Positions 1 through 64,000 of a stretch of DNA of 64,000 nt are shown in pieces (positions within the stretch are counted from its first letter, which is position 1; every line of letters begins with the position of its first letter). Below the pieces are notes generated by a model. It saw only the letters and a list, made by a program, of their open reading frames with translations. It was not told the DNA's origin and searched no databases. A program made the position numbers and the translations under genes. The DNA is taken from the NCBI GenBank assembly GCA_012026655.1, contig JAAILG010000218.1, positions 1-64,000 of the forward strand. Direction: 5' to 3'. This DNA comes from Hydrolagus affinis. Lineage: Eukaryota.

Positions 1-541
1 GCAGGTCATCCAAAACTCTGCAGCCCGTGTACTCTCCCGCACCCGCCTCCGCGACCACATAACCCCCACCCTCACCCATCTCCACTGGCTCCCCATCCTC
101 CAGAGGATCGAGTTCAAGATCCTCGTCCTCACCTTCAAGGCCTTACACGGCCTTGCCCCGCCCTATTTAACCGATCTACTCTCCTCCTATAAGCCCACCC
201 GGACCCTCCGTTCAGCAGGAATTGGCCTGCTCCAAGCCCCCTGCCCGAACTGCCCCACCATCGGAGGCCGGGCCTTCAGTTTCTCCGCTCCCACCCTGTG
301 GAATTCCATCCCCCAATCTCTCCGCCTTGTTTCTTCCCTTTCCTCTTTCAAGGCCGGTCTGAAGACTTTCCTCTTCGATTGTGCCTTTTGTTCCCCCCCG
401 AATTTTTCGACCTCCCCTACGTGTTTCACCCCTTCCCGAACACTCCCCTCACAGCTCGGGTCACACGCCTCCTGTGCAGCGCCTTGGGACGTCCTCCCGA
501 CGTGAAAGGCGCTTTATAAGTTTAAGTTGTTGTTGTTGTTG
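1..541 (+). mobile_element. 3' end of a young L2-clade LINE (RT C-terminus, 3' tail, (GTT)n)
   Basis: Frame 2 reads QVIQNSAARVLSRTRLRDHITPTLTHLHWLPILQRIEFKILVLTFKALHGLAPPYL...LWNSIP...FKAGLKTFLF with no stop until ~504. This is the typical L2 ORF2 C-terminus. It ends in gcgccttgggacgtc...gtgaaaggcgctttataa plus gtt repeats. Confidence 0.92.
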
Positions 542-589
542 TCTGTGTTGGTGGGGGGGGTGGATGGGGGAGGTTTCCTGGGCGTCTGA

Positions 590-790
590 TATGTGCGGAA
601 ATATCGTCATGCTTAAGAGTATCCAAACCAAGCTGGGATTTCCATACAGCCCACCAACACATGGAAATCCCAGAGATATACTGTTGGAATGGAATGCACA
701 CTCTCTCTCTTTCGAGAAGCACATCCTGCCTACCTAATTTTGGAAAGTATTAGGTGCAGGTTGGCAAGACCCAAGGCTTGGGGACCCCCG
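590..790. repeat. unclassified interspersed repeat, copy 1
   Basis: Shares the exact 19-mer ttaagagtatccaaaccaa (613-631) and downstream blocks (tggaatgg..gcaca..ctc; aaagtatt.gg) with 5985-6170. Confidence 0.6.
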
Positions 791-3289
791 AGTCTGTGTT
801 GGGGTACTGCTGGAGTCTAACCATCTAAAACCGCATAGCTTACCATTGATATCACTATCTGGCAAATTTTCCCACTTGCTTGTCCAGCTATGACCATCCA
901 GCTACCCATTAGGGCTTTGGCTTGCAGGGTTAACAGGAGCTGAGTGGGCTGTTCCCTGCCCAGTGCCTGATGCGAACCACTGTATCCCAAAAGAGTTTAA
1001 AATGTTCCTGCAACCTTTAAGTGTTTTAGGTGATGCCAACACCCCTCTCTTCACATTATGTTTCTTATTAAAAGTCACGACTCAGTTCAATGTTTGACAA
1101 TTTTCAGTCCGAAATTTGATAAGTTTGGAAATTCTGTACAAAATATTTATATTAATAATATTTTATAGTAATTATTGTGAAGTGCTTTGTGACATTTCAA
1201 CATGATATAGGTGCTACAAAAAGCTGGATTCTCCATTTGACACCACCATAAATTATTAAAATTCATAGCTTTGTTTTTATTTCTATTTGCAAAAAACTTT
1301 GTACATATTTGTATATTTACTTAAATAATATGATCCGTCTTTGGATTAATCTGGCAATTAAAGATCTTAGCAGGAATCATTCTGCCTGTAGTAATATTAT
1401 CCCACATTCAACACTTTTAATGGAATGTTTACTTTGGCAGAACCCCAACTTTTGCAAGTTTACTGCAAAACAGCATTTTACACATTGAATTAAATACAAC
1501 TGTAATGGATTAGTGAATAATGACCAAACCACCACTTTATACTGTCAATTAATGGATGAACCAGATAAGTCAGGTGGGCTTTTTCTACTAATTACTTACA
1601 CTGTTAGACATATTCAAAAATGGGATTTAAAATTTGCAGAATTAATAGGTCTCCTTTAGTAAATATGGTAAGGGATTTTTAAATGAAAACGATTTGGGTA
1701 TAACTATTAAAGCACCTGATCAATGTTGCATTGTAAATGAGATAAATCAAGTAATTGATCTGTGCTTCACTGACTGCCACTTCTTTTCTCTTCCTTTCTC
1801 TATGTAATTTTGTTGTTGTTGTTATTCTCCTATTTGTTGTAATTTTATTTCTGCATTTTCCAGCAGCTCTTCAAAGTGTTTTATCCATTTCTAGGTTTGG
1901 AGCTGATATTATTTAATTAAACAGGTCAATAAATTGATAAAGTTATTGCTTACTAAAGTAAATCAAAAATAGTTGGAGCTGTTTTAGCACCCAGTGGAAT
2001 TGTTGGATTTTTTTTCTAAAAACCTATTTTATAAATTGTGAAAAAAAGAAATCACAACTACCAAGCAATCTTTGAAAATGTTAGCACCTGAGGCTCCAAC
2101 AACCCCAATAAACAAGCTAGCCATTGGAAATCTAGAGCATCTCCGCGCTAATGAAAGTGGTTGGTTGCAGATCAGTCTCATTAACAGATTGACAATCGAG
2201 CCAAGCTGCTCAATTAACTGTGTCCAGCCAACTTGCATAATGTAATACAAGAATATCAGCAGACTGTGCAGCTGGTGTAAACTTGTCTGCACAGCATCAA
2301 GTACAATTTCCATTCGTTGAGCTCGAGGGGCCTTCCCTATCTCATCCAGGTAGGAGTTTGAAGGGGCCAATTCCTAATGCGCCCAAACTGATGGTGTATA
2401 TTTTTCTGCATTCAAGAAATAATGAAGAATAGTATAATCTTTTTTAATCAATTAACTCTGTGGAAGTTCTGTAGCTCAGTAAATGCCCTCCTTGCATTTG
2501 GTTTTCCTAGTTATGTATGGCTCCTCAAATATTGAATGTCCAATGCCTGTGAAATTCAACCTTCATCTTTCATAATCATAACTTCTTCCAAATGTTTGAG
2601 AGGAATGTAGATGAGTCACCTGTATAAATGCAAATGCATGATTTATGAACACATCATTGAACTTTACATCAGAACTTTGTGTTTTTTTAAGACTGTGGTT
2701 AAATGTGAATTAATTTTTAATGACCAATCTTTCTGGAATTCAGATAGAAATGAAAGATGAATATTGCGATTTAAAAAAAAAGAATTACTGATATTTTATA
2801 TTGGTCTGAGTTACGTGCACTTGATGTTTTTATAGCAAATGATATAATTAATTCTATTTTAAAATAAAAGCTTACCATAATCTGTGGATTTGATTGTTGC
2901 GGTATTTCCCAGCTCAATGGAAAGTAGGGCTGCTTTACTTTCAGTGCAGTCAGTTGTTTTCAGGACTACCACTGTAGGTTACATTCAATTTGGAAATCAC
3001 AGAGCTTTCTCCAGTCCTTTGCATCCCTACAGAGCATGCCAGGCATTGCAAAGGCAGTGTTGACAGGCTTCTTAGGTACTGTATATCATTTCATCTGTTT
3101 CTTTTAAGGAATTACGAAAAACCACTTATCTCAAGCATGGATTACATGTTGCAATAGTTTGCATACCTTTTTCCTACCACCACTGGCAACATAAATCAAA
3201 CCGTGCTTGTTAATAACGGCAGCAACAACTTGCATTGTGTAGCCCCCTTCATGTAGGATATCATATTCTAGTATGTCACAGTGGTGGGG

Positions 3290-3510
3290 TTGAATTCTGA
3301 GAAGTGAAAACGGAGGCTAAGATGACCATAGATGAGGACAAAGGGAAAGGTATTAGCAGCAATTTGAAGATGGAATAAAGAGGTGGGGAGGTGGAGGGAT
3401 TGGCGTAGGGAGTTCTACAAATTAAGGGTATAATGTCTGAAGGCTCAGCCATTGATGGTGACATGGGGGAGGGTGTGGGAATTGCAGCAGGTCTATGTTA
3501 GTTGAGCTAA
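3290..3510 (-). mobile_element. decayed L2 fragment
   Basis: gggagttc...ctgaaggctcagcc resembles the reverse complement of the L2 copy at ~260-320. Confidence 0.45.
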
Positions 3511-4783
3511 GGGGGGGTGTGGGGGTTACTACTAAAACAGTCATCATAAACTGAAACCCATTATCATGTTAAGGATAACTGATATTTTGCATTCCATAAA
3601 ATATCCATTAGACTAAAATCAAAAGGACTTACATTGTACAACTTACAATTATACAGAAGCACAGCAAATTTTTGTCAACATTAAAGATGTTTTTGGTTGT
3701 TAGAAATCTGGCATGCTAAAGATGGATTTCTGACCTACTCATTTTAAAAATTGTTTCAAATTACCCTGTGCTGGGCATCATTTCCCAAAGCAAAATATTT
3801 TACAATCTTTAATTAAAATTTGACAAGACTTTTAATTAGCTATTAATGAAAAATGCAAGATAGGAGTATCACAAATTGCAGTGGAAAAAAATATTTATTT
3901 TATAACCACCTTTACCATTTCAAGTTGTAAGAAAAAAATGCACGCATTGAAAATATAACCTACCTCTAGGTATACCCCAGGAGCTGGAAGCCAGTGGATC
4001 TGATCAGAAAGGCAGAAGTTTCAATAAATGAATGAATGAGTACATTTTGACTGAAATAGTTTTGTACTGATTTTGCCAAATACAGTGTGTGCTATTCAGT
4101 TGATGGATTTTCTGCCCAGGCTGTTGACATAACCAGCTGCTAGTAACTCCCAGCAGAAATAAGACTGCTGAAAGCTGTTAAGGGTATCCTGAAGGGTACA
4201 GTGGTTATTGGAGGTTTAATTCAGTCTGGGCCCAACATGATTTAAAAGTCTGAGAGTTGCAATGTGAAATGTTTATATATTAGAAAGTAATTAGGTAGTG
4301 CATTAGGATCTACTAAAGGAAAATTAATGTCTTCAGAGGAAAATGTAAGTATTTTCATCAAGTCCATTGATAGAACCTGAATACCACTCTTAACATGGGT
4401 CTCTCAGTCTGGCAGAGCATATAAAATCTGTAATTATATCATAATATGCACTACATGAAAAGAATTGCCTTGTTTTATTCTGCTGTACAAGAATACTATG
4501 TGTACTGATATGATTGGGGAGTTAGGAGAGAAGTCAGATAAAATATTATACAACAAGTTTACTTTATTATTTTTTTAAATGATAAAATCACCTAGCACAA
4601 TCTTGAGAAATGACATGTAAATCATAATGTGTTTTAGCAATATGCCACTGATATATGAAAATAAAGGCACATAAAACTGCATAGTGTGAGAAATAACATC
4701 TGAACAGTATGTTAACTAGTGTCTTGCATACAAATCACCAGAGATAACAGTGAATTTTACATCGGGTATTGTCTATCACATAC

Positions 4784-5038
4784 CTCATCTGCTTGTGTGA
4801 TCACAACGGATGGTATGCAGCTACTTCTGTCATCTTTTTCATCTTCAAGCACAGCTTCCTCTGTTCCTGCCTGAGTTGATGGATCCAAAACCCACCATTC
4901 CAGCAGGTTTGCTGGAGCTTCGTCAGGGACGTCAGTGTCAACACATCTCTTTGAATCATCTACAAAAGCTGACAATGTCGCTTCCTCGACTCCAAATGTA
5001 CCATCGCTAGCTGGTTTAAGGACAACATACTTTGTTCT
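4784..5038 (-). CDS. sowah: Sowah-family gene, coding exon 3 (RTKYVVLKPASDG...IPSVVITQADE)
   Basis: Polypyrimidine acceptor ttttctcttttcaaatag|AGA at 5039/5038 and donor GAG|gtatgt at 4784/4783. 255 nt, phase 0/0, no stops. TKYVVLK matches the end of the SOWAH N-terminal conserved domain. Confidence 0.8.
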
Positions 5039-5984
5039 CTATTTGAAAAGAGAAAATAAAACAAAACATTAAAAAAAACTATACAAACAGTCATGCTTTA
5101 AACAAAAGATTATAATGCTTTTTGGTTTCGGCATTCCATTAATAAATCTTCAGTAAGCTGTGCTGGTTGTCATTGTAACAAGGTAAGGTAGTCTCCATTT
5201 ATCTATCTTTAAATTTCGCAAATTTAGGAGGGCTATTGCCTCATTTAGATGTGGTTAAGTAGTACTGTATTGCCTTTGGATTATCTTTTTTTCCTTAATG
5301 CTGCATTAATATTATTGGCTGTTCAAGTCACAATTCAAAGCCATTGAAAGAAGCCTTAATAAGACGATGATGCTTTTTACAGAAAATATATACAACTACT
5401 CTACAATTCTATAAAATCTCTTCCACCAGAACTAAAGAAAATTTCAAATTTAGTGTAATGGTATTTGCTTGTGACTTTGATGATTACTAACTTTATTTTG
5501 AATAAATAAGTTTTGTAATTCTAAAATGAATATGTAATATACATAAAAAACTGAGGATGATATTTTATCCATGAGTTTTAGATATGGTTAGAACAAAATG
5601 CAGCTATGATTTACTCCTGGAATTCATCATTGAGCTTCACCATGAATAAGATGGGTAAAAATGATAGAATTTTTTTTACTGATATCTGACAATGTAATAT
5701 GTCATCATATGATCTAAATACAGCTTTCACGTAGGTATTAATTCCATAATAACATACCCACTGATTTATTGCATTTAGTGAAAGTTATAATGAATGGAAT
5801 TTGACACCTACTTGTGTATTGTATGCATTGCTTAATTAGAATTAGTCCCAGATCACTGGAAAATAGTTTTTTTTTTACGATTTACAAGTTCCAATTTATA
5901 TTTGGGGTAGACATCCATCTGCATTGATAATGTTATTTAAAATGTTAGTTTTAAAATGAGTTTATGTTCTGCTGGGAATCTTGA

Positions 5985-6170
5985 CGCATGTGGAAACCCA
6001 TTACCATGTGTTAAGAGTATCCAAACCAAACTGAGAGCTTGTCATACGTAATGACAACTATGCATGGCAATTTCACTTTATCTGGAATGGGGCGCACATT
6101 CTCCCCCTAGAGGGACTTAGCCAGTTTAACACATTCTGCAAAGTATTGGGCACAGCCTGGGGTTACCAAC
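5985..6170. repeat. unclassified interspersed repeat, copy 2
   Basis: See 590-790; the shared 19-mer is at 6011-6029. Confidence 0.6.
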
Positions 6171-6574
6171 TGAAGCTCTGGATTACAAATCCAGTGCCAA
6201 AATCAACATATTGTAAGCAAAAAGCAATGTAATGAGCCACATCAGTATTTAGGAATCAAGCATACATGTGAGATTTGTTGTACTAATTGCTTGGGACAGA
6301 AAGACCGTCATGTAAATAATATAGCCCCAAGAGTCTGCCATTTTCCTACTACAGTATTCAAAGAATTTTGGTACACTCATCTGAGCGTGACAGTGAATCC
6401 AATGAGGATGATGAAATCTAAAGCAAAAATACACCTGTTTCAGACACTTGTGTAGACCCCATTCTGAACACTTCCTTAACAATTATATCCCTTTCAAATA
6501 CAGATATACATGAATCCACCCTTCTTAGGTTTGCATTTGCTTTATTTTTCTTCAAAAAATAATAATTTCTTAAA

Positions 6575-6752
6575 AAAAATAATAAATTGGCCACTCAATC
6601 CACAACTATTTGTGGCACACTGCTGTGAGCAATTGGCTGCCACGTTTCGACCACAAAATATACAGTCAATTCCCTTTAAAGGTATTAGCTGTGAAGCGCT
6701 TTACGAAATTACAGATGTGAAAGAAATTATATCAAATGCAAAGATGATTATT
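6575..6752 (+). mobile_element. Deu-domain SINE, 3' part
   Basis: tttgtggcacactgctgtgagcaattggctgccacgtttc...gtgaagcgcttt...atcaaatgcaaagatgattatt. Confidence 0.85.
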
Positions 6753-8836
6753 CATTTTCCTGGTTAGTATTTATTTAAACTAAGCACATTTTCTGTGCAC
6801 TTGCAGGTCTTATTACAGGTTTTAAATAAGCATGAATCCTTCTGTGGTCAAAGTCTGGGCTCTTATGCTTTGGCAACCTGAACACAAAGATCCTCTTCAG
6901 TCCTGGTATGTTTAATAAATGATCTTGGCTTTTTTCCTTTCTCATTGGAGGTTTTTTTTTCTTTCAAACTATTTTGTGATCTACTGATGAGTATTATTGA
7001 TTCAAATAATAAACATTTTTTATATGTATATAAATATATAAATCAGAAAATAGGAATTCTGTGCATTTTTTCAATCCATACATATGAAGAATAAAAATAG
7101 AAATTAACATACTGTTTCATCTGTCTCAGAAATTTCATCAAATGTCAACAACAATCACAAATGAATTTGGTGGAATGATTCAACACTGGGAGTCAATCGT
7201 CCTTCAGTGCATTTTCAAACTGGTTATCTTCTTCAGAGATTTTCAATTCTTTCCTTTGAAATCTGGAGATCTTGCCCAAAGGGGAATTTTAAATGGATAA
7301 AAACACAAATGCCTACTAGTTAGACAGATGTGCCACACAGAATTGGATAATAGAGCCCTTTTTGTTTGTACATTCAATAGTTAATAGGTGAGTTTTCTCC
7401 ATGGTTCATTTGGGCCTTTGGAGCCTTGTAATGTAATTGTTTGTCTTAATCGCCCAGGTGGAACACCATATCTTCTTTCTAATACAATGCAATGACCAAC
7501 TCTGAACAAGTCTCATTGATACATCTTACTTTTTTTAAATCTCTGCTTTATAGAGTACTGTATCTTCATTATTTGCTGCTTTGTGGCCTTTAAGATTTCA
7601 TAAAATAAGTTGAATCTGTTGTAGTACAGTATTTGGTTTCCTTCTGGGATCAGAAATACATATTTACCTTCACGGCTGACTGCTGGCTAGGCTGAGGTTT
7701 CTTTCTAGCCTCTTAATCTCTGTTCTTCCTGGTGGGCTGTCTGATTCCAAATTACTTTATAAAGGATCAACACTATCCACGCTGACCACATGACTCCTGT
7801 CTGATGACTTCCTGGGGCTGCTTATCCTGGATGATGGTTGCTTCAGGGTGGTTGCTCTTTTTCCAGTGGCAGTCATCCATCATTCAGTTTAACCAATGTT
7901 TCTCCTGGACTCTCCTTCGCAGATCATTCTAACTCTCACCAGTCTTGGTTGGTTTGTTGCCTTTTGCAAGAGGAATTTTTAATGATTTTTTTTTCCCTTG
8001 CCTAATTTGATTTAAGTAATTTGGTTGATAGTAGCGATCCACTGGTGATGAAACTGTAATATACTGTTTAAATTGGCCATCTAGATCTTTTTAAAGCTTT
8101 TCCTATCATTGCTTTTTAAGCATTAATCACTCTTCTTCAAATGATAAGTGTTTATCATGCTAACGTTGTTACTCTTCAAAATATACACCTTTTCACTGGC
8201 TTCTACCATTTATAAGCTATTAAGATCATCCTCCTGAATTCAAACCAACATCTGTAATTCACCTTACTTCCGTGCAATGTCTACTGCTGCCCTCACTTAC
8301 ACTCAAGATCACAGTAGGGATTTGCCGAACACTAATAACAGTTCATATATTCAGTTCATTTGCACCTTAGCTGCATCATAATATTGCAATAAACAAATCC
8401 TGAAGCATCTTGGGTAGAGATGGCCAGATGTGCTGCACTCATTTGAAGCTTGAACATCAGTTTAATGTGCACTATACCCACGTTAAACTGTTTTGAAAGT
8501 GATTTCAAGCTGTGTATTCAGGGATCAGTTTTATTCTGCTTCACTGTCAGTTTCTGCACTAAACACAGAATTCAATGCTACTTACATAAAGTTGCAAATG
8601 TAGACGATATGAAACTCTAAGCTGGTGTAAATCATGCTCAGAAAAACTGTACATACAATTGCAGAAAAATCATTCTAATTAATTTAGTTGTAGATTTTGT
8701 TTCAAAGTAGAATTTATTCCCCATGAATATGCAGTTGATAAGTAGCTTTGCACACTTTTTTTCAAATTCTCCTCTTTGGAACATTCCATTCTGGACAAAC
8801 AAAGGACATGTGAGTGTTTTGAGTTTCAGCCTAAAG

Positions 8837-8869
8837 TACTGTTCCTAAATTGGCCACAAGGAGGTGCCT
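8837..8869 (+). promoter_or_regulatory. CTCF site with putative upstream (U) motif
   Basis: Core tggccacaaggaggtgcc (8851-8868) closely matches TGGCCASYAGRKGGCRS, and tactgttcc lies ~5 bp upstream. Confidence 0.65.
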
Positions 8870-11676
8870 GATAGTACTGTAGGTTGGCTTGCCCGCTATT
8901 AGCTACATGCCCCTGAGAGAGCCTGGCAGAGTATCACAAGGGAAGTCCTTATCCTACCACTGAACACCATCTGAGGTCACATTCACTAATCGCTGTGCAA
9001 CCAGGCCATCAGCTGCTGTTTTTCTCTCAAAACTGTCATAAAGATGTACTTATCAAACTTTTACATGTCCATTGCTGAGTATTAAACAGCAAACATTCAA
9101 TCTCAAACATCAAATACACACTATAAAACACAATTGCTCTGAAACGAAAAAACCCACAAGAAACAGCCAATGGTTCATACTAATCAGACTCTAATCTGTT
9201 GTGATAGGCAATTTTTTATTAAATACTGCCATATTTTGTGACCTTACATTTGCGTGAACAATTTCATTTACTATCAAGAGTACCAAAGGGCAACTGTGTT
9301 ATAATTCAAGCATAGAGGCTGTAAAACCCAGACACACTAAATGTGACAATGCATTGAAAGAAGCTGGCATAAAGCAAGAGTGAAAGGTTTGTATGCTGTC
9401 ACAGAGATGATCCACACGCCCTAATTATGGAGAATTGCCTTCAAAAATCTGACACAAATGTTAGGCTAAATTAAATGTTGTCTAATTAACTAACGTATAC
9501 AAGACTTCAAAGTAAACCATCTCCATGTTGTTTAGTGACCAATGAGAACAAAAATGCCTGAGAATTATCAGTCAACACAGACTTCCAATCTCAGCTGACT
9601 GTTACAAGGTTATACTGTTTCATTTCCATGCATCTATTCCTTTACCGCACTGTTTGTACAATTTACAGAAAAAGTCAACATGGTAAACAGTTTCACACAA
9701 TGAAGTGTGAAGGCTGATAGAATGGTATTCAATGGCTCTGAACTCCCCTGATGAGCTGCCAGAAGTCGTTATGAATGGACCAGCTGATGGGCTGATGACT
9801 GATAAAGGCAAACCAAACAGCATTGGTAATTTGAGAAAACATTTGCCACTATGACAACCGAAAGCACTGTGACAGTTACTCAGATAGGGATTTTTGAAAA
9901 ATAATATTCACCATTTATGTATTCCCTTCATATATTTTACACTACTGTAATTATAGCTATCTCTGAAATTGCCTTGAGAGATCTGTTTGTCCTTTGGGTG
10001 TCTTTTCTGACAGTATTACTGATACTAAAGTCTTACCATTTATCTCTATGATCTGCACAAGAACTTTGCTCTAGGTAAAACAATATGACATAATTACAGT
10101 TTTTCAGTTCATATAAAGAAAATCTTTAAGGGCACTGGTTACCACACAGATTTTATTTTGCATACTAAATGAAAAGGATTAAAAAAAAATTAATATAAAA
10201 CTAGAAATACTATGCACAAGAAATTAGATTCATTCCATAAAGCAAAATGAGAAATTATACCAACTTTCTTTGTTTATTAAAATATAACCATTTTCTGGTC
10301 TGGTTCAATGCAAGTCATGTTATCTTCACATTTCACATGGGTAAAATGTATTCAAACAAATTAGCAACTCACTGAGGTCAGCATTTGATTGTATCTTATT
10401 AACTCTGAAAATCCTCAACAATACATTGTATAGCAGTTATGGTTGACTTCTCTTTCCAGCATAAGGCTTCGAAATATGATTTACATTCAGAATATTAAAT
10501 GGTAGGATTTGTTAATTGAAGCTGATAATGAATTAAAATTGCTTGAATAACAAACTAGTTCAGAAGCTGCCAGCTTGAAGAAGTGGAATTTTCATTAATA
10601 ACTAACATCTATTGTATTTTCATTGTACTCTGAGTCTTAGAAACAATTTTGAAGGATTCCCAATATGCAGCTTGTTAAATACTTTTTGCAGTTTGTTAAA
10701 TATTCAATATTATAGGGGCAATATTTTGCTTGAAACAGACATGTATGTTGACATTTTTAACTACAGTTAAGCACAACTAGGCTGGTTAGAATACAAGTAT
10801 CTGTGATAGTTCTGCAATTGTGCTTTAAATGTATCCAAGACCTCATATTGTGTTCAAACCAAATACTGTTCTACAGTTAATTTAGTGAATGAATTCCCCA
10901 GGGTCTTCAGCTATCTACTACTGCAGCTCATTAGAGCCCAATATCCGACTTTTTGTGTTATATCAGTGAAAGCACTTATGCTCAAAATGCAATTAATCCT
11001 AAAACAAACAAGATCTTTTTGACATCTATGTTTTTACTGACAACATCAAGAACTGATGTTGTGTTAGTTGGTGGGAGCTTCATGTTTCGGGCACTTAAGG
11101 CAAGACATTTGGTCAACTATTCAGCCTTCATGCAATTAGAAATCTTAGTATGTTTGGTAACGCATTACATTTGGGGATTAAACTCGCAGATCTCTTACCA
11201 GCAAATAATGTGGTAAAGCTTGCCATCCAATGAAATGTCTTATTGAAATAGCCCTGACTATTTCTCTTGTCACAGCTGTCGTTACAGCCATTTGCACTTA
11301 CAGTAAATCCCTTTCATTACTGAAATAGAAATTTGTGTCTTAGTACTGCTACATTAATAATGCTAAATATTTAATTCCCTAGTGTGCTAATTATGGTTGA
11401 GTACTGGCAACACTGATTCTAGTTTTTAATAACTAACAGCAATATGAGCATTTTTCAATTAATTAAACACAATGTACGAGTAACCTCTTGTCATTTTGCC
11501 CTCTAGGACTTTGACTAATTTATGCTGGATAAAACATTTTCAAATCAACTGTTACTACATTACATTTCCTGGTCTTTCAATGCATGGCTTTATGTATTTG
11601 TCTGTAAAATAAAACTGGTTGTTTTAGAAAAGTAGACATATAATTGATAAAATGTATATTTAAACTGCTACACTGA

Positions 11677-11878
11677 TAATAAGAATCCTTGCATTTGATG
11701 TAGCATCTTTCATACAAGGAGGATGGTCTGAAGTTGCTTCACAGGATTTACTGTAAAGTGCATTTTGTAGGCAAATATGGCAGCCATTTGGTGCACGGCA
11801 GTGTCAGTGTCCCACAAACAGCCATGAGTGAATGACCAATTTTATCTGAGGTATTGTTGGCTAGGACCCTGGGAGAAA
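11677..11878 (-). mobile_element. Deu-domain SINE fragment (older subfamily)
   Basis: aatccttgcatttgat...ggcagccatttggtgcacggcagtgtc..tcccacaaacagccatgag. Confidence 0.8.
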
Positions 11879-13541
11879 TTCAATGATGACAACAAGAAGG
11901 AAGGAAAGTAACAATTCGGATAGGCCAAAGGAAAATTAATTATAAAAACAACAGGATAAGATTGGTTTTATTTGAATTATTAGAGTTGAAGTAATTAACT
12001 AGATGCACAGGCTTGTGTGTTAGAGTGCAAATCACTTTCTTGGTAGATTTGAAAGCTGTAACTGGCAAAATAAGTGCTCTATTCAATCATGGTTAAACAT
12101 TGATGCATACTGACCTACAGTGCAATGTTCAAATGCTGCTTTCCAACACAATTCTGATGGATACAAATTTAAAAACATAGCTCCTGACCTGATCTTTAAC
12201 AAATTTCAATGCAAGCCAGCTTTTTGGAATGAGCATGTTAAATTAGCACTTCCAAAATGGAATCAGTTCACACATCCCACAGAGCACTGCAACACATGTT
12301 GATTGGGGAATATCTGGTGATTCATATGTGTGCGTGGCATACCTCAACTGTTACACAAAATGCATGTGGTTTGAGGTACCATTCTTGCCCAAATCAATGC
12401 CTCTGAAAGAGAGTTGTTTAAATAGAATGGAGAATGAAAATGAAGTCAAGGGATTCAAACAAAGTGGAATGAAATTCAAACATTGTGTTCATGACACCAG
12501 ACACATCACGTTTGCACAAGCAGATGTGCATCAGTAGGGTTCACGTGTATTTCCATATTAAAAATACATGTATGTAGATATATATATAATATATATATCT
12601 TATTCCATTTTTATCTCATTTTAGTTTCATGCTCTGCCAAACCATCCTGTTTCAGTCAAAATCACTACACAGCCTGAACCATGGCAATCAGTGTTGTAGC
12701 TACTTCCAGCAGCCTAACAGGAAGTCAAATCCCCTTGTGTGGGATAGGTCTCTGTTGCCTCCTCCTATGCTGGGTTGAGCACTTAACTATAACAAAGCAC
12801 TACACGTAAAAAAAAAAAGCTGAAACACAGTAACATTTGCCTCAAAACAAGAACCACATTTTGAAAATTTATCAGCCTGTGAGTCAAACTCATTCTCTGG
12901 CTGGGCATGTGCGCCCCAATCATTGATTTAAAATATATTTTATTAGATGTCATTTTGGACCCATATCTATCATAATAAACTGTTCCCATGTTGAATATTT
13001 ACTGATTCGTTGATGGACATAATAAATGGGTCATCTTGCGGCTACAGTGGAAACTTCACAAACGGAAGATTATAGTTTTCGGGTACAGGAATGCTCTGCT
13101 CAAATCTGCTCCTCACCAAAGAGCTTTGTGAGAAGCTCCTGGATGGAATTCATTAAAACAAACTGCAGAGAATTATGATGAATTGAACAACCTTGTGTGT
13201 TTGTCTATTTTTATTCTTTTTCTCTATTTTTGTTGTTTTTCTCTTAAGAGGGGAAAAAACTTTGATATTCAATGTAATAGCAGTCAGTTGTCGATAGCCC
13301 TGTTGTTTCTATTATTCCAAATGGGTCTTAAACAAAAATCAGTATTGTGTCTCCATGAGACTGGTTTAGATGCTCCAATGCAAAATATATCCTTTCACAA
13401 AGGGACAGTGCAATTATTTTAATTCAAGTTTTCTTTCAAGCAGTTTATTTTGTATTGTTCAGTTCATCTTTTAATCCTATATTTGAGCAAGTCAGAATTC
13501 ACCGACTGAAGGCAATTCAAAGACAGTTAAAATAATAGTAA

Positions 13542-13630
13542 AAATAATAATAATCCTTGCATTTGATATAGTGCCTTATCATGTCACAATTTACTGTGTC
13601 ATTTGAGACGTCTCAAATCACTTCATAGGA
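13542..13630 (-). mobile_element. SINE 3' tail fragment
   Basis: aataataataatccttgcatttgatatagtgcc...gacgtctcaaatcacttca. Confidence 0.7.
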
Positions 13631-14849
13631 ATTAGGTGTAACAATTATTTATTCTAAACAGTATCATAACTGGATAAATAATTCAGTAATGTTTGCCTTG
13701 AGTACAGTACCTTTTTGCTTTAAACTATCTTATTAGTAGTTTCCATGTTATTTTTCTCATTAACATTTGAAAGGTTTTCAATGCAAATTTGTTCAATAGA
13801 ATAATTACTGGATCTACATTTACCCAAACTGGATTTTCTTAGGTGAGGAAGTGACAGCTGGTTGATTGGCTGACAACATACCATTGTTGCAAGTAGTGAT
13901 CAGTGCATGTAGTCCTTCAGGAATTCTAAGCTTTGAGGAATAAGAAATATACACTTCAAATCAGTTGCTAAAGGAAAAAGTTAGAATGGCAGCTTCTGTT
14001 TATAAATAAAAACCCTTAATTAGAATATCTGCACTGCTGGTTCAACAGGTTATATCTCTGCAATAAAAATGGGCATTTTATGATATATTGGAAACATAAT
14101 CACATGTAACTGCAGAAAAGTGAGCTTAGAAAATCTATGTTAAACAGAGTATATGAAAGAGAAAGAATAAACCTAATAGAGAACACATAAGGTTAATGTT
14201 GTTTTTCTATATTTTCTGTCTGATTAACCGATTAAAATGCTGCTCCTCACCGCACCTCTGGCTTGCTTTTTCTACACTGATCAAATTCAAAACTGCTCCA
14301 GAGACAAACAAATCCCTCTGAGTGAAACTGCCTGTGTTTTCTTAACTGGCTGTTTCCAGAATAGTGAGAAGCAGCTTAGCTTTTCACATCTATAAAATCC
14401 TATAGCATTGCTGAAAGAAGAGGAAGCACAAGTCAAACCACCTAGTGTTAAGCTGTGAAAAGCAAACCTTTAGTGGAGTAATTACATGCAACACTGCTCT
14501 ACAACAGATTTGTCAGAGTTGCCTGCTAATGTAAATATGGCTGAGCTTAACACTATTTCTACTAATACAGTACTTTATAATTCTACTCTTTGGAAAGTGG
14601 GTTGCTTGTTGTGAATGATGTTTGCATTAGGCACCACCCATCCACCAGTAAATAACTCTCCCAATCATTTGATGCAATGTGCCTTTAAATTTATGTTGAC
14701 AACCTCCACTAAAACCTAATCAATTTCCCTTTGATGTTCTTACCGAGCCCTCTCTCTAATGACATACATTCAGCCACGGTAACTATTTGTAACACAGATG
14801 TTTCAATATGTAAACAGCAAATAATTACAAAGAATAGATTTGGTGATGC

Positions 14850-14932
14850 TACTACAACAACTACAACAACAACAAAATTACATTTGTATCATGCCTTTCA
14901 AGTCGGGAGGACATACCAAGGCGCTGGACAGT
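14850..14932 (-). mobile_element. L2 3' tail fragment
   Basis: (caa)n followed by gcctttcaagtcgggaggacataccaaggcgctg, the reverse complement of the tail at ~478-541. Confidence 0.75.
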
Positions 14933-16352
14933 CAAATGTTCAGGAATCTCACCAAACATATTGGGTTCAAACAAAATTGTTCAGTCGGAAGGGCCATATA
15001 CAAACTTTAGTAATGCAAATAATAATCCTTGCATTTGCAACCACTGAGACATCTCAAAGCGCTTCAGATTCTACTGCAAATATAGTGGATAGACTGTGCA
15101 TTTTGTGGTAAAATTGTGTAAGGATCCACTTTTGCAGTCTCAAATTGCACAACTTCCCCTCTCCTTCATGAGATTCTTAACTTAAAATTAGATTGCCAGG
15201 ATCCCGACCCCCTGTTTTAAACATTTAGCTCTTTAAAATAAATTCTCAAAGCTGTTTGATATTATGGTAGGATTCTATTATAAACCAATGTAGAAATTGG
15301 AGCCTGGGATTTCTGCAGATCTAAGACAGATGAGAGAAACTTGATAAGACAACCTGCAAATAAAATAGTAAAACTGAAACATCTTGGAGTGACTGAGAGA
15401 GTACAAATCTCATGACATTTTGTTGGATACAGGTACATACACTTGTTCAATAATGAATCTGCACAAATTTTTAATTTTCTAAATGTAAACTTGAATCAAA
15501 TTTGATGGTAATAATCCAGCAAGGCACTAGCACATTGTTTGCAGTTATTTTCATGAAAGTTTACAGGTTACAAATGGTAGTCAGCATGGCCCGCCTTGAA
15601 AGATTGTTGTCATAAATTATTTTAAGAACAAGGATAGCTTAACTTTAATGATCCAGGGGTACTAGATACTAGACTGTATGTACACAAATACACAAACACT
15701 CATGGATGGTAGTGCCCATGTTCAGTTACAATGGCTCAAGTTTCCAATCTAAGTCTTGTCATCAGTAGCAAGAACTGAGCAGAAAACAGTATCTGAAACC
15801 TGGACGCATCACACGGCAAGTTAGCCAAGGATGCTTCCACACATGCTGTTGTTATATTAACACTGGAATTAGTGAGCTGCATTAAACAGTGTCTCATTCA
15901 CTTTGGCAGGGTTATCAGTTGTACTTGAATTCCAAAATTAAGAACACCACTGTGCACCACTATCACATACATGTAAGCTGTCGGGAGTCCAGAGAGAGTA
16001 CCCATTGCGTGTGTGGTCCACTTCATGCCAGTAAATAATAAGGCAGTTTCACAATATACGTCATCATGCCAAATATCTTGGTGGGATGCTCTCCCAGCTC
16101 CAGCTAGGTTACTGGAAAGTGCTATTCTAAAATCAGGCGTCTATGTAGATACTCTCATTGGAGACTGAGCAGGTGAATTGGAGTGTTATTTGGCTGCTCT
16201 GCACTTAGATTTTGGCATCTTGTTACTGGCACAAATTCAGCATAAAAATCAGACGACTGTATAACACGCCTGTTTACCTAGTACTGTAGCAAACAGGAAC
16301 CCAATTGTTAGTCGATTGGTGCATCAGTATTCCGAGGATCAGAATCCTTAGT

Positions 16353-16516
16353 AAAAAAAATAATAATTTTGTCAATTCATGGCTGTTTGTGGGAAACTGC
16401 CACGTTTCTCCCACAAAATATACAGTCAATTCACTTTATAATATATGCTGTGAGGCGCTTTGAGAAGTATCAAAGATGTGATGAGGCACTATATCAAATG
16501 CAAGGATTATTATTAT
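16353..16516 (+). mobile_element. Deu-domain SINE, 3' part
   Basis: ggctgtttgtgggaaactgccacgtttc...tatcaaatgcaaggattattatt. Confidence 0.85.
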
Positions 16517-17191
16517 AAGGCACACAAGGCCAACTGAAAAGGGACACTTATAATTGTAATGAAGGGCAACGGCAACACCTTTCAGTTGGGGGAGGATGTG
16601 TAACCTTGAAGTGAATTTAGATGGGAAACAATAAACATTTACAGAAGGAAGAAAAAATCAAGGAAGTGCTACATTTTATGACATTACCTGCGCAATACAG
16701 AACTTCTGGATTATCATAATAATAATAATTGTTGCATTTGGTTTAGCACCTTTCACTTCAGTATATAGAGGTGTGTGATTTCAAAGGGACCTTAAATTCT
16801 AAAGGAAGCTCTGTTGTTCAAACAACTTATAAAATAGTTTCTCATTGAAATGTGGAATATTTACAGTACATGCTTCAGTCTAAGATGCTTCTGAGACCAG
16901 CCTCCTCCTGGATCAGGTTGCTTGATTACTTATCCTATGGGGACAAGTCGAAGCACAATCATTGTGTTTATGCAGACAACACAGTGAAAAGTCAAACATT
17001 GTCATTTCATTGAGCAGGGATGGCAGCCAACAAAGTTCTATACTGCCTGAGTATTAAGCTACGCCCTCATTAAACTCGCTAGCATTTATAAATGAAGCAC
17101 AAAGTTAAAATGTCATACTGTATCACTGGCTAAGACTGACCAGTGAAATGATTGTGCCCAATTACCTTTGAAGATTTCATGTGGATTTCAT

Positions 17192-17642
17192 GTGGAACTC
17201 CTGTGGCTCAGTGGTTAGAGCACATGTCTTGCAAGCTGGAGAGACCAAGCTGGGGAAACCTGTGTTCGGATCCAGGCAGGTCAGGGCGAAACCTTGGGCA
17301 AATTTCCTTACTTCACACGCCTAATAATAATCCCTCCCCCCAAAAAAAACACAATAATAAAATTGGTCATTCCAAACACTGTCCCAGCAGTGTTTGTGGG
17401 ACACTGCTGTGCACAATTGGCTGCTGTGATTCGCTCACAAATGTATACAGTCAATTCACTTTACAGCCTATTCTGTGAAGCGCTTTGGGACGTTGATAAA
17501 ATGTGGAAAGCGCTATATCAAATGCAAGGATTATTATTATTATTATTATTATACAGTCAATTAACTTTACAGTATATTCTTTGGGACGTCGATAAGATGT
17601 GAAAAGCGCTATATCAAATGTAAGCATTATTATTAGGATTAT
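17192..17642 (+). mobile_element. full-length tRNA-headed Deu-type SINE with duplicated 3' tail
   Basis: Pol III A box TGGCTCAGTGG (17204-17214), B box GTTCGGATCC (17264-17273), A-rich linker, Deu core and L2-like tail with (att)n. The tail is repeated at ~17550-17635. Confidence 0.9.
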
Positions 17643-18677
17643 TAAGAGAAGTGAAATTCAGCTCACATAAGAATGGGGAATATTAAAACACCATTCAGGC
17701 TTGCAACAGCCCTCATTAAGACTAATTAAAACTTAAATTAAAACAAAAATCATTTAATTATGAGTGTTATAAATAGAATATCCAATGGAGGGTAGTGAAA
17801 CAGGATTTCTGTATCCACTGATGAGACAGACCATAATTCACTTGGACCTTTGTCATTTGCTACCTGGTCAGCCTCACTATGGATACAAATAACATTGTCT
17901 CTGCTGCTTCTGCACGATGGTCACTACATTCTGGTTTTAGATTTCACACAGTTAATGGCATTGAGCTTATAATTATCACCTAACCAAATTATAACAACAT
18001 TTTAACCCAATAAGTAATATGTTAGCATTGAAACAATTTTGTTTAATTAAATTTTTGTTGTTTCTTCTAGATTAGGGTGTTTTATTTATAGAAATTGCTT
18101 GTACTTTTGCTTCTTTCTAAAGATCTAAGGGCACTGTATGGAAATGCAACACCCTAGGACCATTAAACAGATTTAAATAAAGGCATTCTATGCAGCAAAT
18201 TATTGCATAAGTGTTATTAAAACTAACATTTGATTTTATTTCATATAAAATTAAAACCAGTAATATGAAAATGATAAATTATGCTGCAATGGACAACAAA
18301 AGAGTAATACAATGTTATGCATGGTGAATTCTACATTGGCAGCTCTCATTACTAATTCTGCTTGATTTAATCACAAAACAGGAACAGGGACATAAAATGT
18401 TATATTTTTAGTGTGCCCTTTCAACATTAACCAGAGCCCTAAGATTTGTGTCATGTGGCTATCTACTTTGACATAACTGCATGTCATCAAATTATAGAAT
18501 ATTCACAATAAAGCTGCTAATCATTGTGTGCATCTCATGTGGTGATTTGTTAACTGGATGTTGTGTCAGAATGTCTCCCTCAGGATCTTAAATATACTGC
18601 CAGAAACCGAGAACCAGGCACACTGAGTAATTGAAGCAGCTATTATTTTCTTCTGCATTTCTTCTTGAACCAGTAAG

Positions 18678-18840
18678 ATAAAAATTGGTCATTCAAGTCA
18701 CGGCTGTGCGACATTGCTGTGTGTAAATAGGCTACCATGTTCACCCGTGAAATAGTCACTACACTTCTCTGAAATGTACTTTGAGCTTTCCTGGCAACAT
18801 GTTAAAGCACGATATGAAAAGGATTATTATTAATAATAAT
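18678..18840 (+). mobile_element. Deu-domain SINE, 3' part (diverged)
   Basis: aaaattggtcattc...ttgctgtgtgtaaataggctacc...ggattattatt. Confidence 0.7.
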
Positions 18841-19166
18841 TGTCTGAAACCTAGAAAATGTTATTCACACATCCAGTCTACTAGCTCAAGGGAACATGGA
18901 GTAATAGATAAATAACAGTACAAATTAGACTCCAGACAGCTCCTTTGTGCAGATTGCTGAGGACAGGTAAAACCATAATCATTTGGGCAGCTAGATGACT
19001 TACAGTTCCTTCATTAAAAAAAGGTAAAAGCAAAGCACTTATTCTCATCTTTCTCTCTTCCTGTTTTCTTGTAGGGACAGACTTTTTCTAGACTACAGTT
19101 CATTGGGTATTGAGACCTTAGTAACTCATCCAAGTGCTCATTCCTCAAAGATGTTCTTATAAATAG

Positions 19167-19298
19167 AGGGATTAGGGGATATGGGGATAGGGCAGGTAAT
19201 CAGAGTTAGGTGAGAAGATCAGCCATGATCTTATTGAATGGCAGAGCAGGCTCGAAGGGCCGAATGGCCTACTCCTACTCCTAATTCTTATGTTCTTA
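19167..19298 (+). mobile_element. CR1/HER1-type LINE 3' end
   Basis: gatcagccatgatcttattgaatggcagagcaggctcgaagggccgaatggcctactcctactcctaattcttatgttctta, the characteristic chondrichthyan CR1 tail. Confidence 0.85.
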
Positions 19299-20089
19299 AG
19301 AGACTGGACAGCTCGTGTCAAACGACTATTTAATCACGGTCAGACCATCCCAATCAACATGCTTGCATTAGCCACTTACATGCAGGAATATTGGTCCAGT
19401 ACTTTAATATTACTATATCCTCCACATGATGAGTTCACATGATTTTGATAAGATGACAAGTCAAACAGAAATAATGGACTTCTGCACATGGAGGATGGAA
19501 GAATTCAGACTATGAAGTTACTTGGCTCAGTTCTTGCACAACTGTTACTAAATGCTTCAACGGTATACCTAGGGATAGTTGGTCAGCTAAAAAGAGAAGA
19601 TTTGGAAGTGCATATATATTGGGGTGGGGAACAGAACTCGCGCCCAAGTCCTGTCCACATTTCAGATTCCAACCTTACAAATTACAGAGCAGAGAAAGTG
19701 AGGGAACTCGAATACCCCTTGCTAACCCATATACATGCTAGTCTTGGATATGGATAATCATGTGTGGTAGCAACTGGCAGCTGTTTCACAATTCAGCTAC
19801 CACAGGTTCGCTGCAGAATTTAACGGGAAGGTCCTTGGGCTTATCGTTTAGAATCCAGTACAAGTTATTAGTCCTTTGGAGCTTTCACTAACCAATAGGA
19901 TTGATTTGTACAGTGTACAGTGTTCATCCTCAATGCAGTTGCCTTTAGCTCCAGTTTTCCCATTCAAAAGATACAATAAAAGTTTCAATGTTTTCACTTC
20001 AATTGAGATCATAGTCTAGAATACTGCCACTCCCAATGAAGTATTGTGGTGGGAGGGAGGGGGGAGGGGGGGTGGGGGAGGGGTGCGAA

Positions 20090-20410
20090 CAGTAGGGACA
20101 AGACAACATTGTCAAGAGGTACATCTTTCAGAAGAGACTTAAACCAAGGTCCCGCCTGCCAGTTCAGGCAGACGTTAAAGATCCCATTGGCACTATTTGG
20201 AAAGAGAAGGGATTTCTCCCAATGTTGTGGCCAACAATCCCGCAGATAAAATTGGTTATTTACATCATGGCTGTTTGTGGAACATTGCTGCATCAGTTAT
20301 CTGCTACATTTACTTGCAAAAAGAACATTTACGATACTTTATAGAAATGGTGTAAAGCGCTTTGAGGTGTTGTTGATGTTGTAAGCGCTAAACCAAATGT
20401 AAGGATTGTT
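20090..20410 (+). mobile_element. Deu-domain SINE with extended Deu domain (AmnSINE1/SacSINE1-like)
   Basis: tctttcagaagagacttaaaccaaggtcccgcctgcc..tcaggcagacgttaaagatcccattggcactatttggaaagag...ggctgtttgtgg...gtaaagcgctttgagg. Confidence 0.85.
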
Positions 20411-22445
20411 ACCAACATATAGGAAAATGCTGCTACTTTATCATTTTAATAATGCATTGTTAAGATAACAAAGTTTAGCATTTTCTCGATGGTTTTTGAA
20501 ACAGATTAACTGCACTCTCGATTATCATGTTGCATGCATTTTCCAATTACTGTACCAGGCAAAGAAATGTAGCTCAGGCAATATTTTTAAATTCAGAACC
20601 AACTATGAGTAGTGTTTTTCCTGCAGTGTTTTTTTTAAACTTAAGTACTGGAACGCTCAAATAACTCTTTAAAAAGAAACCGTACTATACAAATTTGCAG
20701 TAATAGTTCATATGCCATAATCAGCAATGTCAACTTGGATGTACAAATAAATACTTATGGTATAATTTTGTACGTTATCATCTGATGTATGGAAATATAC
20801 ATGATCATACACTGTTAAAACAGATCATCATAAATAATATCACTATAATGTAATGCAGGAAGTGTACCGGCACCATTTACTGAATCACATACAGCCAAAG
20901 TAGTAATTTTGCTTCAACTATATTTTAAACTCAAGGCACTTCTGACTCCAACATGCATTACAGGCTGCAGTCTGGTAATCACTCTGGAGTCAGAATGTCT
21001 ATTGGTCATCAGCCTATAATTTACAATATTCTTTAAGAAAATACAATATTTTTTAGTTTGAAAATCTATTTTTCCAAGAAGTTACCTACCATTGAAATTT
21101 TTTATTTAAAATAAATTTGAACCAAACAGAAGAAATGCCCATTCAGACAACATAAAATAGGCTACCTAAAGAACATGAATGTTTTGCTGTTATTTTTATG
21201 CAAATATATTACATTAAAGAAACTCATCATTTAGGATGAAAAAATTAAACATTTTATGACAAAACATCACTCAAAATGTTAAGTTGTCTTTTTCTTTCAG
21301 ATTCTGTTCAACCTAGATGTGCAGCATTCTTAAATTTTAACTAACAAATATGTGGCTGGGATTTACATTTTTTTGGTCATTTTCTCTAAATGGTGGATAT
21401 ATTTTAAAGTTCATTTGAATTTGAAGGTGTACAAAATACAATAGTTTGGTAAGAAAAGAAAGTACAATACTTTCTTCATGCTAAGATAAGATATTATTTA
21501 CTCATACATATTATTTCATTGAATTGCATATTATTTGATAACAGCTCAGTAAAATAACTGCATGTGAAACAATTTTGCTGAAACTGTTGTTACTGAATAT
21601 GTTGTTTAATTCTCACCATTAATTCAAAAGCTGTCATGTTTTCAAATGATTTGATAATATTTGAAGGAATTTGCAGCTTTGGAGCTTTAATGGGGAGCTC
21701 AAACCTGTACCTAGCGGGCAGATACATTGCGGATTTTTTGTCAACAATTACATTTGCAGCTTTGGCAATACAACACTGATGACTACTAAAAAAAAAAAAA
21801 AAAAGTACAGTACATCAATTTTATGAGTAATTTTCTGAAGCTAAGGTAAAAGTATATTTTGGTAGAGTGAAGAAAAACTTTACCGCGCATTTAGTCTGTA
21901 ACTTCTGCCCAAAATTGAAATTCTTCCATTTCCAGGTAATTACATTCTCACCTTGACAGAGAACTTGCAGAGCCAAGCTCACCTGCCTTTAATAAGTGAG
22001 ATTTCCAGATGTTCATCAGATTGCTAGCTATAACATTGTGAGTTACATGAACATTCCAAGAAATACAAAGGAAAATCCTCAGTCCTAAGCAATCTAAAGA
22101 GACTGAAAAATGAAGAAAATATAAATAAAAAACAAGCCTGGCAGGGAAACCAGTGGCAAACCCTAATGGATGTTAACCAACCTATTGGTGCCATGCTTTG
22201 TCACTTAATTAAACTCAGCCCTCCTTATAAGTACTGAAGTTCATAACGCAGCAAACATTTTGTTGACTACTTTTCAATGGCATTTGATCTAACATAGGTG
22301 ACACCAACATGCACATTAGAATTTAACTATGAAAAAGGGTAGAGAACTACCTTTATTTATGTTTGATAATAAAATAATCTACCTCAAAAAGTTATGACTC
22401 ATTCCTGGATTGGTCATTTGGAAGTAAATAATAACTCAAATTCAG

Positions 22446-22622
22446 CAATAATAAATAATCCTTGCATTTAATATAGTGCAAGTTCAAAATATCACAAAGT
22501 ACTTCACAGAATATACTGTAAAGTGAATTGACTGAATATTTTGAGGGCGAAACGTAGAAGCTAATTGCGAACAGCAATGTCCCACAAACAGTCATGGACT
22601 GAGTGACCAAACTATTTTTTTT
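22446..22622 (-). mobile_element. Deu-domain SINE, 3' part
   Basis: aataatccttgcattt...cttcacagaatatactgtaaagtgaattgactg...tcccacaaacagtcatgg. Confidence 0.85.
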
Positions 22623-24019
22623 GATGGATTATCTCTGGAAAAGCGATCTGCCAATCGACTAACAAGCAGGATACTGCCCCCTCCCCACATATACATGTAA
22701 AACCTACTCTTAGAATGGCAACAGTTGCAATTTTAAGCTAGAGTCACATACCAATGTTTCTCATCTTATCAAAGCTGTCACTTAACTTAATGTCCGGCTC
22801 CTTTGCCCTAGTCACCAGTTAGGTGTCTTGTATTGGCATGTCTTCATAGAGTCAGTGGTCCAACAGAGTTTGTAATTAGGTTGATGTACAGCACCAGTGC
22901 ACTCATTATACTGAGCAATCGGAAGACTGCCCCTGAAAGAAAGCACGAGTGTGGGGTATTGTGAGAACCTGGTGGTTCAGCCAGCCAAGGGATTGGAGGC
23001 TCAGCAGGTCTCAATGTCGGTACTGATTTAATATAGCACTCATTTTAAATGTAGGAATCAGAACAGGATCATGCAATGAGGAAACTGAATACTATTCTCA
23101 AAATTCAGAGTTGCAAATTATTTATGCAGAACATTATATAACTAAACAAATCCATCAGAATACAAAATCATTCTTGTAAATTTTATTTTGGCTTCATAGA
23201 AGCACAGATTGTGGCTTAATACAAAAACTCCTTTGACTTATAAGTCTCACCAACTTCTTTTGCCTAGTTTATCATAACTCAGTTTCATACTGACCAGCAG
23301 AAATTATTTCAGATTTTGTCTTACTTAAATAATATATAAGACTATTTTATAACAACATTTGCTGTATGCTGGGAGTTGTAGTTTGATAGCAGACACAAAA
23401 TCCAGTGGAGGTGGAATCAGATTCCAACTCTCAGCATGCATAGCAAGGCTTTTAGCCAACCAGAGAACAGAGGCCACTCTTAGAAATTCACGTTCCCTAG
23501 GTAACCGTCCTTTGCTGTCAGACCATCACTAACAGATCAGTCTATAGAGGCTTATTAATTCATTAGAATTGTTGCAATTTACTCAAATTTTACTCAACCA
23601 AATTACTAAAAGAAAAAGGTTTCAGATCTTATGCAAACTAATACAATATAGTTTCTTTGCCCATGGAAAGCTATATTCAATGTTAAATGGAAAAGCAATG
23701 TATTGCAGGAAGCTTAGTAGATTTGGTTGAGAGGGAGAAAACTGCCCAAACTTAAATGAACAATGTAAGAGATGAATTTCAGTTCTCATCTTAAGAGGTA
23801 GCAAAGTACTGAGTCTGCACTCCAAAAGTTATTTCAATCACAAAAATGTTCAACAATACAACTGTGGTTTGCACTCTGAAAAGTATGCGACAAGAGTACT
23901 CAATACTTCAAGTATGCTGGATAGCACCTAACGCTGACTTTCCTGCCTTCACCCTCAACACTGCTGTCCTGAATGAGCCTTAATTTTCTCTAACTCAAGA
24001 GTCGACAAACCCGAGACGA

Positions 24020-24240
24020 TTCTGCTCCACTTCATTTGGTTCCGCCACTAGCCGCTCTCTCCAGTCTTCACAACTCTGATTCATGCCCCTTTCCCACTCC
24101 TCCTCACAAACAGAGATGAGCTTTCAGCCAATTTGACATTGCTTTCTGAAATCCCTTTCTCCAACATGCTCCTACCTTTTTACCTTTTCTGTTTTCAAAA
24201 CCCGATTAAACACCTATCACTTTGATATTGCCTTCAGCTG
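24020..24240 (+). mobile_element. decayed L2 fragment
   Basis: Pyrimidine-rich, with gctttcagcc...tgaaatccct...ttcaaaacccgattaaacacctatcactttga resembling the L2 end at 270-390. Confidence 0.5.
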
Positions 24241-27200
24241 TACCCCCACCTCCAATACTCCTCTCCCAGACTCGAGTTCCCATTCCCAAGTGGCATAACT
24301 ATAATAGTGCAGTTAGGCTAGGGACAACAAGGCTATGGCGGCTCAACCCATTGATTGGGAGAGTTATCGTGGTGGAAACATACCTTTGTCCCGTCCCATT
24401 CACCCACCCCCACCCCCCCAACCCCCGCCTGCTAATATTTGAGCCATATTAGAAATACCTACCTGTGTTTTGGACTCAAAGCCAGTTGTTTTTAATTCAG
24501 AGGCTCCACTGGTCCACTCCCAACAAATTCCTCCATTTCCTTTTATGATATGGCTACATCGGCCTGGGGAGAGAATATGACTTGTGGTCTCTCACTCTCC
24601 ATTTTGAACAAGTATGCGCTTTGCCGGGGAAAGAGGGAACATAACACAAGGAGATGGATTGGGAGACTTTTTTCCAAAACGGTAAAGATAAGCAAAATTT
24701 TAGATTTCAGAACCGGAAAGGGGCCTCTAAATCATTCGTGTACCAGGGACTCTTGAGGCCTAGTTACCCCATTGCCTCTCTGCTTCTGTAAATTTCTTTT
24801 TTAGACCGTGAAAATTTTTTCTTTTTTCCAACCGTGAAGGGCATTATATGAATGCAAACGGTTGTTCTTGTAGAAAAAAACACAATTCCAGTGATGGGGT
24901 ATTTTTTTAAAGTGCTCTTTCAAGGTACAATACCAATTCTAATAAAGTACAAGGAAGCATTTATGTATTTCAAAACATATATCGACTTAAAATTCAAATC
25001 ATCATATTTTGTGGATGGTGTGGATTATTCTTTGCATTTTCAGGCCATCCTACCTCTGACAAGTGATCTTTCTGAGCAACATGCAGCATGAAAGAAATAT
25101 TTTATTCCATAAACGTAAATCATTAAAAGGTGTGCTCTGATCTCAAAATGACTTTTGGCAACACCTCACAGAACAAACAGCTCCTGCATTAATATTAAAG
25201 CTGTTTTATGTGTATATGATATAAATGCCGAAGTAAAAAAACATGAGAGAGCAAGGCTATCTATCACTTACAGTAGGCCCATTTGCAGTCGTCACATTCA
25301 GATAGGGCACTGAATTTTCTAATGATCTGTTCATAAGCAGCAGCATTTCATGACCCAGCAGTGAAGAATGGAAAGCCTCCTGCTATGAGCTGAATGGAAC
25401 CCTTTAGTTGGCTCCTTGAAGAGCTCATTTTCGCATTACTCAGGCTTCATTATGCTGAATCAATATTCGTTTAGTCACTGAGGTTATTGACATATTTTAA
25501 AATAAAAGTATACCCTTCAGCTATTGCACTCATTACAGGTAATTTGTCTTGTCAGGGAGCAGGGAATATTATCGCAGTCTTTCGAGGACTGACAGCGCAT
25601 GGAAATACCTCCCCATGGTTACAACTGTAAATAATTTTGTGGTAAAATATTGAAAAATCAATGACTGTTTCCTGCAATCTGTCACAAACAAATCAATCAT
25701 AATCTGCACAGTCAGGGAGTGTGATATAGGGAGGGAAGGGAGCAGATGCAATCTTCCAGTGAAATCTCTCATTTCAAAATCACTTCACATAATGGTGTCA
25801 TCATTTAAACACTTAACAGTCATTGGAACTGCCGCTCACAGCGTGGAATGGGAAAACCATGAGAAGGAGAAAAGCCATCACTGTTGTATAAACAAACATT
25901 TAATTTAAATGGCTTTTGCATTAGCTGGTTGTATAAGTGAGGCCAACTACCTGTCAATATTACATAGCAGTTTTTCTGCTAATCAATTATGTATGGCTCA
26001 CATGAAGCACATGAACAATTTCACTGCAAATTAGCTCCTGTAGGAACTTAAAGACTTTGATATTCATAGGTTCTATAAAAGCAAGAATTCTACTTAACTG
26101 TTTTTGCTAGATACTATGAATATTGTTATTGCCTTACTCTAGTCTTCACAAAATAAAAATACCTGTAGTGAATATGTGGCATATCAATTTAATCTGATAA
26201 GTAATGAATATATGAATTCACAATAGCATTCTATAGAGTCATATGTATCTATGAGCTGTATAATAATCCAGTGCATTGTGGAAAAAAAGCACAGATGACT
26301 TGTCTTTCACCTCAAGTCACAGGTTTCAATACCCATAGGAGGAAGATGATGAAAAAATCTCTGTCTATTGCCGGAGGCCAAATGTATTGGACTGGCGACT
26401 ATTATGCAGCTACTTAGAGGACTAAAGGTTTTGTGAACAACATGGAACAAAACATTGACAGATACTGCATAGTGCACATACTCAACTCTGCCATGGATTA
26501 TGGATGTTTCCCTGCAGTTTTTTTTTAACCCAAATAATATTTGTCTCTTATGTTCCCTGGTTTCCCACATTTATATACTGGCTTTATATCATCTGAAAAG
26601 GCAAAGTAAAATGTATATAAATGATATAATCAATACTCAGCTACAATTGTTTTTGAAACTGACCAAAATCCCAGTTTGAAACTGACCATTTCACCCAGGA
26701 GTACAATACATATTATATATACAGTATATCTATATTTGTATGTTCACATATATTTCAATGTTTCTCCAAGTGTACTACCTTTCTTTTGATTACAAATGCC
26801 TTGCAATATTGTTTGAATTTATTTATCGTTAACAAAGTACTACTGTAAAGTATTCAGTACTGTAAATTTATATAAGTATAATTCATGGTAACCTGTGACA
26901 TATTATTTTAAGTTCTACATAACTGATTTGCACTGAAGAATCTCAATCAATGTAAAGCAGCATTATTGGAAATAAAGTTGATAATTATGCCTGCCGTGAA
27001 TTTTTATATATACTTTATTCACATAAGTGGGAAAAAAAAGTTGTACATTTTCGAAGGGATGCTTTCCGTGCTAAACAGAGCCTTTACTAATTGTGAAAAT
27101 CATCTTATTTGCTGCAGCCTTATGCTGGAAGTCTCATCTGGCAGAGAATCATGCATCCAGGGAGGCAAGATTAGGGAGTTCAAATGACAGGGGAAAGAGA

Positions 27201-27699
27201 AACTGTACTTCACTTCTGAGAGGAAAGTTAGAGGGAAATAGTTCCTGTACTGCTGGTATCGACCTGCTAAATATTTAAGTATACCAACAATATAATTTGG
27301 GGGACAAGGTGGCAGAGAGATAATGCTTATTACTTCTAACAGGTGAGTTCAAAACCAGGCCCAAACAATGTGCTAAAAGTTGCATTGCTTCACTGGCTCT
27401 AAGGGTGAAATTGTTTGTCTCAACTGTTTGTAATAATCACAGCACAGTGTGAGAGAAGCCATAAGAATGACTAGTCTGGGAATGAAAGGTCACACTGATA
27501 TGTTAGAGGTTCTCTGCTGTGAGTGCAACTGACATACATTGTTGGGTATTAAGAACAGAATAGAACAAGCCTCACAGCATAGCTTAGAAAAGAGCAAACT
27601 TTATACCACAACTTGTAGCACATGATATGAACATAGGAAGTGTTCACTTCCCTAGCACCAATATACAGTATTTCACTTTAATGAGCATAAAACATCTTA

Positions 27700-27830
27700 A
27701 ACAAAAACAGAAGTCACTGGGAACACTCGGCAGGTCAGGGAGCATCTATGGAGAAAGGAAAGTAAGTAAACGTTTCAGGTCCACGACCCTACTTTCCAGA
27801 TTTCCAGCATCTGCAGTATTTTGCATTTTG
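27700..27830. mobile_element. shark-type quasi-palindromic element (Penelope-associated/MITE-like) fragment
   Basis: aaaacagaagtcactgggaacactcggcaggtcagggagcatct...aacgtttcaggtc...tttccagcatctgcagtattttgcattttg. Confidence 0.55.
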
Positions 27831-28094
27831 TCCAAACATCTTAAAGTTAGTGCAATAATAGAAGGATATTAAGCAGGATCTTCATTGTTAATACAGCAAC
27901 ATGTTTCACAACTGGAGCAGGTTCCCAAATGAAGCTATCTATGCATGAGTAGTCTAGTCAGATATTTCAGGTAAGAATGGATCAACATATATAGAAAGGG
28001 AGCCTAAATGTGCAGTAACAGTGGTGTGACAGAATGCAGCATTGATTAAATAAACTCCTGTGTTGCTAGGGTTTCAGGCCTCCCTTAAAGAGAT

Positions 28095-28535
28095 TGCTCC
28101 GCCTCATCCCATCCCTTGCCTCCTTCAAGCACCTCCTCCTTATGATAATAATAATAATCCTTGCATTTGATAAAGCACTTTTCACATCTTCTAGACATCT
28201 CAAAGCACTTCACAGAATATAATGTAAAGTGAATTACATTTGTGGGTGAAATGTGGCAGCCGATTGCGCACAGCAGTGTCCCACAAACTGTCTTGGATTG
28301 AAATGACCAATGTTTTTTTTTGAAGAATTCTTATTAGGCATGCGGAGTAAGGAAATTTGCCTAAGGTTTCACCCTAATTTGCTTTTATTTGACCATGCTT
28401 TTGATCTACCTCCTTCCGCCTCTGCCCTCCACCCTCCCCAATTCCTACTCCAGCTCAGAGTACTGTCTGTCCAGTGCCTTGGGAAGTCCTCAAGATATGA
28501 AAGATGCGATACAAATGTAATTTTGTTGATGTTGC
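28095..28535 (+). mobile_element. L2 3' fragment interrupted by an antisense SINE
   Basis: ctccgcctc...tccttcaagcacctcctc resumes after the SINE as tttgaccatgctttt...ccagtgccttgggaagtcctc...tgaaagatgcgatacaaatg...gttg. Confidence 0.65.
28146..28376 (-). mobile_element. Deu-domain SINE (5'-truncated)
   Basis: (aat)n ccttgcatttga...ggcagccgattgcgcacagcagtgtcccacaaac...ttattaggcatgcggagtaaggaaatttgcc. Confidence 0.9.
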
Positions 28536-31500
28536 TCACCTATCTTCTGGAATCGAGAAGAAATTTTCCATACCAGCCTTGGGATTTCTTGGTTTTCTCT
28601 ATCTTTTTCTGAAAAGGTGGTGTGGGAGAGGAAGAGGTGACACCCGGGTGACCAATAAACAATAAAGAATAGTCCAAGTACTGTATTGGGTGTGATGGAC
28701 AATAATGTCTATCACAATGATTTGAAATCTTGTAGTACACTAAAACAATTAGAAAAAAAGTGATTATAAAAGTTGATATTGTGCAAACCGATGCAATTTT
28801 TCAATACACTTTGCAAATTTTGCAATAAAATAAATGGGACATATGGCCCACCAAAAGTGCAATTGCTTCCCAGCAGTTAGCATACTACAGTACAATGGCA
28901 CTTTTCCAATAGCTACTTTTCTTTCACTTAACTAATAAAAAAAACTTTTGAAATCTAATCCCATGAGTCAATGTAAGTCAAAAAAGTACTTTACTTAATT
29001 AAAAATTTTAAGTCATTAGCAGACTTACTTTCAGCCTGTAGTAATATTTGAGATGTAAGGATTTCAAGCTTATTATATATTGCAGCAATTATAAATTGGC
29101 ACCTTGAATTCCATGTATAATTTTAAAAAATTCAATAATGACTAGAATCACTTTGCTGATGAAACAGGCCACAGATTTTTTTCTGTTTCATCAGCAACAC
29201 TAAGTTTACAGCACTACCCAATCTGGTTACAATAAAGAAATAAAACAAACATTATAACAGATGTTGGATTTAATAAACTGAATATTTTAAATGTGTGAAT
29301 ATTTTAAAAAGGTTTAGTGGGTTAATTCAAAACACTTATAAATAATTGGAATGAACAAAGATAGTGTCATTGTAACAAACCAAATAAATGAGAACGAAAT
29401 CATATGAATATTAATTGTTTTTGAAAATAATATGTTGCCAGATTCCCTCTCAATCCTTACAAATTAAATAACATATTTTACTATTAATGTTAAATAGTGT
29501 CAAAACCACATGTTGGGTGAATAATGTAAATGTATTCCTCTATGCCAAATGTAAACCTTTTATTTGATCATGGCTTTTATAACAGATTGTGACATTTCAA
29601 TGAACTCTCATAAAACAGTGACATATTAGTAGATATGTAACATTGTTTTTGAGACTTTCTCTGATGAAGATCATCTGCTAATCAAACAATGATTGCCTGT
29701 CACATGGTGTTAACAAATGGCACATACACAGTGATAGCACATCTTTAATTCTCCATCACTGCCATTTTAAAACAATACATACAGTACTTAGGTACAGAGC
29801 CTTAATGGTTGCTTAAAATTTAGCAAGTAGAGATTCTGATGCAGGTAGAGATTCTGGTGTAGACATATTCTAAGTAGAAGAATATATTCCTTCATCTTCC
29901 AAAACTCGTGTTCAATATTTTTTGCTATGAATGCACCTGTTGTGCAAAAATACCAACTTAATACTATAAAAATATACATTATCCTGACAAATACCAGTGC
30001 GATATGTCAAACCTGAGTTTATTCCACAAGAATGATACAAATGTATTTTCCTAATCTGATCTACTTATATAATAATTATACTGTACTTGCATTTGATACA
30101 GTGTCATATAAATATGTCTAGGTGCCTTGGTGTCAGGCTCCTCCACGGTCAAGTACTGTACTCTGAAACACTACACTAATCATAATGCTTCATGGGATAC
30201 ACCGCAGAAGTGGTGTGACTGTATTTTTGGCCAAAAGCACAATTCTCATATCACATCATAGATTTGATTTACAATATGATTTCTTTCCCATTAACACTTT
30301 TCATGCTTCTTGATTTATTTTGCATTGATAACAGTATTGAGCTTGTTTTAAACTATTGCAACAAAACAATTGCCTTCTAAGACTATGCTACCATTTAGTG
30401 TTTGACTTCTGGCCTGCTTAAGTCTCGATTGGATCACTGCAGACCTGACTGGTTTTGCGAAGCATCTCTCCTTAAGGTCAGTTGAACCCAAGCAAAATCC
30501 TGCTAACCTCACTTCTCCCAAATATCCAGATATTTTAAACCTTGCAACCATTTTATCATCCGTAAAAGGGTACATTATAGTATATTCAAACCAGCTCAAC
30601 TAAATTACCTGGGATATTAGGTTATGAACTGTGATCAATTTGGTGTCTTAGATATGGACTGCCTTCAGTCAGCTGAACAAATAAAGCAGTGATCAGATCA
30701 ATTTGCATCTCAGAAAGACACGAGGAAGAAAAAGGTTGTGCTGAAGAGATCAAGAAAATTATCATCATCGAAGGTATATGATCTCTGAGGGAGATTTTGG
30801 TGGACTTTAAATTGATATGGATCGAGCTCATCGAGAGATCATCATCATTTTTATGAATTTGTAAATGAAACTTACATTGGTATCAGTGACCTGGTTCTTA
30901 AGGAAGATCACAATTGATGTGATACTTTCATGAATAGGCCTGAACTCATCATAATCGGACCTCAATTTCTTGTTAATCAATCATTGGTTTCTGGGAATCT
31001 AGCTGTCGCTGGACACTAATTTTTAAGACTGGGTTGTACACTACTTTTTAAATAAAACCATTACCCCCAATTTTCTAACTTGTCTTTACTATTTTCGTTA
31101 CGAAGATTAAGGTGATTAATATTTTGAAGGGGAGAATAAGAAATACAAAGAAAAATATTATTAACGGGACTATAACATGAAAGTCCTCAGCTCTACAAAA
31201 TATATTTAACTAGGTTTTCTTCCATGATGTATATGGAGTTGTCATACACATGTATAATATTAGTCAGCCTACAAATATTTTGTAACAAAATTACAAAAAG
31301 AACACAGGACAAAATAAAAAACTTTATAAATATAAATGTCTTTATTTGTGAATTTTAAACAGTGTTTAATGTTTTCACTATTACACTCTGTGGCACAAAA
31401 TAGCACTAAATATTAAAAATGGGTGAAAGACTGTACCATGACATCATGACATCACTGGTTCTCAAGTTAGTGAAACCCAACAAATAAATTTGTTGAAGTC

Positions 31501-32153
31501 ATGCATTTGGATTTTAAATGGATGGAGAGAAACATTCTCTATATATAACAAAGAGACAAAATTCCATCTCACACATATTTATGTTAAAATAAGTTCACAA
31601 ACAGAATGGCGATTTTGCTAGACATGAACACAGTTCTCGATTTAAAAAAAACTTTCTTCCAACACTACATTAAAAGAGTTGCAGCCAATATTTCTGCTTT
31701 CATGACATACTCTCACATTTGTTCATGCTGTTAATTAATATAATCATAAACACCTATTTAGACATTCCGAGTCTAACCACCGTTATCAATCTTAACAACC
31801 ACAAAATCCATGATTTACACTTAAATATACACTCAATGATAAGACATTAATAATCTTGCTTCTATATAATAATGTCAATACATCTAAACAGGTTGTAAAG
31901 CAAACTAAGTTGGAAGTGAACCGAATTTAATATAATTATAATTATACTCAATGTTCTAACATTAATTGAAATGCAACCTGAAGTTTTTGATCAAATTACA
32001 TAACAACCCACCAAAAATGTATGTTGTAAATACATATGAGTATATACATTAATCTTTTGCCTATAAATGGACATAAGCCAAAAATATTGTAAGAACATAA
32101 GAATTTGCTAGACAAAAGAAGACCAGTAACCTTCCATCAACCTGGAAGTCACT

Positions 32154-32484
32154 TAATAATAATAATAATCCTTGCATTTGATACAGCGCTTTTCATATCT
32201 TATCGACATCTCAAAGCGCTTCACAGAATATACTGTAAAGTGAATTAACTGTATATTTGATGGGCGAAAAGCAGCAGCCAATTGCGCACGGCAGTGTCCC
32301 ACAAACAGTCGTGGATTGAAATGACCAATTTTTATTGTTGTGTTTTTTTTGTTCGACGGATTTTTATTAGGCATGTGGAGTAAGGAAACATGCCCACAGT
32401 TTTGCCCTGATCTGCCTTGATTCAAACACAGGTTTCACTCTTGTAAGGCCAGTACTCTAACTGCTAAGCTACAGGAACTCCACA
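32154..32484 (-). mobile_element. full-length tRNA-headed Deu-type SINE
   Basis: Reverse complement aligns end to end with 17192-17550, including the head gtggagttcctgtagcttagcagttagag. Confidence 0.9.
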
Positions 32485-33579
32485 CTTGATATGTTGTGTC
32501 CCAAACTATGTACAATAACTTACTGGGTAGCCCTTCCTGGGTAGCTTCTTGGAGTGCTTAAACTGTATCCCAAGATACTATTTTCTGGCAGAAATGATTC
32601 CAATTTGTTCTTGAAACAAACAAAATTTCTGCTTCCGGTATTATTATCATTATTGTTGAGCACATGTAACATTTTGATCATTGCATTTGTTCCAAAACCT
32701 GAAATAAACGACTGGATCTGAAAAGATCAAAGAATCACATATATGAGCAAACAACTAAAGTAATTACAGCTAATCCATGGATAGTTTTCACTATTCTTGA
32801 TGAATCATTGTTCATTTAATTCATTGATCTTTTATAGCCAAAATACATTTAAAAAATGCTTGTAGAATTAATCTTTGACAATGAATCAGTACAATAAAGT
32901 TAGGATAAAATTAAATGAATGTCAGACTGGACTCTACAAGTTAAGATGAAGTATATTTAGCATGATGGATATCCTATAGTGATTACAAGGTAGTAATCCC
33001 ATTAACAGGTTCAGATGACGTCATAACCACAAGAGTGGAACTCAAGCACTTGACAACTGTCATTTGAACCCCACAACAAGATTACAACCTTGAAATCATT
33101 TCCATGCATTCATTGGTTTAATAATTCAATTTCACAAGATGAAGGGGTGCTTTGGTTCTATTTTTTTCTTCATAGTGGATATTAAAGCACATAACAAGAC
33201 CCATAGCATTTCACATAGTTTATGTTTGATGACAGTTACACTGTTCTGTTAATACCACTACCCATTTATTGATTGATAACCAAAAATTAATCACTGCAAT
33301 ATGTCCTTGAGGTTTCATTAGAAAAATATCATCAAACTCACATTTTTCTACTTAAATACTGAGGGTGTGGGAAATGTGGGAAATATAACTGTTAATCTGT
33401 GTTTCATTCATTTCAATGGCACATTCCAATTTTCAACAGAATTTACAAATATTTTAATCATTAAATGGCTTCTGCTACACTCCCGTTTTCACATTAAAAT
33501 CTCATAAATTCCAAACGTCAATTTTTTTTTAATACCAACTATTCTCTATGCTGACTTTCCAGTGAAAATTGAAGGAGAA

Positions 33580-33885
33580 CTGCATTGTTGGAGGTGCCAT
33601 CCTTCAGATCATACATTAAACTCTATCAACCTATTCAGGTGGATGTTAAAGAACTCATTGTACAATTCAAAAAGAGAAGAGGGATTCTTCTGGTGAAGTG
33701 GTCAATAATCCTTCAGAGAAATTGGTCACTTGCCTCCTGGCTGTTTGTAGAACCTTCTGTATGCAAACTGACTGTTATGTTTGCTTAAACATACACAATC
33801 ACTGCTTTTTCTAGCACTTACCTGTGAAGGACTTTGAGAAGTTGGGATATTACTGGAGCTATATCAAATGCAATGGTTATTATTA
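33580..33885 (+). mobile_element. Deu-domain SINE, older subfamily
   Basis: gcattgttggaggtgccatccttcaga...tcaggtggatgttaaaga...ggctgtttgtag...ctatatcaaatgcaatggttattatt. Confidence 0.75.
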
Positions 33886-35650
33886 GGAGAATTATTATTT
33901 CATTAGGGAATAAGATGAAAATCTACTCATCCCTAGAAAAGCTTTGACCACGTGCTCAATGTACTTTTCCTGAGGATTTGCTCTTTTGGACACTTTTAGT
34001 TAGAGTAATGCTGCTTCAAACCCTTTACATAGTGGCTTGTGTGGCTATCTGTAATGAGTATGTGGACCACAAGGGACTAATTAATATCCTACCGCCAGTA
34101 GAAGCTACTTGTAATCGATAAGCAGCTCATTTGAGGTAAAGACATTTTTTCTGTCGAGTAGTGTATACCGGAGCTGTAATTTGAGGTCAGAATTGTGTTT
34201 TTGAAAATATGAACCGGTCCCACCCTTCCGCACCAGTCAGTGGTATTAACTGTACCTATAATTTGTCATTTCTCTAGTTAGGATGTTCAGTTCCTAATTT
34301 TGACATGTAACTGAGAGGTAAGAGCCCTGGAGGACACATCGAATATCAAGTATATGTCCTTAGACAGGCTGCAAAATAGCAATACGTGAACTGTTCCCAA
34401 GGCATTTTTTCACCCATCACTACACAAACATATCAACAAACAAATCCATCATCAGCTAAACCACCCATGCGCAATTATATAGGAAGTAGAAGTGACATCC
34501 TCAAAGAGTTGGTTTCGATCCCAACAAAAATATGGTTGACAACTCATTGCATTAAACCCTTAGTTATTTTTAAATATAGTGTTGTAATACCAAACATGGA
34601 CAATTCATGAAAGTTATGAAAAGTATTGTAGCTGTCTTTATGACCTTTAGTTTTCTATTATGTGCTGTAAATTATATGTAATTTTCTATTTTCTGACTGA
34701 CAAACAGGAAACAAAAGTCATAATTTGGGAAGATACTTGGACTGTTACTATAGGACACAAAACCACAACTCTTTAATAAATCTATACAAGCTAGTATTTT
34801 AAAATTATAAAGAACTCAAAAAACATAGAATCATTACTGGACAACAAAATATTCTTCCAAATAGGATTTGGGTTATTGTTCTTAACTTATGCAAAATTAT
34901 ATTTTCATATTTCCAGAGTTACCAAAAAATACAAAGAAATTTTAAAACACGTAGTAATTAAGATTTCAATAGATACTGTACTGTATTTAGAAAATTAATT
35001 CATTATTTTTTGTAAATCAATTATGTCTTTAGAGTTTCTGATTCTTGAAAGAGTCTCCCTAATCACTTTGTGGTGGAATTTATTCCAAATGATAAATATG
35101 AAGTCCTTAAAATACTGTAAGACAGTATTGGTAACACTGCAATACTGTATACAGTACTTTAAATGCTTCCAGCACTGTGTAAAGTAATGATGATGTTCAA
35201 ATGCCAGGAAATGTCAACATCATAACATTTACCCTTAAAAGTCACAATAGGAGCTTGATATGTTGGGAGTACATCTTTAAATAAAAACACATCAAAATAA
35301 ATATCAATGTAGCAAAAACACTATTCTCATTGATCAATTGATAAACTTTATATTGAAACAGAATGTTTACTTACATGTGTTTATATTTATTTACATTTGT
35401 TTACCAAAGCAATACTGCATTTTCGAAACAAATTAAACCATGAAGGAAATGGACAAATGTGGGGTCACAAATCCAACTGCAGATGCTGCTTCTGATGACT
35501 TACTTTTTAGTTTTAGAGGGATCCTAATGAATTTTTTTCAACGCTATATGCTGATTATGTCCACACAACACAGCAGACTTGCTAAAACAAAAAGAAATTA
35601 TAATATGATATCTTGCTTATATTGAACAGAAATCAACAGAACAGCCTTAC

Positions 35651-35712
35651 CTCTTCTTCAGTGATAATACCAACTTTTGAAAGGACATCTCTGAATTGTT
35701 TTCGGTTTCTGT
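35651..35712 (-). CDS. sowah: Sowah-family gene, coding exon 2 ((D)RNRKQFRDVLSKVGIITEEE)
   Basis: Acceptor atttttag|AC at 35713/35712 and donor GAG|gtaagg at 35651/35650. 62 nt, phase 1 in and 0 out, joining exons 1 and 3 in frame. Matches the SOWAH 'R..FK.FVN.VA.V' segment. Confidence 0.8.
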
Positions 35713-38299
35713 CTAAAAATAAGATATTAAAAAAAGTTTATTTTATTAAAAAGCTTTCATTGCCAGGTGGATATATGCAAAGATATTAGTTATTGGTTTA
35801 ACGATAACTAAGTTACTGATAAAAACAGTTCAGCGCAAAATGTTTTATTTTTCCTTTATTAGTGTATTATCCTGGGAGTCAATAACCATCATACATTCTC
35901 CTTTCTCCAGGATAGGATGATCTGGACCTCCATTCATGTTCATCACAATGATTATCCTACAGGAGGTGCATTTACAGTCAGGCGAGCCAAATATGTCAGT
36001 TTTAATACCCCCTCCCCACCACCCCACCTCCCTCAACTTGTCCAAGGTGGAACATCTTGCCATAGCATGGGGCTCCATCTACTGTAGCATCCCAGCCAAG
36101 AAATGATGAAGTTCACTCCAAACAGTGGCAGACAAACTTGACTGGCAGACACAACTGGCACTCCAACCCACAACCATCTGTTTGTGAGGCAAGTACTTTA
36201 CCACCTGTGCTAGCAATGTACATAATAACTATACATCTTTGTTACAGAATTCCAAGATTTCAAAGGTGCAATTGAACAAGCATACATGGAATTAAAAACA
36301 TTATGATTTCTGGAGGGAAATATAATTTCATTAAAATGATATCAGTGTTTATATCAATAAATATTTGAAGTGTTACTGACGTGCTCCTATAATCTAAGCA
36401 CAGAGACTGGGCATAAAGGCATGATGTTACTTAGAGAACACAGCTCAGTGAGAAAATAAAAGGCTTCCATTTCTGTTCACTCTTACCTTTAGGCAAAGAT
36501 GAAATTAAAACAGTAGCCACACCAATATCAACTTCTATCTAGAAAACATCCTTATTATTTGAGTGTTGCAACAATTGTTGCTCATTTTACAATTTGGGAC
36601 AGATTTATATAAAAAATACACCTTGGCTACACAAAACAATTGATAACAGACTCTTTTTTTAAGTTATTTTCCATTTTCCAGCACTAAAACAACCTGAAAA
36701 TAAAAGTGACTCCACAAACAATTATAGTAATCCACTTATAAAAGAATACCAAAAGATGTGACAGTTCTTACACTAATTTGATCAGTGATTTTCTATAGCA
36801 AGTGGAAATTTTGATTTTCTAAAAGTTACTACATAATGAGTGCAGTACTGTACTGCATTATATAATAATTATTGTCAAATGAAAATAAATCTCAATACCA
36901 TTATCTAAAGACAATCTTAGAGGTTATATAATATATTTTATTTTTTTAATCATATTGTGCCAGAATAATTTGTCCCAACTCATCAATGTGTAAATTCATT
37001 GTTAAAGTTTCAGAAGAATACACATATTGCTGATCAATACTAACATTATCTATCCATTTTGGTCATGTTTGTTTTGCAAAACATAACTGACTAGAAACTG
37101 TGTGATTCACTGCAAATCTGCATTGTTTGATTTAAGTAAATTTAAGCTTCATATAATGGTAGGAGCAGACATTTTTGCATCAGAACAAGTTTTCCAACTG
37201 AATAGTTAAATGCTACCCTCAATGCTCAATGTTAAACACAAATTGATTCATACTGTAACAAAGTTCATATAATTCACATTTTAATATTTAAAAATATTAA
37301 AGAGTTAAAGTCAATATTTAACAGATGAAGTAGCCAATTAAATAGCAATAGCTAATTACTGATATATCTTAGTACAAGTTTCAGATTTGGAAAATACAAA
37401 TATTAATGTAGCTCTTACATTGCCAATATACAAATTATTATGAAACTATAATGCTATTAGTATTTATTTTGGATATCTCTAAATATTCAACGGATTATTA
37501 ACAGAATATGCAACACCATTTAAATGGTCCATTTTAGTCCACCGAGTACTTTGTATTTCTATTCAACGGTAATAAAAGTAGGTTTGTTCTTTTTGACATG
37601 TCCTGCTGTAATTGTATGCCTGAAAAGTAAAATTGCAGACACGAATATAGCGGAATTAAACTACAGTAATTCAATAAGCTAATTTGCAAACTTTACACAG
37701 ACGTGCTCTCAAATACTGTGCTGTAGGGAAAAAATTACAATTAAAATAAAAAAAAGTCAGTTAATCTTAGCGGAAAGGAAAATGTAACTTTCCAGCAATT
37801 GAAGCACCACATAAAACCGAGAAAAATCTGTTTACTCAAAATGCTGCTGAAGAGTGCCAGTTTAATCAAAGCAAGCAATGTGGTCCGTAATCAGGGCCAT
37901 TATAAAATAAGGAGCAAGTTTCCGTTGACGGCCCTGAAGCGTGTACGAAAAGAACAGCAGTTTCACGATTACTTTCCGTGTCCTAACAAAATCACACGGA
38001 CAACTTCAATGTCTCTCTCGCTCTCTCTGCCTGTCCATCTCTATATACTGTATATAGGTTTCATGCTATTCTAATGACGTCGAAAATAAAACTAAATGCA
38101 AACGCGGAGAATTAATTGCTGGCCATTCCTCCCGAATTCGGAGGCAGTACAGGAACGATTAATTGTCCAATGAATTGATGAAGAAGAAGACGAAAATAGA
38201 AAATAAAACGAACAAACACGAGTTCAAAGCCTCCGGGCTAATCCCAGGGATTTAAACTGCGTTTAAAAAACACAGACAGCAGGATAGCAGCGACTGTCA

Positions 38300-38910
38300 C
38301 CCACTTACTTACTTACCCCTGACGTCTGGCGCGGCGTGGTACAAAACCGTCTCAAACATGTTGACCAGTTCTGCATATTTTATCTTGCCCCCTCTGTCGT
38401 GGAGTAGAGTGAGAATAAAATCCACCTTCGGCTCCTGCGATGCCGCCGAGGTCATCCTCCCCCTCCTCCTCCTCCTTCTTCTTCGTTGCAGCGTCTCCTC
38501 CTTCCCGCTCACACCGCACTTCCGGTCGCCAACCGCGTTACCTCGGCAACGATGCAGCAGCCCGGAGGAGCTCGTTTCGTCACCGAATTACCAATATGCA
38601 AATGAGGCAGCCCGGACCACCAATCGACGATGATAAGCGTGGGAGGAGCGGGGAAAGGCAATGCGGCGCGCTGCATCTCGGGACGTATAGTTCTTTGCTT
38701 GCGTTGGCCTGAGGTGGGGGGAGGGGGGGGTGAAGGAAAGGGACTACATCTCCCAGGATGCCTGGTGCCTCCTCTTCACTCCTGCTACTCGTCCATCACT
38801 CCCAGGTTTTCCAGGCAATGGCAAGCCACGTGACTGGCGGTGAGCGTTGGCAGTTGCAGCACCTTCAGAGCCGCCCGCAGCAGGCGCCTTCAGCTCAGCC
38901 TGGCTCCAGA
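38300..38910. promoter_or_regulatory. CpG island / promoter of the Sowah gene
   Basis: Abrupt GC/CpG enrichment. ETS cacttccgg 38517-38525, RFX gttacctcggcaac 38537-38550, CCAAT at 38591 and 38620, octamer atgcaaat 38596-38603, ZNF143-type motifs 38673-38693 (-) and 38741-38762 (+). Confidence 0.75.
38317..38455 (-). CDS. sowah: Sowah-family gene, coding exon 1 (MTSAASQEPKVDFILTLLHDRGGKIKYAELVNMFETVLYHAAPDVR)
   Basis: ATG at 38455 with a purine at -3 inside a CpG island, and donor G|gtaagt at 38317/38316. Resembles the SOWAH N-terminal motif (L.FL...GG.V.N..L...F...L). Confidence 0.82.
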
Positions 38911-41884
38911 GGCAGAGAGTGAGAGAGAGAGAGAGACAGACTGAGAAAGTTTAAGTCAATACAAACAGGAAAATAATCTAATGCCTCGCGTCCATAGGCC
39001 TAACATCAAACGCAACGCGGGTAATATTTAAGGTGGCATCGAATAATGAATGGGGTCGATTGGTGGAGGTAATCATTTGCACCTAAAACCGAAAGATATC
39101 GTGAAAAGCACAAACTTGTGTAAAATCGAGGTGTGTGTCGTGATATGATTTCCAATAGCGGCCACCCCAACCCCCCCCCACCCCCACCCCAAAAAAACAA
39201 CACTGTTTGGATGGTATGGTGTGTGGCATGTTTTTTTTAATTAAAAAAAAGGTTTTCCATTCGTAAAAAAAAATGATTTAAAAGCGCATTTGCAGTGTGC
39301 GCAACGCTAAGTAATGCTTTGGCAATGGGTGTGCGCGCGCGCGCGTGTGTGTGTGTGTTCTGTCGCCTTCCAGAAGGATCGTGGTGATCGACCTTAAAAT
39401 ACAGGTATTGTTAAGAGGAGACGCAAGAATGTACTTGTAAATTTATAAACACACACGTGTAAGACCTATGTTTCAGCAATGTGTGGGGGAAAAAAAACGT
39501 TTTATCGCGAAGCAGCTTTAAAATGTGCGCATTTTTTGTTTGTTTGGGGGAAAAGTGCACGTTTTGCCAATGCTGAAATGTCTCCCAAGGTTTTTTTTGA
39601 ATAACAGTGGTCATTCGCCTGTATAAATTTAGCTCTAGTAAGAGATGATTTCTGAAAGCTGTGGAATTAAGCCTTTAATCCACACCCAGAAAAAAAAAGT
39701 AATTGAAAGTAACAAAAACGGATTATATACAGATGAGAGCAAGAACAAACGTCTCAATCAACCATTAACATAGAATAAATAATATTATCAGAGCATTGTA
39801 TTGTATGGGCAAAGAGCTTTATTATATTTATGGACCGAACACAACATTCAATGCGCAGATTAATTTCGCAGGGCAAAAGACTTTGAAAACTATCGATTTA
39901 TGAGATTGTCTACTGAGATATGGGCCTGAGCAGAATAGCTGCTATAAGCAGACAAAGAGAATTAAATAAGTCAGGATATGTTCGTGTTGAGAAATATATC
40001 TGGTGGAATCAAAGGAGATTACATCCGTTGATCGGCAGGGATTTATCCCAGTTCATATGGTTTTAATCTGCTTTCGCTTCTACCCTTTTATGAGTTTTAA
40101 AGAAGGGATACCTGGTTCGTTTATTCGCTTTTATCCACCAGTAAACACTCATTTTGAGCTTAGAGTTCAAGACAGCGAATAAGGTAGTACTAATATGTAC
40201 CGGAGCTTAAAACCACACTCCTCTTTACAGATTGGAATTCTTCCAAAAATCTGATATGATTCAAGAAATATAAAACAAACTACTGCATTGTTATATGCTG
40301 CTGAAATATTGTTTCATTTTCCATAGAGCAATAGAGCTTCCAGTGTACTTCAAATCTAATTATTTGCAGACCAACCCTAACGCCATTTGCTTGAATTTAT
40401 ATCAAGTTAAGAACCTCTAAATTACAGAAGCAAATAATTGTTTCAGCAAATCACATTGTTTAGAAACATTATAAAGCTTTGTAAAGCTTATTGTAAAGCA
40501 TTATAAAGCTTTGTAATTAAAATTAGATTTGGAGAGATGGCAGTTCGGATAGTTGTATTTATATATTATAGTTCAAATTCAAGTTAGTTTAAAGCACAAA
40601 TGACTTGCAAGTGCCTTCATTTTATGACCTGTACACCCAAAAGTTTTAGAAATAGGTTTGTCTAAAGATTACCAATCAGTTAACCTTTTTAAAATGTCTC
40701 TCTGCAGTCAACCCAATTGGGAGTAAGATATTGACTGAAGGCCCTCCTCAAGATTGCAATAAACTGGATGTGGAACTGCAAATGTATTTGAAGAATGTGT
40801 TGTGTTTTCTATCATTTTAAAATAAAATAAGCTCTGTTTAAAAAAAATCCAGGAAGGTACTGTGCTTTAATTATCCAGTACAAGGGCATTATCACCTCTG
40901 ACCTCTCATTGTGTGTTTGTCTATCATTTCAAAATTTCCTCAGTTCAGTGGCTTCAAATATTACATTTTGAATGCAATATCAGGTAAGTAGAATGAAGAC
41001 TTAGCTATGTGGTTTGAAATCAATGCAAAAAAAGCTTGAAATTTACTTTCACACAACAGTTAAAGAAAACGTCCGTTTTGATTTAGCATATATGGAATTT
41101 TAAATATCAATCTCAAATTCCAAAAGTTCATTCCTAAAATACATATATAAATTATATCTAGTATTGGTGTATTATCACCATGTAAATGTGACTGCAATAC
41201 CAATATAGTAACACGATTATTAAATATTTGTTGAGCTATATAGAATCGGCATCTACTTCAGTATTCTCTCATTCATGGTATTTGCATTTCCACACAAGCT
41301 TACATCACTCATGACTAAATGGTAACCTAATAAGTCTTCACCTCACCAAGAAGCTCTCTTATTAAAGGCACTAAAATGCAAAATTTCAAAAAGCACCAAC
41401 TAACTCTTTGACTGTGACAACCACGGCCATCAAAACCTTCAAACACCAAAAGGCTGCAACAAAGACAAAGTCTCAGAACTCACAGATGTTGTCAACAGCT
41501 GCACTACAACTGTGCAGCAGCTGGGTGAAAGGACTTCAGTGAATTTCTCTTAAGCACAAGTTAATTTTCCAAAACTATGCATGCTCTGAACAGGAATTAC
41601 TCTCATCAGAAGTGTGTGGACCAGTTAAAACTCTGTACATATTGTTGCAGCGTATTGCCCTTAAAACAAACAAGAACTAAATAATGTAGGGTTGTAAAGT
41701 AGAAAGAAAACAAAGTGTTCTTTAAACAGATGACTTGCACACTTGACACACAAAATGCAATAGCTTAAGGTGTACCACAGCTAATGAAAACAAATCATGC
41801 TTTCGTTTCCTTCAATGAAAGGAACGTGTATTCGTCCTATTAGCAGTTTCTTTGGTTAATATGTGTATCTATGTTAGTAATTTA

Positions 41885-41932
41885 GCAGAACAGGCTCGAC
41901 AGGCTGAATGGCCTACTCTTGTTGGAATGTAC
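41885..41932 (+). mobile_element. CR1-type 3' tail remnant
   Basis: gcagaacaggctcgacaggctgaatggcctactcttgtt. Confidence 0.7.
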
Positions 41933-43739
41933 TTATTTTAGTAAAACCTTCCTATTGTCGACAGATTAACCTCGGTGCACAATGGACTTCAGTGTCACAT
42001 TAACAAGCAATAGATACTGTTCCCTAATAATGCCACAAAGTACAGGTTATAATGGCTACTGAGAGCATGGTGTCCACAGATTGCTTATAATCCACTACAT
42101 ACTTATTAATGGCTGCAGGCCTACTGTGAATCTATGGTTCTTCTCTGTGTCCAGCATTCCAGTAATGTGGATGCTTGCTGAGATTCACTGGAAAGGCTTG
42201 AGGATTCCCCCCACACCAATTAGTTCAGCTTCAAACATCCAAAGTAAGAAGTATGCCATTGAAAACCTGATATAAAGTGTGGTGTCAGTTCCCAAGGGTA
42301 TAATAAATCCAACATTAACTGCAGTTTTAAGGTAAGATATTGCTCATCAGGTTACAGAAATTACTTGCAATGTCCTCAGCCTTCAGTTTCAGGCATTATA
42401 ACAGATGTTCAATCATTTGTGTAACCCTAGAATCAATACTTTACTGCTGTAGCCCTCAAGTACAAGTAACATTTGTATAATAGATTTGTACCAGAGACAA
42501 GATTTGGGGTTAATATGGACTTCAAGTTCACATTGCCTTCTGAGGAGCATAAATTCTGAACCTCTGAAACTCAAATGTTAAAACGAGATCGCAAGTCAAA
42601 CTCATTGTCGTTTTTACTCATGGAACTCAGCACGGGTGAAAGAAATGGCTCTATAAATTTATAGAATTACTTATATAATGATTTATCATATGCTAAAGAG
42701 ACTAGGCAATTAAATATTAGCCATACACATCCTCAACATAAGCCTGTCTCAGCCTTATCTTCTCCCTAATATTCTACCACGATTGCCTTGTCTTATTAAT
42801 ATCTAAATAAATGTTCAACTTTGATCAAATTTACTTAGCGAGAAAATGAGCCCATATTAACATAACATAGGTATGCAAGAGGAGAACAATTTATTCCAGT
42901 CGTCAGGGATTGTGGTTGCCGTTTTATTTTGGAGTTAAATTTAAGTTGAAAACAGTAACCCATTACAACCCTTTATGCAAACATAGCTTGTACCTTTCTG
43001 TTAACAATAACCTGGGTTTTATTGCTTGTAATGTTACTTATTAAAGACCGGTATTCATTGGTGACAATAAGCGAGCATTAGTGAAAAGGGAGTTTCTCAT
43101 ACTTTATGGGGTTTTCAGCCAAGTACAGTATATGTTATAATTACAAAGAAATATATATAATGTACATATAACAACTATATCATCAACTGCAAATCATTCC
43201 TCAATATTTTTTCAGTAATGACAAAACAGTTGTTAATCCTTCAGTGTGAACCTCATTATCCGTCAGTGATATGGACTGCACTGGCAGCTGCTGGCAGAAC
43301 AAAAAACAGACCTGAAATTGAATCAAATCACCATCAAATTAACCGTATATGCTGCTAACAGCATATAAAAATAATACCCTGGAGTGATTTCTAGGCAATA
43401 ACATGATCTCTGGGTTCAGGAGACTGCTTAGTGGCATTTTATGACATTAGCTGCACCCCTAGATTAGGCAATGCAAGATCTGCAATTGTCATTTTAATAC
43501 CTGGAAATGTTACGATGAACAAACGTCCCGATTTAAACATCTACGTGTAATAGATATACATACACCTGTAACGCCGAACAATAATCATCCCTCCTATTCA
43601 ATCTGAAATTATTTGAAAGATTAATTTACGAAAAAAAAGCTTGTTTCCAGTGCGTCCGGCTTGTATTTCGAATAAACTCATATGGTTGTGCTATGATTCG
43701 TCGGGCTCCTGTCACGTACAGTACTGTATTAGCAAACTA

Positions 43740-44196
43740 AGTTAAGTTGCTGGAGCCTGGTAGAAGATTGCCATCCAGGGGCCGGCGTACTTGAGCCTTG
43801 GAATGAGGCTTTTTTTCCAGTGAGAGAGAGAGAAAGCCTCTCATTAGGTTGGTTTTGGCACCCCGTCAGGCTGCTTGCCTTTCTTCCATTGACAACACCC
43901 TGATAGGAGGAGCTGCGAGTGCGTAGAAGGCGTCAGAAATCCTCAATTTCTAACTTGCATCTTGCAGGACCTTCTCTAAAGCAGCCCCATCCAAAGGAAA
44001 ACTTCTGCAAGCAAGTAAACACTGAGTGGGAGAGTCAGCTCAGCAGCTGACAGACAGCACAGACCAGGCAAGCTGCCGGCCGCTGCTCTCTGTGACTGCC
44101 GATCACACCAGTCACACAAAAACCTTTGGAAATATCGACTGTTGATTTTTTTCTCTCTCTTTTTATATATATATTATATATAAAAATCTTAAAGCC
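43740..44196 (+). promoter_or_regulatory. Irx5 proximal promoter / 5' UTR
   Basis: Repeat-free, CpG-containing sequence immediately upstream of the Irx5 ATG. The TSS cannot be determined from sequence. Confidence 0.55.
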
Positions 44197-44433
44197 ATGT
44201 CGTATCCTCAGGGCTACTTGTATCAACCGTCAGCTTCTTTGGCTCTTTACTCGTGTCCAGCTTACACTACGAGCGTCATATCGGGACCCAGGACGGATGA
44301 ACTTGGGAGATCTTCCTCGGGCTCTGCTTTCAGTCCTTACGCCGGATCTACAGCCTTCACAGCCGCGTCCCCGGGTTATAACAGCCACCTCCAGTACGGT
44401 ACAGATCCGACCGCCGCCTTCACTTCCTACGTG
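44197..44433 (+). CDS. irx5: Iroquois homeobox 5, exon 1
   Basis: [54 protein letters not shown]..., near-identical to the vertebrate IRX5 N-terminus. Kozak gccATG and donor GTG|gtaagt. Confidence 0.97.
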
Positions 44434-44884
44434 GTAAGTTCTGCTTTTCTTAAGACACCATATTTACAATGTATTCATTATAACTCTTCCACATGACATA
44501 CTTGGTGCCTTCCCCCCCCCTCACCCCCCACCACCCCCAGTGATCTTTCACCAGCTCACATCTCTCTCTCTCTCCCTCTCTCTCCCTTTCTCCTTTTTTT
44601 TAAAAGAAAAAACTTTTTGTTTTAGTTGCTGCAGTCTGGTGTTTTATTTGATACGATTCATTTCGTGTCCAGATCAGCGCCGTGCTTTTTTTTAATTGAA
44701 AAAATCATAAATGTCATTGAAAAAAAACCCTGTAATGGAATCGCATTCGGCTAGCCCTCGTTTTTTCTTAATGTTGTTTAAATGGTTATTTGCACTAACT
44801 TATACGAACACTCACAGACTAAACGCGTTTGCTACCGACCAATGTGTTTTTTTTTAGTTTTGACGGGTGTTTGTTGTGTCTCAG

Positions 44885-45290
44885 GGCTCTCCCTATGACC
44901 ACTCAACGGGAATGGCTGGATCTATAGGATATCATCCCTACACAGCTCCTTTAGGCTCTTACCCCTATGGTGACCCAGCTTACCGAAAAAATGCCACCAG
45001 AGATGCGACTGCCACTCTCAAAGCCTGGCTCAACGAGCACAGGAAGAACCCCTACCCCACCAAAGGCGAGAAGATCATGCTGGCCATCATCACCAAGATG
45101 ACCCTCACCCAAGTGTCCACCTGGTTTGCCAACGCCAGGAGGAGGCTGAAGAAGGAGAATAAAATGACTTGGACGCCGAGAAACAGGAGCGAAGACGAGG
45201 AAGAAGAGGAGAACATAGATCTGGAGAAAAACGACGACGACGAGCCGCAGAAGTCATTAGAGAAGGGCAACTCGTCGGAAGCAGAGTCAG
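44885..45290 (+). CDS. irx5: Iroquois homeobox 5, exon 2 (TALE homeodomain + acidic tract)
   Basis: Acceptor tctcag|GGC; [60 protein letters not shown]; donor CAG|gtgaga, phase 1. Confidence 0.98.
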
Positions 45291-45708
45291 GTGAGAAGTG
45301 GATGAATATTTTATTTTAAAAGTCATTTCTAATCAGGACGCAGAATTGATCACTTGTTAACGATGGCTTATTATTTATAATGCACATATGTGTGCGGATA
45401 CTACGCACCGATTTTCGTTTGAATCTTAATTATGTTTGACCTACACGTGCCTACAACCTAAAATAGGTTCATATAAGGGGGAAAGTAGATTCCTGTGTCT
45501 GTGCGTGTTTAAAAAAATCATAATCAAACTGCTAGAATTCCTGCTGCATTAAGAAATAAAACTCTCCCGCAGTTTTGAATGTTCCACTGAAGTAGTGTGA
45601 AATAATGTATTTCAAACTAAATGGTTGCCTCTATTTTATTTCTTTCTCTCTCTCTCTCCCCCCCCCCACCCCACCCCGCCCCAACACCCCCCAACGGATT
45701 GGAAACAG

Positions 45709-46454
45709 GAGATCCGAAAAGCAACCTGGTCGAAACTCCCTGTGAAAGATATGAAGATGAAGAACCCAACAGTAAAGAAAGTGAACATATGATTAGCGAT
45801 TCGGAGTTAAAAGACCCCGAAGAAAGGGAGAGCTCAGAGTCGCCCAAAGCCACCACTTCTTCTTCTGTTTCCTCGCTGCTGGTGCCTCACAGAGCCGAGC
45901 TCTTGCAAGAAACCAACGACCCTCAAGTGGAAAACACACATACAAAGCCAACTCACCCCCCAACTCACAACACGGGCTCCAGCAATGTGACTTCGGTCAT
46001 CCATTCCACTCCGGCAGCCACCTCCTCCTCCAAGCCCAAACTCTGGTCTCTGGCCGAGATCGCCACCTCGGACAAGTCGAAAGAACAGAGCGAGCCACAG
46101 CAGAGCGTGTGCCCGGGTCAGGGCTGCCCGGGTGCCGTGTCGGCCAGCAACTCGTCCCCGTCTCACTCCCCCTGCCCTTACCCGAACAGCGCTGTGCTGG
46201 GCCGCCCTCTCTACTACACCTCGCCCTTCTACCCCGGCTACACGAACTATGGCAGCTTCGGGCACCTTCACAGTCACCACGGAAGCGGCTCCAGCACGCA
46301 TTTCTCTTCCAATGGATTAAGCCAGACTGTCTTGAACCGAGTAGAGACTCTGGTAAAACTCAGTCCTGAGATTAAAACAAAGAGCCCGGCACAAATAGAT
46401 CATTGCAAGGACACGTCATCTTTTGATTTGAAGAAAGGTATGTCGAATATTTAA
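45709..46454 (+). CDS. irx5: Iroquois homeobox 5, exon 3 (IRO box, stop)
   Basis: Acceptor aaacag|GA matches phase 1. IRO box KPKLWSLAEIATS and IRX5-type C-terminus LKKGMSNI*. Total CDS 1389 nt = 462 aa. Confidence 0.95.
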
Positions 46455-46961
46455 TTTTGGTTCTTCGTCGAATCTCTGGACTCTATTTATTATTTTTTTC
46501 CCATTTTGGCAAATTATTTTCCCATCAAGATACTTTTTAAGTAACAAAAGAACTTTTAGTTTCTGATATGTTTCGAGCGGTTGATTCCAACTGATCGTAT
46601 GTAACATGTCAAATGTCTTAACCAACCAACCAACCCACCAACCACGAGTTAATTTGTATCAAGACTAATTCTGTATATTTAATGTAGCATTTTTGTATTT
46701 AAAAAGGATAATACAATCTCTTTGAAGTAAATTATGAAACGAGTCTCTTGTACAGACATTATTGTTGTTCTTTCGTAATATATATAATATAAAGCTGTGT
46801 TTTTGAAAAAAAAACTGTTTCATAGTCGAGACGATGCAAGTTTAATTTATAATGGAAGCTTTTGTTCCCTTTTCTTTTCTCGGATGTGTGTGTTTTTTTT
46901 TTAAAAAAAGGTTTTAACAGGACAAAAATACAAAAAATTAGACTTACTAGTGAGAGGGAGA

Positions 46962-46967
46962 AATAAA
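46962..46967 (+). terminator. candidate polyadenylation signal of irx5
   Basis: AATAAA about 510 nt after the stop, following an AU-rich 3' UTR. Confidence 0.5.
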
Positions 46968-49900
46968 TCAATCAATCCAAGGCGCCGCAGTTGAATATGT
47001 ACATATTTAATTAAAACAGTTTTAACTTACACATCCAGGCAACATTGATTATCATTTTGCTTTTGTTTTAAGTATTGACAGGCGTGTTTTTTTTAGGAGG
47101 AGAAAGAAACAAGACACACACACACACACACAAAGCGTGGCACCTTCGCTATGCAGCTGGTACTTTGGAAGAACTGGCTGGAATAATAAGTCTACAACTA
47201 AAGTGCCATCCTTTAACCTAATTACATCCAATCAGTGTCCTGTTTTATGCAAAGCAATCAGCTGGTGAACTTTGCTAATGAGTTCGATTTTATGCCAAAT
47301 TTAGTCCTCATTACTGTCGCAAACCAGCACAGCAGTGCTGTACGTGAGGCGGTCAGAGCTGAATCCATATTGACACCCATGCGAGGTAATCTGGCCTGTG
47401 CTCTCTAGCCCTCCAAAGTTACTGTCGTTTACAATGTAAATTCACTCAATTTGCCCGTGTTTGGCATCGGCTTTTCTTAGGCTTTTTGCTGCTCTTTATT
47501 TGTCCTACACCCCCCACCTCCCCTTCCCTCCCCCTCAGTGTGGGTGTGTGTGTGTGATACTGCAAGTCTATTCAGTTAAAAGAAATGTTGACTTGAACTT
47601 TTCCCAGATTCGCAGGTAGGTGTCACACTTGTTCTGAACAGAAACCTTCTCACTTTCAACTAAATGCCCCCCAAAAAGGCTCGTTTCCCTCCTTTCTGAA
47701 TGAAGTACCACAATTTTTCTCCACATTTAAAACCCTCTAATATTCTCTAAATTCGGGAGTTAAAAAAATTAGTAAGACACTTTGAAAATATATACACCGT
47801 GTATATCTGTATACACAGTATATACTGGAAACAAGGATCATCTTATTTGTTAGGAATAATTTCATTACAATCCAAGTTCTGAAAAAAAAGGCACTTTATT
47901 TTGAAGTGTGCTAACCACGAAATCCAGAATTGATTAATTTTTTTTTGGGGGGGTGAAATTCTGTCGTCAGTGTATCGAGTGTACTGCAAGTAGGAAAAAA
48001 AATCGTTGAATTGTATTTTTGTAAGAACTATACCCAGAGCTTTTACTAATTTATGCGGCTGTTTTTTTTTGCAAAACAATGGACTCGGAAATGTTTGTAA
48101 ATAAAAGAAAACTCAGCCTGATTTTTCCAAATGCGACTCGATGCTTCCTGTTTATGCTTCTGTTAGGTTTGATTCAGTCAGTTCATCTTAATTCTAAAAG
48201 ATCAACAGATTGAGAAATGAAATATTAATGCCAGATGTCTCTGATTATTTTCGCTGCAGAAAAAAATGAGGTGGGGGGTGGGTGGGGGGAGCGAGAAACG
48301 AACTCATTTATGATGGCAATTAAACCGAAAATGTCAGCTCCTTTTCCGTCAATTGAATTTAGTCAGCAAACCCATTAAATTTTGTATAACGACGCTTCAT
48401 CTCAATCCAGAGGCTTGATGTATCTGGTAGTTTGGTGCAAATGAACCGCTGGAAGTTTTTTTTTGCACTTGTCACGTATATTTTCCAAAGGTAAAATTTG
48501 CTTAGGTAAATTTTCATTTCAGGAGTGTTTTAACAAGCAATCAGACGGGAATAATTACATACGTTGGCTGTCAGACTAATTGAACAACGGTACGTTTAAT
48601 AAATTAGCGGATTTTCCAATCAATTACATTTATCAAATCTTCACGTGGTTTTATACACATATATAATATATGCTAGAGGAGAGCAGGCAGCGGTTTCACA
48701 ATGAAAACACGGATAATACAATTTTATAGTTTAAAAAGTTTTAAAGCTAGGCATGTTTGTCTTGTCTGCTTCGCATTTCTGTTCATTGTCACACTTGGGA
48801 TTATTTTTCTTCGAGTTTATATACAATCAGATTTACAACGGCCCTCGCTCCACCAACAAGCCACAATCTGCCTGCACTCAAGATGCACGGGGCGGTTTGC
48901 TGCTGCAGTGAGAAAACACACAGACATTTGCTAAAATTATTCATAAAACGACACCGCCAAAGTCCTCCTAGAACAAAAGATTGCAATTTGTCATCAAACG
49001 CCTGAATCACACCGAGCTAAAGTTACCCATTTATACCAAAGTTATTTTTTTAAATAAAAAAGATTACATTATTTAGCTTCTGCCCCCCGCCCCCCCCCCC
49101 ACTCCACCCTCAACTCACACACACACTTTAAAATACTTATGAATGGCTTTGCCATTAACCTTATTTAATTTCGTCTTTTTTAGTCTTTCAGTAAATAGTC
49201 GGGAATGTGATTCGTGGCTGGGGGGGGGTGGGGGGGGGGCATATAAATACTCACGTAACACTCCTAAATGTGCAGAGTCTCTCGAACATTCACACAAGAA
49301 CTTCTATTTTTATCTGGCGTTAAAGTGTGAGCGACACAGGCGCGATTGCAATATATCACCAGCCTCCACCATAATTATTAGTTTCTCTTCGCCTCCCCCT
49401 CCATCTGCCTGTTTCACTCGTAACTCCCCCTCTCCTTTTTTCTGTTTACAAAATAATCAATATCTTAAAGTTACCAACACTTTCAAACAAGGAATTAGTA
49501 GCAAACTACTTTTTTTCTCCCAAGGAAACTATGTAAATTAGTCGTGTGACTATGATGTCTATTTTAGGAATTAAATTAATCTTTACTTAATTTTAAAGGA
49601 TTAGAGATTTACAGGCGGCGTTATAGGATTATTTTTGATTTTTTTTCACAAAGAAGCGATCTTTTATGAGTTGCTGAAGTGCATTAGCGCAGATTTAGAA
49701 CTGTTATTTCTAATGTTCTACACACAAGTCCAGTCCATGGCAGTACTATACTATTCTGCGCAGGTATCAGTGCCGGTTACTTGGTGGTTTGGATTAAAAT
49801 GGTATGGGTATTGGGGTCATAGCCCAAGGTTGGAATTTACATATAAAATCACGCGAGTCTTCCTGCGGGGCAACGTTTTATATTAACAGTAAGTTGATAA

Positions 49901-50399
49901 CTAAATACATATCAATAATGCCCAAGTGTGTGTATGTGTGTGTGTGTTTCCTCAACGTTTGCCAATATGTTACTGCTCAAACCTCTTGCCCACTCACCCA
50001 AACATAAAGGGAAAAAAAAGATTGGCATAATCTGATTTCATGTATTTTGGTTCAAAGTTAAATTGTTATTTGCTGGTAACACTACTGTTTATAACAGGTA
50101 TTGCCTGTGTGTATCATATATAGAACTACCGAGGCATGCCCATACACAAATGGCTGTTTAATTAAGCGTGTATTATCTGTTTACCCAGATGGGCGTGTGT
50201 AGCACTTCTACATGAGTGTGAACGCACGTTACGTCCCTGTTTGTGTTACGACCTTACAACTCTGGTCTGTCACTAACTAATGCTTTCGTTTTGCCGGTTA
50301 TACGATCTAACTGTTTTCTGTGCAGGTACCGTTCTAACCCTACATGCTGTTTTAGTTATTTTAAAGCAATTACAAATTTGCCCGCATTTCAGGCAAGAA

Positions 50400-50582
50400 T
50401 AATGATAATAAATAATAATAATCCTTGCATTTTGATATAACGCTTTTCACGTCTTCTGGACCGCCCCAAAGAATATACTGTGAAGTGAATTGACTGTATA
50501 CTTGTGGGCGAAACGTGGCAGCCCATTGCGCACAGCAGTGTCCCACAAACAGTCGTGGATTGAAATGACCAAATTGTTATTA
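50400..50582 (-). mobile_element. Deu-domain SINE, 3' part
   Basis: (aat)n ccttgcattttgatataacgcttttcac...cgaaacgtggcagcccattgcgcacagcagtgtcccacaaacagtcgtggattgaaatgacc. Confidence 0.9.
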
Positions 50583-50594
50583 TTAATCGATGGT

Positions 50595-50620
50595 TATATA
50601 TATATATATATATATATATA
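50595..50620. repeat. (TA)n microsatellite
   Basis: Direct observation. Confidence 0.95.
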
Positions 50621-53060
50621 CCTACTCACATTCTAAACTATTTTTTAATTCAACCGCTCTGTGGTCCCCACCCAGCGTGGAGGGCAGTAAATAAATGCAA
50701 TTGTTGTCGTTGTTATTTTTCTTTTAAACGAATTATTTTGCATCTTTGCACACAGGATTTTTTTTTGAAAAAAGAAACGACAGCGTTACTAATTCAACGC
50801 ACTTTTAAACAAATGCAAGAACATTTCAGGCACGTGTATTTCCTGTGCTTTTAGAGTCCAGTACAGAATTTGTGGAAAGCGTTGATGTCCATTCAGCTGG
50901 GAATTAGTTCATTTGCATTTAACCTGAAAATCCGTTACTAGCTTCCCATCCCAGATATTAGCGAATTCGTGTGCACAAGCTCAAAGCATTTCTGTTCGAT
51001 TGCAAACATCATAACATTCTAGGAAAAGTTAAAACAGCGAACGAAGCAGCTTTTGAAGTGAGAGAAAAAGCTTCAATGTAATGATCGCCCGAATATAGCT
51101 CTGCCAAGTTAGCAAGGCGAGAGATCTGAAGGTTTAGAAGGATTTTGTTTTCTCCCCTGTCTATAATGAAGATATATTCAATGTGTGTACACAGAGACAT
51201 TTGCACAAACCACCGTCAGCGATCACAAAAGGCATTATATCCCGGGCATTGTCCATTAACATAATAAGTGAGTCAAATAAACAATGTGGCGAACATTAAA
51301 CTACAGATGTAAAGACGAGGATCGTTTGTATTAACGCGATCCCTGTTCGTATTTTGTGCACATGGAAACCTGTAACTGACACAGAAAACAAGAACTAAGA
51401 CACTGGATGTCGCTCCTTCCCTGGAGAATATTGTGTTTCAGGTAACCAATAACAGCAGATTAACGGAGCCTTTGGAGAGAACAAAACACAATGCAGGTCG
51501 TTCCGACCCGGAGAGGTAAACTGGGAATGAGTTAGTCCAGTAGCTTTCCCGTTTAAGACATGTCCTCACCACCCACCCAAGATAGAGGAGGCTTTGCCAT
51601 TTCCACGCACTCAAACCTGTCGTTAACACTCCTTTTCATTGACTGGCAACAGAGGTGAAAAGTCTGTGTCTCCTCTTCCCAGCGGCGAATTCCTGACATT
51701 CCTATCTTTCCATGGTGAAAAACTGGAGCGCTGTAACAACAAGCAGATAGCGACTGCTCCCTGTCCCAGCCGAGGACAGAGGGGGGGGGGGGGGGGTGAA
51801 GGGGAAACGAAAATCAACCGTTTCCACTCACTTCTTCTCGCCTGACAGGTAATGGTGTCAGAGTGAGAGTGAGAGAATGGCTGCCAGTTTTCCTGGTTCC
51901 TTTAGCCTTTCCTCATTGACAACCTGAGCTGCCTTCCCCAGCTTGGGTAAACAAACACTGTTCTACTTTGTTAAAAGTTACAGCGAAGTGACCCCTCCTG
52001 TCGGGGTGTTTTTTCCGTGTGTGTGTGTGTGTGTGTGCTAAGGTGGTTTCTTTTTCTAACCAGCAATTTTTTCTCTCTCTCTCTCTCTCTTATATGACAT
52101 AAAATAAACAAATAAAAAAATAAAGGAGGGAGAGAGAGAGAGAGGGAGAAAGAAAACGTGTGAAATGGACCGCGAAGAAGCAACAGTTTGTCAGTTCTCT
52201 TGTGGGGAGGACCCTTATTGTTTCTGTGAAGGTGTGAAACTAATTTTGTTTTAACCCTCTCCTTCCCTTCTCTCGCGAATACAAACAAACACACACACAC
52301 ACACGCATATTGGCCTGGGTAGGTGGTGAAACGCCAGATGCGTTAAGGCGCATGTTGAAGATCACAGCATTGAGCCCTTTTTGTGTGAAAATGTCAAACG
52401 CTTTTGAGGTCAAGATGTTGTTTCCCCCCCCCCCCCCCCAATAACCCGCCTTGTGGAATACAGCCAGAGCGATTGATCAATGCATGTTTAAGTTTTTTTT
52501 TAAATCAGACATTTGATGTTTGGATTTCCTAGCTAAAGATTACACTTATTTATGGTGAATGGAGAGATGCATTACTCGCAGCGTAGATGGGAGTTATTTT
52601 AGCTGCTGGAGACAGTGCAATGGTTTTGGGGACTCGACCGAAACAATAAAAACGAAACCACTATGGTTTCTATCTTTTGAAACATTATTTTATCATTATG
52701 TCTCGAAAGGGCACGCGCTTCTAAGTCTTGCGGTAAAACTTGGACGAGACAAATCAGTTTTATTTCGCGATCTGTGTTCATTTGGCGATGGGGGCCTCGT
52801 CGCCTCAAACAGACTGTGGCGAGATTAGTTGACCATTTAATAACCTACTGCCGCCCGCCTTCCCCCCCACCCCCCAACCCCCAAATAAACCTCAGTATCC
52901 AGACAAGGTGTGATCTGATATGCCTTGTACACTTTTGTGTACGTTTGGGAGCAAAAGGTGCCGTTTGCACAGCACATAAATAATCATTTGGAGAGAAAAC
53001 TAAAAAAAAATGGTCTACAAATCGAGTCCATCTGGAGTTCGGGATGATCAAAGGCTATGC

Positions 53061-53160
53061 NNNNNNNNNNNNNNNNNNNNNNNNNNNNNNNNNNNNNNNN
53101 NNNNNNNNNNNNNNNNNNNNNNNNNNNNNNNNNNNNNNNNNNNNNNNNNNNNNNNNNNNN
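53061..53160. other. assembly gap (100 N)
   Basis: Run of exactly 100 N, a placeholder of unknown true size. Confidence 1.
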
Positions 53161-54489
53161 GGGGATGGTGGGTGGGGGGGAGTAACAAATACAAACTTTG
53201 AAGTGCTGGCTGGCGCCGTGGATGGGAACATTGTGACTAGTGCTAATGATTGCAAGCCTCTCTCTCTCTCTGCATTGAGTACGTCGGGGGGGGGGGAGGG
53301 GGGCACCCCTGTTAGTGTGGTAATGAATAGATGGTCATCGCCACCGTAAGTAAATTAGAAAATAACAAAGTGGAGAGTTAATAACTTCTTCTTTCAACTG
53401 TTTTCCTAATTGCTTTTAAAATGCCCTGTGTATACAACGCGGCAACGCGCCCTATCCCAGGGACCCCAGGGTTTCTTGAAACACCACTAGATTTTATTGT
53501 ATTAAAAAATATATAACTAATCTCGTGTGTGTTATATGTTGGTCTCTGCGGTCCAATTCAGAATTATGTCCACTGCAAATAATATACACGTCGAGAATCA
53601 GTGGGGGTATAATTATATGATTGTAAAGTAGAGAGGTTCTTTCAAATCAGTAGAGAGAAAAGCACAGTGTATCCGACACACACATTATATGTTCGTGTGT
53701 TAAAAATGGTTGAAACAATTCTGCCCACCCCCACCAAAAAATAACATGTACAGTATTCACAATGTCAATGAAACGAGTTGATTAAATGTTGTTTAAGGAT
53801 ATTCTTGAATGCTGAAGGGGTTTACAAAACATCCCTTGGGTTTTTCTTACATAATTGCTTTTCACATTGGAAATAAAATAGGAAGATGTCTCCAGCAACG
53901 TTAATGACCAGTACGCGGTTGCACTAGGCGTTACATATCTGACTGCTGTTATGCGAGGAAATAGATTCAGATGAACTTTTCTGACCTCACTTAAACTACA
54001 TATGTGAGTGTGAGAGGAAAAGCAGGCTGGAGGTAATGGCTAGTATGAGGTGCAGAGCTGAACTATAGTGATGTAATCACACTTGCTATTGATATATAGG
54101 TGATTAGATGCAAGGTGTAACGCAGCGAGGGATACAGATGCACTATTTCCGATGGTTGTTGTACAATTAAGATGTGTCAATACGATTATTATATGACTTC
54201 GAGTGGCTTATTGTCTAAGTACATGGTAAATTACGCGTTTAATTTGTGGCATGAATTTCTGAAGCCCTCTGAGCATTATTAGCTGGTGATGTAAGCCCGA
54301 ATGAAGGTTGAACTAGCTGTTGGAAAGAGCTACCCGAGCAACCCGTCTCCATAAATTCCTCCTGCTTTATCCGCCCTTTCAAGTGGTCTTTTTGCGTGTT
54401 TTTTTTATTAAAAAAAATTCTGTTCTCGTTTATCTTCACGCGGCTGAAACGGCGAAGAAATGTAAATAGATTCCAGATATTTTTTCACA

Positions 54490-54516
54490 ACACACACACA
54501 CACACACACACACACA
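54490..54516. repeat. (CA)n microsatellite
   Basis: Direct observation. Confidence 0.95.
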
Positions 54517-57500
54517 AAGAAAAAGCAGCCGGCAATTCATTATGTAATAGGGATTTATTGACAAACGAGGTGATAGATTGTTAATTATTATTATTATCCG
54601 GATGTACAAGTCGAGTTCTGCTACAGCAGCTAACACAAACACATCACCAGAGACACTGACAACACACAGTCTGCCACTTCAGAGCACAATCAAAATCAGC
54701 GTAAAAGTGTGAAGGGATCTGTATTATTTGACCTGGTTAGATTATTAGTAAGGACACCTGTGACTGGCAGCAGACCAAATCTTGCCCAAAACAAAACGAC
54801 TGTTTCTCCCCCCCACCCCCCCCACCCCCCATCTCTCCAAAAGAGCAGTATGTTAATTCCTCTGTCCCCTCCCCTTAGCTTTAGGAAAAAAATTGGCAGA
54901 GAACCCAGCAAGCGAGTGTAAACAGAAGCCTTTTGCAGAACAAGTAGCTGTTTTGAATTTACCTTTTGTGTGTGGCTACAAGCAATATTGTGGCATTTTC
55001 CTTCACAAAAAAGGGATTACAATGTACTACCGGCGTGGGACCAGGAGAGTTGGGCTGGAGTTAGACTTTCAGGGAAATCGCAGAGGGGATAAGGGTCTTG
55101 CTTTATTTAATCATCAAATCCCGGGAATGAAGCTCTTAATTAATTATGGGTGCTAAAAATTCAGCCCAGCTGTTTCTTTCAGCTTGGCAGTGGCTCTCGC
55201 GAAGAAAGACAAACTCTGGGCTGAGAATCTGCTGCAATTCAGTTAGCATAAATCATTTCTTAATGATACTCCTTGGTGAAAATGAACCTGTTAATGACGG
55301 ATGGTTTATTGTCTCGTAGATTTCTTTTGCTCTGCACAGTGCAACACTGTCCAGGCGAGTTGTTACCTATTAACGACTTAGCACTCATAAATGTTAAAAG
55401 CCTTTTAAATATTTATGGTGAAATTGTAAATTGACCTAGATAGATTGTCACAGTATGATTTACAACTGTTTACAAATCTATCCAAAGAAGAAAAGTGTAC
55501 GTGTGTATATATATATGTGTGTGTATATATAATGTGTGCATAAAAAGACTAAGATTTGTGAAACAACATTTCAGATTTATCAGATGAGGTTCTGCAAAGC
55601 AAACGAAAAAGTAACAAACACAAGTAATCATGTGCCATGTTTTTCCAGTTCCTACAAAAGCCTCTGGGGAACCTTGTGTGTGATTCTTGCAGCTGTTTGA
55701 TAGCACTCTACATAGTCCTTATTGCTGATCCATGCAGATCCTATCAATAGACATTGCACGCTAGAATTTGAAAGATGTCATGATAGTTTAAGGTAAATCC
55801 AGGGTTTAGTTTATCTGTTTAAACACATTTAGATTTCGTGTCCCGTACACAGGATGACTATAAATAGGTAAGTTGATGGAATAACTATACACACACAGAT
55901 ATAAAACGCCGAAAGCTTTCGGATGCGCATAGGAATTACAATGGGCAATTAAACAGGTTAATTCTAACTTTGGATCAGAAAGATCTCGGGGGTGGGTGGG
56001 GGGTTGCTGGAGGGTGGACTTCAGAAGTGTAGGGGCGATCTTCTACTTTTTAAAATGTCCCTCAACTTGGTGACAAGGGTAGACATGGGAGATAAATGCT
56101 AAAAGCCTGCGTTAATAAAACACACCGACCCCATTCTCCATCCATAGTTATGTTGCCTCAAAGTCTGTTAGGTTTCCAGCTCGCCGAGAATTTCTATCCA
56201 ATAACTTTTTCATCGTGTCTAGAGAGGACAGACTTCGAGTTTGGGGACTTGCAGATCATTGGCACTTTGGTACCTCAGAGAACAAGTTGTGAGACAACAC
56301 AGACAGGATCTTCACCCAGCCCCGAATAATCGCTGGGACTCCTCATGTTTAATGTGTACATTTCTCACCTAGCAGACAGTCCCTCCTCACTGCTGATCCG
56401 AGTACACCACAAGCTTAACAATAACACAGGTTCCACAAGTAGACACATAATAGCCTGGAACTATATTTACAACCATTTGGAAATAGTCGGGGCTGGGAGC
56501 GGCCGCAGACCACCAAACAGGATTACTCTCTAGGATGAAAGGAACAGGTTCTGCCTCTAACGTCCCCTGAATAAGTGGTGAACGTTACATACAACTACTG
56601 CCTGTCATCCCATCACATTGTGAAAAACCACAAATGTCAACCAAATATTCAGAAAGAAGCTGCTGCACAACATGGCAATGTGACTGGAGATTAGTCAATA
56701 CAAAAGCTCCAACCAGGAGCTCTCACTATTCTCCAGTAATCTATGTGGGACATGTTACACGCATTAGTTCGAGATCAACTTGAAAATTGCTAATGAAGAA
56801 AATGTAATTGCACAAGAAGGTGAAGGAATAATAGCGATTTCGTCACAAAAAGAAATATGCACGATACCACAATCCCGAAATTTAGTTGGTTGGTGCACAA
56901 ACTTTAGTTTTTAAATTAAAAAAAAACTTTGGGTAGGCGTTTTAAAAAAAATATATATATAAAACATTTCTGGCAATTAATGTGGCATCCAGCCTGCACA
57001 ATAAGATATATTCCTGTGTATTCTGAGCTTTGATTGTTTTATAGATGTGTATATTATATATATATTATATATATACTGCGTGTGTGTGTGTGTATACTGT
57101 ATACAGTATGTATATATATATATAACAGCAAGTGGTGAGTACAAAATATGAATCGCATCAGATCACAGGCTAAACTCGAACATTAGTGCAACATTGGTTA
57201 TGGGTCATTACCATGTGTGGTTAACCCTACCTACCCATTACCCCATGTGTCAAAATCCACTGACTTTAAACAAACTAGAACTAGTCATGGGGGTATATAC
57301 AGTACACTCACTCTAGCGGTTTGGTTGCTGCGGGTGGAATATACTTGGTGATGGTCTACTGAAAGGCTGTGAAATATCAGAGTTTGCAACTTTTCACATC
57401 AAGGTGGTCAGTGCAGGGGAGAGAGTCACACTGAAGGGATGGGGAGAAAGTGTTTAGAATGGGAGAATTCATTTGGGAGCAATTTAGAAAGCAGTAACCG

Positions 57501-60500
57501 AATGGCTTAATAAGGCAAACAGGAGAGCGGTGGGGACTCGCTTGGAGACAGGCAGATGGAAAAACTGAAAACAAAAATGGGAGAGAGATAGTGAGGAGGG
57601 TGAACTTTTTTTTAAATGTGGAAAGAGGTGGTGAGAGGCAGAACTCGGATAAAACATTGAAACTTGCATCCTATCAACGTAGCCTTGACTTATCAATTAC
57701 CACCTTATGGACACGTTTTCTTTGCATGGCTCTGATACCAGTAGAGTACAGATATAGATGGGAAAAAATATTAGAGAAGGTTGCAAAATAGTGGCAAGAG
57801 GGTGGTACAAGGGTGTACAGGGGTGCAAATGGTACAAATAGTGGTGCAAGTGGGGCCCCGAACCAACAGTCCATATATATAAGTTGGGTTTAACACATAC
57901 CAGGCGATTTCTGCATGTTACCAAAATGTTTTAATATTGCAAGGAAACATCACGAGAAAAAATATTTTTTGAGATAGGTGGTTCATGAAAGAGATGCAAA
58001 TGCATCTTATATCAGAGGTCATGCTAACTAACTATCACGCAGTTATTGCAAGAAGTGTGTGTGTATATGTGTTCCATCTTTCAGAGTCATTGTAATCTCA
58101 CGTGTGTATTATTGCTGGGTGGACTTGATGCAGGACCAAAATGGATTTTGTAGTATAACAATGCATTGTTTCAGATAAGGGTTTATTTCAATTTAAAAAA
58201 AAACTGCTTTCATAAATATCCAGCTTTATCTCCCCGCACCTGTTCTAGGGTATTAGTTTAAAGGTTTGCCTTTGAGGCTTTCCACAGGCTGATGTGATCA
58301 GATAAAAGTTAACTTTTGAAAATACTAATCTGGCATATTTTGCCCAGACAACCCCTTTCCCCTAAAAGAAATAGGCTTTTATTCATTGAAAGCAAACCAC
58401 AGGCTCTCTTTACTTAAGCTTGATGGATGCAAATGTAAATGTGCACTTATTTAATTGGATCAGCTCCCAAGATAAAAGAGATAAACGGCTCCCAGTTTGC
58501 CAAGTTATTTCCAGAGGTATGCAGTGATGTGTTGTAGGGAAAGTTAATGAAGAAGCAAAGAGACAAACTGTACTTAAAATATCTTGAGTCTAGACTTGTT
58601 GAAAGGAAGCCTAGCGCTTTTTGCATGGAAGAGAATTTAAGAGAAGGATTGACTTGCTTTGCGGTGGAACAGGTGTTGATTTGTGGAGGATGGCTGCCTA
58701 AAGGATTAACAGGCAACCCCAGGCAACGATGGAAAGAGTCATTTTTCTCATGATGAATGATAATATTTCACAAGTTAAAACTCCAAGTTTCCTAAACACG
58801 ACTTTCTGAGGTCCACAGACCCGAGCAACAGCTTCACCTTACAGTGTGCAATGAGACATTGGCTGCAAAACCAATTATTACCAAAAAAAATCCCATATTG
58901 CTGTCTTTACTTGTTTTTTTTTGTGTGGTTTTACATCCATATGCATGAGGCATTAGCAGACAGTTATTGATACAAACACTGTTTTTGTTGCTAAAGGCTT
59001 TCCAAAATAAATTCTTCAGCTGAGTGCCAATGTATGCATGTTGGCTTGGTGCAAGCTGATTAGTGAAATGATTTACAGCCTAACAGAAAGGATGATACTG
59101 TCAAGCCAGCAATTCAAAAAGACAGGATAGCACACCCGCAAGGCTCTTTTCATGTTACTGTAAACCACCCAACAAATCAAGATCTACACCACAAATACCT
59201 GAAACAGCCAAGCAATCAATTGGCTGAAGATTAAATGCAGTCTCTATTATCAGTTTCTCTGGTAATTTGTTACCCCTGACAATAGTATCTTCTGGCCGTT
59301 TTCAACCACCCTTCCTCACCTGTCTAACTGGGTGAGAATGGAGATATTTCAGGAGCCCAGCAGGGCATCTAATACAACACTTGCAATATTGCTTCTGCTT
59401 TCCCCCTTACATATAACAAGACAATATGTCTAAACGGTGGCTCACAAAACCGAGGGGTCAAAGGCTGTAATTTCAGCTGCATACAGTTGTTCCTTTTGTC
59501 ACTCGACGTTCTCTTGCCTCCTGTTCATTAATAATAAAAAGAAATCATCCTCTTCACTAGTTGTCCTTGATACAGAAAAGCCTTACTCCGCAATAAACTT
59601 GGGGACTTTGATCTTAGACCATTCACTTCGGTCTTTTTTAAACCGAAATCAGTGGCAAAACTATGTGAACTTATTGTTCACACTTGCTGCGCTCTGGTTT
59701 AGAAAGAACTGATTTATTAGCTTGTCAAGGGAAGCATTGTTCAGGAAGGCAATCAAAAAGCACTTACCTAGCTAAACTAAAATTACTGCCTTTTCACTGG
59801 CTAATTTGTATAACTCCCACGGAGCAGCTTGGAAAAGGTTTGATGAGGCATAAAATGATGATTAATGAATTTATTGCCCTAGTGCTCATCAAATAGGAGT
59901 CTGATTACATTCTTTTGGTGTAGGGGCTTCTGCAATGTAGGCTCCAGCCAGATACATGGTATCCAGTATGTGAATGATAGTTCTGGTATTGATAGGAAAT
60001 TGTGTATATACTGGCCGACCTTGTATTTGCTTTGCCTTTCTAATTCCTTGTGATCTACATCCCTAATCACCTCTCCCTATTCACAGCTTCCCTGTTCACT
60101 TTCCAATGCCACCTGCGTTCCTTCTGGGTTCTGTTGCCAAATAAAACACTCGACCGCCTTCACTCCACTTAGTTTAGACATCTTTGCTTACTTCCTCTCC
60201 GTACAATCAGTTTTTAGCATTATTGTCCATTCTCCATAAGATCCAATCTTCCTTTAAACTTATGAGACCCACCTCCACCCCCACTCCTTCTCCATTTCCT
60301 CATTTATTGCTCTTCTCTGGCTCTCTCATCCAAATCTACTTCTCCCAGACTTTCCCTGCCCATCAACCAGTCTGAAACTCTTTCGCCCTCTCTTCAAATC
60401 TACTCATTCATCTGCCAGTTCAGTCAGATTGGAACCTAATGTCAGTCTAAAAGAACATGAGACAAGCTGTTACTACATCCACTGGGCAATGATTGGAATC

Positions 60501-60747
60501 AGACCCCAGCTGAACTGGACCATCAGTGTGATTGCAGAAAGTAAGTAATGGAATTGGTAGATAGGAAGAAATGAAAAACAATAAGAAACGAGGAGAATGA
60601 AAGTGGATGAGAAAAAATCAGGAAAAGACAAAGAAAGAAATGGTAGAAGAACATAAGTTAGCACTAAAAAATAATCTAAAGAAAGGAAAAGGATTATTTT
60701 TTAATTGAAAAATTTGGAGGAAAAATGATTTATATATTATAAGCTAT

Positions 60748-60925
60748 ATAATCCTTGCATTTTGATATAGCATCTTATCACATAGTCGAGATGTCTCAAA
60801 GTGCTTCACAGAATATACTGTAAATGAATTCACTGTATATTCTTGTGGGCAAAACACAGCAGCCATTTGCACATAGTTGTGTCCCACAAACACTCATGGA
60901 TTGAGTGATCAAATTATTATTTATT
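60748..60925 (-). mobile_element. Deu-domain SINE, 3' part
   Basis: taatccttgcattttgatatagc...gtgcttcacagaatatactgta...gcagccatttgcacatagttgtgtcccacaaac. Confidence 0.88.
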
Positions 60926-61691
60926 ATTGTTATTACTTTTTTTGAGATTCAGGTAAAAAGAAGGAAAATGTAGCACATAATTAGTCACTGAGAAGTTCTG
61001 TAGAAGGCTTAAAAATTAGAATGGTGTCTGGTATCAGCGGTTTAATAGCCTGTGATATTTGAGGCAATGATAAATGGTGCTGTTGGTCTATGCAAAGATG
61101 TTAAAATATCAGTTCAACAACAATTCCAATATGATCTCTTTCTAATTCTTTCTGACCTCATATGACCTGTTAAACTTCCAGATGAAACGCGGTAACACGA
61201 GGGACCAGTGAGACAAAGGCCGATTTGATAGAAAGTTAAATGGGAAATGTGAGGAAAGTTGCCGCAGGGAGGAGCCGCTCAGTTTTGGGCTTTCAGTCTC
61301 CTTGACCATTGAAGTGGTAAAATGAAGAAGTAACAGGATAAGGCACAGGCAAAAATGACATGAAAGGTTTCAAAGTTTCAAATAAAACTGAGAGGTGAAG
61401 CAATACACTTAAAAAAAAAGTAAAAACAGAAGTTACATTAAATGCATCAACAAAATAAAATCCTAATTTATCTTCTGAGAAACATTGTTGATACAGCATT
61501 TTTGCATGGTTAGCAATTGATAAAATTTCACTGACAAACCCAAACTGTATTTAGAAAATTGTGCTTGAAATATAAAGCATGCTAAAAATCGGGTCTCTAC
61601 ACAAAACCTCAGTCACATGAAAAATTGAGAATTTTGTGTAATAAACATTGCACAATGTAGTTTTGAACATGGTACAATGAGTAGTCTATGG

Positions 61692-61909
61692 CAGGGTGGT
61701 CCAACCTTTTGGCTGCCGAGGGCCAGATGCCCTATTTGAGAAATGTCCGCAGGCTGCATAAAGAATATTTTTGTGTTTCCCTTCCAGAAACGTAATATAA
61801 TATTTATGGGTTATGGAGGGAGCAGGTGGGCTAGATAAAATGGAAGGAAGGAGCGTTTGGATGAAATAGGGCCGCTTTCGGCCCACAGGCCGCCAGTTCG
61901 ACCAGTCTG
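61692..61909. mobile_element. hAT-Charlie (MER30-like) MITE
   Basis: TIRs cagggtggtccaac / gttcgaccagtctg (11/14 complementary) and 8-bp TSD gtctatgg (61684-61691) / gtctaagg (61910-61917). Subterminal gggcc...ggccc motifs. Confidence 0.85.
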
Positions 61910-62819
61910 GTCTAAGGTATGGAGCAATGATATTCTTCTACATTGGCCAGAAAATTTAATTCTAATAGCTTTGTTTGTCTAATCACTTGCTATTTTACTT
62001 CTATGCAAATTATATGATTGGATCACAGACCCAGCTATCACAGATCAGCAGCATTCTCCACCCCTACCCCCATCCCTGAATAATGGTATAAAATCACTCC
62101 ATTTTCAGATGTTTTAGAAAATACACATAGGGATGTTCTAAGACATTAATATACTGTGAGGACGAGATGAGGTTAATAAACTGTTTGAGATTTACTCTCA
62201 TTATTTATAAGATTATTGCAGCCCATCAATTTAATAATAATTAGCATCGCTTGCATTTAATTTAGCACTGTACACACCAGAACATCACCAAGCACTTCAT
62301 GGGTTTCGCTGTGAAATGTAGTAACTGCATTTTTTGGGTGAAATTTGCTTTTTCATTGTAGTACTGTACTTGGAATGCTATAAGAAATAAAATGGTGTAA
62401 TGCAGTACAGTGTATGGTTTAAAAAATATTGTGGAATGTAATTTAGACTTTTGAACAGACATACATAGAGGTTAAAGATAACAAGATGTTAGTATTTTAT
62501 GAGCTCTGTAGTAAAGAAAGCATGTGACGTTGTCATTGTAGCATTTTGTTGATTTGGATTCAAATCAGGCTCTTACCTACAATTTTAAACAGTTTGATTT
62601 GTGTCACTTGACAAATGAGAAACTGACTCTTTAGATCTCATAAGGTGTATGCAACTCCTCAGCTCATGAGCACTTAGTATAAACCATACTCTTATAAACA
62701 CTACATCTTTGTAACATGCAGTATTTGTATCAAAGCAAGTTATGTGATAAGCATATATTAGGAGATTGGGTAACCCAATAGTTTAAAACACTGTCCTTTT
62801 AACTCTTAAACTTAGGTTT

Positions 62820-63000
62820 AAGTGCAGCTGGGACTGATAATGCAGAAGACTTTATACTGTCTAACAGTTCTGAGTGAATGAGTTCGTCCAGCATCAATCA
62901 ATTCCTAGTGAGTACAAGTCTGCAGTGCAAAACGGTCCATAATTCAGCACCAATTGACACTAAGTTGGTAATCTTTCTTAGACAGTCTTTAAGGATGGTT
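62820..63000 (+). mobile_element. LF-SINE-like fragment
   Basis: gaatgagtt...ttcctagtg...caaaac...aattcagcaccaattgacac...ttggtaatct resembles the LF-SINE core as I recall it. Confidence 0.5.
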
Positions 63001-64000
63001 AGTGTGGGAAGTGGAAAAAAATGCACTGGTGCAGTTAAGGGTGATCTTCTGAGATTGGGGTTAAGTTGTTTTATAAGGACAGAGCGGAGGGAGTTTCTCT
63101 TTGCTCCTAACCCATGGTACCTCTGACCTGACAGTACTCAGTGCTTACACTGGATGCAGAGAGTGGAAAGATGTTCAATTCTCTAAACAGTGATACCACT
63201 TCTTTTGATAAACACAAAATCTTCACCAAAGCAAATAGAACATTCATGATTTAGGAGATTCTTACGGAAAGGAATACTGAACAAATCTTATCGAGCAATT
63301 CCTAAAATTGTAACTGTTTTTATAGACTGTTCAATAAAAATGATAATTCCATTACCACTGAATAAATCAGCAATTCTTTAAATACTTGTGTGTTATCAGT
63401 TAAGTCATTTGATATATTTGATGCTTCTGACAGAAATTTTGACATTCAGAGGAAGATGACATTTTTGCTATTACTGCAGTAATATTTCTGAACATCAGCA
63501 GCATGAACATGTGGTAGAGAGCAGGGTTTGATTGATTTCCAGTAAATACAGTTTATATCAATATAAGTAAAGAGATGGTATTAATAATAAGCATAATGTT
63601 AGACAGCAATAGTTTGCAGACATAATTGCTTTAAAGTGGGCAATTAAGACTAAGTGCATGTGGTTTTAGTGACTGCCCTACATTCCTTTGGATGATTACA
63701 GTGATCAATGCATATGATTTGTAAGTAGCTCCGTATTGATCAAGAGGTGGAACATTCGACCTTGAAGAAGTCGTTCACGAGGACACCAAATGCAGTTTTC
63801 GTTTATGCTCTGAAGCCTTTTGTTTTAAAAAGGATATTTCTGTGCCTGCAGTGTTCCACAATGTGCTTCTTTCTTGCATTTTATTGATAGATTTTGAGAT
63901 TTTATTGACTTTTTCGGCCTAAAAATAAAATTAATTTCCATTATCCAGACTATCATTTGCGCTATTTCAACCTTTTGGTTAAAATGTGCCATTGATTAAA

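What the first reader, a model, noticed from the sequence alone, without database searches (positions are those of the whole stretch)
4784..38455. Hidden intron-containing Sowah gene inside the IrxB cluster, divergent from Irx5
Three small minus-strand exons with canonical GT/AG sites and matching phases (1, 0) splice into MTSAASQEPKVDFILTLLHDRGGKIKYAELVNMFETVLYHAAPDVR-DRNRKQFRDVLSKVGIITEEE-RTKYVVLKPASDG... This reconstructs the N-terminal domain of SOWAH proteins, whose tetrapod members are intronless retrogenes unlinked to Irx. The Irx-Sowah regulatory block and its loss in tetrapods are established. Here the ancestral bystander gene appears to be still open-framed, with a 30.6 kb intron 2. 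The 62-nt exon 2 is absent from the ORF track, so the gene is easily mis-annotated.
Basis: partly seen in the sequence, partly recalled or inferred. Interest (0 to 1): 0.85.

Follow-up and report, generated by a model that had tools for sequence, protein, structure and literature searches.

The report
Irx5-linked Sowah gene, first exons
The three small exons are real and are the start of the intron-containing Sowah gene that sits head-to-head with Irx5 in cartilaginous and ray-finned fishes, an arrangement that is already published and already annotated in the elephant shark.

Summary
Exons at 38455-38317, 35712-35651 and 5038-4784 (minus strand) have AG/GT borders, phases 1 and 0, and no stops. 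Searched exon by exon, they match Callorhinchus milii LOC103176098 ("SOWAHC-like") at 89%, 85% and 92% identity. The matches break exactly at the proposed splice sites. They match a Heptranchias protein at 70-76%.

The elephant-shark protein belongs to the SOWAH family, with 771 hits. Exon 1 aligns to positions 1-46 of a SOWAH profile at E=2e-9. The neighbouring gene at 44197-46454 (+) is Irx5.

Citing papers state that the Irx-Sowah block is conserved except in tetrapods, and the orthologue is annotated in several fishes. I could not read Maeso 2012 itself.

Three things stay untested. No RNA run exists for this species. The ankyrin exons lie outside the window. dN/dS could not be computed. 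I never searched the joined peptide.

The scan also noted a Sowah gene on another piece of this genome (s1-906609). Low interest.

The parts
38317..38455 (-). Sowah coding exon 1: the ATG plus 46 codons and 1 extra base. It encodes the first half of the winged-helix domain.
   Evidence: It is 41/46 identical to C. milii residues 1-46. hhalign against 15 SOWAH proteins gives E=2e-9 on columns 1-46.
35713..38316 (-). Intron 1 (2,604 nt, GT...AG, phase 1).
   Evidence: The tblastn match breaks at this point.
35651..35712 (-). Sowah exon 2, a 62-nt small exon encoding helix 3 of the winged-helix domain.
   Evidence: It is 17/20 identical to C. milii residues 48-67. hhalign gives E=6.5e-4 on columns 49-66, collinear with exon 1. 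No mechanical ORF covers it.
5039..35650 (-). Intron 2 (30,612 nt, phase 0). It contains six copies of a SINE-like repeat. A role as home of Irx enhancers is inferred and was not tested.
4784..5038 (-). Sowah exon 3 (255 nt, 85 codons): the wing strands plus an acidic linker. A GT donor follows, and read-through stops after 9 codons.
   Evidence: It is 78/85 identical to C. milii residues 68-152 and 65/85 identical to Heptranchias.
37500..40000 (.). CpG-rich island over Sowah exon 1 and its upstream side, probably the gene's own promoter.
   Evidence: CpG observed/expected is 0.76-1.14 and GC reaches 0.58, against 0.00-0.11 in the two 500-nt bins to the left (36500-37499) and 0.00-0.54 over 40000-43499.
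44197..46454 (+). Irx5 gene, seen as three ORF pieces. It is divergent from Sowah, with start codons 5.7 kb apart.
   Evidence: In one search the named proteins among the best 120 listed (276 hits in all) are IRX5 / irx5a / irx5b or generic labels, and none bears another Irx paralogue's name. The homeodomain exon is 134/148 identical to Chiloscyllium Irx5a.

Best explanation
These are the first three coding exons of the intron-containing Sowah paralogue that is linked to the IrxB cluster. It is the orthologue of Callorhinchus milii LOC103176098 ("SOWAHC-like"). It is transcribed from its own CpG-island promoter, away from Irx5.

The exons encode an N-terminal winged-helix domain that is split by two introns, followed by an acidic linker. 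The ankyrin-repeat exons must lie beyond the left edge of the window.

Shown here: the exon borders, the open frames, the orthology, SOWAH family membership of the N-terminus, and the Irx5 neighbour.

Inferred from the literature and not shown here: the gene persists as a bystander because its large introns, here 30.6 kb, carry Irx enhancers.
For: - Exon borders and frames are as described.
- Identity to C. milii is 41/46, 17/20 and 78/85 for the three exons, and the matches break at the GT/AG sites.
- Identity to the elasmobranch Heptranchias is 33/46, 14/20 and 65/85. Similarity across the holocephalan-elasmobranch split, which by my recollection is several hundred million years old, implies purifying selection.
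- As a yardstick, the C-terminal exon of Irx5 in the same window is 186 of 242 ungapped positions identical to C. milii. That is lower than the Sowah exons.
- The C. milii protein finds 771 relatives, and nearly all the named ones are called SOWAHA/B/C/D. Many carry the precomputed PF25877 label plus ankyrin repeats.
- hhalign of single exons against 15 SOWAH proteins, with no C. milii or Heptranchias orthologue among them, gives E=2e-9, 6.5e-4 and 1.3e-6, in collinear order.
- In the AlphaFold2 model of the Heptranchias orthologue, residues 9-77 have pLDDT of about 90 and a winged-helix topology. The best VIA match has Z 8.8 (rmsd 3.1, 67 residues aligned) to the CSB winged helix, 6a6i_G.
- C. 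milii isoforms differ by cassette segments, so the gene has several exons there.
- Synteny holds elsewhere. The Aldrovandia orthologue AAFF_G00269120 and Irx5 AAFF_G00269130 have consecutive locus tags and the same longest-contig length, 7,080,774 bp. The bowfin orthologue and Irx5a share the longest-contig length 44,214,953 bp.
- Citing papers state that the Irx-Sowah block is conserved except in tetrapods.
Against: - There is no transcript evidence. The only run that holds the stretch is not on record as RNA. Its contigs gave two tiny pieces and no joints.
- Residues 153 onward, including the ankyrin repeats, are not in the window. A break further downstream cannot be excluded.
- Pfam scans of the single exons gave nothing above cut-off. 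This means little, because the local library did not report PF25877 for any of 6 SOWAH proteins either.
- The exon 2 profile match is weak on its own (probability 27.6%).
- Foldseek found no match with E <= 0.001; the best was 0.019.
- No conserved non-coding elements were mapped in the introns.
Confidence: 0.9

Rival explanations
1. It is a decaying relic. Only the 5' exons stay open, and the gene is broken or lost further downstream, as reported for the Sowah remnants beside tetrapod Irx clusters.
For: The ankyrin exons are not seen in the window. No RNA evidence exists. Remnants of pseudogenised Sowah next to Irx in tetrapods are mentioned in a passage of PMC5803294.
Against: All three exons are open with strong splice sites. 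They are 85-92% identical to an annotated C. milii gene that has full-length ankyrin isoforms. They are better conserved than the C-terminal exon of Irx5 between the same two genomes. A CpG island is kept over exon 1.
Confidence: 0.07
2. It is the promoter and first exons of a non-coding divergent transcript of Irx5, like mammalian CRNDE, and the open frames are incidental.
For: There is a CpG island at exon 1.
Against: Protein-level conservation reaches Heptranchias, gar and bowfin in all three exons. The profile matches to SOWAH are collinear. A confident winged-helix fold is predicted for the orthologue.
Confidence: 0.02
3. It is a chance arrangement of short open frames with GT/AG dinucleotides.
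For: None beyond the shortness of exon 2.
Against: The tblastn E-values are 3e-46, 4e-22 and 1e-6, and every other row in the 64 kb window has E >= 0.61.
Confidence: 0.01

Closest known systems
Callorhinchus milii LOC103176098 (NCBI: ankyrin repeat domain-containing protein SOWAHC-like, isoforms X2/X4/X6)
   Same: It starts with the same residues, MTSAASQE. The segment borders fall at residues 46/47, 67/68 and 152. Per-exon identity is 89%, 85% and 92%.
   Different: It comes from another species, with 5, 3 and 7 amino-acid differences in the three exons. The window shows only residues 1-152 of 374-409.
The Iroquois-Sowah genomic regulatory block (Maeso et al. 2012, Genome Res 22:642; seen only through citing passages)
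   Same: A Sowah gene with large introns lies next to an Irx gene in a non-tetrapod (window coordinates).
   Different: Enhancers inside the introns were not tested here. The original paper was not held. I therefore cannot say from a call which fishes, or which Irx cluster, it covered.
The second vertebrate Sowah paralogue (for example C. milii XP_007910542.1 'SOWAHB-like', Scyliorhinus, coelacanth, lungfish, caecilians)
   Same: It has the same architecture: an N-terminal winged helix, a linker and ankyrin repeats.
   Different: It forms a separate clade, with SH-aLRT 100 on each side of the split in a quick tree of 36 rows. It is only 14/44 identical to exon 1.
Tetrapod SOWAHA-D retrogenes
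   Same: They are the same protein family by name.
   Different: They are said to be intronless and unlinked to Irx (passage in PMC5803294). The gene here has at least two introns and flanks Irx5. No human or other amniote SOWAH sequence was compared here.

Membership tests
SOWAH (sosondowah ankyrin repeat domain) family | N-terminal SOWAHA-C winged-helix domain (PF25877; UniRef names some hits 'SOWAHA-C winged helix-turn-helix domain-containing protein') | tested here: met
   - Exon 1 against a profile of 15 SOWAH proteins: E=2e-9, columns 1-46.
- Exon 2: E=6.5e-4, columns 49-66.
- The invariant Gly, Phe and Leu columns of alignment A1 are present in the exon peptides.
- The orthologues carry the precomputed PF25877 label.
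- A direct Pfam scan was not possible, because the local library did not report this family for any of 6 SOWAH proteins.
SOWAH (sosondowah ankyrin repeat domain) family | Ankyrin repeats in the C-terminal half | not testable with these tools
   No match to residues 153 onward of the C. milii protein exists in the window, so those exons lie outside it. The C. milii orthologue has Ank_2 at E=1.7e-14.
SOWAH (sosondowah ankyrin repeat domain) family | Winged-helix fold of the N-terminal domain | tested here: inconclusive
   The test used the Heptranchias orthologue, not the window's joined peptide. pLDDT is about 90 over residues 9-77 with an H-S-H-H-H-S-S order. The top Foldseek rows are mostly winged-helix or winged-helix-type regulator domains, but the best E is 0.019. 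The best VIA Z is 8.8 and the rest are 7.0 or lower, which the tool calls middling.
Parental (Irx-linked, intron-containing) Sowah gene as opposed to a retrogene | Spliceosomal introns inside the coding sequence | tested here: met
   There are two GT...AG introns of 2,604 and 30,612 nt, and a third donor at 4783. The homology breaks at these sites.
Parental (Irx-linked, intron-containing) Sowah gene as opposed to a retrogene | Physical linkage to an Irx cluster gene | tested here: met
   Irx5 lies at 44197-46454 (+), 5.7 kb from the Sowah ATG at 38455 (-).
Bystander gene of a genomic regulatory block | Conserved non-coding elements or enhancers of the target gene inside the bystander's introns | not tested
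Bystander gene of a genomic regulatory block | The bystander is itself expressed and spliced | not testable with these tools
   One run was listed, and it is not on record as RNA. Laying it gave no joints.

The most novel reading that the evidence does not exclude
The Irx5-linked Sowah lineage may have no lobe-finned descendant at all. In one search, its clade of 16 of 36 tree rows holds only cartilaginous and ray-finned fishes. All 4 sarcopterygian proteins among the 120 listed hits (coelacanth, lungfish and two caecilians) fall in the other paralogue clade.

If so, the IrxB half of the block was dismantled in the sarcopterygian stem, before tetrapods. Tetrapod SOWAH retrogenes would then all derive from the other paralogue. 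The CpG island at the CRNDE-like position would be what remains of this gene's promoter.

This rests on absence from annotated proteins of 225-716 aa, on a quick tree, and on no genomic check.
Probability: 0.3. Interest if true: 0.35.

Novelty: already known. Interest (0 to 1): 0.15.

Why it matters
The finding confirms that this genome keeps the ancestral, intron-containing Sowah gene head-to-head with Irx5. That is useful for annotation, because the 62-nt exon and the 30.6 kb intron are easy for gene finders to miss. The window could also serve as a holocephalan reference for mapping Irx3/Irx5 enhancers inside a bystander gene.

It does not change the picture. Citing papers describe the Irx-Sowah block outside tetrapods, and the orthologue is already annotated in elephant shark, a sevengill shark, gar, bowfin and teleosts.

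Tried and rejected
- **Pfam on single exons.** Nothing was above cut-off; there was only a PaaX match at E 0.16. I do not count this as evidence against, because the library reported PF25877 for none of 6 SOWAH proteins, including one that UniRef names after the domain.
- **phmmer of exon 1 against 1.84 billion representatives.** Three proteins had E <= 0.001. Two are the elephant-shark isoforms. The third, P0003 (E 1.4e-6, 5 stretches, query residues 7-26), is a repeat protein that shares a short motif. I set it aside as unrelated and did not follow it up.
- **Search with region 1-152 of the elephant-shark protein.** Only 5 of 383 candidates passed: 4 C. milii isoforms and Heptranchias. Word-based sensitivity was too low to reach other SOWAH proteins, so I searched with the whole protein and then used profile comparison.
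- **RNA evidence.** The look-up of sequencing runs listed 1 run, not on record as RNA. Read laying put down one 670-letter contig in two pieces of 24 and 18 letters, with no joints. This was uninformative.
- **Maeso et al. 2012.** The paper was not held under its DOI, PMC id or PubMed id. I saw only passages of citing papers: PMC5585340, PMC3342872, PMC5803294, PMC12311624, PMC5010895 and PMC3514665. I also saw passages of Kerner et al. 2009, PMC2674049, which said vertebrate orthologues were unlinked to Irx. Supplements were not opened; those of Maeso 2012 and Kerner 2009 may list the fishes examined.
- **"Not in print".** I make no such claim. Searches found no paper that describes a chimaera or shark Sowah gene model in its own text.
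- **Rfam and tRNA scans of the window.** Both found 0 matches.
- **Species.** The window's species is not known to me. That it is a holocephalan close to Callorhinchus is an inference from the identities.
Full report
**What is in the sequence.** On the minus strand there is an ATG at 38455, followed by 139 nt up to a donor AGG|GTAAGT after 38317. A 62-nt exon lies at 35712-35651, between a pyrimidine-rich acceptor (...TTATTTTTAG|) and a donor GAG|GTAAGG. A 255-nt exon lies at 5038-4784, between ...TTTTCAAATAG| and GAG|GTATGT. The lengths give phases 1 and 0, 152 codons, and introns of 2,604 and 30,612 nt. Reading on past the third donor meets a stop after 9 codons, so further splicing is needed.

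**What the exons match.** A phmmer search of exon 1 (46 aa) against 1.84 billion representative proteins gave 3 proteins with E <= 0.001.
- Two of them (E about 1e-16, 89% identity, residues 1-46) are isoforms of Callorhinchus milii LOC103176098. NCBI names them "uncharacterized protein ... isoform X6" and "ankyrin repeat domain-containing protein SOWAHC-like".
- The third is a repeat protein that shares a short motif. I set it aside.

Exon 2 is 17/20 identical to residues 48-67 of that protein, and exon 3 is 78/85 identical to residues 68-152. In a tblastn of the elephant-shark proteins against the whole window, these three stretches have E between 3e-46 and 1.6e-6, and every other row has E >= 0.61. 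The matches break at the GT/AG sites, and nothing matches residues 153 onward. The elephant-shark isoforms differ by internal cassette segments, so the gene has several exons there too.

**Conservation.** Against the sevengill shark Heptranchias perlo, the three exons are 33/46, 14/20 and 65/85 identical. Against gar they are 20/41, 7/18 and 37/84 over local alignments, and against bowfin 19/41, 6/11 and 34/62. Similarity in all three exons across the split between chimaeras and sharks is what purifying selection on a protein would give. As a yardstick inside the same window, the C-terminal exon of the neighbouring Irx gene is 186 of 242 ungapped positions identical to the elephant-shark protein (186/301 with gaps). 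That is lower than the Sowah exons.

**Family.**
- The 409-aa elephant-shark isoform found 771 proteins with E <= 0.001 among 6,945 candidates. Of the best 120 listed, nearly all named ones are called SOWAHA, B, C or D. Many carry the precomputed PF25877 label together with ankyrin repeats, and UniRef names some of them "SOWAHA-C winged helix-turn-helix domain-containing protein".
- I aligned 15 of these, leaving out the elephant-shark and Heptranchias orthologues, and compared each exon with that profile. Exon 1 aligns to columns 1-46 (E=2e-9, probability 96%). Exon 2 aligns to columns 49-66 (E=6.5e-4, probability only 28%). Exon 3 aligns to columns 128-163 (E=1.3e-6). The order is collinear.
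- A direct Pfam scan of the single exons found nothing above cut-off. This says little, because the local library reported PF25877 for none of 6 SOWAH proteins.
- An AlphaFold2 model of the Heptranchias orthologue, built from a 24-row alignment of public proteins, has pLDDT near 90 for residues 9-77. The order of elements is helix, strand, three helices and a two-strand wing.
- Foldseek gave no match with E <= 0.001. Its best was 0.019, and its top rows are mostly winged-helix or winged-helix-type regulator domains.
- The best VIA-align match has Z 8.8 (rmsd 3.1, 67 residues aligned) to the winged helix of CSB. Forkhead and MarR-type domains follow at Z 6-7, which the tool itself calls middling.

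The N-terminal domain is therefore a SOWAH-type winged helix whose coding sequence is split by the two introns. The ankyrin repeats of the family are seen in the orthologue, but they lie outside this window.

**Surroundings.** ORFs at 44197-44496, 44867-45319 and 45621-46454 on the plus strand are pieces of an Irx gene. The last piece found 276 proteins with E <= 1e-5. The named ones among the best 120 are IRX5, irx5a or irx5b, or carry only generic labels, and none bears another Irx paralogue's name. The homeodomain piece is 134/148 identical to Chiloscyllium Irx5a. Sowah and Irx5 are thus divergent, with start codons 5.7 kb apart. A CpG-rich island (observed/expected 0.76-1.14, GC up to 0.58) spans 37500-40000 over Sowah exon 1. 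It is separate from the one over Irx5, which suggests that Sowah has its own promoter.

The same neighbourhood appears elsewhere. In the teleost Aldrovandia affinis, the orthologue (AAFF_G00269120) and Irx5 (AAFF_G00269130) have consecutive locus tags and the same longest-contig length, 7,080,774 bp. In bowfin, the orthologue and Irx5a share the longest-contig length 44,214,953 bp.

**Paralogy.** A quick maximum-likelihood tree of 36 of the 120 listed proteins splits into two clades, each with SH-aLRT 100. The rows were chosen to span taxa, and unnamed rows and many near-duplicate teleosts were left out.
- One clade, of 16 rows, holds the elephant-shark orthologue, Heptranchias, gar, bowfin and teleosts, including the Aldrovandia gene next to Irx5.
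- The other clade, of 20 rows, holds a second elephant-shark gene, other sharks, ray-finned fishes, and all 4 sarcopterygian proteins in the list (coelacanth, lungfish and two caecilians).

The window therefore carries the IrxB-linked paralogue. The lack of lobe-finned members is only a hint. It rests on annotated proteins of 225-716 aa and on a quick tree.

**Transcripts.** The one public run that holds the stretch is not on record as RNA. Its contigs gave two pieces of 24 and 18 letters and no joints. Expression and splicing in this species therefore remain untested.

**What is known.** I could not read Maeso et al. 2012. Passages of citing papers say the following.
- The Iroquois-Sowah block is conserved across bilaterians "apart from tetrapods" (PMC5585340).
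- In tetrapods the parental gene was pseudogenised and replaced by a retrogene, while Irx regulatory modules remain in its remnants (PMC5803294).
- In Drosophila the large sowah introns house Iroquois enhancers (PMC12311624).
- An earlier paper had stated that vertebrate orthologues are unlinked to Irx (PMC2674049).
- The author list of Maeso 2012, seen in reference lists, includes Ravi and Venkatesh. I recall that the paper treated the elephant shark, but I could not check this.

Together with the public annotation of the orthologue in several fishes, this makes the finding a correct reading of a known arrangement.

**Mechanism and verdict.** Most likely this is a working, spliced Sowah gene that encodes a winged-helix plus ankyrin protein. 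It probably stays next to Irx5 because its 30.6 kb intron holds Irx3/Irx5 enhancers. The first part is well supported for residues 1-152. The enhancer part is taken from the literature and was not tested here.

The rivals are a relic broken further downstream (about 0.07), a non-coding divergent transcript (about 0.02) and chance (refuted). Novelty: already known. Interest: low.

Noticed in passing
window 6558-6759, 16397-16518, 17255-17649, 22447-22624, 28144-28335, 32154-32436, 50399-50585, 60737-60926: A SINE-like interspersed repeat of about 110-290 nt, with copies 75-87% alike on both strands. Six of the eight copies sit in Sowah intron 2. It explains the look-alike ORFs at 17152-17602 and 32153-32425. 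ARAGORN finds no tRNA-like part.
   Followed up: partly
window 37500-40000 and 43500-46500: There are two separate CpG-rich islands, one over Sowah exon 1 and one over Irx5, with CpG-poor DNA between them at 40500-43500. I did not test that.
   Followed up: partly
window 45621-46454 (+): The C-terminal exon of Irx5 lacks the long serine-rich insertions of the elephant-shark UniProt model. There are 59 gap columns in 301. This is either real length variation in a low-complexity tract or a flaw in that model.
   Followed up: no
proteins P0009-P0018, teleost members of the window's Sowah clade: Most teleost orthologues of the Irx5-linked paralogue carry ankyrin labels but no precomputed PF25877 label. 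The Aldrovandia protein shows no match to exon 1 at its N-terminus. The winged-helix domain may be lost, diverged or mis-modelled in teleosts.
   Followed up: no
proteins P0019 and P0039: The caecilian SOWAH-like proteins are listed as isoforms X1 and X4. That would be unexpected for single-exon retrogenes. Their gene structure could not be examined here.
   Followed up: no
window 53061-53160: A run of 100 N.
   Followed up: no
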